Below, one piece after another: positions 1 through 64,000 of a stretch of 64,000 nt of DNA; within the stretch, counting starts at the first letter, position 1, and every line of letters starts with the position of its first letter. The translations under genes were made by a program, and so were the position numbers. Source of the DNA: Flectonema sp. DT1601 (taxonomy: Eukaryota); assembly GCA_964019425.1 (NCBI GenBank), contig OZ025796.1, positions 620,001 through 684,000 on the forward strand. Direction: 5' to 3'. The notes under the pieces were generated by a model. The model saw only the letters and a list, made by a program, of their open reading frames with translations, did not search any database and had not been told where the DNA came from.

Positions 1-130
1 GAATAAGGTTTATCGAGTAACCTGTCAAACCATGCTGTTGTAACTATTATGCTGATTAATTAATTATATTTTTACGTAACTCTTGCTGCACATTAGACTA
101 ATCTAGCTCAGTCTTATGTTTCTCTATTGT

Positions 131-251
131 ATTCCTTTCTATTTATGAACGAACCTTTTGGGGTCAACTTACCCCGCTCATTAACAGGATATCGAGTGAA
201 CAGAGAATTAACCCTCTCTGAATCACAACGTATCCAGTATCAAAAAAAAAA
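131..251 (+). repeat. 3' end of an unidentified poly(A)-tailed retroposed element (second copy at 19703-19835)
   Basis: ~110 bp nearly identical to 19703-19812; both copies end in ...ATCCAGTATC followed by poly(A). Confidence 0.7.
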
Positions 252-1035
252 TATATCAGTCATTCCTTTTTTTTGCGAACAAAAAACACCATTTTCTCAC
301 CGCCTGAGCAAGGTTACACGATATGTTACTTTTGCTCGATTTTTTATTTTTTGGAATCAGGGAGGGTGCGATCTGTAAAATTAGGCATAGGGATATACTT
401 TTAAACATGGTAAGTGCTGCTAAAAAGAGATAAACGTCTCTTTGCAAGATTTCCTTGGTACTACTCAATGATAAATATTAATCCCAGACCTGGAATGGAA
501 AGATCGAGAAAATCTGAGTAAAAAACACCCCTAAATTTTTTTTTTTACTATTTTTTTTTCCTTCTCCCGCACTAAGGAGATATGCACCTTTTTGCTAACT
601 AATCAACCCTAGTAGCAATTATGTAAGGAAAATGTTGCATCTATATAAAGAAAGTGTTTTCATTAAGTATCAAAGTAGGTCCAAAAAGACAGGTAGTAAC
701 AATCTGCCTCACCGGCACATGCTGAGTACTCTTTAATATATTTTTGCTCGATTGTTTTTTCTCTGGATCCCGCTGGGCCAGCAGTGTAAAATTAGACTTC
801 GATTAATTTTTTAGTTTTGGTACTTGTCCACGGCTGAGCTGATTTAGTAAACCACAAAATCTCTTTTCTCAATTCGGGAGACAAGTATGTGATGCCAATC
901 CCGATTTCGGACGGAAATGAACCCAACGATGCAGCGCATTAAAATGCCGCTTCGATCGAAATTTTTACATTTTTTTTTTGAAAAATCTTTTCAGTGTCCA
1001 GAATTTGTTCGCAAAAAAAAGGAATGACTGATATA
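252..1035. mobile_element. Non-autonomous TIR element (MITE), Tc1/mariner-like TA target
   Basis: Perfect 32-bp inverted repeat TATATCAGTCATTCCTTTTTTTTGCGAACAAA (252-283 vs 1004-1035), including flanking TA; no transposase ORF inside. Confidence 0.8.
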
Positions 1036-1047
1036 ACAAAAAAAAGC

Positions 1048-1134
1048 TTTTTATTTATTTAGTCACATCCTCCTGTCTTTCCACTTTATTTTTCTTCATT
1101 CTGAGCATTCTTGCCCTTCTTATTTTTTGATATA
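1048..1134 (-). repeat. 5'-truncated LINE-B 3' tail
   Basis: Reverse complement of the LINE-B 3' end (~23475-23568), flanked by the direct repeat AAAAGCTTTTT. Confidence 0.75.
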
Positions 1135-1305
1135 AAAGCTTTTTTTATTTAATCACAACCCGAAGGGCTGGAGGCCTGCGAAGTTGCGGACTGGAGGCGG
1201 CCCTACAGGCAATGATTGTGTCCGAGTGTGAGGTCCGGAAGCCGCTAAATAGTTCTCCCGACGCTGGACAGTTTTCTTTAGCATTTAAGCATTTTTCGAC
1301 TTGAA

Positions 1306-1450
1306 TTTCCTCGAGCAACTACTAAGACAATTCAACCTCTCATGGCAACGATCAGCAGTACCCAGGTGCTGGAAAAGTGGAATGGTAATCCCCATGGTAA
1401 AGACAAGAAACAAGTCTTATCGTACAACCTCGACCGTCTCCAAACGTTGG
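1306..1450 (+). pseudogene. Fragment of LINE-A reverse transcriptase
   Basis: FLEQLLRQFNLSWQRSAVPRCWKSGMVIP matches ~10975-11140, with small deletions. Confidence 0.85.
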
Positions 1451-1451
1451 G

Positions 1452-2806
1452 CGGTTGTGATTCTACAATTGCAACAATTGTCCTTTATGGAAAGAAGCAA
1501 CAACCGTGTGCTCCCAGTTGTGTGAGGACTTCAAGAAGTCGCTGATCTGCGCTATTGAATACTTGCGAATCGCCATCGAATTTATATAAATCTTTATAAA
1601 TCTGTCGCCCGAGGGCAGTGCGGGTTTGATTGCCGCGTTGAGCTTGATGCTCACTCTGATATTACAATCAGGGTGAACTCGGAGTCCAAGACAGCTTTTG
1701 AATCTGCACATGTAGAACTTTCCTTTAAATTCATCAACTACGGAAGTCTTGGACTTCGCTGCCAGGAAGCCAAGGTCGTTTTTGAATTGTAAAGTTGGCC
1801 AACATCACTTCCGTTTGACCGACTCGGGTTTCTGATAAAGACATTCTTGGGTTTGTCAGTTTTAGGTTCGCTGTTGTTGTCCAGAACCTCGTGTACTTGG
1901 TTTCTGGGGACTCTGATTGCCATTGAGGTGTGGGACTCGTTCTTCCTGTAGCTAAAGGGGTCCGCCTTATCTTCAATTTTTTAAGAATATCGGTCGTTTT
2001 GACTGTCAATTCTTTCTCAGCCAGTCTTGGATAAATAGAACTGGGTCGGGTGTTGGTATCTGGTGGTTAGGTGCTGCTTTTGAAAAATCCTCACCAAAGA
2101 CGTGCGTGTAAAGTACTCGCCTGATCTCGCAGACGCCACCTTTTTTGATCACCGGTATTGCTACTGGAACCGTGCCCTTTGTGAGCGGATTTTGCTGATA
2201 GCAGCCCATCGGCCGCTCTTCTTCGTTTGACGAAGCGTTTCTGAGTCTTGTTTTGAACGGACCAGAACAAGACCAGATATCAAATTGTTTGTAGCATTAG
2301 CTGCTACGTCGTAACTGATGGTGGCCACAGTGCCTGCCCATGCACCGTGAATGTGCCACTTCGGGTAGCTTGCTTTTGCTTTCCCCTTCGTGGTTTGGTT
2401 ATCCGCCCTCATTGCTGTTGGTATTGGCAATGAGAACGGCTTCGTACCCGTTAGTTGATCAGAAGCTGTAGATGCTCCTGTAGTTGGTTGGTTGACACCG
2501 TGGTTGGGCGCTTCTGCTGCCGTCGTCGCGGTCGCTTCCGTCCCACCACTCCCATCGGTCTCCTCCTCTTCATCTCCGGGTTCCCACCTTCTGACCCAGC
2601 CACAAATTGAACGATCTCTATCAGGAGATTTGCCACCCTTCTTTCCTTCTCTTGCTCCGGGATCCCGTCATCTCCCACCATCTTCAGGAGGTTTATAGCC
2701 TCCGACACCAACCTCTTCAGGTTGTCTCTCATAATTGCTTTTCCTGTGAAACGTACCCACTAATTCTTACCAATATTTGGTTGCAAAATCAATAAAGAAC
2801 AGAACT
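1452..2806 (-). pseudogene. Degenerate LINE-C 5' part (SL remnant plus frameshifted ORF1)
   Basis: Minus-strand peptides MRDNLKRLVSEA..., ASYPKWHIHGAWAG..., MAIRVPRNQVH... and CRFKSCLGLRVHPDC are collinear with the two halves of LINE-C ORF1 (28479-29272 and 56165-57020). The copy begins with TTCTGTTCTTTATTG (SL 3' end, 1 mismatch). Confidence 0.85.
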
Positions 2807-2821
2807 TTTTTTATTATTAAC

Positions 2822-3650
2822 TTTTCTTTTAGTTACACTCGTCTGTTTTACCAGTTCGCGGTTGCGGTCCCATTTCCCAGTTAACAGTGAGAATCTAAGA
2901 TGGTGATACCTCGCTGAGTCCAGCGCCGGAACACGGCAGGTCGTTAGTAAGTGTACTTGCGTTGAAAAGTCTCCATTGCAAAAGGGACATCTAATTTGTT
3001 TACGCCAGTCGCTAGGCAGCGGTAACCGGATCGGAGGGTGGCGATTCTTTCTTCGTCAAGTCTAGGCATCTGGAAGGATACTTGGCAATGCGCCCCTACT
3101 GGGGATTGCCATTTTTTCGGATAAGTTCAAAGAGTGAAGTTCTGATTTGTTTTTCAATCTGTTTTTTGAAAGGTAGCATGTCAGCTTCCCACATTAGAAT
3201 CCCTGAAGGGGTACATTGACTGCAGCCAGTTACAATCCTCGCTATTTTTCTCACCTCTTTGTCAATGCTGTCGATGTCGCTCTGTCCTATTCGAAATCCG
3301 AATCCTTCTATCGCATACGCTATCCTCGAGGTTACGTATGCATTGTACACCAGGTGTAATGTTTTATAATCCAGGTCGTCAGATTGCAGGCAACGCAGAA
3401 GAGAAAATCCTTTCTGCAACTTACCATGAATCTTCTCGATCTGCCTTTTTGAACTTAAGATAGTTGTCAATAAAGATACCAAGGTATTTCACTGAGTCGA
3501 CTGTTGGTAGTAAGAACGCCGTTTTGACGCTTGCCCTTGCAGTTGGATGCGCTTTGTCCTGAATGAGAGATCCGCATATCGCCATCGTAAACTCCTCAAG
3601 CGTTTTAACCTGTTCGCCTTCCACTTCTAAAATAGTTTCTCCCCGTGATT
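2822..3650 (-). pseudogene. Degenerate, internally deleted LINE-C 3' part (RT C-terminus, Zn finger, tail)
   Basis: KTAFLLPTVDSVKYLG, WEADMLPFKKQIEKQ and CPFC..QVHLL..GKWDRNREL align with ORF 57171-60926; ends GACGAGTGTAAC like the LINE-C tail. Confidence 0.85.
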
Positions 3651-4060
3651 AAAGTTGGTCTCTTCAGTTTGGTGAAGAGCTTTTTTTATTTATTAGCTTT
3701 TTTCTAATTTATTTAATCACATCTCCCCCTGTTCAAGTTGCTTTCCATTTAATATTAGTATCAAGTTATCCTCTGTAGGAAGTACTAAACATCGAACATA
3801 GGGGAAGTACCAAGTCGGAGCTTATTATTAAGGTTCGAATTAAAAGCAAAAAATTGGTTCCCTTTTCTTCCCGCTCAACTCGGAAGGTACATGCGAGAGA
3901 AAATATAACCTGTTCGCCACAGGAAGAAAAACCAATTCAAAGCAGAAGAACAAAGTTTTGAGACAACAGACCGAAAGCTTTCATTGTAAAGTAATATTAT
4001 CCTTAGATTAAGCCACTATCAAACTACTATTTTTTGCAGGTAGATAGATGTAGAGTTACC

Positions 4061-5365
4061 ATGGGGTGTTTTAGAAGGCTGAAGGGTGTTATAAAGAATG
4101 TGCTGTATGGTAACCTCGATCGAATTAGTTTAGATACAGACAGCAATTATTCAGAGCCCAGATCATTACGGCAACAACTGCTGGATGCGGAATCCGTCGA
4201 GACAATGGACATGTTTGAAGAAGAAGAAGCAGAAGATCTAGCATGTATTTCAACTATACTATGCGCTGTGATTGTGTGTGATTCTATTATTCACAAAGAC
4301 AGGAGATTGCTACAGCTAAAGGTATTACACGAGGCCTTAAAGGTCAGCCACGAAGAGCGACGGCAAGAGCTCAGCATTGTAAAGCAGGAACTGACTCAAA
4401 CACTTTCTCAGAATAATGATATCTTGCAGTTCCTTGTTGGTAAGGCAGAGGAAGAGGCGGGACTTCCTGTCATTAATGACGGGAATATGCAAGAGCGAAT
4501 GCGAAGAGTTAACCGCTGTCTGCAGACTAGCAAAGAGAAAGAAACTGCTTCTCGGTTTGGGTCTCCGAAGTCTGAAGCACCCCCACCTCCGGAATATACA
4601 AATTACGCTCATGATAAGCTACGAGGTCCCAATCGACAAACCTACAACCTTCCTCATGAAAAAATGCCTTCAACAACTGCCAAACCGAAATTTGCAACTT
4701 TTCGCGAATTGAGTCCTGATCAGCTTAAACCTGACGGAAAAGGTTATATAATGCCTTTTTATAATCAGCCCAGGCTTAATCATGTTGGTGTTCGCCCAGC
4801 CAAGGGAACATCTCGCCAATCAGTTAAGTTTAAAAATACTAACAAGTATCCTATAATTATAAAACATTCAACATGGGATGTCTATGGTGGGAATATGACG
4901 GAGCAGAACTGGCAGTCTAATAAGATGAATGCAATGGATTTACTGATGGGGAAAAACGATGATTTCATATGTAGCTGGTTGCCGGGTAGAAGGCTGAGGA
5001 TGGAAATTGATGGTGAACAACCGTTACCTGTACTACTACAAGTTGCACAAGATAATGATTATTCAGTTTGGGACACTGATGGTCACTTGTTAACAGTTAC
5101 TGAAATAGATTCTGAAGAGGAAGACATCGAGATTGGAACGACTACTATCACACTAAAACTAATCGACAAATCAACAACTTTCACAGAACTCGCGAGACAC
5201 TTAAAAGAAGCTTCTTGGCCTGCTGCTTCCGTTATACCATCAGCACCGCACACATACGACGTGGTTTTCAGGGAACCAGTGCCCTCGGCTGGTGATTTGA
5301 AGGCTTTGGGATCTGTGCGAGGGTTCATCGTGTTGAACAAGTCGATATCTGACAAGTTATATTAG
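4061..5365 (+). CDS. Host hypothetical protein (~434 aa, N-terminal coiled-coil)
   Basis: Long ORF; ATG at 4061 lies downstream of a pyrimidine tract plus CAG acceptor (~4029-4039). No recognisable family motif. Confidence 0.65.
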   Translation: MGCFRRLKGVIKNVLYGNLDRISLDTDSNYSEPRSLRQQLLDAESVETMDMFEEEEAEDLACISTILCAVIVCDSIIHKDRRLLQLKVLHEALKVSHEERRQELSIVKQELTQTLSQNNDILQFLVGKAEEEAGLPVINDGNMQERMRRVNRCLQTSKEKETASRFGSPKSEAPPPPEYTNYAHDKLRGPNRQTYNLPHEKMPSTTAKPKFATFRELSPDQLKPDGKGYIMPFYNQPRLNHVGVRPAKGTSRQSVKFKNTNKYPIIIKHSTWDVYGGNMTEQNWQSNKMNAMDLLMGKNDDFICSWLPGRRLRMEIDGEQPLPVLLQVAQDNDYSVWDTDGHLLTVTEIDSEEEDIEIGTTTITLKLIDKSTTFTELARHLKEASWPAASVIPSAPHTYDVVFREPVPSAGDLKALGSVRGFIVLNKSISDKLY

Positions 5366-7101
5366 ATTTCTTCAAAGGGGTCTTATCGTCCCATCCGTTA
5401 GGGAGCTTAAATGCTCCTCTTAGATTGTTATTATTGTGTAAAAATAAATCTTAGCTGTTTGTTCTTGTTTTCTTGTAATTATTTTTGTCCTTTCAAAGAA
5501 CAATAATCCATTAAGGACGGCGGTAAAAACTTGTTTTTGGTTCTTTTTAGGAAAACAGAGGCACTAAAGACTAAAATAAGCCCAGTTTTGTGGTCTTACA
5601 TATTCTTGGTTTTGCCCCTTTCGCGCCGCTAACCTGACAACATTCCTTGGGAGGTATGCAGACCTTTCCCTTATCCGAAAAAAAATTGTTCCAAAAATTG
5701 GTGGGTAACTTTATACATTCTCTGCAAATGATAATATTATATATTCTCGTGTCTTACAGTATTAAGTTGTAACTTCTTTGCAGGCAACAAGCCCCCTTTT
5801 ACGTTACACAATATGGGTCATGATGCCTTACACTTCCGCCACGGTTGGGAGAAGCCAAAGTTTCTTTCGAAGGGAAAGGTTAACGCAACGATGCCTCAGG
5901 ATCCCACTGGATTTCAGAATACTTTCACGGCCTTCAGTTCCTTATTCTCAGCCCCACTGACGCTCTTTTCCATTCCTGTTACGACTGGCAGGGTATGTCA
6001 TTATTTTGGGATCTGAGCAAGGAGGCAAAATTCCATTGTTGTTTTTGAAAAAAAAAACAGGGTATCATACGAGAACATGGGAATCCAGCAGCAGTTCGAA
6101 CTATTCACAACCACCATCGATCATCTAAGATGAAAATATCAAAATTTGTTGTTTGACACTTTTGGAACAGCAATTCCGAACGAAAAGGAAATTGCAGGTG
6201 ATGCAAGCAAGAAATGCATAAATGTCCACACGACCGTCTCATTAGCTGAATGCCTCAGCACTGTTTTCCTTCGAGACCTGCCATGTAGCAGATAACTTTC
6301 ATTTCGGCCTGAGAGTAATTTTCCCTTTTTTTTAATTCTGTACAGTACCAAGTAAACATGGCTGCAGACTCTCTTTTTACCTGTTAGTTATGTTTGTAGA
6401 ATATAAATATTCAATCTTCGGCTACTGCCTATTAACTCCCCGACAGTGAGCACTTCACAGCTAAGATGTCATACTCGGTACTGGGTGTGAATCACAAGGT
6501 ATGATTCTGATCTGAGCCTTTCCTTTACAAAGGCTTCTTAATGGAAATAAAACAGTTTTGTTATGGATTACCTGCCTGTCCAGACGCCGGAACCCCGCGG
6601 GGGCATAAATTTGATACCTTTACATGTCGACCTGTATCGTGCGCTGAAAGGGCTGGCAACAGAGGAGTTGTCAGGGTCGCGACGGCTTATAAGGCCTGTT
6701 ATACAAATGATCCAAACTGCAAGGGGGATTCTACTTTTATAAACGGCGTACTGTGAATCCTTTCAATAGGAGACGGAAGAAAGATGCAATGTTACACGGC
6801 CTAAGTGGTGGCAGTCTTGAGTTCCGTACTCAACAGCCTTTCTTGAAGATGCTTTGGACACGCAGCCTAATTGTAGCTGTCTGTAGCATTTAAAAGGGAC
6901 TTCGCGGACCAGTTCTCGGAGCCGCTTCGAGAGCTTGCTCTTTGCTTAATTACACATATTTCTTTGCAAGTTTGTCATGATTTGTTATTTATATTAGTTT
7001 TCAGTTAACCCGCAAACTTCATGGTTTGAATAAGTGCGTCAGAAATTTTCAAGCTGCCTGTATTTTTTCAAAGAAATCAAAATTTCACTCTCCTGACAGA
7101 T

Positions 7102-8626
7102 ATGTTGAGGTCAGTTTTGGCAGATGAGGCTCGTGAGATTCAAAACCTTGTTGAAGACATCCATAATAAATTAATATCGAGGCAGCCTCGAGATATGAGG
7201 TTGAGAAGTAATCCGATCAGTTTAATGGAACGGACAAGAGATTTGGCAAAAAGACATGAATTGCTCTTCGGAGACAGGGGAGGATCGCTATTTAACAACA
7301 GGGAATCAACTCCCCAAAGGCGAGTGCCAATCAGTGAGGGGTCGCAGATCGTAAGAATCTCCCCCTCAGTATTTAAACACAAGAAGCTTTCGGTGCACCG
7401 AAAGCACCCTCCTCAAGAATCACCAACGAAACTATTCACAGTTGGGTCGACACTGCGCCAGGCTGCAACTCCCACAACCCCTTTAAGGTACGCTCCAAAA
7501 TTGTACGAAAAAAGAATAGTATCTCCGCAGCTGAAACAGTTCCTAGAGCCTGCGACGGGACCCTCACTTGTTGAAAGCTCAATGCAGTCTGCAGTTGTTG
7601 CTGAGGTGTCAATTGTGCAAAACATGAAACTGTCTGATTCGGCTGCGGAGAAAGAGAAATTACCACCCGTTGTTCTAAATGATAATACCACATCTACCGA
7701 GAGCAGAGCAGCACCAGAAGAAATTGCAGCTGTTGATAAAACGCCGGAGGTGCTGCAAATGATGAAAACCAGCGCTGTTGAGAACCCTAAACAGCCTATT
7801 GCTCTGCCAATCAGCCCTCCAGGGGAATCTTCCTCCCTTGTAGTATCACCTGCAAAAGATTTCGGTAAAAACATAACGACGTCAGAAGAAGACGGAAAGC
7901 CCAAGACAGAATTGCGTGATGAAACTGAAATCCTAGCAACAGAAGAGTCGTCCCTATTTGTAGAAACCTTCGCCTCTGCATCAACTGAGGATTTGAGCAC
8001 AGATGCAGTGAAAAAGCTTCCTCGTCCTCTCTCCATCATATCTTCTGAACAGCTGAAAATACAGAAAAAAAACCCGTCTCCCATTGATTCACCTGCCTCA
8101 CCAGTTGCCGTTACAGACTGGGAAGCTGAGGCACAGCGACTTATCGCTGCTGGTAAATATAAGGCTAGAACTGACAAAAGTACAGGTCGCGTGTACTACG
8201 TGGATAGAACAACTAAAAAAACCTGCTGGAACTTGGCTTCTAAGTTGGCTGAACAAGCCGGTGAGAAGAAGAAAAAACCTCACAGCAAGGACTCGAAAAT
8301 AAGCAAGTCTTCCCAGCAACCCTTTGCCACAATGCGCACTGACATTACCGAAAGTGATGTCCAAGAAGAAGTAGCACGCCTCCTTGCTGATGGCATTTGG
8401 GTCAAGAAGGTATGCTTAACTCATTTGTGCAATAAAATAAACTGGCATAACACCATAACAGAACACTGAAGAGCCCCTATTTCTGAATAAATGTGACCAA
8501 AGAAGAGAGATTGGAATGTTAACTTGGAAAATTGAAGCAGGTATGTTTTGCTCTAAAATCATTGATGTCCAAACGATAAAAAAAACAGTTGTCCTGGAAA
8601 TGTTGCGAGAGCAACCAATGAAGTAG
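7102..8626 (+). CDS. Host WW-like-domain, low-complexity protein; 3 exons (7102-8409, 8462-8540, 8589-8626)
   Basis: WW-like YKARTDKSTGRVYYVDRTTKKTCW. Introns GTATGC..CAG (8410-8461) and GTATGT..CAG (8541-8588) keep the frame open to TAG at 8624-8626. Confidence 0.7.
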
Positions 8627-8901
8627 CCACTTCTGTATTTGTAATATTTTATTCAGGAATCGATAATGTTCTACACAATCTAATTTCTTTACAGGCAAGT
8701 ATCAAGAAAGCCATGGCGATAACCTTTCTCCAAGCTGAGTTCCCAAGGCTCAGCTATAGTCCATCACTTGCCGCTCTATGGTATGTTGATGCCATAGAGC
8801 GGTGAGGACTTCCAACAACTCGACAAAGGCCATAAACAACGGCAACCATGTAAAAGTTTATACCTCAGGCATGCCATCCCATTCTGCAAAGATTAAAAAA
8901 A

Positions 8902-8973
8902 TGCGCTCACCGGGAGTCGAACCCGGGCCGCTCGCTTGGAAGGCGAGAATACTAACCGTTATACCATGAGCGC
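8902..8973 (-). tRNA. tRNA-Gly(TCC)
   Basis: Cloverleaf GCGCTCA...TGAGCGCA, anticodon arm CTCGC-CT-TCC-AA-GCGAG, T-loop GGTTCGACTCC, T-run terminator. Confidence 0.95.
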
Positions 8974-8986
8974 TTATAAAAGATTC

Positions 8987-9270
8987 TTTTTTTTTTTTTT
9001 TTTTTTTTTTTTTGGGAACCTTCCTAGCCGTACTTTCAACCCCTGCTAAGTGAGTCGCCTTTCTCTACCCTTTCTGTTGGTAGGTGAGTGAAGGTGTGTA
9101 CTTGGAAGGCGAGCAAGCTCTCAAAGTCCGGGGCCCGACCGTTTGCCTTAGTGTCATTAGACTGGATTTTTTGCAGGGATCCTACCCTGAAAGTTGTCTA
9201 TGGCCGGACTCGAACCTGGGTCGACACATTACCCAGGGAGCGTCCTACCATTAGACTACTTTCACCCCTT
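8987..9270 (-). mobile_element. tRNA-derived SINE-like element with poly(A) tail
   Basis: Minus-strand A box TAGTCTAATGG and B box GGTTCGAGTCC, no intact cloverleaf; long poly(A) (poly-T on + strand, 8987-9013). Confidence 0.6.
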
Positions 9271-9271
9271 C

Positions 9272-9332
9272 TTTTTTTTTCTTTGGTTGCACTCGTCTGT
9301 GCTTCCAGACTCTTTGTTTTTGTTCTTTTCAC
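9272..9332 (-). repeat. LINE-C 3' tail fragment
   Basis: Reverse complement of ~61354-61410 (GAAAAGAACAAAAACAAAGAGTCTGGAAGCACAGACGAGTG). Confidence 0.8.
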
Positions 9333-12300
9333 AGAACATCGTACGCAGCCGCGGTCAAGAGGTCACTCCCGACAACGAAGAAACCAACGGCCGAAGTTCA
9401 GGTTGTAGAAAACAACGTGAACAGCCTGAGAGAGAAAACGAACGAGACAATCGAACGTCTTCAGAAAGAAGTGAAGGACATGCAAGTTCGACTTGATGAA
9501 GGCATGGCACAGATAACCGGGATTGTAGAAACCCTGGTGCAAACTACGAAAAAGAACGAAGCAGCCAACAACAACATGGCGACAGCCATCACTTCGCTAA
9601 TAGAAGCTGTCAAGAGGATTGAGAACAATCTTGGTATGAACAAGATTACTACAAGTGCGACCAACAGGAACAACACTGGCCAATCATGATTGTGATTTGG
9701 TCAAATAACATTCGCTCAGTTCTGAAACCAGAAAATTACTTTCGATTGAACTGGGCACTGAAAGAAGAAAAGCCTGAAGTAGTACTACTGCAGGAAACGT
9801 GGTTATCAAAAGAAAAACACTTCGCTATTGAAGGATATTCAATCCACAGGAGAGACAGCACCATCAAGTCAGGTCATCGAGGACTCGTCACTCTGGTCAG
9901 AAATGATTTAAATAAGTTAATATTAAAACACCCCGACATCTCACATGACCAAACTGAGATATTAACAGTAGTACTTCAATCTAATCCGCCATTGACAATT
10001 CACAATGTTTACCACCCGCCTGAAATCAAGGCAACAACCTGGAAGTTTAAAACAGAGCCCGGCACATTGATTGCGGGTGACATTAATGGACACCATTCAA
10101 CTTGGTCAAATGGTAATACGAACATTACTGGTAACAGCTTCTACGATTGGTCACTAGAAGCAACAATTAAAATTCTAAATAAACCTCAACAACACACAAG
10201 ACCACAGAGCTCAGCTTCTCCGGATGTAATTGCATTAGATATTTCAATAGATGCACAAATCGAACTCATGAAGGGATGGGGCAGCGATCACCTGCCACTC
10301 AAACTGACAATCGAAGATATCAAAACAGATGAATATTCAAAAGAGAGTTCTGGGACATGGAAATGGAAGTGGCATTGTGCCGATTGGAATTATTATAAAA
10401 TATTGTTGGAAAGGGCAGCGCCCAAATTAGAAAGAATTAAGAATGTGCAGAAACTTGCTAATAGGATCAACAACGAGATTCTGAGAGCAGCGAGTAGGGC
10501 CATCCCAGGCTACAACAAAAAGTCAAGTAGTACCTTCGCTGTGAGGGATTCAGAATTGGAAGATTTAATGGCAGAGACTGACCCTGATAAGACAGACTCA
10601 GAAGCAATTGAAAGAGGTATCAACATGATCAAACAGAAGATCATTGAGTGCGACATGACTGGAATGGACTACCGATGGGCCTTTAGAAAAGTTAAACAAC
10701 TGGAAGGTAGAATGATGGACCATTCAATTACTAAGATTGTCGACGGTGAGAAGGAATTAACCGACTCGCGGGAGATGGCAGATGTCTTCACCAAAACATA
10801 CGCAGACCAATTCAAATTCGAAGACGGTGAACCAACCTTGCAAGGAATACCTGATGACAACTCGGTGGAATTTGGAATGCCTGAACTGGAACGACAAATT
10901 TCAAAAACAAAGGAGAAGAAGGCACCTGGACCTGACCACATCTGGAACTCGATGTTAAAACAACTTCCAAAAGCTTTCCTCGAGCAACTACTAAGACTAT
11001 TCAACCTCTCATGGCAACGATCAGCAGTACCCAGGTGCTGGAAAAGTGGAATGGTAATACCCATACTGAAACCTGATAAAGACAAGAAACAAGTCTTATC
11101 GTACAGACCGATAGCACTAACCTCGGCCGTCTCGAAACTCTTTGAAAGAATGGTCGTAGAACGGATGCACCACCTGTTGAAAGACAGAATGAATCCGAGG
11201 CAAGCAGCCTACAAACGAGGACGGGATTCCATTGAAAATCTCTGTATAGTTACAGACAAACTCAAAAGTGCCAAGGCAATGGGAGAAGAAGCGATATTAA
11301 TCACCTTCGACCTACAAAAAGCCTTCGATGCAGTTCAACCGGCAACTCTTCTAAATAAGATGTCCAAAATAGGACTACCAACGAAATATCTACGGTGGGT
11401 TCAAAACTACTTGACTAGTAGGAAGATTTCAACAAGGGTGAATGGAGTGAAGGGAGCATTCCGGAACATTCGAGTAGGAGTACCACAAGGAAGCGTGCTG
11501 GGACCCCAGTTATTCTCTATCTTCATAAATGATTTGATAGATAAACTAGAGATGTACGAACCGACTGTCTTTGCAGATGATGTTGGAATAGTAATAACCG
11601 CGGGCACTGTCAGCTGTTTAGAAAACAAGGTTAACAACGCAGTCAAAATATTTGAAAGGTGGGCACTTGACTCACACATCAAAATCAATAAGAACCCTGG
11701 CAAGACGGAATACATTCACGTGAGGCCAAGAGGAACACATGACAAGTCCCCAGTAGTAGTATACTCTGAAGAACACACATTTAAATATGTGGTGGCCACG
11801 GCAGAACAAATGAGTAACCTTGTGAAGGATGATAACTCAACAACTGTAGCTTCAAAAGAAGAATTCGCCATCACTCACCTGTATGTCGTTCCAAAACATA
11901 AGATCAAAGTCAAGCTACCGAACAAACCGGCGGTACTGAAAACAATGAAGATGAGTGCCCGCTTCCCACAACTGAAGAAAGTCCACAACAAGGCAGAAAT
12001 AGATAAGATGCTGGAAAGAGTGGGACCCGGATTACACGGATTTGCCTATGCGGTTGGACGAAAAGTTCACAAGACGAATACCGTGCGGTATCTAGGCGTA
12101 CATTATGACGAGAAGTTAACCTTTAAGTCGCAAATTCAAAAGATGATGACAGCTGCTTCCAAGGGTCTAGGCTTGTTGGTTAGACTCACCAGGATAGGCT
12201 GCAGAAAGAGGACACTCATCAGTATACTGGTGACGGTGGTGTTAGCAAGGGTGCTTTATGGTGTTGAAAGCTTTGCTTGGATGCTACCAAAAGAGTGCTT

Positions 12301-13872
12301 CGAACAACTGGAATTACTGGTAAACAGGGCAGTGAGGCTGGTAACTGGATGTCTGCGGAGCACCAAACTACAGAGACTTTACAAAGAAGCCGACACGCCA
12401 AGACTGAAGGAACACATCCAGTATAAGATGTGTAGAACTTATGAACGTTTCAAATTGAGTCCGTTCCTACCGACTCGCAAGCTGACGAGAACAGGGAGTT
12501 CAGAATTATTTCAAAAATCGAAATGGGGATGGAATGTCTGGATAGACTATGTCTCTGGTGTCCCTGGCCTTGACAATTACCGGAGCATTACCAACCTGGA
12601 AGTGAACCCAGAACACTACACTGTCCCTCCATGGAAAAGTACTAGTGCGATGAGATTCACATATTCAAGTAACAAGGAAGAGGCTGAACAGCGAGAAACT
12701 GAATTACCAGCTCACGAGATGAAAGTCTACACTGACGGGTCGATAAGACACAAACCCAACACTTACATGACAGACTCGGCTGCCGCTGTGGTCATGGTTA
12801 ACGGAAGCAAGATGCGTCTACTTGGATATAAAATACCAGTAGCGGGTTCCTCTTATAGGACCGAGCAGATTGCAGTAAAAATGGCGTTGGAAAATTTAGT
12901 TCAGGTGGCGGAGGATGAACATGAATCTCTAACAACAACGACGCACCTGTTGACTGATTCGATGTCAGTCATGCAGGCATTGGAACAAGGGCCATATAAA
13001 CAAAGGTCCCCAATGAACAAAAAGATCTGGAAGTTGGCAATAAAACTAGAGAAGAAGGGAATCCAAGTCAACATGCAGTATGTACCGGCACACAGAAACG
13101 TGCGGTACAACGAAGTAGCGGACCAACTGGCGAAATTCGCTGCAGGCCTGAAGGAAGATCCACCTCACGAAGATGTTATTATTAAACAACTGCCCACTCA
13201 ACTTGACATGGGAACATTGATGACGTTTCACAAGCGGAGAAAACGGGAGAACTGGATCGGACCGGGAGAGGTAAGACACCCTCCGTACATCGAAGCTCTA
13301 ACACGACCAGAGGAAGTACTGATGTCACGCTTTAGAGTGGGACATTGCAGATCTCTGATAATCAAAGGACTGAACGAGCTGTGCTTTTTCTGTAAACTTG
13401 GAAAGGCGACAGCACATCATGTATTATTTATATGCGAACATTGGTGTATAGAAACCTTGAGAGAAAAATACATCAGTCACATGATGAATGACAAGGGAGA
13501 GGAAGCATGCCAGCTGGAGGACTGCTACTTACCTGCGAATCAACAGCAGATGACTGGTTTTGTCACAACCTTAGACAGACTGGCACAATTATTAGGACGG
13601 TAGTATTATTAAAACATCGACATTTCGAATATCAACATTGAAGGCATCATTGCAACACATCTGAAGTCGTCCAAGTGGACAATTAATTATGTAGTATTAG
13701 TTTTAAGTTATCAAAACAAAGAAAGGAGATACGAAGCCTACGGGATTCCCACCCCCAACCCCCAAAACAAAGAAAGTAAGAAAGAAAGAAAGAAAAAGAA
13801 CAGCCGCGCCTAACAGCGCAAACAGCATCACAGACTCACGGGTCGTGGTGCACTCAAAAAAAAAAAAAAAAA
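9333..13872 (+). mobile_element. LINE-A copy 1 (ingi-like, 5'-truncated within ORF1)
   Basis: ORF1 C-terminal remnant (to 9689), intact ORF2, 3' UTR and poly(A). Confidence 0.9.
9686..13603 (+). CDS. LINE-A ORF2: AP endonuclease - reverse transcriptase - RNase H - CCHC finger (intact, 1305 aa)
   Basis: LLQETW, GDINGH, GSDH (APE); KAPGPD, YRPIAL, DLQKAFD, GVPQGSVLGP, FADD, YLG (RT); YTDGS, TEQ, TDS, PAH, NEVADQLAK (RNase H); CFFC..H....C. Confidence 0.95.
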   Translation: MIVIWSNNIRSVLKPENYFRLNWALKEEKPEVVLLQETWLSKEKHFAIEGYSIHRRDSTIKSGHRGLVTLVRNDLNKLILKHPDISHDQTEILTVVLQSNPPLTIHNVYHPPEIKATTWKFKTEPGTLIAGDINGHHSTWSNGNTNITGNSFYDWSLEATIKILNKPQQHTRPQSSASPDVIALDISIDAQIELMKGWGSDHLPLKLTIEDIKTDEYSKESSGTWKWKWHCADWNYYKILLERAAPKLERIKNVQKLANRINNEILRAASRAIPGYNKKSSSTFAVRDSELEDLMAETDPDKTDSEAIERGINMIKQKIIECDMTGMDYRWAFRKVKQLEGRMMDHSITKIVDGEKELTDSREMADVFTKTYADQFKFEDGEPTLQGIPDDNSVEFGMPELERQISKTKEKKAPGPDHIWNSMLKQLPKAFLEQLLRLFNLSWQRSAVPRCWKSGMVIPILKPDKDKKQVLSYRPIALTSAVSKLFERMVVERMHHLLKDRMNPRQAAYKRGRDSIENLCIVTDKLKSAKAMGEEAILITFDLQKAFDAVQPATLLNKMSKIGLPTKYLRWVQNYLTSRKISTRVNGVKGAFRNIRVGVPQGSVLGPQLFSIFINDLIDKLEMYEPTVFADDVGIVITAGTVSCLENKVNNAVKIFERWALDSHIKINKNPGKTEYIHVRPRGTHDKSPVVVYSEEHTFKYVVATAEQMSNLVKDDNSTTVASKEEFAITHLYVVPKHKIKVKLPNKPAVLKTMKMSARFPQLKKVHNKAEIDKMLERVGPGLHGFAYAVGRKVHKTNTVRYLGVHYDEKLTFKSQIQKMMTAASKGLGLLVRLTRIGCRKRTLISILVTVVLARVLYGVESFAWMLPKECFEQLELLVNRAVRLVTGCLRSTKLQRLYKEADTPRLKEHIQYKMCRTYERFKLSPFLPTRKLTRTGSSELFQKSKWGWNVWIDYVSGVPGLDNYRSITNLEVNPEHYTVPPWKSTSAMRFTYSSNKEEAEQRETELPAHEMKVYTDGSIRHKPNTYMTDSAAAVVMVNGSKMRLLGYKIPVAGSSYRTEQIAVKMALENLVQVAEDEHESLTTTTHLLTDSMSVMQALEQGPYKQRSPMNKKIWKLAIKLEKKGIQVNMQYVPAHRNVRYNEVADQLAKFAAGLKEDPPHEDVIIKQLPTQLDMGTLMTFHKRRKRENWIGPGEVRHPPYIEALTRPEEVLMSRFRVGHCRSLIIKGLNELCFFCKLGKATAHHVLFICEHWCIETLREKYISHMMNDKGEEACQLEDCYLPANQQQMTGFVTTLDRLAQLLGR

Positions 13873-14096
13873 AGGTGACCGCAGTAGGACCTCCAGCAGT
13901 ATTTCAAGCAAGCCCTCAAAACAAGGAGGCAACTCAAACTAAGACAAGCCCTCAAAACAAAGAGGCAATTCAAATAAGCCCTCAAAATATCGAGGCACAA
14001 AGAAGTGTATTTTCAGAAACGAAACAAAGCCCTCCGTCAAATGAGGCACCCCAATCAAGCCCTCAAATCAAAGAGGCACAAAGAAGATCGACGGTG

Positions 14097-15500
14097 ATGA
14101 TGAATGGACCACCACCAAAGTTTAACAAGGAGCATTTTAAATGCAAAATACTCCAGCCAACTGATGACCTCAACAGCAAGACCAACGGCATTATACTTGC
14201 ATTATCTCAACAAGGAAGAAACCTGGACGAAGACTACTTCGAAAAGGCTAGCAAAACGCAACAACTGACGATAGTGTTCACACGACCACCTCCAAAACGT
14301 GCCCTACAACACGCAACTGACTGCAGTCAGATTCAGACGCCAGTCCAATTCGATGGACATTTAAAAATTAGAAGCTGGTGGTTCGTTACAATGTCAGGCA
14401 CGACCCACAGACCAACATTGACCATCGCCAAAAAGGTCAACCCACCGGAGACACATGAACTGATAGCCTGGATGACAAAGAAGGACATCTCCAAGGCGCA
14501 GGTGGAAAGCCCCTCAGCAGTAACAGCCATGATAAAAGCGGTTGTTGCACAACACGGAAGGGTGGATCAAAGATCGTACAGATCAGTGGAGGGAGACTTT
14601 GCGGAGTTAACAATCCTGCCAACGGATGTAGACTCAGCAGTAAAGTTACTGAAGAACTCGGGAACAGACAAGGTCTACTTCCGAATCAAACAAACGCTGG
14701 GACAGTCAGCAACCAAGTACAGTACCGTGTGGCTGGACCGCAAGACGACGAATGATGAGGCAGTTGGCATTCTGAAAGCCCAACAAGACCTCTGTTACGG
14801 ACTCACCATCAGCCACGGCAAAATAGGGTTGAGAGTGGTTAAAACAAAGGACGTCGACAAAGTAAGGAAGGGAGCTGGGAAGTACGCCAGCACTGTATAC
14901 GGCGAAGGACTACACCGTCTCAGCGGAGCGCCTTACAGCTGGGGCAACAGGCTCCAGAATATTCTATCGCAGTTGGGACTGAGATCTAAATTTGTAAGGA
15001 TGGATCGGGGTGACTTCATCATCGCGTTGGACAAGAAGCCGGAAACGAAACTTGTCCAATGTGGTGAGGTAGTCATCCTAATTGAAAAATTAGAAAGTGT
15101 GGAAGTGGAAGTGAAGAAACCCGTCGTTGTGAAATACCGCGAGGCCAAGACTTCGTATGCAGCCGCAGTCAAAAAGACGTTACCGACTCCGAAAAATCCA
15201 ACAACTGGAGTACAAAACTCTGAGAGCAGTGTTAAGGAACTCAGAGAAAAGACTGACAACATGATGGCACAACTTAAGAATGATGTTACAGATCTGCAGA
15301 AAAGATTAGAGGAGGGACTCTACAATCTAACGAAGGTGGTCGCAACCCTGACGGAGGCCGCTAATAAAAACGAAAAGAACTACAACAACATGGCCATAGC
15401 CATCACAAGTCTGGTAGAATCGGTGAAGCGGATGGAAGCCACTATTGATCTCGGTCGAACAACAAGTACGAATAGAAACAACAACACTGGCCAATCATGA
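14097..15500 (+). CDS. LINE-A ORF1 (gag-like, C-terminal coiled coil); frame is open upstream through SPQNKEA repeats
   Basis: Upstream of ORF2 and overlapping it by ATGA; SYAAAV motif; C-terminus homologous to 9340-9689. Confidence 0.8.
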   Translation: MMNGPPPKFNKEHFKCKILQPTDDLNSKTNGIILALSQQGRNLDEDYFEKASKTQQLTIVFTRPPPKRALQHATDCSQIQTPVQFDGHLKIRSWWFVTMSGTTHRPTLTIAKKVNPPETHELIAWMTKKDISKAQVESPSAVTAMIKAVVAQHGRVDQRSYRSVEGDFAELTILPTDVDSAVKLLKNSGTDKVYFRIKQTLGQSATKYSTVWLDRKTTNDEAVGILKAQQDLCYGLTISHGKIGLRVVKTKDVDKVRKGAGKYASTVYGEGLHRLSGAPYSWGNRLQNILSQLGLRSKFVRMDRGDFIIALDKKPETKLVQCGEVVILIEKLESVEVEVKKPVVVKYREAKTSYAAAVKKTLPTPKNPTTGVQNSESSVKELREKTDNMMAQLKNDVTDLQKRLEEGLYNLTKVVATLTEAANKNEKNYNNMAIAITSLVESVKRMEATIDLGRTTSTNRNNNTGQS

Positions 15501-18500
15501 TTGTGATTTGGTCAAATAACATTCGCTCAGTTCTGAAACCAGAAAATTACTTTCGATTGAACTGGGCACTGAAAGAAGAAAAGCCTGAAGTGGTACTACT
15601 GCAGGAAACATGGTTAACCGATGACAAGCCCTTCTCTGTCGACGGGTACAAAATTTACAGAAGAGACAGCACCACCAAGATGGGACATCGTGGGCTCATT
15701 ACATTGGTAAGGAATGATCTTAAAAATGCGATTATTAAACTCAACGACATCTCATTTGACCAAACTGAGATACTATCAGTAGAATTACGGTCTAATCCAC
15801 CTCTTATAATACATAATGTTTACCACCCGCCTGAAATCAAGGCAACAACCTGGAAGATTAAATCAGAACTCGGCACATTAATTGCGGGTGATATAAATGG
15901 ACACCATCCGACATGGTCTAATGGAAATAAGAACACTACTGGTATAAGCTTCTATAATTGGTCACTGGAAGCTGCAATGAAAGTTATTAACAACCCTCAA
16001 CAACACACGAGACCGCTAAGCCTGACATCCCCAGACCTTGGACAACACGATGGAAGCAGAAGTTAAAATTATGAGAGGGTGGGGTAGCGACCATCAGCCA
16101 CTCAAAATAATCATCGAAGAAATAAAGACTCAAGAGCAACATCAGAAAACTTACAATTGGAAATGGAAATGGCACTGTGCCGACTGGGAATACTACAGAA
16201 GAATATTGCAAGCTGCAGCACCCAAGCTGGAACATATAAAAACAGTCCAAAAACTGGGAGCAAGAATAAACAATGAAATATTAAAGGCAGCGGGAAGGGC
16301 CATACCAGGATATAACAAAGAAGTAGGTGGTGCCTTCACAGTGAGGGACCCTGAACTTGAGGAGTTAATGACTGAGACGGATCCGGATAAAACAACTACG
16401 GATGCTATAGCAGAAGGAATCCGAAAGGTAAAACAGAACATTATCGAATGTGATATGTCGGGAAAAGATTATCGGTGGGCCTTTCGGAAAGTCAAACAGC
16501 TAGAAGGTAGAACGATCGATCATGCGATCAGTAACATAACACACAAAGGGAGGGAATTAACTGATTCACAGGAAATAGCAAATGCTTTTACTGAAACGTA
16601 CGCAAACCAATTCCCGAAAGATGGGGAAATGGAGACAATTTCGGAACAACCGGATGAAAATGATGAGGAATTTGGGATGTCGGAACTGGTGAGACAGCTC
16701 ACAAAAACGAAGGAAAAGAAAGCACCGGGACCCGACAAGATCTGGAATTCTATGATCAAACAACTGCCGGAAGCCTTTCTCAAACAACTGTTGCGACTGT
16801 TTAACCTGTCATGGCAACGATCAGCTGTACCAAGGTGCTGGAAAAGCGGTATGGTCATACCCATATTAAAACCAGATAAGGACAAAAAGCAAGTTCTTTC
16901 TTATAGACCGATAACACTCACCTCTTCTATTGCGAAGCTCTTTGAGAGGATGATCGTTGAACGCATGCATCATTTATTAAATAAGACGATGAACCCAAGA
17001 CAGGCGGCCTACAAACGCGGACGAGATGCTACAGAAAACCTATGCATCGTAACTGACCGGCTTCTCAGTGCTAGGGACAGGGGAAAGGAAGCAATACTAA
17101 TCACCTTTGATCTACAAAAGGCATTTGACGCGGTACAGCCAAAAACTCTTATGGACAAGATGATGACCGCAGGGTTACCAACAAGGTATCTGAGGTGGGT
17201 ACAAAACTATCTGACCGGAAGAAAAATCACAACGAGGGTGAACGGAACAAAAGGTAATTTCCAAAACATACAAGTGGGTGTACCACAAGGAAGCGTGCTG
17301 GGCCCCCAGCTCTTTTCGATATTTATAAACGATTTAATAGAGAAACTGGAGAAGTTTGAGCCAACCGTCTTTGCTGACGATGTTGGGATAGTTATCGCAT
17401 CCGATACCATCAACCGTCTGGAGGATCGAGTCAATGAAACGGTACGAATCTTTGAGGAATGGGCATTAGACTCCCAAATAAAAATTAATAAGAACCCTGG
17501 CAAAACTGAATACATTCATGTGAAGCCGAACAGAACGCAGGACAAGTCCCCAGTTGTGGTGTACTCTGAAGAGCATACTTTTAAATATGTTGTGGCCACA
17601 GCAGAACAGATAAGAAACCTTGTGAAAGACGATGGCACAACAACAGTAGAAAAGAAGGAAGACTATGCTGTCACTCACTTGTACGTGGTGCCGCCACATA
17701 GAATAAAGACAAAGCTGCCGAACAAACCAACAGTAATAAAAACACTAAAGATGAATGCTCAGCGCTTCCCCCAACTAAAGAAAGTTCACAATCGGGGGGA
17801 AATAGATAAGATGTTGGAAACAGTGGGGCCAGGACTTCACGGATTCGCACTTGCAACTGGACGGAAAGTACATAAGACGAAAGTTGTAAGATACCTGGGA
17901 GTACACTATGACGAGAACCTGACATTCGAGTCACAGATGGGGAAAATGATGATAGCTGCATCCAGAGGTCTTGGCTTACTGACTAGACTTACCCGGATAG
18001 GCTGTAGGAAGAGAACGCTGATTAGCATCCTAGTGACGGTGGTCCTAGCAAGGATCCTTTATGGTGTTGAGAGCTTTGCTTGGGTACTAACAAGCAACTT
18101 TCTCCAGCAACTGGAATTAATTATAAACAGAACAGTGAGGCTGGTCACTGGATGCCTGCGGAGCACAGAATTAACAAGACTGTACGAAGAGGCAGACACT
18201 CCACGACTAAAGGAACACATCCAATACAAGATGTGCAGAACATATGAACGATTCAAGCTCAGTCCACACCTACCAGCACATGAACTGACAAAAACAAAAA
18301 GAATGGAAGAGAACCCACCAAAAACGATATGGGGATGGACTGTCTGGAATTACTATGTATCTGGGATCCCTGGTCTTGACATAAACAGAAGTATCATAAG
18401 CCAAGAAGTAAATCCGGAGCACTACACGCTACCACCGTGGAAAGAAACTAATGCGATGAAGTTCACTTACCCAGGTGACAAAGACGAGGCGAAACGGAGT

Positions 18501-19409
18501 GAAGCAGACTTACCTGCTCAAGACACGAGAGTTTACACGGATGGGTCGATAAGACACAAGTCTAAGACCTACATGACGAATGCAGCTGCTGCTGTGGTTA
18601 TAGTAGACAAAGGCAAGACGTGTCTACTTGGATACAAAATACCGGTGGCGGGTTCCTCCTACAGGACTGAACAGATCGCTGTAAAATTGGCGATGGAGAA
18701 TCTTGTTCAAGCAGCGAAGGAGGAACAAGAATGTCCAACAGCAACGACGCACCTGTTGACTGATTCGATGTCAGTTATGCAGGCATTGGAACAAGGACCA
18801 TACAAACAAAGGTCCCCAATGAATAAAGACATCTGGAAGTTAGCTATGAAGCTAGAGAGGAAGGGTGTACAAATTAACGTACAGTATGTGCCAGCGCACA
18901 GAAATGTACGATACAATGAAGTAGCAGACCAGCTTGCGAAGTATGCAGCAGGCCTGAAGGATGATCCACCTTATAAGGATGTAATTATTAAACAACTACC
19001 CGCTCAACTTGATATGGGAACGATGATGACCTTCCACAAGCGGAGAAAACGGGAGAACTGGTTAGGGCCAGGAGAGGTAAGGCACCCTCCATACATTGAT
19101 GAGCTCACCAGACCGGAAGAAGTGATCATGTCACGCTTTAGAGTGGGACACTGCAGATCCTTGAAACTCAAGGGACAAAATGAGAAATGCATCTTCTGTA
19201 AAGATGCAAGGGCAACACCACATCATGTGGCCTTATTATGTGAACACTGGTGCGTGGAATTCTTAAGAGACAAGTACATCGATCCTATGATAAACGAAGA
19301 AGGAGAAGAACCATGTTCTCTAGAAGACTGTTACTTACCGAATAACCAACGAAGGATGTTAAACTTTGTCACTGCCTTGGACGAACTAGCAGTACTAACA
19401 GGAAGGTAA
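15497..19409 (+). pseudogene. LINE-A ORF2 (APE-RT-RNaseH) with one frameshift near 16040
   Basis: ORFs 15497-16066 and 16038-19409 together are collinear with 9686-13603; short deletion in the SPDVIALD motif. Confidence 0.9.
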
Positions 19410-19702
19410 TCTTATAATCGACAAATGTCAAGACCAAGACCGCAGCCTACAAGACTAGGAAGTACCGATGGCAATTTAGCAACACATCCGAAGACGTCCA
19501 AGTGGACAATTTACTCTGTAGTATTAGTTTTAAGTTATCAAAACAAAGAAAGGAGATACGAAGCCTACGGGATCCCCACCCCCAACCCCCAAAACAAAGA
19601 AAGTAAGAAAGAAAGAAAGAAAAAGAACAACCGCGCCTAACAGCGCAATCAGCATCACAGACTCACGGGTCGTGGTGCACACAAAAAAAAAAAAAAAAAA
19701 AA

Positions 19703-19835
19703 TTCCTTTCTATTTATGAACGAACCTTTTGGGGTCAACTTACCCCGCTCATAAACAGGATATCAAGTGAACAGAGAATTAACCTTCTCTGTATCACAAC
19801 ATATCCAGTATCAAAAAAAAAAAAAAAAAAAAAAA
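19703..19835 (+). repeat. Short poly(A)-tailed 3' fragment of unidentified element
   Basis: Matches 131-251; sits directly after the LINE-A poly(A). Confidence 0.7.
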
Positions 19836-19888
19836 CCACTTATAAACAAAATTTTCACAACAAAAAAGTTTTTTATTTATTTATTTTT

Positions 19889-22800
19889 ACTGGTCGAAGA
19901 AAACGGACACGAAGGGATGCCAACTCCTGGGCTGGAGCCAATCGAATAACCTCCTGATAGCAAACGATCCGAGATTTGCAACGTTGCCGAGACACGGTAC
20001 TTCGCCGGATGTTATTCTCCACCATGAGGAATTACAATTGTTACACTTCGGGCTTATTGGTGATGGTACCGAACATGGATCTGATCACTTACCACTTGCT
20101 GCTGTCTTTGATACGTTCTCACCTCTGGAGACGGTGAACAACCAAGCCTCGAAAAAGTCGGTCTGGGACTTCAATACAGCTGATTGGCTTTCGTTCCGAT
20201 GCGATCTGGACTACCGACTAAGCAAGGTGAACAGTATGCCGAAGGTGGGTATCAGGGCAGCAACATTTAACCGTATCCTGCTTCATGTGGCGAAGAAAAA
20301 CATCCGAAGACTGCTTAGGATCCAGGGTAAGAGGAGGCGAATGTGGAATGCTTCGACTCCAGAGACTAAACAAGCGAAGGGAAAATTCGTTGCCGAGAAA
20401 TTGGCTCAGGGTGAAGGATTTGCGTTTGCTTTTAAGAAAATTAAAGACCTGGATGCCGATGGGGGTCAGGAGATTCAAATCCCTGAATTCAGTGAGGACC
20501 AACTCCCTATTAAATTCCTTGAGCAATTCGTGAAGACCTCTGTCAGGAAACGATTGAAATCTCCTAAGCTGAAGCCGAATGATTACGTGGGTGTTTGTGG
20601 ACCTCTAGTAATGTCTGAGCTTGAGCGTGCAATCAAGAAAATAAAGGCGAGAAAGGCCCCTGGTCCTGATGGAATCCACGGGGCGATGCTCAAGAACCTT
20701 TCCGCAACCGGTAGAAGATTTCTCTTATCGGTGTTTAACGACTCCTGGCTCGCGGCTAAGGTACCAAAAGTTTGGAAAGAGGGTATGATTAAACCGGTAT
20801 ACAAACCGGGTAAACCCAAAGAAAAGCTATCCAGCTACAGACCGATCACGTTGACATCTGTAGTCGGTAAAATGCTTGAACGGATAATTTACGACAGGCT
20901 AATGTATTGGTTGACGTCAAATAATGCCTTGTCCTCCATTCAGGCAGGTTTCAGAAGGGGTAGGAATACTTGCGAGCAAATCTCACTGCTGGTCAATGCG
21001 CTTCATGGTGCGAGAAAAGGTGGCAAGAGTTCGATACTGCTCTCTTTCGACTTCACTGAGGCATTTGATAGGATAAATCATGTTAAACTGATTGCTAAAA
21101 TGGTGGCGATGGGGATTCCTTCACCATTCATCGGATGGGTCGCTAACTTTCTGACGCGAAGGAAGGCAAAGGTTAGTGTCAATGGCAATCTGAGCGCATA
21201 CAGAACTGTGACGAAAGGTGTTCCGCAAGGGTCGATTGTTGAGCCTCTCCTTTATCTGATATATGTCGACGACCTGGCTAAGAAACTTGAGAAGACTGGA
21301 TGTGTTTCAGCACTCTACGCAGACGACACAGCTTGTGTGGTATCGAATAAGGATTTTAAAGTAACTTACCGGATGGCGCAATTAGTCCTTGGGTTAGTGG
21401 ATCGTTGGTGCAAAGATAATGACATGGCACTGTCGGTTTCGAAGACCTGCGGGATGCCGGTGGACTGTCCTAGGAATATGTATTGGAGGCTGGGATTCCC
21501 CAGAACGTCAGGAGAGAACTTCTTTCGGATCAGTAGGGAGGAACTGGCTGGGATGATTCGGTCAAATGAAGAAGGTAGGCCATTACTTGGAAATGGGGCG
21601 ATGATCCTCAAGCTGGGTGATACGGAGGTTACGAAGGCAAGTGATCTTCTAGAAATGATGCCAGTGGGACCGGATCCGACCTGGGTGAAGTTGCTGACTG
21701 CCGTACTCATGCCGATGGTGGATAGTGTAAAGTACTTGGGTGTCCATATTTACATATGGTACACAAGTGGATAAACTACTGGATGAGACGAGGAAGGGAC
21801 TTGTACTGCTTCGAAAGTTAGAGCTATTCAACTTTGATTTCAAAACGCTGAACATGATCAAGAACTTATACATCCTCTCAAGGATTCTGTATGGGCTTGA
21901 GAGCTATGGACCTTTCTTGACAGATGAACAGCTAAAACCTATTGACCTGAATCTGAGGAAGATAGCTAGAAAGATCACCGGCTGCGGCTTCAACACAAGG
22001 TCCCTTCCGTTACTGTGGGAGGCGAACATACTCCCGATGAGACTGCAGATTGAGAAGCTGGCCAGGATAGCTTTGTTCCGGTATCGATCACTGGATTGGG
22101 TTCCTTCTACGAAGGGAATCGCTAGTGGAACTTGGAGTTCAACTTTACCGGCTGAGGACCGTAATATGGAGATCCAAGGGATTGTCACGCCCGACAGCAT
22201 CGAGCCATGGATAGATGTTCCGAACCTGGAGATATCTTGCAGATATGGACATTCGAAGACCGGTGTTGCTGAAGTGGACAAGGCTAAGTTCGAGGAGTAC
22301 TGCAGCGAACTTAGGCCATGTACCTCGTCCATTTTTGTTGACGGATCCCACGACCCTGTCAACTACACGGCAGGCGCAGCAGCAGTGCAGATCACGCCGT
22401 GTGAACGGACCATGGCATCGAGACTTGTTGCAACGGAAAGTAGTTATAAAGCTGAACAGGTAACTCTGAAGCTGTTAATAAGTGAATTTGGAAAAGCAAC
22501 CTCTGTCTTGGGTCCCAGATCTGGAATCACGAGAGTCTTCAGTGATTCTAAATCCAATCTGGATGAGCTGCGTGGTGGAATTGCGGCTCAGAGGAAGCTG
22601 AACTCTCTCTCGATACTAGAAGGGATAAGAAAATTAGACTCATTCGTACACCTTCAATTCATCCCAGCTCACGTGGGAATTGAACCGCATGACAAGGCAG
22701 ATGAACTGGCGAAAAAGATCTCAAAAGATGTTAAGAGCAAGCCGGTGTCAACGACCATGGACTTCTTCTCACATAAGTCAAGGATAGCGAGGGAAGCTAA

Positions 22801-23568
22801 CAGAAAGCTGTTTGGTAAGATTATGGAGGGTTCAACAAGGGCGAAACCACCGATCAAACGGGTGATGCTTAGGCAATATCTTGATGCTACCGGAGGCCTT
22901 GAGAGCGGCTCGATACCCCAAGGACATGCTGAGAGAATCAGAGATAAGGATAGCCAGGTTCAGAACGGGCTCTCACCCCCTGCTCAGGGTAAATGAACTA
23001 CCGATAAAGTGCCCCTTCTGCAAAAGAACAGACTCTACTGCCCGACATCTAATATTTGATTGCGAGGATGGTGACGTGGTCCGCATTAGAGAAGGAACAA
23101 TAAGATCAAACATTCAGGAAGCGAGAATTTCCGAGACCAAACTGAATCTTTCAATAATGTTTGCGACGAGAAATCTTCACGCCCTAGCAGGCTACTTATG
23201 GCATTTGGAACAACGAACAGGCTTATCAAACTGTTAACTGATTGGTAGTTGCTAATTCATTAGTATCATTCTCCCTTATCACACTCCTTAATCATCTCCT
23301 AATTTCTCTGAGGACATCCGCAGAGCTTCATGGCTCGTAGGTAACCCAGTGGTCTTTGGCCACCGTCCCTGTACTGATCCTTCGCTTTATATTAACTGTG
23401 TCTTGAGATTCCTATCCGGGGAAGTCCTCCAACGGACTCAGGACAGTTGCGCTTGTTTTTACTTATATACTTTATCAAAAAATAAGAAGGGCAAGAATGC
23501 TCAGAATGAAGAAAAATAAAGTGGAAAGACAGGGGGGATGTGACTAAATAAATAAATAAAAAAAAGTT
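19889..23568 (+). mobile_element. LINE-B copy 1 (5'-truncated in APE; frameshifts near 21750 and 22895)
   Basis: TSPD..GSDH (APE end), YADD RT, FVDGS/SDS/PAHVG RNase H, CPFC finger; (TAAA)n tail; GP->EP change in the PQGS motif. Confidence 0.9.
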
Positions 23569-23580
23569 TTTATTTATTTA

Positions 23581-26500
23581 GGTCTGATCACTTACCTCTT
23601 GCTGCAGTCTTTGACACGTTCTCACCGCTGGAAACAGTGAACAACCAGGCATCGAAAAAATCAGTCTGGGACTTTAATACAGCTGATTGGTACTCGTTCC
23701 GTCTTGATTTGGATTACCGACTTAGCAAGGTGAACAGTCCTCCGAAGGTGGGTATCAGAGCGGCAACATTTAACCGTATCCTGCTTCATGTGGCGAAGAA
23801 GAACATCCGCAGAAGGCTCAGGATCCAGGGTAAGAGGAGGAGATTGTGGAATTCCTCAACCCCTGAGACCAAACAAGCGAAGGGAAAATTCGTTGCTGAG
23901 AAACTTGCACAAGGTGAAGGTTTTGCATTCGCCTTCAAGAAGATTAAGGACCTGGATGCCGATGGGGGTCAAGACATCCAAATCCCTGAATTCAGTGAGG
24001 ACCAACTCCCCAGTAAATTTCTCGATCAGTTCGTTAAGACCTCTGTCAGGAAACGTTTGAAATCTCCGAAGCTGAAGCCAAGTGATTACGCAGGTGCTTG
24101 TGGACCTCTGGTGATGTCTGAGCTTGAGCGCGCTATCAAGAAGGTAAAAGCTGGTAAGGCTCCTGGTCCTGATGGAATCCATGGGGCGATGCTGAAGAAC
24201 CTATCAGCAACCGGTAGATGATTTCTCTTATCGGTATTCAACGACTCCTGGCTCTCAGCTAGAGTTCCGAAGGTCTGGAAAGAGGGTATGATTAAACCGG
24301 TATACAAACCGGGTAAACCCAAAGAAAAGCTATCCAGCTACAGGCCGATCACGTTGACATCTGTAGTCGGTAAAATGCTTGAACGGATAATTTACGACAG
24401 GCTAATGTATTGGTTGACGTCAAATAATGCCTTGTCCTCCATTCAGGCAGGTTTCAGAAGGGGTAGGAATACTTGCGAGCAAATCTCACTGCTGGTCAAT
24501 GCGCTTCATGGTGCGAGAAAAGGTGGCAAGAGTTCGATACTGCTCTCTTTCGACTTCACTGAGGCATTTGATAGGATAAATCATGTTAAACTGATTGCTA
24601 AAATGGTGGCGATGGGGATTCCTTCACCATTCATCGGATGGGTCGCTAACTTTCTGACGCGAAGGAAGGCAAAGGTTAGTGTCAATGGCAATCTGAGCGC
24701 ATACAGAACTGTGACGAAAGGTGTTCCGCAAGGGTCGATTGTTGGGCCTCTCCTTTATCTGATATATGTCGACGACCTGGCTAAGACACTTGAGAAGACT
24801 GGATGTGTTTCAGCACTCTACGCAGACGACACAGCTTGTGTGGTATCGAATAAGGATTTTAAAGTAACTTACCGGATGGCGCAATTAGTCCTTGGGTTAG
24901 TGGATCGTTGGTGCAAAGATAATGACATGGCACTGTCGGTTTCGAAGACCTGCGGGATGCCGGTGGACTGTCCTAGGAATATGTATTGGAGGCTGGGATT
25001 CCCCAGAACGTCAGGAGAGAACTTCTTTCGGATCAGTAGGGAGGAACTGGCTGGGATGATTCGGTCAAATGAAGAAGGTAGGCCATTACTTGGAAATGGG
25101 GCGATGATCCTCAAGCTGGGTGATACGGAGGTTACGAAGGCAAGTGATCTTCTAGAAATGATGCCAGTGGGACCGGATCCGACCTGGGTGAAGTTGCTGA
25201 CTGCCGTACTCATGCCGATGGTGGATAGTGTAAAGTACTTGGGTGTCCATATTTACATATGGTACACAAGTGGATAAACTACTGGATGAGACGAGGAAGG
25301 GACTTGTACTGCTTCGAAAGTTAGAGCTATTCAACTTTGATTTCAAAACGCTGAACATGATCAAGAACTTATACATCCTCTCAAGGATTCTGTATGGGCT
25401 TGAGAGCTATGGACCTTTCTTGACAGATGAACAGCTAAAACCTATTGACCTGAATCTGAGGAAGATAGCTAGAAAGATCACCGGCTGCGGCTTCAACACA
25501 AGGTCCCTTCCGTTACTGTGGGAGGCGAACATACTCCCGATGAGACTGCAGATTGAGAAGCTGGCCAGGATAGCTTTGTTCCGGTATCGATCACTGGATT
25601 GGGTTCCTTCTACGAAGGGAATCGCTAGTGGAACTTGGAGTTCAACTTTACCGGCTGAGGACCGTAATATGGAGATCCAAGGGATTGTCACGCCCGACAG
25701 CATCGAGCCATGGATAGATGTTCCGAACCTGGAGATATCTTGCAGATATGGACATTCGAAGACCGGTGTTGCTGAAGTGGACAAGGCTAAGTTCGAGGAG
25801 TACTGCAGCGAACTTAGGCCATGTACCTCGTCCATTTTTGTTGACGGATCCCACGACCCTGTCAACTACACGGCAGGCGCAGCAGCAGTGCAGATCACGC
25901 CGTGTGAACGGACCATGGCATCGAGACTTGTTGCAACGGAAAGTAGTTATAAAGCTGAACAGGTAACTCTGAAGCTGTTAATAAGTGAATTTGGAAAAGC
26001 AACCTCTGTCTTGGGTCCCAGATCTGGAATCACGAGAGTCTTCAGTGATTCTAAATCCAATCTGGATGAGCTGCGTGGTGGAATTGCGGCTCAGAGGAAG
26101 CTGAACTCTCTCTCGATACTAGAAGGGATAAGAAAATTAGACTCATTCGTACACCTTCAATTCATCCCAGCTCACGTGGGAATTGAACCGCATGACAAGG
26201 CAGATGAACTGGCGAAAAAGATCTCAAAAGATGTTAAGAGCAAGCCGGTGTCAACGACCATGGACTTCTTCTCACATAAGTCAAGGATAGCGAGGGAAGC
26301 TAACAGAAAGCTGTTTGGTAAGATTATGGAGGGTTCAACAAGGGCGAAACCACCGATCAAACGGGTGATGCTTAGGCAATATCTTGATGCTACCGGAGGC
26401 CTTGAGAGCGGCTCGATACCCCAAGGACATGCTGAGAGAATCAGAGATAAGGATAGCCAGGTTCAGAACGGGCTCTCACCCCCTGCTCAGGGTAAATGAA

Positions 26501-26994
26501 CTACCGATAAAGTGCCGTGGTCCGCATTAGAGAAGGAACAATAAGATCAAACATTCAGGAAGCGAGAATCTCCGAGACCAAGCTAAATCTTTCAATAATG
26601 TTTGCGACGAGAAATCTTCACGCCCTAGCAGGCTACTTATGGCATTTGGAACAACGAACAGGCTTATCAAACTGTTAACTGATTGGTAGTTGCTAATTCA
26701 TTAGTATCATTCTCCCTTATCACACTCCTTAATCACCTCCTAATTTCTCTGAGGACATCCGCAGAGCTTCATGGCTCGTAGGTAACCCAGTGGTCTTTGG
26801 CCACCGTCCCTGTACTGATCCTTCGCTTTATATTAACTGTGTCTTGAGATTCCTATCCGGGGAAGTCCTCCAACGGACTCAGGACTTTGCGGGTTTGCGG
26901 GTAAGAAGGGCAAGAATGCTCAGAATGAAGAAAAATAAAGTGGAAAGACAGGGGGGATGTGACTAAATAAATAAATAATAAATAAATAAAAAAA
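23581..26994 (+). mobile_element. LINE-B copy 2 (5'-truncated; nonsense TGA 24219-24221, same frameshifts, Zn-finger deletion near 26515)
   Basis: Tandem to copy 1; ORF 25243-26499 encodes the same peptide as 21740-22996. Confidence 0.9.
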
Positions 26995-27017
26995 GATTCT
27001 TTTATAAAGAATCTTTT

Positions 27018-27521
27018 TGTGACTACGCTGAATGCTGCGGATTGTTGGAGAGATCGCGTCGTGGGAAAGAGAAGAGGAAAAGGAAATCACGGGGATCGCG
27101 ATCGAAAAACGATGCCATGTGAGAAGCATGAAACGGAAAGTGAATGAACGGAAAAAATTAAATGTAAAGAAGTGAACTTGTAAAAAATGTAAAGAAGCAA
27201 ACATGTGAAACGAAAAATGAAAAAAAAAAAGAAGAGTGAAAAGGAAGACAGAGTTGTATGTAAACTGTATGTAAATGTAAGAAGAAAGAAAAAACACGCT
27301 GGAAGTGGGAGTGCAACCATCAGCGCAAACACAACCACAAATATTGTTTTTTTTCCTTTTTCTTTTCTTCGCTTCGACGACAGATATGGTAGGACCTAGA
27401 AAACCGGCCCAAAACTTGTGTTGCAGTTTATCTTTTTAGCGCACACTCATGTAACATGAGGATCGCTGGTTCCGAGGGTTTGCTCTCCTGCCATACTTGC
27501 CTCTCACCCTCAAAAAAAAAA
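27018..27521 (+). mobile_element. 5'-truncated 3' end of RLE element 1
   Basis: Nearly identical to ~42022-42540, including poly(A). Confidence 0.9.
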
Positions 27522-27601
27522 GAATTAATAAAAATAAAAGATTTATTATTCTCCGCTTTAGTCCGAAGACTCTGCGGAGAAAAAAATTATTTATTTACTA
27601 C

Positions 27602-28092
27602 CATAGATGGAAGTGCCCTCCAAATTTGGAGGGCGCCTGGTGAAAATCAGCCACAAAAATTTGTAGGGCCAAAATAGGGCGCGTAGGACGCTTTTTAAAT
27701 TAAATTTAATATAATGCCGAGCTCATTTTAACACACCCCTGCCCTCAGCGAGGTCGAATCGCGTCGAGTTTCAGCTTCAGGGATTGCAGCAGGCTCCGGA
27801 AGCTCTCAAGGAGTGGCCCATTGTTTTTTGCCATCGTTGACTCCGAACCATGACCTGGAGGTCTCGGGTTCGAACCCCGTGACACCCTTTTTTCTCTTTC
27901 TCGAAAGACTGCCAAGCATGTCAAAAAAAAAATTTTGGCTTCTGCGTCAAAATACTTGTGTGTCAGTGTAAGTCCCCGTCAATTTAGCTGTCTTATAGTA
28001 ATAAAAAAGGTAGAAAAAAGCGCCCTCCAAAATAATATTTATATTAAAAGCGCCCTACACGCCCTCCAAATTTTAGGGCACTTCCATCTATG
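27602..28092. mobile_element. MITE with CATAG termini (P-element-like)
   Basis: TIR CATAGATGGAAGTGCCCT (perfect 18 bp, extends imperfectly to ~33 bp); flanks TTACTAC / TAACTAC resemble a 7-bp TSD. Confidence 0.7.
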
Positions 28093-28242
28093 TAACTACG
28101 GTATTTATTTAATCACGCGTGTGATCAGATCTCTCCTGGTTAATCCAAGACCCGGTGCAAAGACGACAAAAACAGTGTTAAATTAGAAAAGTTTTACCGA
28201 TTTGTTAATGCATCGAGCTTGACAAAATTAAAAAAATAAAAC

Positions 28243-28314
28243 TGCGCTCACCGGGAGTCGAACCCGGGCCGCTCGCTTGGAAGGCGAGAATACTAACCGT
28301 TATACCATGAGCGC
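28243..28314 (-). tRNA. tRNA-Gly(TCC), identical to 8902-8973
   Basis: Same 72-nt cloverleaf, different flanks. Confidence 0.95.
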
Positions 28315-28381
28315 GTATATACATCATTTTCTTTTATCTATTAGTAGAGGTGGCGGTATAATCACCATGGTGAAGAGAGGC

Positions 28382-28421
28382 TTCTGTACTTCTGTACTTC
28401 TGTACTTTCTGTACTTTATTG
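28382..28421 (+). other. Stuttered spliced-leader remnant (TTCTGTAC)x3 + TTTCTGTACTTTATTG
   Basis: Last 16 nt equal the 3' end of the SL at 29271-29309. Confidence 0.85.
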
Positions 28422-28478
28422 ATTTCGCAACCTAATATTGGTAAGAATCAGTGGGTACGTTTCACAGGAAAAGCAATT

Positions 28479-29272
28479 ATGAGAGACAACCTGAGGAGGT
28501 TAGTATCGGAGGCTATGAACCTCCTGAAGATGGTGGGAGATGATGGGATCCCCGAGTATGAGAAAGAGAAAAGAGTAGCGAATCTCCTGATGGAGGTTAT
28601 CCAGTTCGTGACGGGGTCGGAAGGTGGGAACCCTGAGATGAAAAGAAGAAGACCGGACACTCCCGAAGTGGGTGGTGGGACGGATGCGACCGCGACGGCA
28701 ACCGAAGCGACGGCCCCTACCGCAGGCAGCAATCAACCGACAACAGAGGCGTCTACAGCTTCTAATCAACAGACAACATCGGCACCTAAACAATCAACCT
28801 TTTCGTTTCCGCTGCCTGTACCATCATCAACATCGACTAAACAAACCACAAAGGGGAATGCTAAAGCAAGCTACCCGGAATGGCATGTACACGGCGCGTG
28901 GGCGGGCACTGTGTCTACAATCAACTACGACGTAGCAGCGAATGCTACCAACAATCTCGCATCGGGTCTTGTTTTAGTACGCTCTAAACAGGACTGGGAA
29001 GCTCTCCGTCAGACAAAGAAGAGTGGTCGATGGGCTGCAATCAGCAAAGTACCGCTAACCAAAAGCACGGTGCCTGTCGCCATACCGGTGATCAAAAAGG
29101 GTGGTGTCTGCGAAATCAGACGAGTCTTCTACACGCATATCTGTGGTGAAGATTTTTCCAAAGCCACATCCGAAATTCAACATCCGACACCCGACCCCGT
29201 CTTGTTTGTTCAGGATTGGGGCAAATCAAGTGAAAAAGATCTAACGATCAAAACAAAGGAACTGCTAAAAAA
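28479..29272 (+). pseudogene. LINE-C ORF1, N-terminal half (interrupted)
   Basis: Homologous to the minus-strand copy at ~1990-2732; breaks at ...KELLK. Confidence 0.85.
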
Positions 29273-29309
29273 CCAACGATTCTAAAGCTACAGTTTCTGT
29301 ACTTTATTG
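29271..29309 (+). other. Complete 39-nt spliced-leader exon fused to kinase 5' UTR
   Basis: AACCAACGATTCTAAAGCTACAGTTTCTGTACTTTATTG has the euglenozoan SL length and conserved 3' half; not followed by the GT intron of an SL RNA gene. Confidence 0.92.
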
Positions 29310-29342
29310 CCCCTCCCCCTCCCCCGCTCCACAGCTGACAAC

Positions 29343-30263
29343 ATGCCAAAGCGCATCGGCAAGTATGAATTGGGTAAGACCCTGGGAGCTGGAACATTCT
29401 CAAAGGTAAAAGAAGGATGTGATGTTGAGAATGGTACTAAGTACGCAGTCAAGATTGTTGACAAACAATTACTAACTAAGGGACACATGGAACAACAACT
29501 CAAGCGAGAGATCGCAATTATGAAATTACTCGATCACCGAAACGTATTAAAGATGGTTGACGTGCTACAGACTGGTAAGAATATTTATTTAATCCTTGAC
29601 CTGTTGACTGGAGGTGATCTCTTCGACAGATTAGAGCAGGCGAAGAGATTCGAAGAGGACGTTGCTCGCAAATACTTCCAGCAGCTTATCTCTGGACTCT
29701 ACTACCTCCACGCCCAAGGAATCGCTCACAGAGATTTAAAGCCGGAAAACCTTTTGCTTGATACTAACAACATTATTTTTATCGCTGATTTCGGTTTCTC
29801 TCGTTTACTGAATAACCAACAACTCCTTAATACTGTTTGTGGTACTCCTAACTACATGGCACCAGAAGTTTTAAAAGAAAAAGGATATGACGGTAAGAAA
29901 GCTGACATCTGGTCAGCTGGAGTAATCCTTTACGCGATGCTTGCGGGATACCTTCCTTTTGATGATCCAAATATGAACGTCCTCTGTGATAAGATTGAAG
30001 CAGGTGAGTACAGAATGAGTCGGAAGTTCAGTCCAAACGCTGCTGACTTCATTAAGAGAATGCTTACTGTTGATCCTGATAAACGGATAACACTAGAACA
30101 GATGATTGAGCATCCGTTCTTTGTACCTGACTTTGACAAAGAGTATTTTATTAAATGTTGTGGTAAGGCAGTTAACCCGAGCCAAGACCAAATTGACAGC
30201 GCCTGGTCAGTGTGCAAGGAAGACGAGAAAAACAGCCCAACCGCTAAGAAGATTCAGCGATGA
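29343..30263 (+). CDS. Ser/Thr protein kinase (CAMK-like, SNF1/CIPK type), intronless retrocopy with intact ORF
   Basis: GAGTFS, AVK, HRDLKPEN, DFG, CGTPNYMAPE, DIWSAG motifs; preceded by SL plus 33-nt UTR. Confidence 0.93.
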   Translation: MPKRIGKYELGKTLGAGTFSKVKEGCDVENGTKYAVKIVDKQLLTKGHMEQQLKREIAIMKLLDHRNVLKMVDVLQTGKNIYLILDLLTGGDLFDRLEQAKRFEEDVARKYFQQLISGLYYLHAQGIAHRDLKPENLLLDTNNIIFIADFGFSRLLNNQQLLNTVCGTPNYMAPEVLKEKGYDGKKADIWSAGVILYAMLAGYLPFDDPNMNVLCDKIEAGEYRMSRKFSPNAADFIKRMLTVDPDKRITLEQMIEHPFFVPDFDKEYFIKCCGKAVNPSQDQIDSAWSVCKEDEKNSPTAKKIQR

Positions 30264-30294
30264 GGGAAGAAATTCATCATTGTTTGTTCGTATT

Positions 30295-33200
30295 ATGTTG
30301 CCACGCAACGACACGGAGCTTACCAGCAGAATGGTAAAGGAACATCCCAATGGGACAGCTCCGGGGAGCTACGCGGAGGCTGGGCCTGGAGCACTCACGG
30401 TGTCGTACTCGGGGAGTGGACACGACGTGTTTGGCGAAGGGACAGCTCCAGGGAGCTGTGCGGAGGCTGGGCCTGGAGCATTCACGGTGTCGTACTCGGG
30501 GAGTGGACACAACGTGTTTGGCGAAGGGACAGCTCCGGTGAGCTATGCGGAGGCTGGGCCTGGAGCACTCACGGTGTCGCACTCGAGGAGTGGACATAAT
30601 GTGTTTGGCGAAGGGACAGCTCCGGGGAGCTACGCGGAGGCTGGGCCTGGAGCACTCACGGTGTCGTACTCGGGGAGTGGACACAAGGTGTTTGGCGAAG
30701 GGACAGCTCCGGTGAGCTATGCGGAGGCTGGGCCTGGAGCACTCACGGTGTCGCACTCGAGGAGTGGACATAGTGTGTTTGGCGAAGGGACAGCTCCGGG
30801 GAGCTACGCGGAGGCTGGGCCTGGAGCACTCACGGTGTCGTACTCGGGGAGTGGACACGACGTGTTTGGCGAAGGGACAGCTCCAGGGAGCTGTGCGGAG
30901 GCTGGGCCTGGAGCATTCACGGTGTCGTACTCGGGGAGTGGACACAACGTGTTTGGCGAAGGGACAGCTCCGGTGAGCTATGCGGAGGCTGGGCCTGGAG
31001 CACTCACGGTGTCGCACTCGAGGAGTGGACATAATGTGTTTGGCGAAGGGACAGCTCCGGGGAGCTACGCGGAGGCTGGGCCTGGAGCACTCACAGTGTC
31101 GTACTCGGGGAGTGGACACGACGTGTTTGGCGAAGGGACAGCTCCAGTGAGCTACGCGGAGGCTGGGCCTGGAGCATTCACGGTGTCGTACTCGGGGAGT
31201 GGACACAAGGTGTTTGGCGAAGGGACAGCTCCGGGGAGCTGTGCGGAGGCTGGGCCTGGAGCACTCACGGTGTTGTACTCGGGGGGTAGACACAAGGTGT
31301 TTGGCGAAGGGACAGCTCCGGGGAGCTGTGCGGAGGCTGGGCCTGGAGCACTCACGGTGTTGTACTCGGGGGGTAGACACGACGTGTTTGGCGAAGGGAC
31401 AGCTCCGGTGAGCTATGCGGAGGCTGGGCCCGGAGCATTCACGGTGTTGTACTCGGGGAGTAGACACAAGGTGTTTGGCGAAGGGACAGCTCCGGGGAGC
31501 TGTGCGGAGGCTGGGCCTGGAGCACTCACGGTGTCGTACTCGGGGAGTGGACACAACGTGTTTGGCGAAGGGACAGCTCCGGGGAGCTACGCGGAGGCTG
31601 GGCCTGGAGCACTCACAGTGTCGTACTCGGGGAGTGGACACAACGTGATTGGCGAAGGGGCGGCTCCGGTGGGCTGTGCGGAGGCTGGGCCTGGAGCACT
31701 CGCGTTGGTGCCGTACTCGAGGAGTAGACACAATGTGTTTGGCGAAGGGGCAGCCCCGAGGAGGTATGCGGAGACGGGGCCTAGAGAACCCACGCTCGTG
31801 TCGTACACGAGGAGGGGGCACAGCCAGTCGAAGACAAACCGCACACTAGGGGCAGGGAGTGAGACGGCATCAACGCGGGGGCCTGGGATGAACACGACAA
31901 TGGCACACGAACAGGAGTATACAAAGAGGTGGCGGGCCATGTTGGAATTAGAGATACTCAGGGATATGCCGGGTCTAGGGACACATATGGCAACAGGAAT
32001 ATTACCGTCTTTAGCATGTCAAAAACTGGAGCCCACGATATGGTTATTCCCTCAGCCAAAGCTAGTGGGTTGTGCGGGAACGAATGAGACCGAGAGGTAT
32101 CAGGAAGAAATCACGCAACAGGTGAGGGGGCCAAACCGGGCGAGCGACAGGTGGAGACTGAGTCCACCAGCGCGATGGCACAAGAAACAAGAGAAGAAGC
32201 GGGAAAAGGCCCGGAAAACGAAAAGTGGGGGACGAACAAAGGAAGAGAGAGCGCCGGAAGATGAACAGTCGACGTCAAAGCCGAGAAGCAGTTGCAAGCA
32301 GCAGCCCCACGAGATGAGAGGTGGGGGTGCGAGCTGCCCAGTGTGTGAGTGGTCTGGGACGGAGAATGGCCTGCTGGCACACATAGATGGGAAGCATAAA
32401 GGTCAATTGGGACAGGACCAGTGGGCTGACTGCGGCATGAAGGCGTGCGGACACTGCGGACGAGCAATGAAGGGGACGGCCAGTATGCACCCAAGGTGTA
32501 GGAAGTTGAGCAGCTCCAGAGAGGTGGAGGGGGAAGCAACGCCAAGCACGTCCATAGAACTACAGAGGGAGTTCCCGAGAGTCAGTGTAACCAAGACTAA
32601 GGGGGATGGGGACTGTATGTTCCGAGCAATCCTACTGGCGAAGGGAGAATGGAATCGGCGAGTGGGTGCGAGGGTGCTGCGGAAGAGACTCGCGGAATAC
32701 ATGAGAGGTGAAGAGAGGACGGACCAATGGTTCGTCAACGGACTGGCCAAGGAGGACTACGCTGTACGACTGGAGAACAAGGGATGGGGGGACAACGTAG
32801 CGCTGCAGGTTGCGGCGGACCAGATGGGAGTAGTGATCATAGTGTGGGAGGCGGGGAGACTCCTAAAGATGCTGCCCCTGAGAAGGACTGAGGACATCCC
32901 GCTGTGGATAGTGCTGGATAAAGAACACTACGAGGCAGTGCTCCAAGCGGACGCCGAAATGCTCAATCGGGTGGAGGAGAGAGCCGAGGCGGTGTATGTG
33001 CTGAAGCTCTCCGAACAAACGGCTGAAGAGGCTGCGGTGAGGATAGGCCTGGGGACGGGACCAAGCGCGGGACTGAGGGGGTCTGGGCCTTACTACTGCC
33101 CCAGGGGAGAATGCTCGCGATCACGCGCCCAGCGATTTGAGGGATATAAGAACTGGGGAGGACTATTAGGCCACTTGAACAAGGAGCACCTCCTGTCAGA

Positions 33201-36200
33201 TCGCCCTCTCACGGAGGCGGAGCAGCAGGCGATGGGGGTGCGACCATGCACGATGTGTGGGTGTCTGACGGGAAGCAGCACCGGGGTCCACCCGAGATGT
33301 AGAGAAGCCATGGCGCTAGATGGGGGGGAGGAAGAGGTTCAGAACGCCCCGTGGCCAGACGAAAAAGAGCTTGGAGAGCTGCCGTCGTGGGAGGAGATAG
33401 GGGCGGCACAGGTAGTGGTGCCAAAAAAGTTGGACGAGAGGCTGACGATGTTGTGGGCGAGAGCTCTCATGGCAACATTGCAACGGATAGCACAGCGGAA
33501 TGACCCGCGGGCATGGAAGCTGCTATTGATGCTCCCGAAAGCATGCCTGGGAACGCCGGCGGTGCGGAAGGATGAGAAGGGGACAGAGACGCATAGGGAG
33601 AGGCTGACGAGCAGGCTGGAAGGATGGCTGAGGGGAGAGTATGTAGCGATGTGGAGCACGAGGGCAAAGAGGAACAAAAGACGACGGGAGAAGGAAACGA
33701 CACAGGGAGAACGGTATGAGCGGTGCTGCGCCCTGAGCAGGAGAGGGAGGTACGCGCAGGCTAATAAATGCCTGGTGTCGAGCGGGCTAGCGCCGAACGC
33801 GCCGGAAGTCCTGGCGGCGATGCAGACCATCCACCCGAGTCCCATGCACGAGAAGATAGACCTGGAGGGGGTGAGAACGGGGAACACAGTAGTGTCGCCG
33901 GAGGAAGCACTAGCATCGCTGAAGACATTCCCGAAGGACACGGGGGCCGGACCGTCGGGATTAAGCGTGGAGCTCCTGAAGCAAGCGTGCGACACGGGAC
34001 TGCGAGGGTTGATGCCAACGCTCTGCACTACATTAGAGCTACTGGTAAGAGGGAAAGTACCTTATGAGGCGGCACCGGTGTTGGCAGGAGCTCGCCTGAT
34101 CGCGCTGAAGAAAGAGCCGACCGGGTATAGACCAATAGCAGTAGGGGAATCACTGCGGAGGTGGGCGTGGAAGATAGTGCTAGCAAAAATAAGGCCCAAG
34201 ATACCAAACCTCTTAAAGCCAGGAGGACAGCTGGGGGTGGCGGTACCCAGTGGGGTGGAGGCGGTGTACGCAATAGTACGGGACTACGCGAGGAGGAACA
34301 GGGGGGCCAACAAGGCAATCCTGACCATTGATTTTGAGAACGCTTTTAACTGTGTCTCGAGGGCGGTGTTCCTGCGTGAGCTGGCGTCCACGCTGCCGGA
34401 ACTGTTGCCTTTGGCATCGTGGTGTTACGAGAGACCGACGAGCCTCTTTTTTGAGGATACCACGATTCCGTCGAGGGAGGGGGCCCAACAGGGGGATCCG
34501 GCGGGGCCTCTCCTTTTCTCACTCGGGATAAAAAGCCTACTGGAGGGACTCAAGAAGATGGGACTGGATGGAAGCCTCTGGTTCTTAGACGATGGAGTGT
34601 TGATGGGAGGCGTAGACGAACTAGCGAAGGCGTACGACTACCTGGTTCAAAAGGCATCAAGCCTGGGGCTAAAGGTAAAGGAGGCGAAGTGCGTATTCGT
34701 ACCTCTGCGGGTGGGCCTGGAACCGAAGGGGGGCTTGGAGAAGGTGAAACAAGAGTCCGAGGGAAACTTCACCATTCTCAAGCTACCGGTAGGGAGTGGG
34801 AGCTACTGCAAGGAATACCTGCTGCAGTACGTGACGAAGCTGAAGAAAGTAAGCGAGTCACTGACGATGCTACCGGATCGGCACGTAGCGCTGACCCAGC
34901 TACGATACTGCCATTCGTATGGGAAGATGGTATACTTGATGAGGTCAATGTACCTGGAGGACCAGCGATCAGGTCTGGCAGATTTCGATGCGGTGGTGAG
35001 AAGCGTGTTGCGGGGTCTCGTGGGTGGGGATATGGATGAGCGGGCGCACTTACAGGCGGAGCTACCTTTGCGGGAAGGGGGGGTGGGCCTGCGAAACTGT
35101 GGGAGACACGCGGCGGCGGGCAGAGCAGCGTCGGCCACTGCGACGAGGAAACTGTGCGTGGAGCTGGACGCCCAATACCAAGTCGACCCTGAGGAGTGGA
35201 GTGGGGTGTGTAAAGCGCTGACGCTGGAGACCTCGGAGGAGTGCGACCTGGACCTCGATAAGGTAGTGCGACAGAGAGAGCTGTCAATGAAGATCGACGC
35301 CTCGCTGAAAACGAAGATGGTCAACGACCTGAAGGGGAGCGGAGACCGAGAAAGACTTGCACACTTCAGAGCGGTGTCCATGCCGAGGGCGAGTGCGTGG
35401 TTGGCGGAGGCAAGCGACACGGGAACCGTGATGCCGTCGCAAATTTTCCGGACCGCGATCAGGGCGCACTTAGGGCTGGAGGTCTTACAGGCGGGACAGC
35501 TATGCAAGAGGTGCAACGCTAAGCTAGACCCTCGGGGGGTGCACGCAGGGATGTGTAACCGGGGGGCAACGCCAACCATACGCCATAACCTAGTCAGGGA
35601 TTTCCTGGCGAAGCAGGCAAGGGTGACGGGGATGTCCGTGGAAATGGAGCCGCAACGAATCCTAGATGGAGGGAGGAAACCGGCCGACATCCTGGTAAGC
35701 GAGGCAGTGCCGGGAACGACACGAAACTGGACAGGAAGACCGGCGGCGTACGACGTGACGGTCATCGAGGTATGCTCGCAGACAAGTCTGTCCCGGGGAT
35801 CGCACTTGGATGCGAGGCGGGTCATCCAGGCGAAGGAGAGGGAAAAGGTGAAGAAATACGGGGAGGAGTGTAGCTCGAAGGGAATAGCTTTCGTTCCTCT
35901 AGTCTTCACGCGCGACGGGGCCATGAATGAGGCAGCTGCGGCCTTCATCAAGGCGATTTCTCTGAGGACACGGAGACCGGCAGAGGCGTGGAGGGCACTG
36001 TCGAAAGAGATATCAACAACGCTAGCGTATAGCTGGGCGAGAGCGGTCGAAGATAGGGGGGAGTTGCTGATGGGGGGCGACGGAGCACCTATCAGTACGG
36101 ATCTACCCCCGATATTCAAGGAGGATGAGTGGGAAGACGAGATACAAGACCTGGTCGACAAGATGGGGAGCATCGGGGAGGGGCCAGACGAATCGGGGCG

Positions 36201-39200
36201 GTTACTGTCGGAGGCCGACCGGAGTGTGGGAAGGACTACCAGACCGGACGCTGCGCCGGAGATTGGCCAAGCCGCAAGAGATAGCACACAGAAGGCAGGC
36301 AACCAGAGGGAGGTGCAAGCCCCGGAAAGCGGGACGAGGTCCACCCTGCAGGAGCCGAAGGAACTGGAGCAGACTCACGGAGGGGCAGGGGAGCCGGGGG
36401 AGGCACGAACGGAGGAACCGTCAACTGAGGAATCTGGAGTCGGAGGGAGGACGCCGGCGGAGGGACCAACTCCGGACCGAGGGAACGCAATCACGGAGCC
36501 TTCACGAGCTGAGGGACCGGGACCCACGACGAAAGAGACAGGACGGTTGCCGGGCGCCCCGGTGGTGAAGCTGGTAGTTTCGGAAGGCAAGCCAGGAAGT
36601 GTTCCAAGGTTCAAAGGACATGGCAGAGATGTGATGGCCCAGCTAGAGCGAGATATGGCGGACCTAGACATCACGAAGCGGCCGTTATTGTCCTACGAGG
36701 CGTCGGGAAAACAAGATGACAAGTGGGCCACATCGGATGTGAGGGGATTTGAGAACACGAGAGGGACGTGCTACGCCGCAGCAACAGTCTGCAGCCTAAT
36801 ATGGGCCACACCACTAATAGGGTTGATGAGAGAGAAAGAAACGGCGGATAAAACGTGCGTAGGGGGATGTCTCGCCTGTGTACTGTGGAAGATGTCTAAA
36901 GAAGACCACCCAAGACTGGACGGGTTAATGGAGGAGACACGAGTCACGATCCAGGACTTCACGGCGGACACGGTCAGGAAGGAGATAACAAGGTATTCTT
37001 TGGCAGGAGGTTCGCCATTGGCTTTCCTTAAACAGATCCTAAATAACCTGGCACTGAAGGAGTGCGCGGTGTGGGGGGGGACTCTGAGGAGCCTGTTCGA
37101 ATCCAGATTGAAAGCGACACACAGGTGTGTATGTGGGTTTGTGAGGCAGGAGGTGCAGCTGAGTTTCATGGTCTTGGACCCAAAGACCAAGCCGGAGACA
37201 GCAAAGATCATCCTCTTAGGAGGGCCGCTCGAAGAAGAGACGAAGAGTCCAACGATCTGCGAGAGGTGTAGATCGCCAAACAGAGACTGCACTGTGCAGT
37301 GGAGATTCGCCGAGATGCCGCCGATCCTGTTCGCGAAGGAGAGAGTGGAACAGACGACGAGGGCCGCCTTTCAGGTAGAGACTGAAAGCGGGCCACGCAG
37401 TTATGTTTTAACGGGGAGTGTATGTGGCAATGGGAGACATGCAATGACAATGGTAAGAACGCCGAGGAACCGATGGGCATGTGTGAGCGACGAACGGGTG
37501 CAGAGCAAAGAAGGACCAGGCACGGGGCCGCTTTATTGGGTGTATACGAGAATCGAAGGAACGGAGGGTCTGTTAAGTGAGAAGCTCCTCTCCATAGACC
37601 ACCGCATGCGGACAAGCCGAGCACTGAAGCCACGCCCAATGGACGATAAATCGGGACGAGCGAGGCGGTGGTACTTTGACCAAAAAACACAAGTAGCGAA
37701 GGAGGCGGTGGTAGAAAGGAGGGAAGAGCCAGTTCTGCATGTGGAAAAGCCGAGGGCAGAGCAACCACCATCCCCGTCGGAGCCGAAACCTTTGGAGCCA
37801 GCATCAAACGGAGACATTGCGAAACTGACGCAAGAGACGAAGGAAGAGCCACCAGTACAAACTAACCGCTCCAAAGGGGACGGTGGGCAGCAGGCGCTGC
37901 CGCCGCCCCAGCTGCTCAAGTCTGAGGCGCGGAGTCCAGAGCGGGCAGAAGGCTCAACAACGGAACCAATGCGAATGGACGGGAGCGACCAGACTAAAGA
38001 CGTCACCGAACCGTCGGCGGGGATAGGATTGCACGCAGGAGGGAATTACTCGGACACATCCCTGTCGCTATCGGAACCGCCGCCTGTGAAACCCCACGGA
38101 AATGTCGAGACTTTGGAGCCAGCATCAAACGGAGACATTGCGAAGCTGACGCAGGAGACGAAGGAAGCGCCACCAGTACAAACTAACCGCTCCGAAGGGG
38201 ACGGTGGGCAACAGGCGCCGCCGCCGCCCCAGCTGCTCAAGTCTGAGGCGCGGAGTCCAGAGCGGGCAGAAGGCTCAACAACGGAACCAATGCGAATGGA
38301 CGGGAGCGACCAGACGAAAGACGTCACCGAACCGTCGGCGGGGATAGGATCGCACGCAGGAGGGAATCACTCGGACACATCCCTGTCGCTATCGGAACCG
38401 CCGCCTGTGAAACCCCACGAAAATGTCGAGCGGATGCCACAGGGACTGAGTGCGGTGCCATTGACGCTGTCAAAGCAACCGGAGGACCAGGATAGACGAC
38501 AGACACCGCCGGCTCCCCAGCAGTCCGTATTAAAACTACAAGAAACAGGACAGGATTTGCTACAGGTCCCGGTGAAAGTAGCCGAGCGGTCGAAAGAACC
38601 GGAGGCGCCGCCTGCGGTAAAAGAAGAGTCGAACCTGCCGGCGAGGAACCTTTCACCACCGGTGTCTATTTCAACACCAAGCCAGGACGTGCGGACGCCT
38701 ACGCAGCCGTTGCGTGATCCCGAGCAGGGAGAACCGCATGCACTTGTGAAACCGACAGAGGGCGCACAGACGCAAGCGAATGGATTGGTTTCAGAAGGAG
38801 CAGCCCCACAGAAGAGCAGAAGGGAGCCGACAGAACCTAAGACGTCTAGGGAGCAAGGTCTAAAACTGGGCTTTTACGCAACAGGACCGACCACGTGGGA
38901 GACAGCACCGTGGGAAGGAGAGCAAGACCCAGAGGAGGCCCAACAAAAGAGGGAGCCACTGGTACCACAGGAAGCAAACGCTCGGGAGGAAGACCGCGAG
39001 GGATATGACGAACCGACAGCGCGTGGAACAGACGGAGGAGCTGATGTACAGATGGAGAACTATGAGAGCCAGGAAGGGGCGAACTCCCAGGAACTAATGG
39101 AGGAAGTTACAGGGGAGATTGCCGAAACGAGCGAGCCGCTAGCGTATGGAATGGATGAAGGGGGTGATATACTCATGGAGGACTGTGAACCGGAATCAAA

Positions 39201-42126
39201 CCTTTTCTGCACGCGGGTAGCGCCAGCGGCCCCGTGTCTTGGTAGCAGAGGCCCGGACGTCACCGAACCGCAGAGCCAAGGGGGTGGGACGAATATCCAG
39301 ACGCGGACCACCTGGATGGAGGGCCTGACGAACCTCGGAGACTCGTGTTACCTGAACGCCACCTTGCAGGCACTACTGAAGGGGTCGCATGTGGATTTCC
39401 AGCGGGCACGGAACACCCCTCACGTATGCGGGACGAGGTGCACAGTGTGCGCACTAGCACTGGTGCAGGGAGGTGGGTCGCAAGGAGAGATAACGAGGAT
39501 CACAAGAGAATGGATGGGAAGAGGACAACAGGACGCCCACGGAGCCCTACTACACATAGTGTCGGACCTGCAGGAAAGAGCAAGACCAGGCGACCTCTTA
39601 GCAAACGCTTTCACATGCATGGTGGCAGTAGAACGCACGTGCATATGCTGTGGCGGAGGGAGCCAATCAATCGAGCTGGACTGCGGCCTGATACTGCGGG
39701 GATGGGACCTACAGTCGGCACTGGAGTCGACGACGATACCACAGGACTACGTGTGCGGACTGTGCGGTACGGGGTCTTTGCAGGAGCGCAGGATCTTGAT
39801 GGAGGCGCCGGAAACGATGATCGTATGCATTGTGAACGAGAATGCCACGAAAATGGCGCTGGGAGAACAAGTGTCGATGCGGAACAGCAAGATACAGGCC
39901 GACTATAGGGTGTCCGCTGTGGTGGTCCATCAGGGGTGTCTGGGATCGGGTCACTACACGTCTTTCACCCTATCACCGGGCGGCTGGAGGTACCAGGACG
40001 ATGAGGTGGAGCGAGCAACAAGCTGGCGAGAGGTGCTGTCGTCTGTCCCTTACGTGCTATTCCTGCGAAGACAAGCTACAAAGGAGATGTTCTGCGCAAA
40101 TGAAGTTCCGATGATGCCACGACTAGCTCCACAGGTGGTCAGGGTAACGCCCCCAGAGCAGCACGGAATGGAAGGAAGGGATTATAGGCAAGTGAACAGT
40201 GAAATGCTCATACGGCCTGGAACGCAAAAGTCACGGACACAGTGTGAAGTACCACAATCAACACGGACCCAAAACCCACCGAACCTGCTAAGGACGGTGA
40301 AGACACTAGGTCGGTGCGAGAAGAAGAACGCCACGCGTGTCACAATACGAGCACACACAACGAAAGGCCAGAGGAGTCAACCGGCGACGCGAATGGAGAG
40401 CAAGTTCAAGCTCTATGCTATCTCGAAGGGAAGGGGACGCACTACCATCGTGAATAGCTGGGCAGAGGCCGAGAAACAGACGAAGGGACTCTCTTGCGCT
40501 GTTTATCAGGGCTTCAATAATGGAGAGGAGGCGGAGGCTTTCCTGAGAAGCACTGACCCAGAGTATAAGACAGCAGACAAGCCAGTAAAAGGCCCACGCA
40601 GAAATCGGCGGTACGCGGTCCCGTGTGGACGGCGTCCAGGAACGTACAGCACATGGAGTGAAGCCTCACTGCAAGTGCTACGCTGTCCAGGTGGGAAGGT
40701 GAAGAAGCTTTGCACGGACAGGAGAGCACGGGAGTACGTCGAAGAGCACAGAGCCACGAAAGGGTTAACGCAGCCAACACCACCACATCCAGCTGTGTAC
40801 CTTTTCTTAGGCAAAACCGGAAGGGCGTGCCTGGTGCGGAGTGGCGGAGGACCAGTGATGAAGAAGTGGCATGAGACCACAGGAGAGGAAAAAGACCCCA
40901 TGCTGGCCGCACTAGAATTGGCACTGGAATGGGTCACAGGGAAGGGCCTCCTGGAGGGACCCGTGGAAGTGCAAGCATACGCACCCTTGGAACAGTGGAC
41001 GAGAGAACGGTGGGAGAAATTCGGGGCGATAAGTAGCGTGGTAAGGGCACGAGGACTAGTGTTGAGGCTGGCGGACCTACCTGTCGAAGTAAAGCACACA
41101 GCTTACCAGTGGGTGTGCCAAGTGATGACAGGCGAAACAGAGGTAGAACAGAAACCGAAGCCAGCGGAACCAGTCGAGGAGCCGAAGGAAGGATCGGCAG
41201 ATCCCCACCATGGACGTGAGCCCCGAATAGGATGGCGCCCAAGTGCGATCCATGAGCCTGAGGAGGGAGTGCGAGGACAGTCGGAACCGGAAGCGGCTTT
41301 TAGAGATTCGAAGAAGAGGGCGAAGATCGAGCTCATAGAATGGCACTCTGAAAAGCCCATCTATGAACTGTTCTACGCAGCAACACAGAGGGAGACGAGA
41401 ACGTGTGTTGTAAGTGGCGGTGAAGTGATCCACATGTGGAGATTCCCCCTCAAGGAATGCTCGCCGAACCGCGAGGGTAAGGCGTTAGGGATCGGGATGG
41501 CGCAGCTGCTAAGTTACGGAGACGCAGTGAAGGAAATAGTGGCGTACGGCTCACTCGAGCACTCAGTAGAGTCACACCGACGATACATCGAGGTCTCGCA
41601 GAGAATGGCGCATCGACTTGGATCAACGCTGAGGCTGGAGCGCCTGCCCCCCGAAGCCAGCGAAGAGGCCTACCGATGGGTGAGAGGTGAGGAAAAAGTC
41701 GGGAGGAGATTGTTAAAGTGGAAGGAGGAGAACGGTAAGGAAGTCTCACAGGCGGTAACAAGCACACACGAGAAAAATATTGTGCCTGAAACCACCACGG
41801 AGCCTACCATGGACCATGACTCAGACAAGATGACGTCAGACTCGAGCTCGATCTGCTCCCCACCGACACAAGAAGACCGCCCCCCAGTAGGGATGTGTGG
41901 GTGCGGAAAGGAGATACCGCAAGCAGCGATCAAGAATCCGGTGAAACACCCGACGAAGGGATGGTGTGATAGGTGTGGAGAGCGGATCGCGAAGGGAACG
42001 CGGGTAGTCATGTGCGTGAAGTGTGACTACGCTGAATGCTGCGGATTGTTGGAGAGATCGCGGCGTGGGAAAGAGAAGAGGAAAAGGAAATCACGGGGAT
42101 CGCGATCGAAAAACGATGCCATGTGA
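30295..42126 (+). CDS. RLE element 1 polyprotein (~3940 aa): repeats - ZnF - OTU - ZnF - RT - restriction-like endonuclease - 2x USP-like - 2x RNase H1 N-terminal (viroplasmin-like) - Cys-rich finger
   Basis: GDGDCMFRA..WG..HYE (OTU); YRPIAVGE, DFENAFN, GAQQGDP, FLDD (CRE/SLACS-type RT); CxxC..H...C, RHN, KPADI, EREKVKKY (RLE); GFENTRGTCY and GLTNLGDSCYLNA..QQDAH..GHY..DD (USP); YAISKGR..W and YAVPCGRRPGTYSTW. Confidence 0.9.
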   Translation: MLPRNDTELTSRMVKEHPNGTAPGSYAEAGPGALTVSYSGSGHDVFGEGTAPGSCAEAGPGAFTVSYSGSGHNVFGEGTAPVSYAEAGPGALTVSHSRSGHNVFGEGTAPGSYAEAGPGALTVSYSGSGHKVFGEGTAPVSYAEAGPGALTVSHSRSGHSVFGEGTAPGSYAEAGPGALTVSYSGSGHDVFGEGTAPGSCAEAGPGAFTVSYSGSGHNVFGEGTAPVSYAEAGPGALTVSHSRSGHNVFGEGTAPGSYAEAGPGALTVSYSGSGHDVFGEGTAPVSYAEAGPGAFTVSYSGSGHKVFGEGTAPGSCAEAGPGALTVLYSGGRHKVFGEGTAPGSCAEAGPGALTVLYSGGRHDVFGEGTAPVSYAEAGPGAFTVLYSGSRHKVFGEGTAPGSCAEAGPGALTVSYSGSGHNVFGEGTAPGSYAEAGPGALTVSYSGSGHNVIGEGAAPVGCAEAGPGALALVPYSRSRHNVFGEGAAPRRYAETGPREPTLVSYTRRGHSQSKTNRTLGAGSETASTRGPGMNTTMAHEQEYTKRWRAMLELEILRDMPGLGTHMATGILPSLACQKLEPTIWLFPQPKLVGCAGTNETERYQEEITQQVRGPNRASDRWRLSPPARWHKKQEKKREKARKTKSGGRTKEERAPEDEQSTSKPRSSCKQQPHEMRGGGASCPVCEWSGTENGLLAHIDGKHKGQLGQDQWADCGMKACGHCGRAMKGTASMHPRCRKLSSSREVEGEATPSTSIELQREFPRVSVTKTKGDGDCMFRAILLAKGEWNRRVGARVLRKRLAEYMRGEERTDQWFVNGLAKEDYAVRLENKGWGDNVALQVAADQMGVVIIVWEAGRLLKMLPLRRTEDIPLWIVLDKEHYEAVLQADAEMLNRVEERAEAVYVLKLSEQTAEEAAVRIGLGTGPSAGLRGSGPYYCPRGECSRSRAQRFEGYKNWGGLLGHLNKEHLLSDRPLTEAEQQAMGVRPCTMCGCLTGSSTGVHPRCREAMALDGGEEEVQNAPWPDEKELGELPSWEEIGAAQVVVPKKLDERLTMLWARALMATLQRIAQRNDPRAWKLLLMLPKACLGTPAVRKDEKGTETHRERLTSRLEGWLRGEYVAMWSTRAKRNKRRREKETTQGERYERCCALSRRGRYAQANKCLVSSGLAPNAPEVLAAMQTIHPSPMHEKIDLEGVRTGNTVVSPEEALASLKTFPKDTGAGPSGLSVELLKQACDTGLRGLMPTLCTTLELLVRGKVPYEAAPVLAGARLIALKKEPTGYRPIAVGESLRRWAWKIVLAKIRPKIPNLLKPGGQLGVAVPSGVEAVYAIVRDYARRNRGANKAILTIDFENAFNCVSRAVFLRELASTLPELLPLASWCYERPTSLFFEDTTIPSREGAQQGDPAGPLLFSLGIKSLLEGLKKMGLDGSLWFLDDGVLMGGVDELAKAYDYLVQKASSLGLKVKEAKCVFVPLRVGLEPKGGLEKVKQESEGNFTILKLPVGSGSYCKEYLLQYVTKLKKVSESLTMLPDRHVALTQLRYCHSYGKMVYLMRSMYLEDQRSGLADFDAVVRSVLRGLVGGDMDERAHLQAELPLREGGVGLRNCGRHAAAGRAASATATRKLCVELDAQYQVDPEEWSGVCKALTLETSEECDLDLDKVVRQRELSMKIDASLKTKMVNDLKGSGDRERLAHFRAVSMPRASAWLAEASDTGTVMPSQIFRTAIRAHLGLEVLQAGQLCKRCNAKLDPRGVHAGMCNRGATPTIRHNLVRDFLAKQARVTGMSVEMEPQRILDGGRKPADILVSEAVPGTTRNWTGRPAAYDVTVIEVCSQTSLSRGSHLDARRVIQAKEREKVKKYGEECSSKGIAFVPLVFTRDGAMNEAAAAFIKAISLRTRRPAEAWRALSKEISTTLAYSWARAVEDRGELLMGGDGAPISTDLPPIFKEDEWEDEIQDLVDKMGSIGEGPDESGRLLSEADRSVGRTTRPDAAPEIGQAARDSTQKAGNQREVQAPESGTRSTLQEPKELEQTHGGAGEPGEARTEEPSTEESGVGGRTPAEGPTPDRGNAITEPSRAEGPGPTTKETGRLPGAPVVKLVVSEGKPGSVPRFKGHGRDVMAQLERDMADLDITKRPLLSYEASGKQDDKWATSDVRGFENTRGTCYAAATVCSLIWATPLIGLMREKETADKTCVGGCLACVLWKMSKEDHPRLDGLMEETRVTIQDFTADTVRKEITRYSLAGGSPLAFLKQILNNLALKECAVWGGTLRSLFESRLKATHRCVCGFVRQEVQLSFMVLDPKTKPETAKIILLGGPLEEETKSPTICERCRSPNRDCTVQWRFAEMPPILFAKERVEQTTRAAFQVETESGPRSYVLTGSVCGNGRHAMTMVRTPRNRWACVSDERVQSKEGPGTGPLYWVYTRIEGTEGLLSEKLLSIDHRMRTSRALKPRPMDDKSGRARRWYFDQKTQVAKEAVVERREEPVLHVEKPRAEQPPSPSEPKPLEPASNGDIAKLTQETKEEPPVQTNRSKGDGGQQALPPPQLLKSEARSPERAEGSTTEPMRMDGSDQTKDVTEPSAGIGLHAGGNYSDTSLSLSEPPPVKPHGNVETLEPASNGDIAKLTQETKEAPPVQTNRSEGDGGQQAPPPPQLLKSEARSPERAEGSTTEPMRMDGSDQTKDVTEPSAGIGSHAGGNHSDTSLSLSEPPPVKPHENVERMPQGLSAVPLTLSKQPEDQDRRQTPPAPQQSVLKLQETGQDLLQVPVKVAERSKEPEAPPAVKEESNLPARNLSPPVSISTPSQDVRTPTQPLRDPEQGEPHALVKPTEGAQTQANGLVSEGAAPQKSRREPTEPKTSREQGLKLGFYATGPTTWETAPWEGEQDPEEAQQKREPLVPQEANAREEDREGYDEPTARGTDGGADVQMENYESQEGANSQELMEEVTGEIAETSEPLAYGMDEGGDILMEDCEPESNLFCTRVAPAAPCLGSRGPDVTEPQSQGGGTNIQTRTTWMEGLTNLGDSCYLNATLQALLKGSHVDFQRARNTPHVCGTRCTVCALALVQGGGSQGEITRITREWMGRGQQDAHGALLHIVSDLQERARPGDLLANAFTCMVAVERTCICCGGGSQSIELDCGLILRGWDLQSALESTTIPQDYVCGLCGTGSLQERRILMEAPETMIVCIVNENATKMALGEQVSMRNSKIQADYRVSAVVVHQGCLGSGHYTSFTLSPGGWRYQDDEVERATSWREVLSSVPYVLFLRRQATKEMFCANEVPMMPRLAPQVVRVTPPEQHGMEGRDYRQVNSEMLIRPGTQKSRTQCEVPQSTRTQNPPNLLRTVKTLGRCEKKNATRVTIRAHTTKGQRSQPATRMESKFKLYAISKGRGRTTIVNSWAEAEKQTKGLSCAVYQGFNNGEEAEAFLRSTDPEYKTADKPVKGPRRNRRYAVPCGRRPGTYSTWSEASLQVLRCPGGKVKKLCTDRRAREYVEEHRATKGLTQPTPPHPAVYLFLGKTGRACLVRSGGGPVMKKWHETTGEEKDPMLAALELALEWVTGKGLLEGPVEVQAYAPLEQWTRERWEKFGAISSVVRARGLVLRLADLPVEVKHTAYQWVCQVMTGETEVEQKPKPAEPVEEPKEGSADPHHGREPRIGWRPSAIHEPEEGVRGQSEPEAAFRDSKKRAKIELIEWHSEKPIYELFYAATQRETRTCVVSGGEVIHMWRFPLKECSPNREGKALGIGMAQLLSYGDAVKEIVAYGSLEHSVESHRRYIEVSQRMAHRLGSTLRLERLPPEASEEAYRWVRGEEKVGRRLLKWKEENGKEVSQAVTSTHEKNIVPETTTEPTMDHDSDKMTSDSSSICSPPTQEDRPPVGMCGCGKEIPQAAIKNPVKHPTKGWCDRCGERIAKGTRVVMCVKCDYAECCGLLERSRRGKEKRKRKSRGSRSKNDAM
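30352..31830 (+). repeat. 87-bp (29-aa) coding tandem repeat, about 17 units
   Basis: GTAPGSYAEAGPGALTVSYSGSGHDVFGE reiterated, degenerating at the 3' end. Confidence 0.95.
37792..38430 (+). repeat. 321-bp in-frame tandem duplication between the two USP-like domains
   Basis: LEPASNGDIAKLTQETKE... occurs at 37792 and 38113. Confidence 0.9.
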
Positions 42127-42538
42127 GAAGCATGAAACGGAAAGTGAATGAACGGAAAAAATTAAATGTAAAGAAGTGAACTTGTAAAAAATGTAAAGAA
42201 GCAAACATGTTAAAAGAAAAATGAAAAAAAAAAAAAAAAAAGAAGAGTGAAAAGGAAGACAGAGTTGTATGTAAACTGTATGTAAATGTAAGAAGAAAGA
42301 AAAAACACGCTGGAAGTGGGAGTGCAACCATCAGCGCAAACACAACCACAAATATTGTTTTTTTTTTTTTCCTTTTTCTTTTCTTCGCTTCGGCGACAGA
42401 TATGGTAGGACCTAGAAAACCGGCCCAAAACTTGTGTTGCAGTTTATCTTTTTAGCGCACACTCATGTAACATAAGGATCGCTGGTTCCGAGGGTTTGCT
42501 CTCCTGCCATACTTGCCTCTCACCTCCCTCAAAAAAAA

Positions 42539-42577
42539 AACCAACGATTCTAAAGCTACAGTTTCTGTACTTTATTG
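42539..42577 (+). other. Second complete 39-nt spliced-leader exon
   Basis: Identical to 29271-29309; follows the RLE-1 poly(A) and is joined to the first 462-bp unit. Confidence 0.92.
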
Positions 42578-45535
42578 TTTTTCCCCTCCCTCGCCCCATC
42601 CCCGTCAGCGAGTAGGAAAGCGCAGCTAGGAATTTTTCCACGCAAGCGGATCCCACAACCCGACCACCCTTCCCCACGCTCACCCCATCCACCCTCCCCC
42701 ACCCCAACAAAAGAAGAAAACGGCGGCAGCCACGTGACACACTCGTGTTCGTGTAGCGAAGCGTTTCGGCGACTTCGAAGACGACGACGACGACGACGTA
42801 GAAGTGACGGTGTATGTGACTGACCTTCTTCTTCCTTATTTATTTGTTTACTTTTGTTAATTACTTCCTCTTAATTTCATTCCTCTCTTAGATTGTTGTT
42901 TATTTGCTTATTTATTTGTTTGTTTATCTGTCTGTTTATCTGTCTGTATATTCTGTTACTATCTGTTATTTTGTTACATTTATCTGTCTACTTTAGAGTA
43001 CATTTTTGTTATTGTTAAATTAAAACATCTTCTTCACAGTTTTTCCCCTCCCTCGCCCCATCCCCGTCAGCGAGTAGGAAAGCGCAGCTAGGAATTTTTC
43101 CACGCAAGCGGATCCCACAACCCGACCACCCTTCCCCACGCTCACCCCATCCACCCTCCCCCACCCCAACAAAAGAAGAAAACGGCGGCAGCCACGTGAC
43201 ACACTCGTGTTCGTGTAGCGAAGCGTTTCGGCGACTTCGAAGACGACGACGACGACGACGTAGAAGTGACGGTGTATGTGACTGACCTTCTTCTTCCTTA
43301 TTTATTTGTTTACTTTTGTTAATTACTTCCTCTTAATTTCATTCCTCTCTTAGATTGTTGTTTATTTGCTTATTTATTTGTTTGTTTATCTGTCTGTTTA
43401 TCTGTCTGTATATTCTGTTACTATCTGTTATTTTGTTACATTTATCTGTCTACTTTAGAGTACATTTTTGTTATTGTTAAATTAAAACATCTTCTTCACA
43501 GTTTTTCCCCTCCCTCGCCCCATCCCCGTCAGCGAGTAGGAAAGCGCAGCTAGGAATTTTTCCACGCAAGCGGATCCCACAACCCGACCACCCTTCCCCA
43601 CGCTCACCCCATCCACCCTCCCCCACCCCAACAAAAGAAGAAAACGGCGGCAGCCACGTGACACACTCGTGTTCGTGTAGCGAAGCGTTTCGGCGACTTC
43701 GAAGACGACGACGACGACGACGTAGAAGTGACGGTGTATGTGACTGACCTTCTTCTTCCTTATTTATTTGTTTACTTTTGTTAATTACTTCCTCTTAATT
43801 TCATTCCTCTCTTAGATTGTTGTTTATTTGCTTATTTATTTGTTTGTTTATCTGTCTGTTTATCTGTCTGTATATTCTGTTACTATCTGTTATTTTGTTA
43901 CATTTATCTGTCTACTTTAGAGTACATTTTTGTTATTGTTAAATTAAAACATCTTCTTCACAGTTTTTCCCCTCCCTCGCCCCATCCCCGTCAGCGAGTA
44001 GGAAAGCGCAGCTAGGAATTTTTCCACGCAAGCGGATCCCACAACCCGACCACCCTTCCCCACGCTCACCCCATCCACCCTCCCCCACCCCAACAAAAGA
44101 AGAAAACGGCGGCAGCCACGTGACACACTCGTGTTCGTGTAGCGAAGCGTTTCGGCGACTTCGAAGACGACGACGACGACGACGTAGAAGTGACGGTGTA
44201 TGTGACTGACCTTCTTCTTCCTTATTTATTTGTTTACTTTTGTTAATTACTTCCTCTTAATTTCATTCCTCTCTTAGATTGTTGTTTATTTGCTTATTTA
44301 TTTGTTTGTTTATCTGTCTGTTTATCTGTCTGTATATTCTGTTACTATCTGTTATTTTGTTACATTTATCTGTCTACTTTAGAGTACATTTTTGTTATTG
44401 TTAAATTAAAACATCTTCTTCACAGTTTTTCCCCTCCCTCGCCCCATCCCCGTCAGCGAGTAGGAAAGCGCAGCTAGGAATTTTTCCACGCAAGCGGATC
44501 CCACAACCCGACCACCCTTCCCCACGCTCACCCCATCCACCCTCCCCCACCCCAACAAAAGAAGAAAACGGCGGCAGCCACGTGACACACTCGTGTTCGT
44601 GTAGCGAAGCGTTTCGGCGACTTCGAAGACGACGACGACGACGACGTAGAAGTGACGGTGTATGTGACTGACCTTCTTCTTCCTTATTTATTTGTTTACT
44701 TTTGTTAATTACTTCCTCTTAATTTCATTCCTCTCTTAGATTGTTGTTTATTTGCTTATTTATTTGTTTGTTTATCTGTCTGTTTATCTGTCTGTATATT
44801 CTGTTACTATCTGTTATTTTGTTACATTTATCTGTCTACTTTAGAGTACATTTTTGTTATTGTTAAATTAAAACATCTTCTTCACAGTTTTTCCCCTCCC
44901 TCGCCCCATCCCCGTCAGCGAGTAGGAAAGCGCAGCTAGGAATTTTTCCACGCAAGCGGATCCCACAACCCGACCACCCTTCCCCACGCTCACCCCATCC
45001 ACCCTCCCCCACCCCAACAAAAGAAGAAAACGGCGGCAGCCACGTGACACACTCGTGTTCGTGTAGCGAAGCGTTTCGGCGACTTCGAAGACGACGACGA
45101 CGACGACGTAGAAGTGACGGTGTATGTGACTGACCTTCTTCTTCCTTATTTATTTGTTTACTTTTGTTAATTACTTCCTCTTAATTTCATTCCTCTCTTA
45201 GATTGTTGTTTATTTGCTTATTTATTTGTTTGTTTATCTGTCTGTTTATCTGTCTGTATATTCTGTTACTATCTGTTATTTTGTTACATTTATCTGTCTA
45301 CTTTAGAGTACATTTTTGTTATTGTTAAATTAAAACATCTTCTTCACAGTTTTTCCCCTCCCTCGCCCCATCCCCGTCAGCGAGTAGGAAAGCGCAGCTA
45401 GGAATTTTTCCACGCAAGCGGATCCCACAACCCGACCACCCTTCCCCACGCTCACCCCATCCACCCTCCCCCACCCCAACAAAAGAAGAAAACGGCGGCA
45501 GCCACGTGACACACTCGTGTTCGTGTAGCGAAGCG
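42578..45535 (+). repeat. 462-bp tandem array (6 full units plus 186 bp); each full unit has a GTATGT donor and a T-rich tract ending in CAG
   Basis: Unit starts at 42578, 43040, 43502, 43964, 44426, 44888 and 45350; units appear identical. Confidence 0.95.
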
Positions 45536-45888
45536 CTTAGCGCTTTAAAGTCTTTTAAGTCGCAGAAGTCGCCCCCGTCGCCCCCCGACCCCCACAGGGT
45601 ATTGAACCCAGGTGGACCAGAAGACAGACGGTGACAAAAACCACTGCACCAAAGTATATTGTTGAAAAAAAATTTTTATTTATTGTTTATTATATATATT
45701 AATTAGGTCATATTTATTTAGAAGAATTTGGTATTACTTGTCGTTGTTTATTTAGAAAATACTAAGGAAGAAAGAGGAAGAAAAAAAAAAAAAAAAAAAA
45801 AAAGAAATTAGATTTTGCATAGGCATACTTGCAGAGGAGGAGATAAACGCGGGTCCTTCAGTAAGCTCTAGTACATCGGCGGGGTAGG

Positions 45889-45930
<42 letters not shown>

Positions 45931-46179
45931 CATCTATCTTCGGTCTACGAACGCTTTGAGTCGGCCAGCAGTCACAAACGGACATTGAAGGCGCGGATAA
46001 TTGTTGTTGCTGTGGAAACCTTGCTCTGCTGAAGAAGGAGTTGAAATTTTCCCCACCTGCATTCTGATTCGAGTTGTCTTCGAGAGTACTTTGCTTTGGT
46101 CAAAAAAAAGTTACTTATTCATCCAGCACATACGTCCTTCTCATCTTTTCTGGAGACTGGACCGCTGGTGAACGCGCAA

Positions 46180-46475
46180 ACAGAACAAATTTTTTCTTTT
46201 GTTCTTCATTAAAACTACACTGAGACACGGTCTTCCGCAATACATCGCACGAACAGAACATATCCTTTCTTGTTCTCGTTTAAACACCGCTTTAAGACAG
46301 CGAAAAGAGCATATCCTTTTTTTTGTTCTTGTTTAAACTCTGCTTTGATACACGGTCTTCCGCTAGTCAGCGCGCGAGAAGAACATATCTTTTCTTGTTC
46401 TCGTTTAAACTTTGCTTTTAAGACCTGCAAACAGAGCATATCTTTTTTTTTGTTCCTGTTAAAACTCTTTTTTAA
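46180..46475 (+). repeat. Five degenerate AGA(A/G)CA..TGTTC..AAAC hairpin-like repeats
   Basis: Motif recurs at ~46180, 46253, 46305, 46379 and 46431. Confidence 0.6.
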
Positions 46476-46634
46476 GACAAAGCGTTACGAATCAGCCTGC
46501 GGGAGAGGAGAAGGAAGAACTCTCTCACTAGCTTTGTTTGGTGCCCGTGGTGGTGACTACCATTCTGCGTCGGAACTGTACGGGGGTGACCGCATAGACA
46601 GAAGAGTTCGGAAAGCGGAGGATACGCGAGCCAG

Positions 46635-46687
<53 letters not shown>

Positions 46688-46798
46688 ACTCCACACACAC
46701 GTACAGGGCTAACAAGGAGAAGAGCAGGTAAGTCGATTGTCTTTTTTCGGGTTCCATACACAAATCATCCACAGCGAAGAGAACGGAAAAGGAAGAGT

Positions 46799-46844
<46 letters not shown>

Positions 46845-46847
46845 AGA

Positions 46848-49800
46848 ATGGAGAAAACAATGTTACTGTGTGGGTACGTGCTGCTGTGGGCACTACTAAG
46901 TGGAACGAGGGCGCAACAGACGTCCGGAGTGGGTAAGCAGAGGTTAGCCCCAGTGCCAGGCGGATGGCACACCCCTCTTTTCACAACGCTGGACAAAGGC
47001 CCACTGTTTTCATCGCGCATCAGCCGACGCGTAACACGCCCGATCCCCCCGCACCCATTTATAACCCCCAACAGCTCAAACAGCCCCAACAATACGGCAA
47101 GCGGACGCGCTTTCCAACATGGACGAGAGGGGGTGTGGGTCCCGCGGAGGGGAACGGAAACGGCCGGGAACCGGGTGAGGCGAGACCACCCAAAGCCACC
47201 TCCAGACAAGGGAGGAAGGGAGCTCCTGAAGAGGGCGTCCCCGAAAGTGGCGTCCAAGGCGGCAAGGCGGCTGGAAAGGAGGAGGAGGAAGCTGCTGAAG
47301 GAACGGCAGGAGAGGTGGGAGCGGTGGGCGGGAGAGTTGGAGAAGTTCCACGCCAGGCGAGAGAGGTTCCGCGCGGAGACAGAGAGGCCAAGGAAGAACA
47401 AGGCGGAGACACCGAAGAAGCGACGGGCAGGGCCCGAAAGGGACTGGACAAAGCCAGGAGGGCACAAGGCGGAGCCCAGACCATGGTATGCGAGGCCGTC
47501 AGACCTGGCAGGAGGAGGGCAAAGCAAGGAGAGGACGAAGTGCCCGGTGGTGGGGTGCAGCGTCTGGGTGAGGGGTGACCTAGAGTACCACTTCAAACAA
47601 CACCTGAAGGGAGTGGTACCGGGGGAGGTAACGGCCCAGATGGCATCCGACAGACTCGGAAAGCAGATCTGCAAGGCCTGCGGGGAGCTGAGTACCGGAT
47701 TGGTGCACCAGACAGTGAGGTGTCGGGAGATGTTGGACCTCAAGGGACGGCTGGGGGTAGCGACGGGACCCACGCCGGAACTGGCAAGCCTGAAGTGCGA
47801 GGGAGCAAAAGTATTCCGGGTGATTGGGGATGGGAATTGCCTGTTCAGGAGTGTGTGCCAACTCCTAGAGACGCCAGAGGGGTGGAAGGGCAGACATGGA
47901 GAGCTCCGCAGGAGAACGGCAGGATACCTGACCAAGAACAGGGAAAGGTTCGAGGTCTTCTTCCAGGACGCGGACGCATTCGGAGTATATGCGAGGGCGT
48001 TGGAAGAGGATGGATGCTGGGGCGATGCATTGGCCCTACAGGTCATGGCAGAGGACCTACAGTGCCGCTTCGTCGTCGTGGTGAGGACGGAAACGCTGGT
48101 GGTGGAAGGGCCATCGGACCCGAAGCGGACGCTGGTCTTGACCCTGCAAAACGGGTGCCACTACGACCCAGTGGAGGCATCCGAGGACTGCGTCGCGCGG
48201 CTGCTACAGAGCGCCCGGAGGTTGGAGTTAGTGTCGCCAGGCCCGCTGTCGCAAGCAGCAGGAGGCGAGCCGGCAGTGCTGCAGACAGCCTCCCGACAGG
48301 CCCAGCTGCACGAGTGCCCCCAAGCGGAGTGCCCGAAACACAAGGGAGGCTTCGAGGAGTGGGCGGAGCTCCTAAGACACGTGGACGAGCACGCATTCAG
48401 TGGCAACCCGCTGACGCATGGACAGTTGGCGAGGCTAGGCCTCCGGGAATGTCCGGTGTGCTGTGGGATCATCGGGCAGGACCAGCCGATGCATCCGGGG
48501 TGCAGTGAGAAACTGCAGAAGGTCCAACTGGGGGACGTGTACACGGCGTTCCGGAAGCGGGTGCTGGAGAGCCAGAGCTTCCCCTCTTTGGAGGAAATAG
48601 CCAGCAGGAGGAGGCCGATAGCGAAGAAGCTGCCGGTGTCCCTGTTGCATCATCTGGGGCGAGCACTCAAGCTGTCGCTCGACCTAGTCGTGGAGCGGAA
48701 CGATGAGTGGGCATGGAAGCTGCTCTTGATGCTCCCGACATGTACACTGCGGAGGATACGGAGGGGGGGTAGGAGGTTGTCGACCAGCGATCTGACAGGG
48801 GCGGTCGACGACCTGCAAGCATGGATTCGGGGGGAATTTGAGGGACTGTGGAAAGCGGCGGCCCCCCGCAAGGCGACGGGAAGGCCAGCAGTGAAAGAGG
48901 CGGGGCAAAAAGGAAGGAACGACAGGGCCACGTCGCTAGCGAGGGAGGGTTGCCTGTCACAGGCGATCTCGGCCCTAGACGCGCCGCCGCCAGCAGAACG
49001 AACCGAGAAGGTGCTGGAGCAGATGCGCACCCTACACCCGAGGGCGAGCGGACCCCCATCGGCCACGGCAGGGCAGGAGGTGCAGATAGCAGAGGTGGAG
49101 CTGCTAGCATGCCTACGCTCCTTCCACAGGGGGTCGAGTGGAGGGCCTTCGGGCCTCGCGCCGCAACACCTGAAGGACGTGGTGGAGCGGGGTGAGGTGC
49201 CGGGGCTGGTAGCCTCGATCACGGAGGTGGTGAGGATTCTGGCGAACGGGAGGGCGCCGCGGGAAGTAGCGCCGCTGCTGGCGGGGGCGAACCTGACGGC
49301 GCTGGAGAAAGAAGGGAAGCCGGGGGAGCACCGGCCAGTCGCGGTGGGGGAAACATGGAGGCGGCTGGTGGCGAAGATCCTGTGCGGGGCATATAGGTCC
49401 CAGGCGAGGAGCTCGTTGCTAGAAGTGAGACAGCTGGGAGTAGCGGTGTCGGGGGGAGTGGAGGCGGCGGTGCACACCCTGCATGAGTTCCGCGCGGAGC
49501 ACGCGCTCTCGTCACAGAAAGTGTTCGTGAAGATAGACTTCTCGAACGCCTTCAACTGCGTGAAGAGGGGGGCGTTCCTGGATTCGACGAGGGATACCCT
49601 GCTGGAGAGCTGGGTCAGCTGGTGTTACGGAGCGCCGACGTGGTTGCTGTTTGGGGACGAGAGGCTGAGCTCGGAGGAGGGCGCTCAGCAGGGGGATCCG
49701 TTGGGTCCCTTGCTGTTCTCGCTGGCAATCAAGCCGGCGCTGCAGAAGGTGTTGGAGGCGAAGCCGGAGTTGGCGTGCTTCTACCTGGACGATGGGCTGG

Positions 49801-52800
49801 TGGCGGGCACCCTGGAACAGGTAGACAAGGCCCTCCAAATCCTGCAGAAGGAGACGGCGGAGCTGGGGCTGACGCTGAGGCCGGACAAGTGCCAGACGCA
49901 CGTGCTCGACTCAGCCCAGAACACCCTGCCCTTGGGGTGGGGGTTGGAAGGGATGAGACCCCCACTGTACAACGGGGACTTCCTGGGGGCACCGTTCGGG
50001 ACGGAGGAACACTGCCAGGAGTTCGTCGACAGGAAGGTGGCGCAGCTGGAGAAGAAAGCGGAGCTGCTAGCTGACCTGCAGGACCGGCAGGTGGCCATGG
50101 TGCTCCTAAGGCAATGCATGGGCTTCTGCAAGGTGACCCACCTGATGCGATGCTGCACGCATGGGAAAATGGACACCTCGATGCGGAAGGTGGACGAGCT
50201 GATGAGGTCCACGGCGAGCCGAGTGTTGGGCCTGACACTGGAGGGGCCAAAGTGGATGCAAGCACAACTGCCGACCCGGATGGGGGGATTGGGGCTGCGG
50301 TCATGTGCAGAGCACAGGGGAGCAGCACTATTGGGATCCCTGGAATTAGTCCAAGGGGTGAGCAAGTCACTGTGGGAGGGGTTCAAGGGGGTGCTGATGC
50401 CAGCACTGAAGAAGGGGTTGAACCTCGCCCTCCCGGAGGAGCTAAGGATAGAAGAAGACGGGCCGGGGCCGAACCCCCAGAGGCTGTCCTCGGCGAAACT
50501 GGACCAGGTCAAGAGAGACTGCCTGCTGGCGGGGGCGAATGACCCGCGCGATAAAGGGAGGCTGCTCTCCCTGCGCATGGATAAGGCGAGCGCATGGCTG
50601 CAACAAGCAGATGAAGAGTGCGCGATGGACCCAGAGACGTTCAGGATCGCATGTGGGATGCGATTGGGCGCAGCGCTGTTCGCGGAAGGGGCAGTATGCA
50701 GGATATGCTCAGGCCCACAGGATAGGCAGGGATACCATGCCTCAATCTGTATCAAAAACGGCCACGTGCACCAGCGACACGAGAGGGTGAAGGAGGAGTT
50801 CATCTCCATCTTTAAGCAGGCGGGATTGCCGCTGCTGAGAGAACCCAGCCACCTACTGGGACCCAACAAGCAGAGACCGGGGGACTGGTACTGCCAAGAG
50901 GGGCTGAGGGAGGGGAGAGGCAGAGCCTTCGACATCACAGTGGTAAACCCGGGGAAGATTAAATTGTATAAAACCCCGGGGCAAGCCGCGAGAGAAGCAG
51001 AGTCCCTGAAAGGGAACAAGTACGCGGAGCAGTGCACGAAACACGGGATTAATTTCTCGACAATTGCGCTGGAAGCGTACGGAGGGATGGGACGGGAAGC
51101 AGTGGGGACCCTGAAGAAGTTGGTGCAGATCTGCGCAACGAACTCGACGGTGCCACACCGGGAGATCGCGGGGGAGATGGCGAGGAGGATCTCGACATCG
51201 GTGGTAGTGGCGACGGCGGAAGCACTGAGAGCGAGGGAGGCGTCGGTGGCGATGGACTCAGTGAACCCATTGCCAAGGACGAAACCGCCGCCCGAGATGA
51301 CGGAGAAGCCGACATCACAAGAGAGAGAACCAAGACCGAGAGCGGAAACGGAAGAGATCCAGCAGCCGGAAGTAATGCGACAGTCGGCAGGACCGCCCCC
51401 GACGATGAGAGGTTTGCCGAACATCGGGAACTCCTGCTACCTCAACGCGTCCGTACAGTGCCTGCTGAAGGGCACGGCACTGACACAAGTGCTGACGGGG
51501 AAGGAGGAAGTGGGGATGTCGGGCCTCCTGAGTGGAGTGGTCAAAGGGAGTGGGGAGTGCCTGGAGAAGCTGTCCGAGATGTTCGACCCGCTACAAGACA
51601 GGCGGCAGGGGGAGGTAGTAGGAACCCTGACGTCCATAGTAGACGCCCTGTTGGAGGAGAAGAAAGAGGTGTGCGAACCGTTGTTCTCGGCAGTACAGCT
51701 GAAACAGCTGGTCTGCACGGGATGTGCGGACGCCTCCGGATCGACGGATGAGTTGACGCTGATCCCACTGTGTGGCCGTACACCACAAGTGAGGCTTCAG
51801 CCGACGAAGGAGAGAGTCGAGCGGTCCTGCGAGAAGCTGTGCGGCAGCAATGAGGCCACGCTGGAAGAGAGTTTCGCCTCGCTCCCAAGCTCCTTGATCT
51901 TCCAGAGAGACAAGCAGGACACGCAAGGGTCCTTGGGATGGGAAGAGCGCTTCCAGGTGCAGGTCGGGGAGAGGGTGATGACGTACCAGCAAACGGGAGC
52001 GATCGCACACCTCGGGAGTGACAACGCGGGGCATTACGTGTCATACACGTGGGACGGAGTAGGCTGGCAGAAGCAAGACGACAAGGCAATAAGCCAAGTG
52101 TCGACAGAGGAGATCCACGGGACGAAACCAGTAGTAGTGGTCTACTCGAGGGTGGAGGGATCGACCCAAGAGGACGTCGGGGTGCCGGTGAGATGGATTC
52201 CGGTGGCGAACAAGGACCGGATGGAGGTACGCGAGGCACCGCCGTCGGAGGAGGACACCGCGGGGTACACGTCCAGGGAAGAGGCGGAGTGTGTCCTCCG
52301 GACGCGAGTAGTAGGGGGGCAGACGCAGCGCAAGCTGCTCTTACTGGTATCGAGCGTCTGGAACGCGGAGATGGAGAAGCTGGGGGCGGCAGCATGCCTG
52401 ATACACATGGGAACGCTCGACAGGAGGTTCACGTGGTCGGGCTGCCTACCGACATGGGACGAAGCGACTGCGGAGTACGTGGCAGCGCTGCTAGGGCTCA
52501 ACGCGATCAGGGAGAGATCGCAACTGCTGGGGGGTGAGACACAGATCGAGGTGGTCACACCGCAGCAGGGGTGGGGAGCCGAGCAGCAGGAGGCGCTGAA
52601 GTTGGTAGCGCTCCCGTCGGTGATAGAACACCAGGTGACGGAAAGCTCACGAGGGGTGGAGAACCTGGCCCTCTGGGAAGCGGAATCGGCGGCATGGGAC
52701 GAGCCGGTGGAACTCTCGGAGGACGGGCTCGACTACTTGGTGATCGAGCTGGAGATGAATCTGGGGCTGTCCCAATTGAGGGGAAAGGCGGTGGAACCGG

Positions 52801-55370
52801 ATGAATCCCAGTCGCTCCCAGGAGGGTCGACGGCATCAGGCGAAGACAGACCACGAGCCGAAGCGCCAGCCCAGGTGGAAGCGCAGACGACGGAAGCACA
52901 AGGAGCGGAAGCAGTAGGGCTGAGAGACGAGCCAGCACAGGAAGTGGGACAACCCGAGGAAAAAGAGCCCCCATCCCCCGACCCCCCGTCGAAGGAGGAG
53001 AAGCTGTATGCGGTGGCGGTGGGATGGAAACCGGGAGTGTATGCATCGTGGGAGGAGGCGAAGGCACAGACGGAAGGGTGCCCGAATGCGACACACCAGA
53101 GTTTCTCCTCCAGGAAGGAGGCGGACAGGTTCGTAGAGAGGTGGCAGCCGGAGACCAGGGAACCGACCCGGGCCACGGAGGGTGTCAGCCCACGTAAGTG
53201 GTACGCAGTGGCGAGGGGCAGGGCGGTAGGCCTGTTCCAATGCTGGAACGAGGCGAACTCGATGGTGTCAGGCTACGCGGCGGCGAGACACAAGAGTTTC
53301 GCAAGCAAGGGGGAGGCGGAGGGATACCTCCAAACCCACCTGCTGGGGGAGGTGGTTGGCGAAGTAGGGACGAGGTACACCTTGGTGTACGCATGCGAGG
53401 AAGACCCGGTAACGGGCCGTCTGGGGGCGGCGGCGAGCTGGTTGGACACACACCGTTTCGAGGTGTTGGGCACATGGTCAGCTGGCCTGCCAGCGGGAGA
53501 CACACACTGGGGGCGATACTTCGCAGCCCTGGTGGGGCTGGTAGCGGCCAAGGCGTGTGGAGGCCTCGTCCCAGCGGAGGCATCCCTGCTGCTGCGAGGA
53601 AGCACGACACACTGGTCGACGGACCAGAGAGAGGTGCTGGAGGAGGCGGAGTTGATGGGGAGGCGTACGACGCTGGTGGAGATGCCAGAGAGGATGAGAA
53701 CACACGCGACGGAGGAGGCTGAAAAAGCGGCGAAGGAGGGCTCGACCTCAGTGACGGAAGCCGTGATGAAGGTTTTCACAGAGGGGGCAAAGAACTGCCT
53801 GGGACACGGGACACAGACGGGTCCCTTCACGGTGCGGTGGGAGGGAAGACAACTGCGTCTGGAACCCCAGTACACAGAAGAGGGGACGGGATCGTCAGGC
53901 GGCCGAGAGTCGGTGGAAGGAGAAGACGCGAGGGTAGAGGGCCGAGACGAGCAGAGCCCGGTCCCAACCCCGAAGGGGGCCGTGCAAAGGGTAGAGGCGG
54001 GAGTCCTGGAGTTGAGCTCGGAAGGGTCGGAGGGAGATGACGATAGATCATCCTCCCCAGCGACAGGGCAGGACGAAGGGAACGGTTCCATGTCGGGAGG
54101 CTCCTTGGGGAGTCCAGGGACGTCGGACATGGAAGTAGAAGAACAGACGGACGAAAGGGACCAGTCAGTAGACCCGTCGGCAGCAGAGACCTCAGGCGAA
54201 AACCATCACCTGGCCGAGGACCTGCAAGCCGAGAAGGGGGACGAGCTGGACGAGACGTCCCACCACTCAGGAGAGCCACCGTCGTCAGACGGCATGGACG
54301 GAGTGGAGGGGTTGGAGGACCTGGAAGACTCACAGTCGGAGACGGAAGTCGACGGAGAAAATGTGACGGAAGGGTCAGTAGTCCAGTACGTCGAGGAGAC
54401 GTCAGAGGACGTGGTCCAGGTGGCAGAGTCGGACACAGAGGAGGAGGGATCGTCAGACTCCCAAATGACCATGACGGTCGATGAACAGGAATGGGAAGAG
54501 GGAGCGGCGCCCGAGGGGAACGCAGGTCAGATGGCCTGGATGCTGGGACTACACCCAGAAGGGGGGAACGCGGAAACACGACGGGAGGGCCAATCGGAGC
54601 CCCTTTCAAAGCTGGTGAACTCAGGCGAAACAAAACCAATGGCCGAGAGATCCAGTTTGGGGGCGAAGATGGGACCACGCGCAGTGGGTAGTGACGGGAG
54701 CGGGGAAGACGCAGAGAGATCGCCGGGCACGGTGTCGACACCGAGCACGAGAGGGAGGACGAAGTACAGAAAGGGAATGGAGGAGGAGAGGGAGGAGTGT
54801 GTGTCGCCGAAGACAAATACGGGAAGGGGACGCACGAGAGGCCGGAAGGCAAAGACGGGGGCAAAGGGGGCCGGAAAGGAGGACCCAAGTCCGCAGGTGT
54901 TGCAGGCGGAAATGGGAGAGTCCACCCCGAGCTCAGGTGAACGGCAGGCGAGGAGGAGGTACAGGAAGGGAGAAGAGAGGGAGAGGATAGAGGTTCTCTC
55001 CCCAGACCCGAGCAGGAAAGCGAAGAGGAAGAGACGCAAGCAGAAGGAACCGGAGCCAGTGGAGGGCACCACGAGGGAACAGGCGCCGCGGAGTTACAAC
55101 AGGAAACCCACACTGCGTCGGGTAGGTAAGGGAGACACACCCGACACAATGGGGTACGCACACGGGCCCCCGGGCTCCCTGACCTCGTTCACGGACGCGG
55201 GCGTACGCCCGGAGCCGGCGGAGCGAGACGGACAAGGTGTGGCAGGAGTAGAGTTGGTCACAAGGTCGTCGTCACAGAGTGAGAAAAGCACCCAAGGAGA
55301 GATGAGGGAGAGAGAAGGGGATCCAACGCGAAGGGTCCTGGACTTCTCGTCGAAAGGGGGAAGGCGCTAG
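46848..55370 (+). CDS. RLE element 2 polyprotein (~2840 aa): ZnF - OTU - ZnF - RT - RLE - USP - RNaseH-like - 2x RNase H1 N-terminal - RNaseH-like - acidic tail
   Basis: GDGNCLFRS..WG..HYD; HRPVAVGE, DFSNAFN, GAQQGDP, YLDD; RHE..RPGD..FDITV..ESLKGNKY; GLPNIGNSCYLNA..GHY..QDD; YAVAVGWKPGVYASW and WYAVARGRAVGLFQCW. 3' UTR and poly(A) run to 56157. Confidence 0.9.
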   Translation: MEKTMLLCGYVLLWALLSGTRAQQTSGVGKQRLAPVPGGWHTPLFTTLDKGPLFSSRISRRVTRPIPPHPFITPNSSNSPNNTASGRAFQHGREGVWVPRRGTETAGNRVRRDHPKPPPDKGGRELLKRASPKVASKAARRLERRRRKLLKERQERWERWAGELEKFHARRERFRAETERPRKNKAETPKKRRAGPERDWTKPGGHKAEPRPWYARPSDLAGGGQSKERTKCPVVGCSVWVRGDLEYHFKQHLKGVVPGEVTAQMASDRLGKQICKACGELSTGLVHQTVRCREMLDLKGRLGVATGPTPELASLKCEGAKVFRVIGDGNCLFRSVCQLLETPEGWKGRHGELRRRTAGYLTKNRERFEVFFQDADAFGVYARALEEDGCWGDALALQVMAEDLQCRFVVVVRTETLVVEGPSDPKRTLVLTLQNGCHYDPVEASEDCVARLLQSARRLELVSPGPLSQAAGGEPAVLQTASRQAQLHECPQAECPKHKGGFEEWAELLRHVDEHAFSGNPLTHGQLARLGLRECPVCCGIIGQDQPMHPGCSEKLQKVQLGDVYTAFRKRVLESQSFPSLEEIASRRRPIAKKLPVSLLHHLGRALKLSLDLVVERNDEWAWKLLLMLPTCTLRRIRRGGRRLSTSDLTGAVDDLQAWIRGEFEGLWKAAAPRKATGRPAVKEAGQKGRNDRATSLAREGCLSQAISALDAPPPAERTEKVLEQMRTLHPRASGPPSATAGQEVQIAEVELLACLRSFHRGSSGGPSGLAPQHLKDVVERGEVPGLVASITEVVRILANGRAPREVAPLLAGANLTALEKEGKPGEHRPVAVGETWRRLVAKILCGAYRSQARSSLLEVRQLGVAVSGGVEAAVHTLHEFRAEHALSSQKVFVKIDFSNAFNCVKRGAFLDSTRDTLLESWVSWCYGAPTWLLFGDERLSSEEGAQQGDPLGPLLFSLAIKPALQKVLEAKPELACFYLDDGLVAGTLEQVDKALQILQKETAELGLTLRPDKCQTHVLDSAQNTLPLGWGLEGMRPPLYNGDFLGAPFGTEEHCQEFVDRKVAQLEKKAELLADLQDRQVAMVLLRQCMGFCKVTHLMRCCTHGKMDTSMRKVDELMRSTASRVLGLTLEGPKWMQAQLPTRMGGLGLRSCAEHRGAALLGSLELVQGVSKSLWEGFKGVLMPALKKGLNLALPEELRIEEDGPGPNPQRLSSAKLDQVKRDCLLAGANDPRDKGRLLSLRMDKASAWLQQADEECAMDPETFRIACGMRLGAALFAEGAVCRICSGPQDRQGYHASICIKNGHVHQRHERVKEEFISIFKQAGLPLLREPSHLLGPNKQRPGDWYCQEGLREGRGRAFDITVVNPGKIKLYKTPGQAAREAESLKGNKYAEQCTKHGINFSTIALEAYGGMGREAVGTLKKLVQICATNSTVPHREIAGEMARRISTSVVVATAEALRAREASVAMDSVNPLPRTKPPPEMTEKPTSQEREPRPRAETEEIQQPEVMRQSAGPPPTMRGLPNIGNSCYLNASVQCLLKGTALTQVLTGKEEVGMSGLLSGVVKGSGECLEKLSEMFDPLQDRRQGEVVGTLTSIVDALLEEKKEVCEPLFSAVQLKQLVCTGCADASGSTDELTLIPLCGRTPQVRLQPTKERVERSCEKLCGSNEATLEESFASLPSSLIFQRDKQDTQGSLGWEERFQVQVGERVMTYQQTGAIAHLGSDNAGHYVSYTWDGVGWQKQDDKAISQVSTEEIHGTKPVVVVYSRVEGSTQEDVGVPVRWIPVANKDRMEVREAPPSEEDTAGYTSREEAECVLRTRVVGGQTQRKLLLLVSSVWNAEMEKLGAAACLIHMGTLDRRFTWSGCLPTWDEATAEYVAALLGLNAIRERSQLLGGETQIEVVTPQQGWGAEQQEALKLVALPSVIEHQVTESSRGVENLALWEAESAAWDEPVELSEDGLDYLVIELEMNLGLSQLRGKAVEPDESQSLPGGSTASGEDRPRAEAPAQVEAQTTEAQGAEAVGLRDEPAQEVGQPEEKEPPSPDPPSKEEKLYAVAVGWKPGVYASWEEAKAQTEGCPNATHQSFSSRKEADRFVERWQPETREPTRATEGVSPRKWYAVARGRAVGLFQCWNEANSMVSGYAAARHKSFASKGEAEGYLQTHLLGEVVGEVGTRYTLVYACEEDPVTGRLGAAASWLDTHRFEVLGTWSAGLPAGDTHWGRYFAALVGLVAAKACGGLVPAEASLLLRGSTTHWSTDQREVLEEAELMGRRTTLVEMPERMRTHATEEAEKAAKEGSTSVTEAVMKVFTEGAKNCLGHGTQTGPFTVRWEGRQLRLEPQYTEEGTGSSGGRESVEGEDARVEGRDEQSPVPTPKGAVQRVEAGVLELSSEGSEGDDDRSSSPATGQDEGNGSMSGGSLGSPGTSDMEVEEQTDERDQSVDPSAAETSGENHHLAEDLQAEKGDELDETSHHSGEPPSSDGMDGVEGLEDLEDSQSETEVDGENVTEGSVVQYVEETSEDVVQVAESDTEEEGSSDSQMTMTVDEQEWEEGAAPEGNAGQMAWMLGLHPEGGNAETRREGQSEPLSKLVNSGETKPMAERSSLGAKMGPRAVGSDGSGEDAERSPGTVSTPSTRGRTKYRKGMEEEREECVSPKTNTGRGRTRGRKAKTGAKGAGKEDPSPQVLQAEMGESTPSSGERQARRRYRKGEERERIEVLSPDPSRKAKRKRRKQKEPEPVEGTTREQAPRSYNRKPTLRRVGKGDTPDTMGYAHGPPGSLTSFTDAGVRPEPAERDGQGVAGVELVTRSSSQSEKSTQGEMREREGDPTRRVLDFSSKGGRR

Positions 55371-56099
55371 GGACTCCACGAAGGAGGTCTCAAGAGTCGA
55401 GGAAAAGACAGAGCCAAGACCCCAGAGCCAACCCAAAACACATGGTAGAGGACGAGGGAGAACAAGAGCGGGAGCGAGGTTAGAAACGTGACCAAAGCCC
55501 CCGCGAAGCAGGAGACACAACCTGCAACCAGACCCCCCCAAAGAAAAAAAACCCCGGTCAACGAGGCAAACTCGGACCAAAACATGCTTTTCACCCCCCC
55601 CAGGAAACACCGACCAGTGGAGCCAAAGGCCGCACACATATTATAAAAATCAAAGGCCGCCCCCCAACCCAAGAAAAGGATGAAAAACTTTCAAGCGAAA
55701 AAACTTGACGTCCGTACGCCCCAGAGATCAAAGGACGGACGACTCACACCCCCTTCTTTCGCCCCATTTTATTAACTGGTACAGCGACAAATGTAAAGCT
55801 GGGTAGACGACGAATTATCTTTTGTGCACAGAGACAAGGGGTCCATGAGAACAAAGGATCAAGAGAAGAAGTGCACATTCCCCATCCCAAACCCAGAAAC
55901 ATGAGAACTCATTAAATTGAAGGGCCATGTCTTTTCAAGTCGAAAAATGCTTAAATGCTAAAGAAGACTGTCGTCCCCAGCTCGCGGGTTTTCCCTGTCG
56001 CTGTATGTCGAGACAACGATCAGAGTCAGTAGAAAGATTTTACAAATTTGTTGTAAAATGAGAAAGGACAAAGAAAGTAGTTTCCATTTTATCTTCCCG

Positions 56100-56159
<60 letters not shown>

Positions 56160-56164
56160 AAAAA

Positions 56165-57020
56165 GAAAAAGATTAATGCAGCCCCTTTCAGTTACAAACG
56201 AAATGATTCACATTCCTCAATGGCTATTAGAATTCCCAGAAACCAAGTACACAAGATTCTGGAGTTTAACAATAACGACCCGGAGACCGACAAACCTAAG
56301 AATGTATTTGTCAGAAACCCGAGCTGGTCAAATGGAAGCGATGTCTGGCCAACTCTTCAATTCAATAACGATCTTGGATTCTTGGCAGCAAAGTCCAAGA
56401 CATCAATACTGGAAGGTTTCGAAGGTAAATTCTACCTGTGTAAGTTCAAAACCTGTTATGGACTCCGAGTTCATCCCGACTGCAACACTGAAGTGCGTAT
56501 TAAGTTAAGCGCGTCACTCAAACCTGCACTGCCTTCCGGTGACAGGTACATTATAAAATCAATGGCGATACGGAAATTCTCAACAGCGCAGATCAGCGAC
56601 TTTATGAAGTCCTCTCACAACTGGGAGCACACAGTGGTCGCATCGTTTAACAAAGGTGGAAGCACTACGATTGTGGCGATTTCAAACACGCAGCCTCCCA
56701 ACTTCGTGAGCATAGGCACCAATGAGTACCTTGTGATAAACAAGGAAGTTAAGAAAAGTGACAGAAAACCGCTAGGCCCAACCTACAACCCAGGCGACGC
56801 GGCTCAAAAACTGACAGGAACCCTGAAGAGACAGAAGACAGCTCCTCAACCACAACAACCAACTCAGCTACCACATCAGACGGCAGCAGCACCGACACCA
56901 GCGCCAGCACCCACACCAGCATCAGCTCCACCACCCACTGAATCTGCTGTTAAACAAGAAGGTGATAAGAACGGCGATGTTGAAATGGAAGATGATGACT
57001 CGGATTTTGACCTCAACTGA
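56165..57020 (+). pseudogene. LINE-C ORF1, C-terminal half
   Basis: MAIRIPRNQVH...HNWEHTVVASF matches minus-strand 1452-1960; in frame with the N-half once the insert is removed. Confidence 0.85.
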
Positions 57021-60000
57021 CTAGATGAAGATGACGATGATTTAAATCCGACCAACTCACTCACAGAAAAGAATACGGCTCGTGAACTGCTGCTTCAGAC
57101 AGGCGATGTCGAACGCAACCCTGGCCCTGACGACTCCCTCATATCACTACTAAGCTGGAACTGTCGATCGATGGGGAACAAAGGTGCCTACATACACAAG
57201 CTGCTCAATGCCTATGCGCCTGACGTACTGTGCCTGCAAGAAACTTGGACAAAAGATGTAGTCTCACACACGGATTATTTTACCTATCGGAATGATAGGG
57301 CAACACGGGGTGGTGGGGTTATTACTATGGTGAAGAAATGCCACACTCAGCAGCGTTCTGATATCGTACTTCCGCCTCACTTAAATGATGTTGAAGTTGT
57401 AAAGGTCAACATAGGTGGAAAGATTGACATCTTAAATATTTATGCTCCCCCGGGATGCAAGATCAGAAAGTCAGATCTTCCAGTCTCAACGAAAGCAATC
57501 GTCGCGGGTGACTTTAATGCCCATCATCCGGTGTGGTCATCAAAATCGACGCCAGCAGGTTCTACTCTACATGAATGGGCAGCACACAATGATCTACTGG
57601 TAGCCAACAAGATGGGGTCAATCACAAGGCCTTTTCCTAATATCCCGGGGGGCGGTACCTCGCCGGACGTAGTATTTTTTCAAAACTCGATGATTCTGGA
57701 AGAATTCTCTGTAATTAGAGAAGATAATAAACATGGATCTGATCACCGACCTCTCTACACCGTACTGGATCCCATGTGTCAACTTACACGTGCCACGATA
57801 GGTTCTAAGAAACGTGTGGTGTGGGACTTCAAGTCTACGGACTGGAACTGCTTTGGAAATATGCTCGATAAGAGAATTAGAAAATCGAAACTCTCCAACG
57901 ATGCAACTGCGAATGCTAAGCTCTTTAACAACATACTGCATGAAGTGGCGGCTAAATTCATTCGTCGACGTGTCCTTTTCAAAGGGAAACGGAGACGAAA
58001 GTGGAAGACGTCAACACCTGATTCTACCAAATCGAAGGGTGTCCACCTACGTGATCAACTTGACAAGGGTAACAACTTTGCCTTCGCGTTTAAGAAGATC
58101 AAAGAACTGCAACAAGATGCTGGTAAAGATATCAGTGTCAACACCGACTGCGACCTACCATCAGCATTCTTGGACCTGTTTGTCTCGAAATCGGAAATAT
58201 TATCGCTAGAGGCCCCCGCACTCTCAGAAGGTGATAATGAAATAGATATTTGCTGTGATTTCACAATGGCTGAAATTAAAGCTGCGATTAAGAACCTGAA
58301 GACCCGCAAGGCTGCAGGACCTGATGGAGTTCACAATGAGATGATCAAAAACTTCACTCCGGCAACAGTGGAATACCTCCTGAGAATTATTAACACTTCC
58401 TGGAAGACTTCAAAAGTACCGTACCAATGGAAACAGGGACTAATCAAGCCTATGTTCAAGGCTGGAAAACCTCGAAATGAACTGAAGAGTTTCAGACCCA
58501 TTACGCTCACATCGGTTGTTGGGAAACTTGCGGAGAGGCTCGTGTATGACCGACTCATGCACTGGCTCACTAAACATTCGTCACTCAGCCCACTACAGGC
58601 TGGATTCAGAAGGGGGAGAAATACCTGCGAACAGATCACCGTTTTGGTAGATGCCGTCGTAAGGATGCACATGAAGAGAAAGAGATCGGTGTTCTTATCG
58701 TTTGATTTTACTGCTGCGTTTGACAGGATCAACCATAAGATACTTTTATTAAAATTGGTAAAGATGGGTGTTCCGAATGTTATTATCAGATGGATCACAG
58801 ACTTTCTTACAAACAAGAAGGTTAGAGTTGAAGCGAATGGTTATCTTAGTGAATTCCGTACTCTGGCTAAGGGGGTTCCACAGGGATCGATCCTGGGTCC
58901 TCTTCTTTATCTTATCTACGTTGATGACCTCTGCAAGATTTTGGAACTGGAGAAAGAAACAACGACGTCTGCTCTGTATGCGGATGATACAGCATGTGTA
59001 GTATCTGGACATAACATGGAAGAAGCTCTTTCAAATGCTCAAATAATACTTGATAAAGTGGATCAATGGTGTTCTGACAACGACATGGCCCTGTCGGTCT
59101 CAAAGACCTGTGCTCTTAAGATGAAAGTCCGTACGAAGGATACGATTCTCAACGACACCTGCAATCGCGAATTACTATTTTCCAGATCTGTTGTGGAAAA
59201 CGTTATCAAAATGGACTATAGTGACATTGAAAAGAGTATCAACTTAAACTCTTCTAGACCCATGCTTCAAAGCGGCGAAACTATTCTCGAGGTTGATGGA
59301 ACTCCGATCAAAACGCAAGACGAACTTGACAACGTGATGTTGCGGAATATTGTTCTCGAAAACAACGTGATGGTGGTGAAAGCCAGATTTAAAACCGCAT
59401 TTCTGTTGCCAATCGTGGACTCAGTGAAATACCTCGGAGTTCACATCGACGACAGACTCACTTTCCACAAACAGGTGGCTAAGATTCATGAAGAACTGAA
59501 AAAGGGAATATCTCTGCTTCAATGCCTTCAACCGTATGATCTTGACTACAAAACGCTAAATATGGTCAAGAACCTTTACGTAACTGCGAGAATCTCTTAT
59601 GCACTCGATAGCTTTGGTTGGTTGATAAGCAACAGCGTTGATAGTATTGATTTCGAACTGAGGAAGGTTGCCAGGCTGGTTACTGGATGCAGCAGGTGCA
59701 CACCGAGAGAACTTCTACTGTGGGAAGCGGACATGCTTCCTTTTAAACGTCAGATCGAAAAGCAAACCAAGATAGCGTACTACAGGTATAAAGCCATGAC
59801 TTGGATACCTAGTACCAACAGACTCGCCTCAACCCAAAGCTACTGGGCTGGCCTCCTTCCTGGCATTGACAGCCAGCGTGAAAGCCAGTGCCTTGTACAG
59901 CCTGACTCGATGGAACCCTGGGTATCTCCGACAAACCTTAGGATTAGCAACGGCTGCGGATTTCCGAAGTCCGCGAACCCTGCGGTGGACAAAGAAAAAT

Positions 60001-60926
60001 TCATGTCGTACATTGGAACGTTACCTCCTGTCGACATGGTAATCAACTGCGATGGCTCCTACTCTGCTTCCGGCGCGGCCGGTGCGGCTCATATTGCCAA
60101 GTCACGTAGCGGCCTTCGATCTGCTTACGCGTCTAGGCTTTATCAAGCTGACTGCAGCTACAGGGCTGAACAACATGCTCTGAAGAACGCGGCTAGACAT
60201 CTGAGAACAGTGTTTAGCAAAGATCCTTCAATGAGATCTGTAAGGCTATTCACGGACTCAAAATCCCTTCTGGATGAACTGCTGGGTGGAAGGTGCAGAC
60301 AGAGGAATACTGAGTCCCTCAAGATACTAGAATACCTGCGCATGTGTGAGATGAAAGTGCATTTGCAATTCATCCCCTCGCACATTGGAATCGAGTTTCA
60401 CGATGAAGTTGACGCGCTTGCAAAGGAAGCAGCGCACAACAAGAACATCCGACCTGTGCTAGTCAAAGGCACTTACTTCTCGCGATCATCACATGTTAAG
60501 CGCTGCATCAAAAAGGATCTGCTTAACGTGAGTGGCTACACCTGCTACAAACACCTCATCGGAGGCCGTTCCGTTAAATACCCTCCTGGGATGGAAAGAG
60601 CCGACGAGATACGGATAGCGAACTTCCGGACAGGATGTCACCCGCTAATTCAGAACTGGCGCAAAAATATCGACTGCCCATTTTGTGGCGAACCGTCCTC
60701 ACAGGTTCACCTGCTGCAGGGATGTCAATCTCCCAAACTCGACTCTGCCAGGTTCAAAATCCTGGGCTTCTCAACACTGACCGGCAAGTGGGATCGCGAT
60801 CGAGAACTTATTATTGCCAACGAAATTCCTAACCTTGAAGCTCTCTTCACTTTGGCGTGGCTTCCATCACTCGCGTTGATCATAAGGTGGATGGAACAAA
60901 CATCTAACCTTAGACTTTGGAAGTAA
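57021..60926 (+). CDS. LINE-C ORF2: 2A - APE - RT - RNase H - CCHC (intact; true frame starts upstream of ATG 57171)
   Basis: SWNCRS, CLQETW, GDFNAH, GSDH; DFTAAFD, GVPQGS, YADD, YLG; NCDGS, AEQ, TDS, PSH; CPFC..H....C. Confidence 0.93.
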   Translation, partial: LDEDDDDLNPTNSLTEKNTARELLLQTGDVERNPGPDDSLISLLSWNCRSMGNKGAYIHKLLNAYAPDVLCLQETWTKDVVSHTDYFTYRNDRATRGGGVITMVKKCHTQQRSDIVLPPHLNDVEVVKVNIGGKIDILNIYAPPGCKIRKSDLPVSTKAIVAGDFNAHHPVWSSKSTPAGSTLHEWAAHNDLLVANKMGSITRPFPNIPGGGTSPDVVFFQNSMILEEFSVIREDNKHGSDHRPLYTVLDPMCQLTRATIGSKKRVVWDFKSTDWNCFGNMLDKRIRKSKLSNDATANAKLFNNILHEVAAKFIRRRVLFKGKRRRKWKTSTPDSTKSKGVHLRDQLDKGNNFAFAFKKIKELQQDAGKDISVNTDCDLPSAFLDLFVSKSEILSLEAPALSEGDNEIDICCDFTMAEIKAAIKNLKTRKAAGPDGVHNEMIKNFTPATVEYLLRIINTSWKTSKVPYQWKQGLIKPMFKAGKPRNELKSFRPITLTSVVGKLAERLVYDRLMHWLTKHSSLSPLQAGFRRGRNTCEQITVLVDAVVRMHMKRKRSVFLSFDFTAAFDRINHKILLLKLVKMGVPNVIIRWITDFLTNKKVRVEANGYLSEFRTLAKGVPQGSILGPLLYLIYVDDLCKILELEKETTTSALYADDTACVVSGHNMEEALSNAQIILDKVDQWCSDNDMALSVSKTCALKMKVRTKDTILNDTCNRELLFSRSVVENVIKMDYSDIEKSINLNSSRPMLQSGETILEVDGTPIKTQDELDNVMLRNIVLENNVMVVKARFKTAFLLPIVDSVKYLGVHIDDRLTFHKQVAKIHEELKKGISLLQCLQPYDLDYKTLNMVKNLYVTARISYALDSFGWLISNSVDSIDFELRKVARLVTGCSRCTPRELLLWEADMLPFKRQIEKQTKIAYYRYKAMTWIPSTNRLASTQSYWAGLLPGIDSQRESQCLVQPDSMEPWVSPTNLRISNGCGFPKSANPAVDKEKFMSYIGTLPPVDMVINCDGSYSASGAAGAAHIAKSRSGLRSAYASRLYQADCSYRAEQHALKNAARHLRTVFSKDPSMRSVRLFTDSKSLLDELLGGRCRQRNTESLKILEYLRMCEMKVHLQFIPSHIGIEFHDEVDALAKEAAHNKNIRPVLVKGTYFSRSSHVKRCIKKDLLNVSGYTCYKHLIGGRSVKYPPGMERADEIRIANFRTGCHPLIQNWRKNIDCPFCGEPSSQVHLLQGCQSPKLDSARFKILGFSTLTGKWDRDRELIIANEIPNLEALFTLAWLPSLALIIRWMEQTSNLRLWK
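57105..57128 (+). other. 2A (StopGo) peptide core DVERNPGP
   Basis: ELLLQTGDVERNPGP fits the GDxExNPGP consensus, in frame and just upstream of the APE start motif LSWNCRS. Confidence 0.9.
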
Positions 60927-61435
60927 AGTAGGTGACATGTAGTCGCCAATATCAATTTGTTATTATTTTTAGTATTTTCATCATTATCAATCATCTCCTG
61001 GTTGGGTAACTGCACATCACCTTCGGTGTTGTCGCAGTGTCTCTTCCAACACTCCTGTCTCCTTTTTCTCCTATTTTCCTTATAAATTTCTCTTGAGGGC
61101 AGGCCTTCGGGCTGTTCAAGTGGTCTTTGACCACCGCTCTAGTTATATGCTCGATTCTTTGTTTTTCCTTATCGATGGTAGGAATGGTAACCGAATTAGC
61201 TTCGTGTGTCCAATTTCAAGGACGCGTGTCCATTTATTTTTTCCCGTTGCCGCTCTTCTTACGTCCTCAGGCGGAGCCTACCTATGTTTCCCGTGTTTTC
61301 CAATTTGTCAGACTTAAACCAAAAGAAAGTATAAAAGAAAGACAAAACAAAGAAGTGAAAAGAACAAAAACAAAGAGTCTGGAAGCACAGACGAGTGTAA
61401 CCAAAAAAAAAAAAAAAAAAAAAAGAGAGGCTTGA

Positions 61436-61666
61436 GGGGGCGTCATAGTGCAGTGGATGGGGTGGTGCCCCCGCACCCAATCGGCCTCGGTTCGAACCCC
61501 GCTGTACGCACCGCGCCTCACAGCGCAATCAGTTTCCGTGTCGCATCCCCCATTGTCTCGAAAAAGTGAACGGCCACCCAGTAAGGGCAGCGCCTAAGCA
61601 ATTATAGTAGTAACAAAAAGAAGGAGAAACACAGTAGTGAAACACTCAAAAAAAAAAAAAAAAAAA
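61436..61666 (+). mobile_element. tRNA-derived SINE-like element with LINE-A-related motifs
   Basis: A box TAGTGCAGTGG, B box GGTTCGAACCC; CCGCGCCTCACAGCGCAATCAG matches the LINE-A 3' UTR (19631-19652); ends CACTC-poly(A). Confidence 0.6.
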
Positions 61667-61678
61667 GAAGCCTTCAGC

Positions 61679-61893
61679 AAAAAAAGAATCGGCAAACTTC
61701 ACTTTTTACTTACTAACTCACACTTTTATTTTGTTTGTGCGCAACCGGTAGAAAATCCTAATAAAGGAATAGGTAGTTACGCTGCCACAATTCTCTTTCT
61801 ACCGAACAATGGGTTTGTAGGTACAAAAAAGAATCGGCAAACTTCACTTTTTACTTACTAACTCACACTTTTATTTTGTTTGTGCGCAACCGG
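61679..61893 (+). repeat. ~69-bp direct repeat pair
   Basis: AAAAAAGAATCGGCAAACTTCAC...GCGCAACCGG at ~61680-61748 and 61825-61893. Confidence 0.85.
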
Positions 61894-61990
61894 ACCCCTT
61901 ATAAAATAGCCCATGCCTGTGTGACTCAGCACTACATTATATGCATGTATAAGCTGGAGTCGCGGCGCAGAAGGAGGACCCTTTAAAGGT

Positions 61991-64000
61991 CTACCTTTTT
62001 TGATTGTATCTCGAAGGCGCATCAGCGGGATTTTCAGCAGATGGTACGTACTTTACATGAAGGACAGAACTCGACTTCTCAAGTCCCGCCAACATCATCT
62101 CTAGCATCGGAGACGCCTGTTCCACTAGAGTGTATCCACGTTTAACCGCAGCAATCACAGCAACGTTGTCAACCGCGGCATGTATGTCGAGGAGTTGATG
62201 ATTCAATTCAATGACCTTGAGAACTCCATAGCACAGAGCATACATTTCCTTCACGTAAATATCGTATCCCTGAGGATTCACGAAGGAACCCCAAAATTCC
62301 TCAAAAGAAGCCAACAAGACAACTCCCCAACCAGAACCACTAGCATCAGTGGCGATTCTTATCACCTTGCGTTCTGGATCGATCACCCATGTTGCCCATT
62401 CGTTTTTGAAGAGCGCAGAGAACTGCACTTCAATGTACTTCGCGATTGGTTCAACAGATGTCAATTCAGTCCACGGACGTCCCAGGGCTGCAGTACGTGA
62501 CATCCAAGTAAGAATGGGGCGCAGAAATCTCATCAGACCGCCAAGAGCATAGAAACGCCACACCAAAATCCCACAAATCTTCCATGCGACACGAATCGGA
62601 ATAGGCTTTTCCAACAATGAAGTAATTGCAATCAGCTTCTGAGTCCACTCGGAACGACAACGTATACGTTTACGTTCGAGGTCCCATTCAATCCCAAACG
62701 CAGTCAGTTTCGTACCCACAGGATCAACATCCCCAAGTACAACTCGATATCTCTGGCAGAGTAATCTAAATTTAAGTCCAACTTCTTCAAGCTGACCCTT
62801 TTCATCAGACACAAAGACAACATTATCCATCCAAACCAGAAACCGAACAGACAGACCCGAAGTTGCAACTTCTGCGAGTTTCTCAGCAAACCTCTGACCC
62901 GCCTGCGGGGTGCACTTGAATCCCATAGGTGCTCGTTTCATACGTAACAGACGATTACCAACTCGAAATCCAAAGATGTTTCTTATCTCCGTAGGAAGTA
63001 GAAATTGAAAGTAAAACGATTTAAAATCAAACTGTGAAATCCACTCAGAACTCATTATCGTGTTGCGAATAGTCTGATACGAAGGCAAAGCACACTTGGG
63101 AATGACGACACCGTCCAGTGCTTTATTGACCCCTTTTGGGTTCAAAATAAAACGAAGAGCTCCAGGTTGTTTCTTTTTGACACAGAAGGCACCACTCAGA
63201 ATACGGCTTTTACACGAATGTGGAATCGATTCAGCAATGTCAAGGTCAATTAAGCGTTGAACATGAGGCTCTAGTAGTTTGTTCGGAGGACCCATTGCAC
63301 CTTTTTTTAAGGATGTGATGTGCCCACCAACGTCTAAAATCCATTTAAAATTGTCTTTGCACTCTGGATAGTCGTGCAGAAATGAATCTAAATCAATATG
63401 AGTCAGAGGTGACGAAGCGATCTCCCCTTCATAACAAGCCCTCCTTGCACGCGGAACGCCTGCTTCATCGAGCCATTCGGAAAAAGAGTCTGCATATCCA
63501 TAATCATCCATCGCACATTCGAGTGAAGACATCCCTCTAGGCCAGATATCCACGTTCAAATCTTCTGCAGCAGGTCTGTCGGCTGTAGGGAGTTCTTCGT
63601 GCCCTTCCAGGTCTCGTGAGGAATGTATTTGAGCGTTGACACGTCGGACTTGTGCCTGGCCAAGGTCTGAGCTGCGTCCTGTCCTATCTTTGTCGCGACA
63701 AAACCTAGTGCGGAATGTCTGACATAATGCGAGGTCGTCGCGATACGCCTCTTCAAAAACGCGTTGTAGTTGGATAGTGTCAAACCTGGAAAGATTTGGC
63801 TGTCGCCCTGCAGTGTAGTCAGCCAACGTCTCAGAATCTGGAAAAACGGACCGGTCGTATTGATCAATAGACCCTGTCCTTGGGCCCTGATGTCCGTCTT
63901 TCCCGCTACAAGAGTGATCAACGTCTGATTCCCTTTGATTGTACGAATGTGATGAACGCAGAGAAGTTCGAGATCCCGAAACCGACAAGCAAGCATCCAC
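61991..64000 (-). CDS. RT-RNase H of a tyrosine-recombinase retroelement (VIPER/TATE/DIRS-like); 5' end outside window
   Basis: LRFILN, DFKSFYFQ, PMGF, WMDN, FGIEWD (RT); TDASGSGWG, KEM, VDN, SAENPADAPSR (RNase H). Confidence 0.88.
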   Translation of the reverse strand: MDACLSVSGSRTSLRSSHSYNQRESDVDHSCSGKDGHQGPRTGSIDQYDRSVFPDSETLADYTAGRQPNLSRFDTIQLQRVFEEAYRDDLALCQTFRTRFCRDKDRTGRSSDLGQAQVRRVNAQIHSSRDLEGHEELPTADRPAAEDLNVDIWPRGMSSLECAMDDYGYADSFSEWLDEAGVPRARRACYEGEIASSPLTHIDLDSFLHDYPECKDNFKWILDVGGHITSLKKGAMGPPNKLLEPHVQRLIDLDIAESIPHSCKSRILSGAFCVKKKQPGALRFILNPKGVNKALDGVVIPKCALPSYQTIRNTIMSSEWISQFDFKSFYFQFLLPTEIRNIFGFRVGNRLLRMKRAPMGFKCTPQAGQRFAEKLAEVATSGLSVRFLVWMDNVVFVSDEKGQLEEVGLKFRLLCQRYRVVLGDVDPVGTKLTAFGIEWDLERKRIRCRSEWTQKLIAITSLLEKPIPIRVAWKICGILVWRFYALGGLMRFLRPILTWMSRTAALGRPWTELTSVEPIAKYIEVQFSALFKNEWATWVIDPERKVIRIATDASGSGWGVVLLASFEEFWGSFVNPQGYDIYVKEMYALCYGVLKVIELNHQLLDIHAAVDNVAVIAAVKRGYTLVEQASPMLEMMLAGLEKSSSVLHVKYVPSAENPADAPSRYNQKR
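63556..64000 (-). CDS. Tyrosine recombinase C-terminal part, overlapping the RT frame
   Basis: SHYVRH (HxxR) and LARHKSDVSTLKY (His and catalytic Tyr); Arg in ACRFRD. Confidence 0.8.
   Translation of the reverse strand, partial: WMLACRFRDLELLCVHHIRTIKGNQTLITLVAGKTDIRAQGQGLLINTTGPFFQILRRWLTTLQGDSQIFPGLTLSNYNAFLKRRIATTSHYVRHSALGFVATKIGQDAAQTLARHKSDVSTLKYIPHETWKGTKNSLQPTDLLQKI

Follow-up and report, generated by a model that had tools for sequence, protein, structure and literature searches.

A leader-marked 27-kb composite of retrotransposed RNAs, including a captured kinase mRNA, inside a LINE-C ORF1 of Flectonema sp. DT1601

Introduction

In vivo template switching by non-LTR reverse transcriptases (RTs) has so far been known mostly from short mammalian and fungal chimeras, complemented by work on the R2 RT in vitro. 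In dinoflagellates, a spliced leader found in DNA reportedly marks retrogenes as mRNA-derived copies. The chimeras WEIRD/Mg-SINE/MGL of Magnaporthe and B2/U6/L1 of mouse, as described in the accessible part of PMC2104539, join different RNAs on the same strand, with a 5′-truncated retroelement 3′ of a cellular RNA and one outer target-site duplication (TSD), and double switches under one TSD are given there for both organisms. Human L1 chimeras with U6, other RNAs and mRNA fragments likewise carry cellular RNA 5′ of a truncated element and share the problem of telling sequential from simultaneous insertion, which was settled in that case by multi-species alignments (bioRxiv 10.1101/2025.02.02.635956, in the portion available). 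The R2 RT makes serial end-to-end template jumps in vitro, copying several templates into one cDNA, in experiments with a modified enzyme and short templates (PMC8594491, excerpted text). The trypanosomatid CRE clade (SLACS, CZAR, CRE1, CRE2), according to the available sections of PMC12278014, targets spliced leader (SL) RNA genes and has a single ORF with RT followed by a restriction-like endonuclease (RLE), zinc-finger-like motifs, internal repeats and poly(A).

Here we describe an insert in a 64,000-nt stretch of contig OZ025796.1 of Flectonema sp. DT1601 (hereafter the window) that is a much larger, leader-marked version of the known chimeric retrogenes. Compared with the chimeras in the accessible part of PMC2104539 it measures ~27 kb instead of ~6 kb, contains two long autonomous-type elements and a full spliced protein-coding mRNA, involves an RLE-type RT (that of human L1 in the bioRxiv text being of APE type), has leaders marking two RNA 5′ ends, and lies at a target base that was independently reused. 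Unlike the dinoflagellate retrogenes, its leader is complete and the gene copy stands within a multi-element insert. R2 jumping provides a model for the tail-to-leader junction, although here capped 13-kb RNAs in vivo would take the place of the short templates of PMC8594491 (excerpted text). In the article texts searched, such an insert was not found described for diplonemids; the supplements of PMC10161547 may cover diplonemid elements.

Results and Discussion

The insert and its target site

An initial annotation had claimed a ~27-kb insertion with a single short TSD in LINE-C ORF1, made of parts that all lie on one strand, whose removal restores a reading frame collinear with an uninterrupted copy. 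All of this held, with one TSD visible. The insert measures 26.9 kb and is flanked by the 7-bp TSD TAAAAAA at both edges (Table 1); its parts follow each other on the plus strand as leader and kinase, RLE-1 with A10, leader and 462-bp array, and RLE-2 with A58; and the flanks are collinear with a minus-strand copy at 1491-2804. Other loci of the genome were compared as predicted proteins with their contigs, and intact ORF1 proteins were found to cross the site, reading ELLKKKKINAAPF (P0276, 549 aa, on 5 contigs). P0276 agrees with the left flank as far as the break and with 286/286 residues on the right, and 8 of the 13 members of the LINE-C ORF1 cluster cross the site uninterrupted (12 contig placements). 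At the level of sequence, the insertion is real, and the composite was reverse-transcribed from at least three RNAs.

Both halves of the split ORF1 show 100% identity to uninterrupted copies at other loci of the genome and the ORF2 behind them is intact, so the insertion is very young. The ages of the parts are similar, with no differences in the kinase exons or in ORF1, 6-7 residue differences in 3406 between the RLE-1 of the insert and three other copies, and 8-10 in ~2840 for RLE-2.

In a protein look-up, the left-hand ORFs (LINE-B1, LINE-B2, ORF1 left half, kinase) were on record on a 291,344-bp contig, where the right-hand ORFs were not found; ORF2 turned up on a 430,786-bp contig and nowhere else, and RLE-2 and the right half of ORF1, with two starts tried for each, returned no record. 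Different start calls could explain the missing right-hand records, and so could a split or a second haplotype. The ORF2 at 57171-60926 (1251 aa) is identical to P0288 on the 430,786-bp contig, perhaps a sister copy or else the second allele, and both have a 2-residue gap that is absent from the other 14 ORF2 proteins listed.

Table 1. Parts of the insert and of its host element, from 5′ to 3′, in window coordinates
Feature	Position	Strand	Basis
Host LINE-C 5′ end: 3′ remnant of spliced leader and three slipped 8-bp repeats	28381-28421	+	sequence; like the remnant at the minus copy, 2790-2808
LINE-C ORF1, left half	28479-29272	+	matches P0276 up to the break
Left TSD TAAAAAA, final AA shared with the first two bases of the leader	29266-29272	+	
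SL1, complete 39-nt spliced leader, no GT after it	29271-29309	+	
Kinase retrocopy: 33-nt 5′ UTR, CDS 29343-30263 (306 aa), 88 nt of 3′ UTR, no poly(A)	29310-30351	+	Pfam Pkinase; parent exon ORFs
RLE-1, 5′-truncated CRE-like non-LTR element; ORF ends at 42126, then 3′ UTR and A10	30352-42540	+	
RLE-1 87-bp repeats	30352-31822	+	
A10 after the end of RLE-1 sequence at 42530	42531-42540	+	
SL2, complete spliced leader	42539-42577	+	
462-bp tandem array, 6.4 identical units	42578-45535	+	
Non-coding stretch: A23, A39, A50, A40; 125-bp repeats	45536-46841	+	
tRNA-like SINE inside the non-coding stretch	near 45560-45655	minus	
47-nt intron-like piece GTAAGT..CACAG	46728-46774	+	
RLE-2, CRE-like; complete ORF 46848-55370 (2840 aa), 3′ UTR, A58 (56100-56157)	46842-56157	+	
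Right TSD TAAAAAA	56158-56164	+	
Rest of LINE-C: ORF1 right half to 57020, 3′ UTR and A22	56165-61424	+	
LINE-C ORF2, intact, APE endonuclease and RT	57171-60926	+	
Separate RLE-1 3′ fragment ending in A10, no leader after it	27018-27521	+	

The kinase is a captured host mRNA

The kinase of the insert is CIPK/SNF1-like. It shares 98% identity with a transcript of Flectonema neradi and 80% with Diplonema papillatum, which places the host of this eukaryotic, retroelement-crowded window among the diplonemids. Its 306 aa equal the length of the closest transcript, which rules out truncation or an in-frame fusion. Two parent ORFs (P0014 and P0242) were located on a 651,521-bp contig, the copy being on that of 291,344 bp. 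By protein comparison they are identical to kinase residues 49-217, 218-253 and 254-295, and read into extra Val-initial sequence after K217, Q253 and E295; the first of these stretches in the parent stays in frame for 25 residues, the last of which is Gln, as expected if a GT..AG intron were read through. This pattern indicates that the parent gene has three introns, all of them absent from the copy in the window. Furthermore, SL1 is fused to the kinase 5′ UTR, so that the 5′ end of a mature mRNA stands in the DNA. The intron loss, the leader and the parent at another locus bear out the claim that a host mRNA was reverse-transcribed and captured; of the usual marks of a processed retrocopy, a poly(A) tail of its own is absent.

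SL1 and SL2 match a euglenozoan leader variant which we take to be the diplonemid one. Their 39-nt sequence agrees at 37/39 bases with the leader tabulated in PMC3795323.

RLE-1 is truncated at its junction with the kinase

Full RLE-1 copies (P0453, 4614 aa, and P0455, 4730 aa) extend beyond the N-terminal end of the copy in the insert, by 690 and 806 residues. None of the first 440 residues of P0453 was found in the 64-kb window, and the residues just upstream of the 87-bp repeats of the insert are absent from both full copies, which together indicate that RLE-1 was cut within these repeats. An ATG at 30295 was considered as the start of RLE-1 itself and discarded, being absent from the full copies. 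At 30352 the kinase 3′ UTR runs straight into RLE-1 without an A-run between them. The kinase, RLE-1 and A10 make up a unit as in chimeric retrogenes, different RNAs fused in one orientation with a truncated, tailed retroelement as the 3′ part. A template switch from inside the RLE-1 RNA onto the kinase 3′ UTR is well supported as the origin of this fusion. The template jumping proposed initially is retained here in the form of a switch, which is the best reading of this junction; for this junction the proposal of an end-to-end jump across whole RNAs fails, since RLE-1 lacks at least 690 N-terminal codons and the kinase its poly(A).

At the other end of the element, a second copy (27018-27521) ends in the same bases followed by A10, which confirms the 3′ end of RLE-1; the TSD geometry of this fragment is unreadable, with a fold-back at its 5′ junction. 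Homopolymers in the RLE-1 3′ UTR vary between copies (A11 vs A18, T8 vs T13).

RLE-1 and RLE-2 belong to two CRE-like families

Both elements have an RT (Pfam RVT_1) followed by a CCHC knuckle and a PD..D..K nuclease motif in one ORF, and poly(A), as do CRE elements. OTU, RT, RLE, USP and RNase H N-terminal domains were found in both, with the OTU before the RT and the USP and two RNase H N-terminal domains after the nuclease. By eye, the full ORFs of both families open with a hydrophobic, signal-peptide-like stretch. A scan of 13 relatives returned one weak OTU match and neither USP nor RNase H N-terminal matches, and we found no paper that joins OTU, non-LTR retrotransposon, restriction-like endonuclease and CRE in the literature searched.

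RLE-1 and RLE-2 are 30% identical to each other over 1372 columns. Their clusters hold 26 and 35 members, those of RLE-1 having been collected by exact sequence look-up, and the copies are 99.4-100% identical, which on sequence grounds makes both active families; the RLE-2 of the insert is 99.7% identical to a full copy (P0264). Among representative proteins at 50% identity no close relative of RLE-1 was found, the top-scoring matches being 34-38% identical. Relatives in Diplonema papillatum bear the SLACS label, and an RT tree of 25 rows, built without a trypanosomatid reference, placed RLE-1 and RLE-2 with these proteins and apart from APE LINEs (99/99), its inner forks being open and the bootstrap unsettled. 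With the trypanosomatid CRE elements in the available sections of PMC12278014 they share the single ORF, the RT followed by an RLE, zinc-finger-like motifs, internal repeats and poly(A); unlike these, both lie outside the SL RNA gene and have ORFs of 2840 and 4614-4730 aa with the additional OTU, USP and RNase H N-terminal domains. Where the trypanosomatid members occupy a fixed position of the SL RNA gene, the insert studied here and the RLE-1 at a second locus (P0280) both sit in an A-run of LINE-C ORF1.

The second block, from SL2 to RLE-2

The part from SL2 to the end of RLE-2 (block B, 42539-56157, ~13.6 kb) may represent one leader-to-tail RNA or several. SL2 is joined exactly where an acceptor-like AG sits in the later units of the array, each full 462-bp unit carrying a donor-like GTATGT and an acceptor-like TCACAG, and the 6.4 units show no differences. 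One idea is that the array may be the 5′ region of RLE-2 itself, supplying spare acceptors of which one would be removed per trans-splicing cycle; recent DNA amplification or repeated copying by RT could also produce it. The 47-nt intron-like pattern further downstream also arises in 429/20000 shuffles.

Between the array and RLE-2 lie A-runs of 23, 39, 50 and 40 nt, the longest A/T run outside the insert being 27. Such long runs suit fresh tails, but internal runs of the RLE-1 3′ UTR also vary between copies. A search of Rfam gave no match in 45000-47000 at E up to 1, and only two tRNAs in the whole window; neither the array nor the pieces between the A-runs can thus be put down to a ribozyme or a known small RNA. 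Folding of six pieces was unremarkable in all six (z from -0.84 to +2.38).

The middle junction and the reuse of the target base

The junction in the middle of the insert consists of the RLE-1 end, ten A and then the leader. A 43-bp exact direct repeat (A6 and leader, at 29267 and 42535) flanks the kinase and RLE-1, and is a by-product of two leaders standing after A-runs. The initial annotation had seen no internal TSDs, and we also found no other convincing one among the 12 junction windows compared; this absence proves little, the middle junction being an A-run at which an A-only TSD (42531-42540) would be invisible. One TSD encloses the whole composite, within which a hidden A-only one may exist. 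No T precedes the A-run at 42531, which excludes renewed cleavage of the left site in an identical 7-bp geometry. A scan of metagenomes for A6 followed by the leader gave no matches.

The same target base is used at a second locus. Another LINE-C ORF1 (P0280, with a 5-residue deletion, on a 583,711-bp contig) ends in ELLK-N, at the base of the break in our insert, and continues into a foreign tail, CLSGLQ*, which corresponds to a plus-strand frame inside RLE-1 at 40500-40520. A chance match of this tail is expected 3e-4 times in the six frames of the window, and 0/20000 random peptides matched. In addition, an RLE-1 C-terminal ORF identical to that of the insert from 40900 onward (P0447) lies on a contig that is also 583,711 bp long. 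Read from these translations, P0280 is an independent LINE-C copy with a truncated RLE-1 at the identical base and on the same strand, giving a reuse rate of 1/13 other contig placements spanning the site. This makes a second hit at the insert site plausible. Together with the A-run at the middle junction, it also means that the single visible TSD does not discriminate between one event and two.

P0285 also begins at this A-run, without a poly-Lys head, and is ambiguous. In two other RLE copies (P0270, P0460) Lys is joined to Lys across the 5′ junction, which none of the three LINE-B heads shows, a weak hint that both RLE families may use A-run targets. Leader-derived peptides were sought in 107 family proteins: the real matches were P0275, from this locus, and P0283, and three further hits were a chance 5-mer inside RLE-1.

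One insertion or two

On balance we lean towards two insertions stacked at a single preferred T-A6 site, each of them probably the work of its 3′ element. In the first block (block A), RLE-1 would have primed at the T-A6 site and copied 12.2 kb of its own RNA, and inside the 87-bp repeats its RT would likely have switched to the 3′ UTR of the spliced kinase mRNA and run to the leader. Block B would be the copy, made as far as the 5′ end, of a 13.6-kb transcript that is capped by a leader and terminates in RLE-2. The block arriving second would have landed in the A-run left by the first, either its tail or the left target copy, with a second duplication consisting purely of A and concealed within the A10 (42531-42540), a scheme that leaves the block order either way. 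The alternative of a single priming event we regard as possible and distinctly less probable: an RT would prime on the poly(A) of block B, copy 13.6 kb to the leader, jump to the 3′ end of the RLE-1 RNA, copy 12.2 kb, switch to the kinase mRNA and join the target through the shared AA. The product, one 26.9-kb cDNA made in vivo by a CRE-type RT that jumps between RNAs from a single nick, is to us a tentative proposition at the same level; its templates may number as many as six, should the runs A39, A50 and A40 be tails. Both weightings are judgements and not computed values.

Two insertions are favoured by P0280, which indicates that RLE-1 can be the 5′-most part at this base in an independent copy, and by the fact that each block ends in its own RT-bearing, tailed element. 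This independent strike came from RLE-1, which is not the 3′-most element of the insert as one run would have it; yet RLE-2 may prefer A-runs as well, and the case for RLE-1 as the enzyme that cut here is weaker for it. The Lys-to-Lys junctions of P0270 and P0460 are what A-run targets would give and point weakly in the same direction. Between 9 and 27.5 kb of the window, elements of different families follow one another head to tail behind A-tails, and in P0283 a leader remnant and ORF1 are joined to a LINE-C tail, although template jumps would account for the stacks and for P0283 equally well. Against two insertions stand the one visible TSD, the similar youth of the parts, as one event predicts, and the missing T before the A-run at 42531, which demands an A-only duplication. 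A single run is further supported by a middle junction that passes exactly from tail to complete leader, by a template switch that is already needed inside the insert, and by internal A-runs that are the longest in the window, though the variable homopolymers of the RLE-1 3′ UTR show that long internal runs need not be tails. Precedents for it are the serial end-to-end jumps of the R2 RT in vitro (PMC8594491, excerpted text) and, from Magnaporthe and mouse, double switches enclosed by a single TSD (PMC2104539, accessible part). The jump would however have to land on a second retroelement RNA and not on an abundant mRNA, and the antisense SINE and intron-like pieces before RLE-2 look like one read-through transcript. 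Complete ORFs are a minority in both RLE families (2/15 listed of 26 RLE-1 members, 2/15 listed of 35 RLE-2 members), so that an unbroken copying run of 27 kb is demanding.

The template switch at 30352 would be unnecessary if kinase and RLE-1 had been one RNA before copying, through an RLE-1 in the 3′ UTR of the parent gene and read-through, or through ligation or splicing of the RNAs. RNA ligation has reportedly been seen for U6/L1, which lends this some precedent. Polycistronic transcription with trans-splicing in Euglenozoa would also make read-through chimeras easy (PMC10161547, in its available part). We nevertheless consider a pre-joined RNA improbable, since 0/15 listed RLE-1 members (of 26) lie on the 651,521-bp contig of the parent and an RNA without the RLE-1 N-terminus would require mobilisation in trans. 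Slightly less credence still goes to the idea that the locus reflects either leader-targeted insertion as in SLACS and CZAR, with the 43-bp repeat as TSD, or an assembly chimera. The repeat does flank the kinase and RLE-1 exactly, and trypanosomatid CRE elements use SL RNA genes as targets (PMC12278014, available sections), but RLE-1 occurs without a leader at 27521 and at the P0280 locus, the GT that an SL RNA gene has after its leader is missing behind both SL1 and SL2, and trans-splicing of each RNA explains each leader; specific targeting of leaders was rejected on the leaderless copies and the missing GT. An assembly chimera would agree with the right-hand ORFs not being found on the contig of the left-hand ones and with the contigs of one sequencing run, which cover none of the junctions, but an artefact would not yield a TSD and flanks that match an intact ORF1 at 100%.

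Whether two stacked insertions, as we favour, or one run made the insert, spliced leaders mark RNA 5′ ends in DNA, and in vivo template switches of non-LTR RTs become countable in this genome. The intact, leader-bearing kinase ORF moved by an RLE-type element represents a route to new diplonemid gene copies. If there were two insertions, a single TSD is unsafe evidence of one event at A-run hotspots. If there was one run, a 27-kb multi-template cDNA bears on the cargo limits of RLE enzymes for gene insertion, and diplonemid leaders and tails in DNA are a readable record of serial end-to-end jumps.

Neighbouring retroelements in the window

LINE-C copies start with a 3′ remnant of the leader (28381-28421, 2790-2831 and P0283), in two cases directly behind another LINE-C-type tail, indicating that LINE-C RNA is trans-spliced and forms head-to-tail dimers. 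The plus-strand stretch 9014-27521 is a head-to-tail stack of LINE-B1 with A18, LINE-B2 with A20, a 120-bp SINE-like piece with A23, two LINE-D and the RLE-1 fragment with A10, with fold-back inversions at two junctions (23560-23581 and 26990-27018). Two identical tRNA-Gly(TCC) genes lie on the minus strand at 8902-8973 and 28243-28314, a retroelement array starting just upstream of each (13 bp and 67 bp), which may reflect targeting upstream of tRNA genes. On the minus strand, 1267-1490 is a mosaic of a 39-bp piece of RLE-2 3′ UTR, a LINE-B piece and the end of the LINE-C ORF1 copy, a pattern expected from template switching between the RNAs of elements, and the head of P0293 is similarly mosaic. 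A long minus-strand ORF at 61991-64000 shows RT-like and RNase H-like motifs by eye and is possibly of DIRS/TATE type. Finally, a MITE-like element with inverted ends occupies 27602-28092, and a relative of it is present in the contigs of a sequencing run.

Follow-up and report, generated by a model that had tools for sequence, protein, structure and literature searches.

CRE-like retrotransposon families of a likely diplonemid carry OTU and USP deubiquitinase-like domains and a long tail beyond the RLE

RLE retrotransposons insert via target-primed reverse transcription and are generally regarded as compact, with the protein ending close to the endonuclease. They are also under development for gene insertion, and natural add-on modules are therefore of practical interest. 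Among the closest described systems are the kinetoplastid CRE clade (SLACS, CZAR, CRE1 and CRE2) and the fungal MoTeR, FoTeR and Cnl1, which like the elements reported here have a single ORF with N-terminal zinc fingers, a reverse transcriptase (RT), and a CCHC motif with the RLE. In the accessible sections of two papers, these elements are also described with an A tail and internal repeats, as seen here (PMC12278014, PMC12857005), and kinetoplastid CRE elements with insertion within spliced leader (SL) RNA genes (PMC12278014). The Diplonema papillatum genome paper, in the part available, names SLACS-type RTs without analysing them (PMC10161547).

The window analysed here is a stretch of 64,000 nucleotides from Flectonema sp. 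DT1601 (contig OZ025796.1), and all coordinates refer to it. Two long stop-free frames lie on its plus strand, at 30106-42126 (RLE-1, 4006 aa) and 46713-55370 (RLE-2, 2885 aa), with a GC content of ∼59% versus 44% across the window. A sequence-only reading of this DNA had proposed two highly diverged but intact ORFs sharing the layout ZnF-OTU-ZnF-RT-RLE-USP, with >1300 aa following the RLE. The profile searches it called for place OTU, RVT_1 and UCH above the Pfam cut-off in both proteins, together with two Cauli_VI stretches in each; the cores (first zinc finger through RLE) are 30% identical over 1,372 aligned columns, and ∼2,016 aa (RLE-1) and ∼1,370 aa (RLE-2) lie past the RLE. Both the layout and the length of the tail are thus borne out, although that layout lacked the pairs of hybrid-binding domains, the RNase H-like folds, the SL junctions and the copy families. 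Intactness holds for RLE-2 only, because the window copy of RLE-1 is cut off at its 5′ end within its repeats and takes its ATG from a non-element stretch. The addition of up to 2,000 residues beyond the RLE runs against the compact view of such proteins. Our preferred reading, which we judge to be somewhat probable, is that these are two young single-ORF RT-RLE non-LTR families whose products are likely polyproteins, from which the OTU is predicted to free a ZnF-OTU-ZnF-RT-RLE-USP-RNase H-like unit.

The window copy of RLE-1 is a truncated chimera with an SL-capped kinase retrocopy rather than an intact element. Its upstream partner is an intron-less kinase CDS of 306 aa (29343-30263, on the plus strand as are all features of the RLE-1 and RLE-2 loci; Pkinase E 4e-79), a processed copy fused 5′ of RLE-1. 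A EukProt transcript of Flectonema neradi matches it at 98% identity, which makes that diplonemid or a near relative the likely host. The kinase copy is headed by a 39-nt sequence (29271-29309), identical to a 39-mer at 42539, which we take to be a spliced leader of the euglenozoan type. Between the kinase stop and the element is a stretch (30264-30351) with 43% GC versus 64% in the repeats, likely the kinase 3′ UTR, and the start codon at 30295 falls inside it; the first 19 residues of the window protein are missing from three other copies, P0096 and P0098 included. The RLE-1 ORF itself (30352-42126; 99.8% identical to P0090, P0096 and P0098) is 5′-truncated within an array of an 87-bp (29-aa) coding tandem repeat, which has 16.8 units here (30352-31822) versus 24-28 in longer copies. 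There follow MRGG, a predicted protease cleavage site (32314-32325) preceding the first of two zinc fingers (starting at 32335 and 33097), an OTU with its Cys and His kept (32575-32955; Pfam E 9e-8), the RT (FLDD; 34108-34701, Pfam), and a CCHC knuckle with the RLE (RHN...E...KPAD...D; 35503-35900, end approximate). Past the RLE, a divergent USP-a with Cys, His and Asp (36742-37551) and a USP-b with canonical boxes (39319-40071) are joined by a linker that contains a 321-bp in-frame duplication (37790-38430). Beyond these are two RNase H1 hybrid-binding domains (Pfam Cauli_VI; 40408-40740), two units aligning to the RNase H-like units of RLE-2 (40783-41715; catalytic acids missing, fold assigned through RLE-2), and a C-terminal Cys-rich segment that is likely zinc-binding (41896-42050; weak C1_1 match, E 0.049). 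The end of the 3′ UTR and its 8-A tail (42127-42538) is set by a second copy at 27018-27521 (plus strand), a 5′-truncated, A-tailed RLE-1 3′ end of 0.5 kb that is 96% identical over 519 nt.

RLE-2 (46848-55370; 2840 aa) is full length and 99.7% identical to P0021 and P0029, with a hydrophobic, signal-peptide-like N-terminus and 125-bp repeats upstream. A GTAAGT...CACAG stretch at 46729-46775, upstream of the ATG, may be either a short intron within the 5′ UTR or the site of a trans-splice acceptor there. The predicted cleavage site, LAGG (47505-47516), precedes the first zinc finger; the fingers start at 47541 and 48315 and the OTU, also with Cys and His kept, spans 47799-48188 (Pfam E 2e-12). 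These are followed by the RT (YLDD; 49308-49904, Pfam), a CCHC knuckle with the RLE (RHE...E...RPGD...D; 50697-51150, end approximate), and a single USP (51408-52151; Pfam UCH and PDB matches). The segment at 52260-53747 comprises an RNase H-like unit, two hybrid-binding domains (53001-53132 and 53196-53333, Pfam Cauli_VI) and a second RNase H-like unit, with an incomplete catalytic set. The 3′ region (55371-55933) has no A tail and is interrupted, stopping where an APE-RT element begins.

Both proteins belong to clusters of close copies, 35 proteins for RLE-2 and 26 for RLE-1, mostly >98% identical; the comparisons given here rest on the 15 members listed for each. The listed RLE-2 members are 93-99.7% identical, including the near-full copies P0021, P0029 and P0022 at 99.6-99.7% and P0003 with one in-frame deletion, and many of the cluster are fragments with the C-terminus in common. 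Listed RLE-1 members are 99.2-100% identical, and across six long copies no listed substitution hits a catalytic residue. The near-identity of the copies, the C-terminal, 3′-biased fragments and the A-tailed truncated 0.5-kb copy all point to recent retrotransposition, and RLE-1 and RLE-2 are young multi-copy retrotransposon families, likely of a diplonemid. These fragments and the truncated copy, as marks of retrotransposition, also argue against the fusions being artefacts of assembly or gene calling, or domesticated host genes, as do frames that stay open over 12 and 8.6 kb and the presence of the same fusions at >99% identity on several other contigs. Retroelements are indeed densely clustered in the window, where long runs of A occur, and a search of sequencing runs listed a single other run (share 0.06), with no RNA runs among those listed and with matches that are short low-depth pieces, none bridging a junction by the search rule; even so, an artefactual or domesticated origin is largely refuted and we regard it as extremely improbable. 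A 200-nt piece in run X1 is exact to 51411-51610, within the RLE-2 USP, and an exact protein look-up of both window ORFs gave no match for any of three start variants.

Several APE-RT(-RNase H) elements, presumably ingi-like, occupy 9623-26986 and 55934-60926, and a 2A-like DVERNPGP motif lies close to the start of the element at 57021. An RT frame of a different type on the minus strand (61991-64000; Pfam RVT_1 E 2e-8), which we take to resemble tyrosine-recombinase retroelements, runs off the window edge. Between the retroelements are two tRNA-Gly(TCC) genes and several tRNA-like A/B-box stretches (8902-8973, 28243-28314, 27820-27890, 45585-45650 and 61440-61510).

From 28381 to 45535, SL-headed pieces are arranged head-to-tail: a stuttered partial SL with an ORF1-like fragment (28381-29270), the SL-kinase, RLE-1, and an SL-headed array. 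This array (42577-45535) holds 6.4 copies of a 462-bp unit, ∼99% identical and each closing with a pyrimidine tract and AG. The SL sequence immediately past the RLE-1 tail (42539-42577) is placed exactly at the AG acceptor position of the first 462-bp copy. One of the two RLE-1 3′ ends adjoins SL nucleotide 1, on a trans-spliced 462-bp unit and not an SL RNA gene, and no SL adjoins the copy at 27018-27521; the SL core was found in none of 80 related metagenome loci. The RLE-1 junctions and the SL-headed run are compatible both with SL targeting, for the run as insertion at SL 5′ edges, and with template jumping from one SL-capped RNA to another. In our preferred account, the RT would copy and switch onto other SL-capped RNAs, thereby generating the kinase-RLE-1 chimera. 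The available text of PMC7049700 and PMC2663770 contains no published diplonemid SL sequence, and what is accessible of these and of PMC6875170 adds nothing else of relevance.

With regard to the deubiquitinase-like domains, the sequence-only reading had assigned two USPs to RLE-1 and one to RLE-2, all with catalytic Cys and His boxes retained. Two of these assignments stand: the Cys and His boxes of USP-b and of the RLE-2 USP are canonical, both domains score above the Pfam cut-off, and PDB searches match them to human USPs (best E 4.7e-9 for USP-b, 6.4e-7 for the RLE-2 USP). USP-a is below the cut-off (Pfam UCH_1 E 6.7e-4); a PDB search at E≤10 gave three matches, all of them USPs and non-significant (E 0.75-1.9), and blastp against the RLE-2 USP gives E 0.001. 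Structure prediction, which had been suggested as a check, yielded a USP-like model with a pLDDT of 62 that matches USP46, USP12 and USP2 in Foldseek at ∼1e-10, albeit partly circular because the input alignment included USP homologues. From the weak profile match and the predicted fold, USP-a is probably a divergent USP. The catalytic Cys and His are indeed present in the OTU and USP domains of both ORFs, with the His box of USP-a eroded, and an 11-row alignment with ∼20% overall identity shows no variation at the Cys, His and Asp of the USPs. We propose that the USP catalytic cores would have been captured from host genes and that, as deubiquitinases, they may protect the RT complex or its partners against ubiquitin-dependent removal; manipulation of host ubiquitin or protection of the RNP, as had been put forward earlier, is a plausible role for these predicted enzymes.

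The OTU is accompanied by a candidate processing site. In all nine OTU proteins that have upstream sequence, [LM]xGG lies 18-117 aa ahead of the pre-RT OTU, directly before it or before the first zinc finger; P0096 was excluded as a duplicate and P0201 since it starts at the OTU, and in P0106 the motif sits at the called start. The same RT-relative interval contains the motif in none of 27 OTU-less relatives and none of 8 further locus frames, and the background elsewhere in the nine OTU proteins is 0-22% of equal windows. These counts are not independent, because the interval was fitted afterwards and eight of the nine proteins are in one clade (P0216 is outside the tree); five of the nine prompted the idea and four came after. 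The Met of MxGG was considered as an internal start and rejected, since Leu occupies this position in five of the nine. Marafivirus OTU proteases, which are also DUBs, cut their own polyprotein at junctions that mimic the ubiquitin LRGG, as described in the available part of PMC8348309. Because the site tracks the pre-RT OTU and because of this marafivirus precedent, we favour OTU self-processing, which is likely at the predicted [LM]xGG site and would split an N-terminal leader from the ZnF-OTU-ZnF-RT-RLE-USP-RNase H-like unit.

No such site is present in RLE-2 between the RLE and the USP, nor at the matching position in the USP-only relatives; with nothing similar next to the USPs, action in trans would be more likely for these domains. 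It is conceivable, if rather doubtful, that the same applies to the OTU: all of the protease domains would then act solely in trans, their substrates being conjugates of host ubiquitin or ubiquitin-like proteins, and the LxGG would be cut by a host deubiquitinase or left uncut. The USP cores descend from host DUBs with their triads kept, OTUs placed past the RLE mostly have no site (it is present in only one of seven), and the OTU, Ulp1 and C19 domains of DNA transposons were proposed to target host repair pathways (Bao et al., in the sections available of PMC2836005). A purely trans activity does not, however, sit easily with a site that follows the pre-RT OTU so closely (9/9 versus 0/27) despite flanking leader sequence that is not alignable among the OTU proteins. 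The conserved LxGG site makes the role of transposon-borne OTU and Ulp1 proteases, a long-standing question, directly testable.

The leader is best seen in RLE-1 copies P0096 and P0098, which reach ∼460 aa and extra repeats further N-terminal than the window copy. These two longer RLE-1 copies, of 4,614 aa (24 repeats) and 4,730 aa (28 repeats), have a common leader of 462 aa (461/462 identical) with 13 Cys in residues 20-235 that opens with a signal-peptide-like hydrophobic stretch, as judged by inspection and hydropathy. ESM Atlas (lead score 0.92, with only 86 of 256 features shared) and motif inspection suggest a vWA-like domain in this leader; Pfam gave no vWA match in P0096. Hydrophobicity of the leader exceeds that of the rest of the protein in only three of eight leaders (hydropathy window 13). 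We consider it unlikely, though worth stating, that a leader composed of a signal peptide, a Cys-rich and vWA-like adhesion domain and a repeat stalk is cut by the OTU from a DUB-armed RT-RLE replicase and has an envelope-like or surface role. If this were so, the leader could serve vesicle packaging or cell-to-cell spread, and the elements would represent a non-LTR lineage resembling RNA-virus polyproteins.

Downstream of the USPs, both proteins carry a pair of RNase H1 hybrid-binding domains, with a match to human RNase H1 at E 9e-7, and two RNase H-like units. One of these four units, from RLE-2, was modelled using an element-only alignment; its highest-ranking Foldseek hits are RNase H1, with E-values no better than 3e-3, the top three VIA matches are RNase H1 structures (Z 9.0 with rmsd 5.2 and 105 aligned, 8.8 and 8.0), and ESM Atlas agrees with an RNase H-like assignment. 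The strand-1 and strand-4 catalytic Asp positions of the RLE-2 units, read from alignments, are not Asp; the D-E-D-D residues are incomplete and all four units are eroded. Profile comparison of these units with the active RNase H domains of the APE elements in the window gave no match. They are best read as predicted non-cutting hybrid binders, and together with the hybrid-binding domains they may hold the RNA:cDNA hybrid uncut. Retroviruses offer a parallel in their degenerate tether RNase H (PMC5348765, available portion).

We searched with the RLE-2 RT-RLE-USP segment, finding 15,105 proteins from which the best 150 were taken. A local USP profile matched eight among these 150 of 15,105, and UCH follows the RT above the Pfam cut-off in seven of the 150 listed representatives, Pfam having been run on 30 of them picked by local USP profile and length; this rate is enriched because the query itself contained a USP. 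Among metagenome loci found without a USP query, 0 of 80 have an OTU, USP or hybrid-binding domain, although just 1 of 82 RT frames there is long enough to reach 250 aa past the RLE. Intron-based gene-model chimeras were rejected as the source of three of the eight distant RT-USP proteins, which are single ORFs filling their Logan contigs (P0220, P0255 and P0198; 4.3-4.7 kb). Animal USP35/38 is the nearest match for the USPs of P0220, P0255 and P0200 (206-293 summed bits), and USP2 for that of P0240 (E 3e-91); P0198 carries another paralog, its USP differing from that of its sister element P0220. Because of the insect USP35/38 matches, the RT-RLE-USP elements P0198, P0200, P0191, P0203, P0220, P0240 and P0255 are likely arthropod CRE-type elements, in which the USP core directly follows the RLE. 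The extras in the CRE-like P0014, P0012, P0139, P0127, P0132, P0134 and P0254 are a USP before the RT (P0014, 16 members), SLBP with Dam, MLLE, Prim-Pol, and Ulp1 or RNase H.

The USP label requires at least four changes on a FastTree of 156 rows (153 RT cores, with 14 partial hits dropped), and a single USP-bearing clade is rejected with a p-AU of 9e-53 on 30 hand-picked rows; one origin for all USP-bearing elements was rejected on this value. RLE-1 and RLE-2 are within one 12-row clade that includes OTU-bearing relatives (support 97, fast tree) and are not sisters, and a second tree does not resolve the position of RLE-2. The tail they share points either to common descent followed by losses or to an exchange of modules. 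The earlier idea of one special lineage therefore needs amending, in that RT-RLE-USP recurs in distant CRE-type elements with other USP paralogs, whereas the architecture and the USP and OTU identities stand. Repeated capture of different host USP cores by distant CRE-type elements suggests that retrotransposition meets ubiquitin as an obstacle time and again.

A simpler explanation would be that the tail domains are neutral passengers in young copies, acquired via 3′ transduction or template switching. The RT evidently fuses to host mRNAs, as in the kinase chimera, relatives hold mixed extras (SLBP, Dam, MLLE, Prim-Pol, PHD), and both the erosion of USP-a and of all four RNase H-like units and the lack of an OTU or USP in the 80 metagenome loci would agree with it. 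We nonetheless think this improbable: despite an identity of only 30%, RLE-1 and RLE-2 both have the USP, the hybrid-binding pair and the RNase H-like units in frame, the catalytic residues of the USPs (Cys, His and Asp) remain invariant at ∼20% overall identity, and 7/7 distant captures begin at the USP catalytic core right past a linker.

The relationship to the CRE clade is seen in the single ORF with RT and RLE and the N-terminal zinc fingers, and in the 3′ A tail and internal repeats of RLE-1. Kinetoplastid members of the clade are further characterised by a fixed insertion position in SL RNA genes and a target-site duplication. The published strict SLACS/CRE REL pattern, taken from the accessible part of PMC12857005, matched 0 of 19 proteins, both window ORFs included; in these two the CCHC and RLE residues follow one another in order but at spacings outside that pattern, and a relaxed pattern with identical residues in order matches both. 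The best PDB match of the RT is R2 (E 2e-6). RLE-1 and RLE-2 would probably work like a CRE element and are CRE-like by architecture; the RT trees covered unnamed relatives only. In agreement with the earlier claim of novelty, no prior description of this architecture, of a USP-bearing retrotransposon or of LxGG self-processing in a retrotransposon was found in full-text literature searches, although Repbase or Kojima's 2020 review may already list such elements. As far as searched, these are a real, so far undescribed variant of CRE-like RLE retrotransposons.

Comparable modules occur in other mobile elements and viruses, albeit in different settings. NeSL and Utopia are RLE elements with an Ulp1 (ubiquitin-like-protein protease) or RNase H, placed upstream of the RT and with the RNase H catalytic residues kept, according to the available text of PMC4640811; the proteases here are OTU and USP, the RNase H-like folds lie past the RLE, and Pfam found neither Ulp1 nor RNase H upstream of the RT in RLE-1 or RLE-2. 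Ginger, Helitron and Mutator elements with OTU or Ulp1, and the transposase-C19/USP fusion XP_001314237 of T. vaginalis, similarly combine a mobile-element enzyme with a DUB-type domain, although these are DNA transposons rather than retrotransposons, and the accessible part of PMC2836005 describes no self-processing site in them. Tymoviruses and marafiviruses have an OTU within a replicase polyprotein with ubiquitin-mimicking junctions (PMC8348309, in part), as proposed here; they are RNA viruses in which cleavage is demonstrated, while here it is predicted. The Burro giant Gypsy elements of planarians have a similarly giant polyprotein of ∼4,900 aa with ubiquitin-related extra domains, although in the sections available of PMC6431247 these are LTR elements with MATH, BIR and ankyrin domains and not DUBs. 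As for the CRE and FoTeR elements, some FoTeR proteins have a predicted signal peptide, comparable to the leader starts of RLE-1 and RLE-2. However, FoTeR proteins are ∼1,150-1,180 aa versus 2,840-4,730 aa here, no insertion into an SL RNA gene was seen at the two RLE-1 3′ ends, unlike in kinetoplastid CRE elements, and, in contrast to CRE and FoTeR, RLE-1 and RLE-2 carry OTU, USP, hybrid-binding and RNase H-like modules, with 1,370-2,016 aa past the RLE.

What the first reader, a model, noticed from the sequence alone, without database searches (positions are those of the whole stretch)
42539..45535. SL joined exactly at the AG acceptor of a 462-bp tandem array: a renewable trans-splicing cassette
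Seen: units 2-7 are preceded by a long T-rich tract ending TTCTTCACAG, while in unit 1 the SL replaces that sequence precisely at the AG. Each full unit also has a GTATGT donor (42812 + n*462) like the host introns at 8410/8541, yet these intron-like halves are retained. Inference: the RNA was trans-spliced at one unit and then reverse transcribed. An array of acceptors lets each new copy be capped again from read-through transcription even though the used acceptor is lost each cycle, analogous to monomer arrays in rodent L1 5' UTRs. Assignment of the array to RLE-2 is likely but unproven, since 1.3 kb with A-tracts intervenes.
Basis: partly seen in the sequence, partly recalled or inferred. 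Interest (0 to 1): 0.9.

Follow-up and report, generated by a model that had tools for sequence, protein, structure and literature searches.

The report
Retrotransposon leader with spare splice acceptors
In a marine protist genome the host's mRNA leader sits in the DNA joined to a run of identical repeats that each end in a splice-acceptor-like site, and this run is likely the front end of a giant jumping gene, where it would give each new copy spare places to be cut out of longer transcripts and capped again.

Summary
A complete 39-nt euglenozoan spliced leader (SL; 42539-42577) is joined exactly where units 2-7 of a 462-bp array (six full units plus 186 nt, all identical) have TTCTTCACAG. 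Public runs hold the SL RNA gene and the unit, so neither is invented. The host is a Flectonema-like diplonemid.

New evidence ties the array to RLE-2 (a SLACS-like RT/RLE element). ATG is the only trinucleotide missing from the 1,498 nt between the last acceptor and the in-frame start codon at 46848 (0 of 5,000 shuffles).

Best reading (0.5): a full-length RLE-2 copy whose RNA was trans-spliced at one array acceptor and kept six spares. The store is consumable, and renewal by re-expansion is only inferred. The GTATGT donor is weakly supported.

Rivals: capture of a host RNA, as happened at neighbouring RLE-1, which carries an SL-tagged host kinase mRNA (0.25); or a neutral tandem duplication of a kind described beside Diplonema genes (0.2).

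No second full-length copy, RNA reads or long reads could be examined. Verdict: a new variant of known 5'-end renewal strategies; interest 0.55.

The parts
42539..42577 (+). Complete 39-nt spliced leader (SL) exon in DNA, directly behind the 8-A tail of RLE-1
   Evidence: SL RNA gene with the same exon and a GT donor in runs X1, X4 and L006
42578..45535 (+). 462-bp tandem array: six full units and 186 nt of a seventh, all identical; C-rich first half (59% GC), T-rich second half (26% GC) ending TTCTTCACAG; six spare acceptors ending at 43039, 43501, 43963, 44425, 44887, 45349
42812..42819 (+). GTATGT donor-like motif (repeated every 462 nt, six copies); it holds the only ATG of the unit, followed at once by TGA
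   Evidence: donor status weak
45536..46847 (+). Rest of the inferred RLE-2 leader: four segments ending in A23, A39, A50 and A40, no ATG
46193..46496 (+). Second, degenerate repeat (125-bp period, about 2.2 copies, 78-81% matches) inside the leader
46728..46774 (+). 47-nt CAG|GTAAGT...CCACAG segment; its AG lies 73 nt before the start codon, a possible acceptor for a short-leader mRNA
   Evidence: sequence; function inferred
46848..55370 (+). RLE-2 ORF from the first ATG: OTU protease, RT, CCHC plus PD..D..K endonuclease-like motif, UCH protease, two RNase H1 N-terminal domains
55371..56157 (+). RLE-2 3' UTR and A58 tail
29271..30263 (+). Second complete SL followed by an uninterrupted 306-aa host kinase ORF (98% identical to a Flectonema neradi transcript protein of the same length), placed 31 nt before the first in-frame ATG of RLE-1
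30295..42538 (+). RLE-1 (same domain types as RLE-2, 30% identical over 1,372 aa) with 3' UTR and short A tail; its 3' end is fixed by a second, 5'-truncated copy at 27018-27521, so the SL and array are not its tail
29266..29272 (+). Left copy of the apparent 7-bp target duplication TAAAAAA (last two A shared with the SL)
56158..56164 (+). Right copy of TAAAAAA; the interrupted APE-LINE ORF1 resumes here in the same frame

Best explanation
A complete spliced leader is joined at the AG of a 462-bp tandem array, and SL plus array are likely the 5' end of a full-length copy of the retrotransposon RLE-2, whose RNA was likely trans-spliced at one array acceptor and reverse transcribed with six spare acceptors still in place. 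Steps: (1) RLE-2 is transcribed by read-through in a polycistronic genome (inferred from host biology). (2) The SL was added at a unit's AG, which capped the RNA and discarded everything upstream (joint shown, process inferred). (3) The downstream acceptors were skipped, so the copied RNA kept them (shown in the DNA). (4) The 4.3-kb leader is purged of start codons, so a ribosome scanning from the cap would first meet the RT start codon, passing only six ATG-TGA start-stops (purge shown, scanning inferred). (5) Target-primed reverse transcription put SL...A58 into an A-run (tail and target duplication shown, mechanism from established knowledge). (6) Each cycle uses up at least one acceptor. 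The store would be refilled by tandem re-duplication of the unit, a mutation type common at diplonemid gene 5' ends (inferred, untested). It works like a ribozyme or L1-monomer 5' end, but uses the host spliceosome.
For: Exact SL-to-AG joint. ATG is the only one of 64 trinucleotides absent from 45350-46847, the next rarest occur 7 times. With A-tracts and the duplicated part of the 125-bp repeat left out: 0 ATG in 958 nt against a mean of 8.1, and 0 of 5,000 shuffles reach 0. CAT occurs 22 times in the same 1,498 nt, so the purge is strand-specific. The 1,724-nt gap is the longest ATG-free stretch on the + strand (next 608; longest on the - strand 971), and the 3' UTRs of both RLEs are not depleted (11 ATG each). 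The first ATG is in the RT frame. No SL relic lies between SL and unit 1, so this cycle used an array acceptor, not the SL's internal AG (sequence). A-tracts also occur inside the RLE-1 3' UTR (A18, and A11 in the second copy), so A-tracts do not by themselves mark separate cDNAs. Units are identical within the window, while each of 4 of 4 laid runs holds a slightly different variant (2-4 substitutions, some with small indels), which fits rapid turnover. Internal repeat regions are typical of CRE-clade elements (PMC12278014, passages). Two APE-LINE copies in the window also start with an SL 3' piece and keep a GT...CACAG segment before their ATG.
Against: Only one copy was seen, and there is no RNA evidence. 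The ATG test was chosen after looking at the data, and it covers the stretch from the last acceptor onward; the unit alone is not significantly depleted (1 observed, 4.0 expected, P 0.06). The neighbouring RLE-1 shows an SL arriving with a captured host mRNA full of ATGs. [quoted passage not shown] The SL has its own internal CTACAG, and there is an acceptor-like AG at 46774, so recapping need not depend on the array. Identity of the units may be partly produced by consensus polishing.
Confidence: 0.5

Rival explanations
1. The array is a host locus (a repeated 5' gene end or a tandem non-coding transcription unit). One partly processed, SL-capped RNA of it was joined in front of RLE-2 once, either by read-through from the host acceptor (5' transduction) or by the RT jumping from RNA to RNA. 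The A-tract-ended pieces would be separate captured RNAs.
For: RLE-1 next door carries exactly such a passenger: SL plus a complete host kinase ORF. The whole 27-kb chain has one pair of target duplications and several A-tracts. About 400-bp arrays of 5' UTR plus intergenic DNA are described beside D. papillatum genes. R2-type RT jumps between templates in vitro (PMC8857657, abstract).
Against: No host ORF follows the array. The ATG purge runs across all four A-tract segments and stops at the RLE-2 start codon, which unrelated captured RNAs would not show. Diplonema 5' UTRs are about 70 nt, not 430-1,500.
Confidence: 0.25
2. The array does belong to the RLE-2 leader but is a neutral tandem duplication, or serves as a promoter or spacer. 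Recapping normally uses host acceptors upstream, the SL's internal AG (dinoflagellate-style recycling) or the AG at 46774.
For: Such duplications are common at diplonemid gene 5' ends. Relic SLs made at an internal AG are well known in dinoflagellates (PMC12014239, passages). The two LINE copies start with SL pieces that begin just behind the SL's internal AG. A second, decayed repeat lies in the same leader.
Against: In the one cycle that can be read, the array acceptor was used and no SL relic was made. The units are identical, not decayed to 71-96% as in the described host case.
Confidence: 0.2
3. The real locus has one or two units and the assembler inflated or homogenised the array.
For: 0 differences across 2,958 nt; no long reads available.
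Against: In 3 of 4 laid runs the unit is one contig of unit length plus 30 letters (486, 492, 492), the shape expected of a closed tandem loop. The fourth bridges the unit junction with 340 and 75 letters on the two sides. Even two units would leave the SL-at-AG joint intact.
Confidence: 0.05

Closest known systems
CRE-clade non-LTR retrotransposons of trypanosomatids (SLACS, CZAR, CRE1/2) and the 745-member SLACS-like orthogroup OG0000024 of Diplonema papillatum
   Same: Single long ORF, RT plus restriction-like endonuclease motif, poly(A) tail, internal repeat regions (PMC12278014, passages); an association with the SL; a hit in Papus ankaliazontas, whose genome also expanded OG0000024.
   Different: Not inserted in an SL RNA gene between nt 11 and 12 (PMC5814959, passage). 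The SL is complete, has no SL intron behind it and was added to the RNA. The target is an A-run in another LINE. Extra OTU, UCH and RNase H1 N-terminal domains.
SL-tagged retrocopies: dinoflagellate retrogenes with relic SLs (PMC12014239); SL-containing transposable elements in Schistosoma mansoni (PMC5832876)
   Same: An SL in genomic DNA marks reverse transcription of a trans-spliced RNA.
   Different: Dinoflagellate copies are recapped at the AG inside the old SL and accumulate relics. Here there is no relic, and a separate array of acceptors follows the SL.
Repeat-bounded genes of D. papillatum (e.g. DIPPA_19968; PMC10161547 section 7)
   Same: [quoted passage not shown]
   Different: There the copies are 71-96% identical, stand before a host gene and are left out of the mature mRNA. 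Here they are identical, the first ORF is a retrotransposon, and the copied RNA contained them.
5'-end devices of other non-LTR elements: HDV-like ribozymes of R2 and L1Tc/Pr77, twister ribozymes of Perere-3, repeated promoter monomers of mouse L1
   Same: They free the element from a read-through transcript or renew a 5' end that is lost in copying (PMC5814959, passages; PMC8501958, abstract).
   Different: L1Tc transcripts are unspliced, and L1 monomers are promoters. Here the proposed device is a bank of spliceosomal acceptors using the host SL. No ribozyme or structured RNA was found.
Cer1 (C. elegans) and NeSL-1
   Same: Retroelement RNAs that are SL trans-spliced, with splice sites skipped in the full-length RNA (Cer1: PMC3315495, passages). 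NeSL-1 use of an acceptor is recalled, not seen in any call.
   Different: In Cer1 the full-length 8-kb RNA is not trans-spliced, and there is no acceptor array.

Membership tests
CRE clade (SLACS/CZAR/CRE1) | Single ORF with RT and restriction-like endonuclease motif | tested here: met
   RVT_1 hit; CCHC, RH, PD..D and K motif columns shared with homologues (the motif definition is recalled)
CRE clade (SLACS/CZAR/CRE1) | Poly(A) tail and target-site duplication | tested here: inconclusive
   A58 tail present; a 7-bp A-rich duplication flanks the whole 27-kb block, not RLE-2 alone
CRE clade (SLACS/CZAR/CRE1) | Internal repeat regions | tested here: met
   462-bp and 125-bp repeats before the ORF, if the leader is RLE-2's
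CRE clade (SLACS/CZAR/CRE1) | Site-specific insertion in SL RNA genes (nt 11/12) | tested here: not met
   Complete SL without its intron; flanks are a LINE ORF1
CRE clade (SLACS/CZAR/CRE1) | RT phylogeny grouping with named CRE elements | not tested
   No named SLACS/CZAR sequence came from any call. PDB gave only weak R2 hits, best E 2e-6. I therefore call it SLACS-like, not a member.
SL RNA gene array | SL exon followed by a GT donor and SL intron in every repeat | tested here: not met
   One SL only, followed by TTTTTCCCC; true genes have GTACAG or GTATGG behind the exon
Dinoflagellate-type recycled retrocopy | SL in DNA at the 5' end of a poly(A)-ended insert | tested here: met
Dinoflagellate-type recycled retrocopy | Relic SL behind the newest SL | tested here: not met
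   None at 42578 or 29310
Diplonema repeat-bounded host gene | Unit made of intergenic acceptor DNA plus 5' UTR, in tandem | tested here: met
   Array ends at unit position 186, so the unit can be read as 276 nt upstream plus 186 nt of UTR
Diplonema repeat-bounded host gene | A host ORF follows the last unit | tested here: not met
   No ATG until the RLE-2 start
Rodent L1 monomer array | Units act as promoters | not testable with these tools
   No expression data
Rodent L1 monomer array | Unit number varies between copies | not testable with these tools
   No whole genome is held for this window and no second full-length copy was found
Tandem snoRNA, ribozyme or other structured RNA cluster (incl. 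retrozymes) | Rfam match or stable fold in the unit | tested here: not met
   No Rfam hit in the unit (4 chance-level hits, E 4.6-8, all outside it). The unit folds worse than 99 of 100 shuffles, z +2.65.

The most novel reading that the evidence does not exclude
Diplonemid SLACS-like retrotransposons have left SL genes and solved the 5'-end problem with a self-refilling magazine of trans-splice acceptors. Every cycle spends one unit to take a host SL cap, splicing at the remaining units is held back so that the template RNA keeps them, and tandem re-expansion reloads the array. SL-started leaders with retained GT...AG segments would be a shared design of unrelated retroelement classes in this genome.
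Probability: 0.35. Interest if true: 0.8.

Novelty: new variant of a known kind. Interest (0 to 1): 0.55.

Why it matters
In genomes transcribed as polycistrons a retrotransposon must be cut out of a long RNA and capped, yet trans-splicing destroys the acceptor it uses. Known answers are ribozymes, internal promoters, or living inside SL genes. A bank of spare acceptors would be a further answer. It makes a sharp prediction: SL position and unit number across copies should record the number of cycles. It also offers a natural reporter for how diplonemids choose between trans-splicing, cis-splicing and skipping. The complete SLs in DNA show that full-length RNAs are copied to their cap, and that the same machinery retroposes host mRNAs, a route to gene duplication in diplonemids. 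If a rival is right, it is an ordinary retrocopy of a known repeat type.

Tried and rejected
Whole genome: none held, so other copies could not be read.

Collection scans for other copies:
- Unit 20-mer in metagenome contigs: 1 hit, a chance match in a 65%-GC contig with no further similarity.
- RLE-2 RT in viral contigs: 0 relatives.
- Unit junction in viral contigs: 0.
- SL in prokaryote genomes: 1 contaminant SL gene contig.
- Protein search found four short decayed pieces close to RLE-2 (P0036, P0046, P0054, P0055; 73-100% in parts), so the family is multicopy, but their DNA context was not available.

Depth figures against my reading, kept here because contig depth is no copy number and holes prove nothing. 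The unit lay at depth 10.5 in X1 and 19.6 in X3 with no RLE-2 piece laid; in X2 it was 2.2 against 2-3.1 for the RLE-2 3' part; in X4 9.4 against 2-4.2. No listed piece (22 of 70 shown; 20 of 29 loose ends shown) joins the array to the SL, to 45536 onward, or across an A-tract. If real, this would mean longer arrays or arrays apart from RLE-2 in some strains. A finer look at 44860-47700 in public runs was not obtained, so junction-spanning evidence is open.

Readings rejected:
- Unit as protein gene: its only ATG is followed by TGA. The 234-nt exon-like half is open in one frame when repeated but has no start.
- Structured RNA or ribozyme.
- Rolling-circle copy of a spliced circle: back-splicing would give 234 nt and a lariat 228 nt, not 462 (inference).
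- Array as the RLE-1 tail (second RLE-1 3' end).

Protein Atlas gave no answer (machine unreachable). Earlier findings of this scan: nothing on this locus or unit.

Full report
1. The observation. The array runs from 42577/8 to 45535 with period 462 and 6.4 copies. Units 1-6 have no differences and unit 7 stops after 186 nt. Units 2-7 follow TTCTTCACAG; unit 1 follows a 39-nt sequence ending TACTTTATTG. That sequence is a real spliced leader: 2 of the 4 public runs laid (X1, X4; the four best of 20 listed) hold it with an upstream flank and GTACAG behind it. Locus L006 holds it with GTATGG beside 5S-, tRNA- and U6-like sequence (the RNA types were read by eye except for matches to the window's tRNA). 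It differs at 2 of 39 places from a listed euglenozoan SL (PMC3795323, one passage). A random joint would fall behind an AG in 19 of 462 and behind a CAG in 4 of 462 positions. The donor claim is weaker: GTATGT appears in 8% of shuffles of the unit and has T at -1, against G at 5 of 5 host-region sites. The unit is not an artefact. In 3 of 4 runs it is a single contig of unit length plus 30 letters, and the fourth bridges the junction; each run has its own slightly different variant. The copy number here is unverified.

2. The setting. The host is a diplonemid: the kinase at 29343-30263 is 98% identical over all 306 aa to a Flectonema neradi transcript protein. The window is a pile of retroelements. 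RLE-1 (30106-42126) and RLE-2 (46713-55370) each encode OTU, RT, UCH and RNase H1 N-terminal domains and an endonuclease-like CCHC/PD..D..K region, and are 30% identical over 1,372 aa. The chain SL-kinase-RLE-1-A8-SL-array-four A-ended segments-RLE-2-A58 interrupts ORF1 of an APE-type LINE. An uninterrupted relative at 1482-2804 (minus strand) matches both flanks, the frame continues across the block, and TAAAAAA is duplicated at its ends. A second RLE-1 3' end at 27018-27521 stops at the same A tail, so the array is not RLE-1's tail. Whether the block came in one event, by nested insertion into A-runs, or by template jumping cannot be told from one locus.

3. Does the array belong to RLE-2? 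There is no ATG on the + strand between 45124 and 46848, the longest such gap in the window (next 608 nt; longest on the - strand 971). CAT occurs 22 times in 45350-46847, and both RLE 3' UTRs have 11 ATG. ATG is the only trinucleotide absent from that stretch. With A-tracts and the duplicated part of the 125-bp repeat left out, 958 nt hold 0 ATG against 8.1 expected, and 0 of 5,000 segment-wise shuffles reach 0. The first ATG, at 46848, is in the RT frame. The only ATGs of the whole 4.3-kb leader are the six inside GTATGTGA, each followed by a stop. This is what a scanned 5' UTR looks like, and it spans all four A-tracts. Internal A-tracts also occur in the RLE-1 3' UTR. Caveats: the test was chosen after seeing the data, the unit alone is not significantly depleted (P 0.06), and no public contig was seen to join the array to its flanks (see Tried and rejected, where depth figures that do not favour a strict link are given).

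4. How it most likely works. RLE-2 is read through as part of a longer transcript and is released and capped by SL trans-splicing at an array AG (inferred; polycistronic transcription and SL addition in Diplonema from PMC10161547, passages). Because the SL replaces everything upstream, the used acceptor is lost. The copy seen kept six more. No relic SL sits behind the SL, so in this cycle the array, not the SL's internal CTACAG, was used. The RNA copied had skipped all downstream sites; skipping of consensus sites in a full-length retroelement RNA is described for Cer1 (PMC3315495, passages), and trans-splicing at acceptors with upstream donors is common in Schistosoma (PMC5832876, passages). 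As built, the store lasts at most six more cycles. Renewal needs re-duplication. Identical units here, against variants about 1% apart in other data sets, fit fast turnover but do not prove it. I put the whole at 0.5, and the link of array to RLE-2 alone at about 0.7.

5. Rivals. (a) Host RNA capture, 0.25: RLE-1 begins 31 nt behind a complete, SL-tagged host kinase ORF, so this happens here, and R2 RT can jump templates (PMC8857657, abstract). Against it is the ATG purge and the lack of a host ORF. (b) Neutral duplication inside the leader, 0.2: D. papillatum has dozens of genes with tandem repeats of 5' UTR and intergenic DNA, one of about 400 bp in 12 copies (PMC10161547, section 7 read whole). 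The unit here fits that pattern if cut at position 186. (c) Inflated assembly, 0.05.

6. Comparison with what is known. CRE-clade elements have one ORF, RT, RLE, a poly(A) tail and internal repeats, and insert in SL genes (PMC12278014, passages; nt 11/12 from PMC5814959, passage). RLE-2 fails the target test and was not placed on a tree, so it is SLACS-like only. D. papillatum has 745 SLACS-like RT proteins (supplement file 5). SL-tagged retrocopies are known from dinoflagellates (PMC12014239, passages) and suspected for 6 Schistosoma elements. 5'-end devices are known as ribozymes and promoters (PMC8501958, abstract). PMC4640811, PMC8061765 and PMC3636483 were seen as passages and added only background. 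I found no description of an acceptor array in a retroelement leader in searches. The library lacks most older subscription papers (the original SLACS, CZAR and NeSL-1 papers were not read). Seven supplementary files of PMC10161547 were searched as text with hits only for SLACS; its long Additional file 1 on repeats and SL sites may not have been among them and could bear on novelty.

7. Verdict. Observation confirmed; interpretation partly supported; a new variant of a known kind. Interest 0.55, limited by a single copy, no RNA data and an ordinary source for the repeat. If the self-refilling magazine is true (0.35) it would deserve 0.8.

Noticed in passing
window 29271-30263 and 30295-42538: Complete SL plus an intact 306-aa host kinase ORF (98% to a Flectonema neradi protein) fused 31 nt before RLE-1: a retroposed host mRNA riding on the element, by 5' transduction or template jump.
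   Followed up: partly
window 28381-28481 (+) and 2790-2733 (-): Two copies of an APE-LINE begin with a 3' piece of the SL that starts just behind the SL's internal AG (scores 16 and 12.5; best control 7), then 19 nt, a near-identical 27-nt GTAAG...CACAG segment and the ATG 11 nt later. The + copy has three extra 8-bp TTCTGTAC repeats in front. A second retroelement class with an SL-started leader.
   Followed up: partly
window 30106-42126 and 46713-55370: Both RLE elements carry two kinds of deubiquitinase-like domain (OTU before the RT, UCH after the endonuclease) and two RNase H1 N-terminal domains, in ORFs of about 4,000 and 2,900 codons. None of the fetched shorter homologues matched the OTU or UCH parts.
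   Followed up: partly
L002-L005, L009, L011 (three IMG/VR contigs): Giant-virus contigs carry genome-encoded euglenozoan SLs: 6 exact 3'-core matches plus 1 degenerate, each with AAAA[AT]TGA shortly upstream (background about 0.007 per 30 nt) and, where inspected, an ORF behind. One contig has four copies identical to this window's SL plus VLTF3 and A32 genes, which suggests a host with this SL, possibly a diplonemid. Similar cases were already noted by this scan.
   Followed up: partly
window 29266-56164: The whole 27-kb chain of SL- and poly(A)-bounded pieces sits in one A-run of a LINE ORF1 with one 7-bp duplication.
   Followed up: yes
window 46848-46920: The RLE-2 protein starts with a hydrophobic stretch that looks like a signal peptide (by eye, not tested), odd for a retrotransposon.
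   Followed up: no
window 30352-31822 and 37790-38430: 17 copies of an 87-bp (29-aa) in-frame repeat and a 321-bp in-frame duplication inside the RLE-1 ORF; variable columns show no third-position excess (15/11/15).
   Followed up: partly
window 57087-57128: A 2A-like peptide (motif recalled) at the start of LINE ORF2, as in L1Tc/ingi-type elements.
   Followed up: no
window 8902-8973 and 28243-28314: Two tRNA-Gly(TCC) genes on the - strand, each within about 70 nt of a retroelement end, possibly tRNA-proximal targeting.
   Followed up: no
window 61991-64000 (-): RT with a viral-polymerase C-terminal (RNase H-like) hit, possibly a TATE/DIRS-type element.
   Followed up: no
window 20080-23013 / 23583-26516: 2.9-kb tandem duplication (97%) of a frameshifted LINE.
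   Followed up: no
L006: A 2.6-kb contig in a bacterial MAG is a euglenozoan SL RNA gene cluster with tRNA-, 5S- and U6-like sequence: eukaryotic contamination of that bin.
   Followed up: partly

Follow-up and report, generated by a model that had tools for sequence, protein, structure and literature searches.

The window, by which we mean the whole 64,000-nt stretch of DNA that was analysed, contains a young two-ORF LINE of the APE-RT-RNase H type (28384-61422) from a marine protist, likely a diplonemid. The features used in the analysis are as follows.

28373..28383, plus strand: 11-bp target-site duplication on the 5' side of the complete element; the 11-mer recurs at 61423-61433, and these are its only two plus-strand copies
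28384..28421, plus strand: 5' end of the element, in which the 3' part of a spliced-leader-like sequence is repeated as stuttered copies; these match the 3' end of a 39-nt leader
28479..29270, plus strand: ORF1 5' half, equal to the start of P0180
29271..56157, plus strand: nested 26.9-kb insert that splits ORF1 in the window copy, with TAAAA duplicated (29266-29270 and 56158-56162)
56160..57017, plus strand: ORF1 3' half, equal to the end of P0180, with a Pro/Ala hinge and an acidic tail ending ...DSDFDLN
57018..57024, plus strand: ORF1 stop TGA with 3' CTAG, the proposed readthrough site; unchanged in an external contig
57021..57125, plus strand: 35-codon in-frame acidic linker with 2A peptide (...ARELLLQTGDVERNPG), core kept in P0121 and P0002
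57025..57045, plus strand: mini-ORF MKMTMI* in the +1 frame; three out-of-frame AUGs directly after the stop
57075..57077, plus strand: ACG in frame, flanked by A (-3) and G (+4), candidate non-AUG start 17 codons before the skip
57126..60926, plus strand: predicted mature pol from Pro, with APE SWNCRS at 57153, RT at about 58473-59135 and RNase H at about 60033-60434
60927..61422, plus strand: 3' UTR and poly(A) tail; the 3' terminal motif also occurs at 9297 and 2843 on the minus strand
61423..61433, plus strand: 3' target-site duplication
1482..2804, minus strand: broken sister ORF1 copy of the P0208 subtype, ending short of the stop

The element had the poly(A) tail (before 61423) and the target-site duplication (11 bp) of an APE-type non-LTR retrotransposon (LINE). 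The 39-nt leader was also present at 29271 and 42539 in the window, and we take this spliced-leader-like sequence to be the euglenozoan spliced leader. The sister copy at 2804 (minus strand) was preceded by the same leader remnant as the 5' end of the element. The RNA copied into the element was likely trans-spliced and carried both ORFs, and the copy in the window is full-length, with one leader remnant ahead of both ORFs. The insert within ORF1 contained a leader with a kinase retrocopy, two OTU-RT-UCH elements, a 462-bp array and poly(A). P0180, which corresponds to ORF1 at both ends, was 549 aa long and identical on 5 contigs. The sister ORF1 copy ended before the stop, so the junction could not be tested from it.

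The domain order of ORF2 was examined with Pfam profiles, which placed APE (PF03372/PF14529) and then RT (PF00078) in one ORF. RNase H followed RT: PF00075 scored 29.7 bits against a cut-off of 25.8 on the cut-out domain and gave no match on the whole ORF2 at E 0.001. A Cys/His knuckle was found at 60675-60725, and the best solved relative was LINE-1 ORF2p (E 2e-20). The branch test indicated purifying selection on the ORF2 of this subfamily (C1), with 1 of 20 changes at outgroup-invariant sites against 5.7 expected (P 0.011); the same test for subfamily C2 gave 5 of 20 and was not significant (P 0.47). For ORF1, no Pfam family scored above cut-off, no Atlas match was obtained, the structure model was of low confidence (pLDDT 40), and the PDB gave no match at E 0.001. 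Of the pattern matches that the ORF1 alignment produced in metagenome contigs (174) and in viral contigs (28), none was confirmed as a relative.

As the initial annotation had stated, ORF1 ended with AAC TGA CTA G (57015-57024), and frame 0 remained open from 57021 to 60926 (1301 codons). The translation across the junction was ...EMEDDDSDFDLN*LDEDDDDLNPTNSLTEKNTARELLLQTGDVERNPG/PDDSLISLLSWNCRSMGNK. The annotation had further described an acidic run spanning the stop, followed by a 2A peptide and then the APE with no in-frame ATG before it. This order was observed: the 2A core began at 57102, the predicted skip fell between 57125 and 57126, SWNCRS began at 57153, and the earliest in-frame ATG (57171) lay inside the endonuclease. 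The stop context matched that of type II readthrough signals, namely UGA followed by CUA(G) with an open frame downstream. The alphavirus type II signal is UGA-CUA (PMC3542737), and UGA_CUAG gives a readthrough of about 1.5-17% in mammalian cells (PMC9841425). CTAG accounted for 0.19% of the 4-mers in the element and followed 6 of the 2020 TGA trinucleotides on both strands of the window, and none of the stops of 11 other long ORFs checked preceded CTAG. Viral type II signals usually carry a 3' stem-loop, whereas the region here folded worse than shuffled sequences (z +2.17 and +1.99); in cellular UGA_CUAG cases, 12 nt of 3' sequence are enough for readthrough. No paper on CUAG readthrough in euglenozoans was found among the matches listed. 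A reading of UGA as Trp in the host was ruled out: four of those 11 long ORFs terminated in UGA, and a 4006-codon ORF with 56 TGG and no internal stop was further evidence that UGA is an ordinary stop. A +1 frameshift at the stop was also rejected, because TAG comes next in the +1 frame.

The conservation of the junction was then evaluated. A sense codon at this position in intact copies had been named in advance as the observation that would speak against recoding. Among the 28 ORF1 proteins listed (of 33 cluster members), 21 ended at DSDFDLN, covering three subtypes that were 79-92% identical; the other 7 stopped short, and none continued beyond DSDFDLN. No ORF1-pol fusion protein was found among 3 matches of 495-2000 aa, which is a weak test. 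The terminal residue was Asn in 6 of 7 ORF1 lineages (26-63% identity, with unalignable tails) compared with 7 of 235 control proteins. This result pointed to constraint at the stop, although the Asn could instead be a protein-level motif. We also compared four external sequencing runs with 56180-58200. One bridged the stop, one gave a contig ending one base past it, one had no match, and one yielded only repeat-like pieces. In a read-sized 151-nt contig from another study, covering 56951-57098, the junction was identical across the stop. The CTAG at +4 to +7 was observed in the window copy and in one near-identical external contig only.

The 2A peptide, LLLQTG-DVERNPGP, had a D(V/I)ExNPGP core with an upstream G and a leucine-rich stretch, and it was kept in three subfamilies. 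This core and its helix-zone pattern were compared with those in PMC12846837 and PMC13405545. The leucines occupied -13 to -11, the LLL helix zone, and leucines at these positions have been linked to 2A activity (PMC13405545). GDVERNPGP ended 8 residues before SWNCRS, which placed the 2A immediately upstream of the APE. The motif alone is no proof of skipping, because a 2A-type phenotype was recorded for 821 of 3,271 tested 2A-like peptides (PMC13405545). The mini-ORF MKMTMI* within the linker is probably a homologue of MKPTTV, the N-terminus of family P0002 (67% identical); the best-fit back-translation matched 14 of 18 nt, compared with 6-7 in neighbouring registers (null P 0.012).

The start codons of related lineages were compared. 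No callable start preceded APE motif I in any of the 6 entries of this subfamily or of the 8 entries of family B1, whose ORF2 was 44% identical. In C2 (ORF2 93% identical), all three entries had a start called 21 codons ahead of the skip; all six entries of family C3 had one 33-34 codons ahead of it; and all four Flectonema proteins had a Met before motif I. Called start positions varied by lineage (21, 31, 33 or 34 codons before the skip, or none). The gene caller also marks TTG as Met (P0183); some of the starts that it called may therefore be other codons than AUG. The pairing of ORF1 and ORF2 subtypes was based on contigs of matching length and was firm for C1 and C2 only. The C3 start best fitted the +1 AUG just behind CTAG, 4 nt after the stop; CUAG may thus reflect stop-start inheritance rather than selected leakiness. 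Since no AUG precedes endonuclease motif I in this subfamily, translation of ORF2 must begin without one.

Collectively, readthrough at UGA-CUAG followed by StopGo was the best explanation of pol expression, and we assign it a probability of roughly 0.55 on sequence evidence. Most ribosomes would stop at UGA and release the 549-aa ORF1 protein. A small share would read UGA and extend ORF1 by one residue and the 35-residue acidic linker with the 2A, where the predicted skip would free an untethered APE-RT-RNase H protein beginning at proline. Readthrough would then likely set the ORF1:pol ratio. The 2A would also make the N-terminus of pol independent of the route by which the ribosome enters the linker, which may explain why AUG was gained, shifted or lost in sister lineages. 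For the wider proposal, that Asn-UGA-CUAG readthrough sets the amount of pol in a diplonemid LINE clade and StopGo 35 codons further on frees the enzyme, we see about even odds. The in-frame gag-UGA-pol junction of Candida Tca2 indicates that local sequence need not suffice for readthrough, for this junction alone gave none in yeast (PMC2194720).

A less likely but serious alternative is termination-reinitiation, in which a few ribosomes would begin again within the linker. They would use an AUG in the sisters and, in this subfamily, ACG 57075 or no proper start codon at all. Restart would perhaps follow the six-codon mini-ORF, and the 2A would then trim the leader. The starts that were called ahead of the 2A in C2, C3 and Flectonema, the mapping of the C3 N-terminus to the AUG behind the stop, the A at -3 and G at +4 of the ACG and the unstructured linker are all consistent with it, as is the AUGA stop-start overlap of another LINE family in the window (LINE-A). 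LINE-1 ORF2 reportedly tolerates the loss of its AUG, which counts in the same direction. Reinitiation is also the route proposed for SART1 and LINE-1 (PMC5972666). Under this reading, however, the canonical UGA-CUAG and the open frame would be coincidental, and a start at ACG would place only 17 residues before the skip, below the 18-23 usually needed (PMC13405545). Start positions were unconserved among lineages, some perhaps not AUG at all, and reinitiation after a long ORF is considered inefficient (PMC3894237). We considered it improbable that CUAG is a spliced-leader acceptor, with trans-splicing at 57024 producing a separate ORF2 mRNA that begins at the AUG behind CUAG. Trans-splicing matures diplonemid mRNAs (PMC10161547), YAG stands directly before the AUG to which the C3 start maps, an AUG that is in frame in C3, and a leader remnant lies on the element's own 5' end. 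However, no polypyrimidine tract was found (the 43 nt upstream were 45% pyrimidine, with a longest run of 4), and none of the 4 leader-like matches in the window lay at the junction or close to it. The AUG of this subfamily is not in frame and opens a short uORF that closes after six codons, so ribosomes would have to restart and a second, non-AUG step would still be needed.

Still less probable is that this subfamily makes no complete pol, either starting at Met 57171 inside the endonuclease or being copied in trans by AUG-bearing sisters. The first in-frame ATG was indeed the start chosen by the gene caller, and AUG-bearing sister families were present in the same assembly. However, a product from 57171 would be missing APE motif I (SWNCR) and with it the Asn on which activity depends. 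Both the 2A and this motif were intact, full-length ORF2s were 99% identical across several contigs, and the purifying selection described above fell on this very branch. A copy-specific nonsense change or a sequencing error at TGA in a single ORF1-2A-pol frame would account for the acidic run that carries on across the stop, but this reading was refuted by the ORF1 end shared across the listed members of three subtypes. It was also at odds with the separate ORF1 proteins in all 7 lineages, Flectonema included, and with the identical external contig, and it is practically excluded.

If UGA-CUAG readthrough followed by StopGo is true, the element would be the first readthrough-gated non-LTR retrotransposon, and its stop would be the first readthrough signal of the CUAG type from a euglenozoan, extending UGA-CUAG to a deep eukaryotic branch. 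It would also be a natural case of a 2A making the ORF2 start codon dispensable, with lineages switching between readthrough and reinitiation. Confirmed readthrough would mean that a non-LTR element follows a gag-pol-like strategy in which ribosome skipping takes the place of the protease. The matter bears on the wider question of how LINEs translate ORF2 when one RNA carries two ORFs. In the published view, the retrotransposon 2A brakes pol output in place of ORF1 (PMC3894237); the family here keeps both ORF1 and 2A. Near-identical subfamilies differ in whether a start codon is present within a 105-nt linker, which offers a short cassette for direct tests in a group of hosts for which genetic tools exist.

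The 2A before APE is already known in LINEs, and readthrough is already known in viruses and LTR elements. The initial annotation had regarded their combination as undescribed in a LINE, and our literature search likewise found no LINE joining the two. Its placing of 2A upstream of APE in ingi/L1Tc agreed with PMC3708506 and PMC12278014, and the window element resembles these in its APE-RT-RNase H pol, 2A directly before APE, poly(A), target-site duplication and euglenozoan host. An INGI element carries a single ORF that has its own start, and its 5' end holds a 77-nt promoter/ribozyme; in contrast, the window element has a 549-aa ORF1 in many copies, a 5' leader remnant and an ORF2 without AUG, and neither a single ORF nor a 5' Pr77 promoter/HDV-like ribozyme was found. 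Rfam at gathering scores returned only 2 tRNAs and no ribozyme in the window, a search that a diverged ribozyme could escape. The rare LINEs CR1-26_BF, CR1-53_BF and CR1-1_LG likewise have an ORF1 and a 2A near the ORF2 start, but they belong to the animal CR1 clade, and the available text of PMC3708506 and PMC3894237 mentions no leaky in-frame stop or readthrough and treats ORF2 initiation as open. SART1 and LINE-1 also express two ORFs from one RNA with low ORF2 output, but the route proposed for them is termination-reinitiation at an AUG (PMC5972666), with no 2A.

The alphavirus nsP3/nsP4 opal readthrough (UGA-CUA) gates the polymerase with the same stop context. In the virus, readthrough is helped by a 3' stem-loop, and the polymerase is released by a protease; here, no 3' RNA structure was found, and the 2A is predicted to release it. 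In ONNV, acidic residues even precede UGA CUA G (PMC13517186). The gammaretrovirus gag-UAG-pol and Tca2 gag-UGA-pol also have an in-frame stop between structural and enzymatic ORFs, but these are LTR elements; MLV uses UAG with a pseudoknot, and the source text available describes no 2A. A motif survey of viral contigs yielded at least 129 distinct 2A sites at at least 124 loci, at least 52 of which had an in-frame upstream stop; among the matches listed, 0 of these 52 lacked an ATG. In metagenome and genome contigs, at least 120 2A sites at at least 124 loci were obtained, at least 23 with an APE profile match. Among the matches listed, these 23 included 21 with an upstream stop, 2 without ATG and 0 with TGA-CTAG; a looser motif test gave, again among the matches listed, 36 APE-like sites, 33 with a stop, 4 without ATG and 0 with TGA-CTAG. 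Finally, an RT tree (123 of 125 sequences), built with a reference set holding no named ingi/L1Tc sequence, grouped window, same-assembly-type and Flectonema elements in a 9-member clade (support 0.97). This clade was nested in a 33-member clade (0.96) of unnamed elements, in which 7 other members carried a 2A-like motif.

The initial annotation had described a LINE-C ORF1 ending in AAC TGA CTA G, a frame open past the stop and an APE domain with no in-frame ATG ahead of it, and each of these statements was borne out. The element and the motif concerned were located as follows.

28384-61422, + strand: whole LINE-C element, flanked by 11-bp duplications
57153 (start), + strand: APE motif I, SWNCRS (sequence motif)

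The ORF1 end lay at 57015-57024, 1301 codons followed the TGA in the same frame, and the first in-frame ATG was at 57171, past motif I. UGA is an ordinary stop codon in this host, and CTAG followed 6 of the 2020 TGAs in the window. At the end of the 35-codon linker stood ELLLQTGDVERNPG/P, a motif with no second occurrence on the window's + strand; this 2A had the canonical core with leucines at -13 to -11. ORF2 comprised APE, RT and RNase H domains plus a C-terminal Cys/His knuckle. ORF1 was interrupted by a 26.9-kb nested insert, and its halves corresponded to the start and end of the database protein P0180 (549 aa; identical on 5 contigs).

A sense codon at this position in intact copies had been named as the sign of a copy-specific nonsense change. 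Of the 28 ORF1 cluster members listed (33 in all), none continued past the stop: 21, belonging to three subtypes that share 79-92% identity, finished with DSDFDLN, and 7 broke off before it. These results indicated that the ORF1 stop is real and fixed, and a nonsense change is hardly credible. As for TGACTAG, the stop position was shared by the three subtypes; CTAG was seen in two sequences, the window and a 151-nt contig from another study's run, which equalled 56951-57098 without difference. A search of 495-2000-aa proteins yielded no ORF1-pol fusion (~1850 aa) among 3 matches, which is weak evidence; distant ORF1s (26-63% identity) were separate proteins too. A terminal Asn was found in 6 of 7 ORF1 lineages (leaving out P0260, an N-terminal fragment) versus 7 of 235 other proteins, with a binomial P of ~1e-6 that is overstated because related lineages were counted as independent. 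The tails were otherwise unalignable and mostly acidic, and the last ORF1 codon or residue appears to be under some constraint. In mammalian reporters the P-site codon was a major readthrough determinant, and Asn codons are not discussed in the part of that report drawn on here (PMC9841425). A weak, below-cut-off similarity (PF00428, E 0.024) linked the Pro/Ala hinge and acidic tail of ORF1 (56880-57017) to the tail of 60S acidic P-proteins; it may be compositional.

For C1 and C2, the start calls of ORF2 were taken from 15 listed members of a cluster of 101; called starts may be TTG as well as ATG (database protein P0183). In C1, the window-type subfamily, the called start fell on a Met within APE in all six entries covering the APE start. 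The start lay 21 codons ahead of the predicted skip in C2 (sister type, 93% identical; 3/3 entries), 33-34 codons ahead in C3 (67%; 6/6) and at motif I in B2 (3/3). B1 (44% identical; the P0005 cluster, with related copies at 19846-26700) may be a second lineage with AUG-less ORF2 entry, since a Met within the endonuclease was the called start in 8 of 8 entries. The only named close relatives were from the diplonemid Flectonema neradi (identity 45-50% for ORF2, 48-50% for ORF1), which makes a diplonemid host likely. A Met preceded motif I in 4/4 Flectonema proteins. The Asn of APE motif I is required for endonuclease activity. At outgroup-invariant sites, the C1 branch carried 1 of 20 changes versus 5.7 expected (P 0.011) and the C2 branch 5 of 20 (P 0.47), with 35 changes that could not be assigned to a branch. 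Because such changes were few on the C1 branch, C1 pol looks translated and selected despite having no AUG ahead of motif I; that it is supplied in trans or truncated is very improbable. We regard the arrangement as a real feature of the family: the ORF1 stop is fixed, with a canonical leaky context where its 3' bases were seen, pol lacks an AUG but looks selected, and the 2A is canonical.

From sequence considerations, double recoding would be the most likely mechanism, and we give readthrough of UGA-CUAG followed by StopGo as the C1 route to pol a probability of about 0.55. Ribosomes would read through UGA-CUAG, enter the linker and undergo the predicted 2A skip, releasing a Pro-starting pol. 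Of the ways into C1 pol, only readthrough draws on a known signal and also takes in the whole 2A helix. Readthrough at UGA_CUAG was about 1.5-17% in human cells when 12 nt of 3' context was present (PMC9841425). Reinitiation after the ORF1 stop, which we consider possible but rather unlikely, is favored by the lack of 3' RNA structure after the stop and by ACG 57075, which lies in good context among the near-cognate in-frame codons ahead of the skip (AAG 57069, ACG 57075, CTG 57087/57090). It is also favored by LINE-A in the same window, whose ORFs are joined by an AUGA stop-start overlap (15497-15500, about 9686), the usual reinitiation layout. Three out-of-frame AUGs after the stop opened a six-codon +1 ORF (57025-57045). 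The strongest evidence against readthrough came from C3, whose N-terminus MKPTTV best fitted the +1-frame AUG directly after CTAG (14/18 nt versus 6-7 in neighboring registers; null P 0.012). The next 26 residues matched frame 0, indicating a single-base indel in the linker between C1 and C3. If CTAG also precedes the C3 AUG, reinitiation would be the C3 route, and C1 might owe its CUAG to common descent, with readthrough a later rescue; if C3 is one base shorter ahead of its AUG, compensating indels keep the ORF1 frame in both, favoring readthrough. C3 is known here from protein alone, which fits either case.

A separate trans-spliced ORF2 RNA is improbable, the pyrimidine tract being absent. 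Stuttered remains of a 39-nt leader, which we take to be the euglenozoan spliced leader, formed the LINE-C 5' end; the same leader headed a kinase retrocopy. Partial, stuttered leaders opened LINE-C copies at 28384-28421 and 2804 (- strand), which indicated retrotransposition of trans-spliced RNA rather than a ribozyme-cut 5' end. The copied RNA likely carried both ORFs behind one leader. Under readthrough, reinitiation or a trans-spliced ORF2 RNA, the 2A would yield a Pro-starting pol regardless of the entry point.

Like L1Tc/ingi (INGI), LINE-C has a 2A-APE-RT-RNase H pol, but it lacks two INGI features, the single ORF and the Pr77 end; since these were missing and the RT tree held no named references, LINE-C was not filed as INGI. 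In the portions of the literature cited, ORF1 and 2A together are known but rare in LINEs (PMC3708506, PMC3894237). Readthrough from a structural into a polymerase ORF has precedents in alphaviruses and gammaretroviruses (PMC13517186, PMC3542737) and, probably, in Tca2, whose junction did not read through by itself in yeast (PMC2194720). Motif surveys turned up, among the matches listed, 52 viral 2A sites preceded by a stop, every one of which had an ATG, and 21 APE-linked metagenome sites preceded by a stop, none with TGA-CTAG. The initial annotation knew of no LINE combining readthrough and 2A, and none was found in mainly open-access literature; this view of novelty could be affected by the supplementary element sequences of PMC3708506 and the supplementary repeat annotation of PMC10161547. 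Two related metagenome LINEs, L200 (element strand 2238-3483) and L222, had a TGA 14-16 codons ahead of a 2A-like motif and APE, with neither an intervening ATG nor CTAG; a 239-codon ORF was in frame in L200, and the homologous ORF of L222 terminated in a different frame.

Several further features were observed in the window.

30106-42126: very long ORF (4006 codons)
46713-55370: very long ORF (2885 codons)
8902-8973, - strand: tRNA-Gly(TCC) gene
28243-28314, - strand: tRNA-Gly(TCC) gene

In both long ORFs an OTU protease, an RT, a UCH deubiquitinase and an RNase H1 N-terminal domain occurred together, which is unusual for a retroelement. The first ORF began with 87-bp repeats and overlapped the end of an intron-free protein kinase ORF (29271-30263), which is directly preceded by a full 39-nt leader-like sequence and is a processed retrocopy inserted in LINE-C ORF1. 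The database proteins P0186 and P0192 represented other copies broken at the same A-rich site, which suggests an insertion hot spot. At 42539-45640 lay another complete leader-like sequence and, after it, about seven tandem repeats of 462 bp. Insertions began within about 60 bp upstream of each tRNA-Gly(TCC) gene, and targeting near tRNA genes is possible. An open-ended RT ORF at 61991-64000 (- strand) weakly matched a C-terminal domain of hepadnavirus type, RNase H-like, and is possibly a DIRS/Ngaro-like element, and a tRNA-like stretch lay at about 61440-61515.
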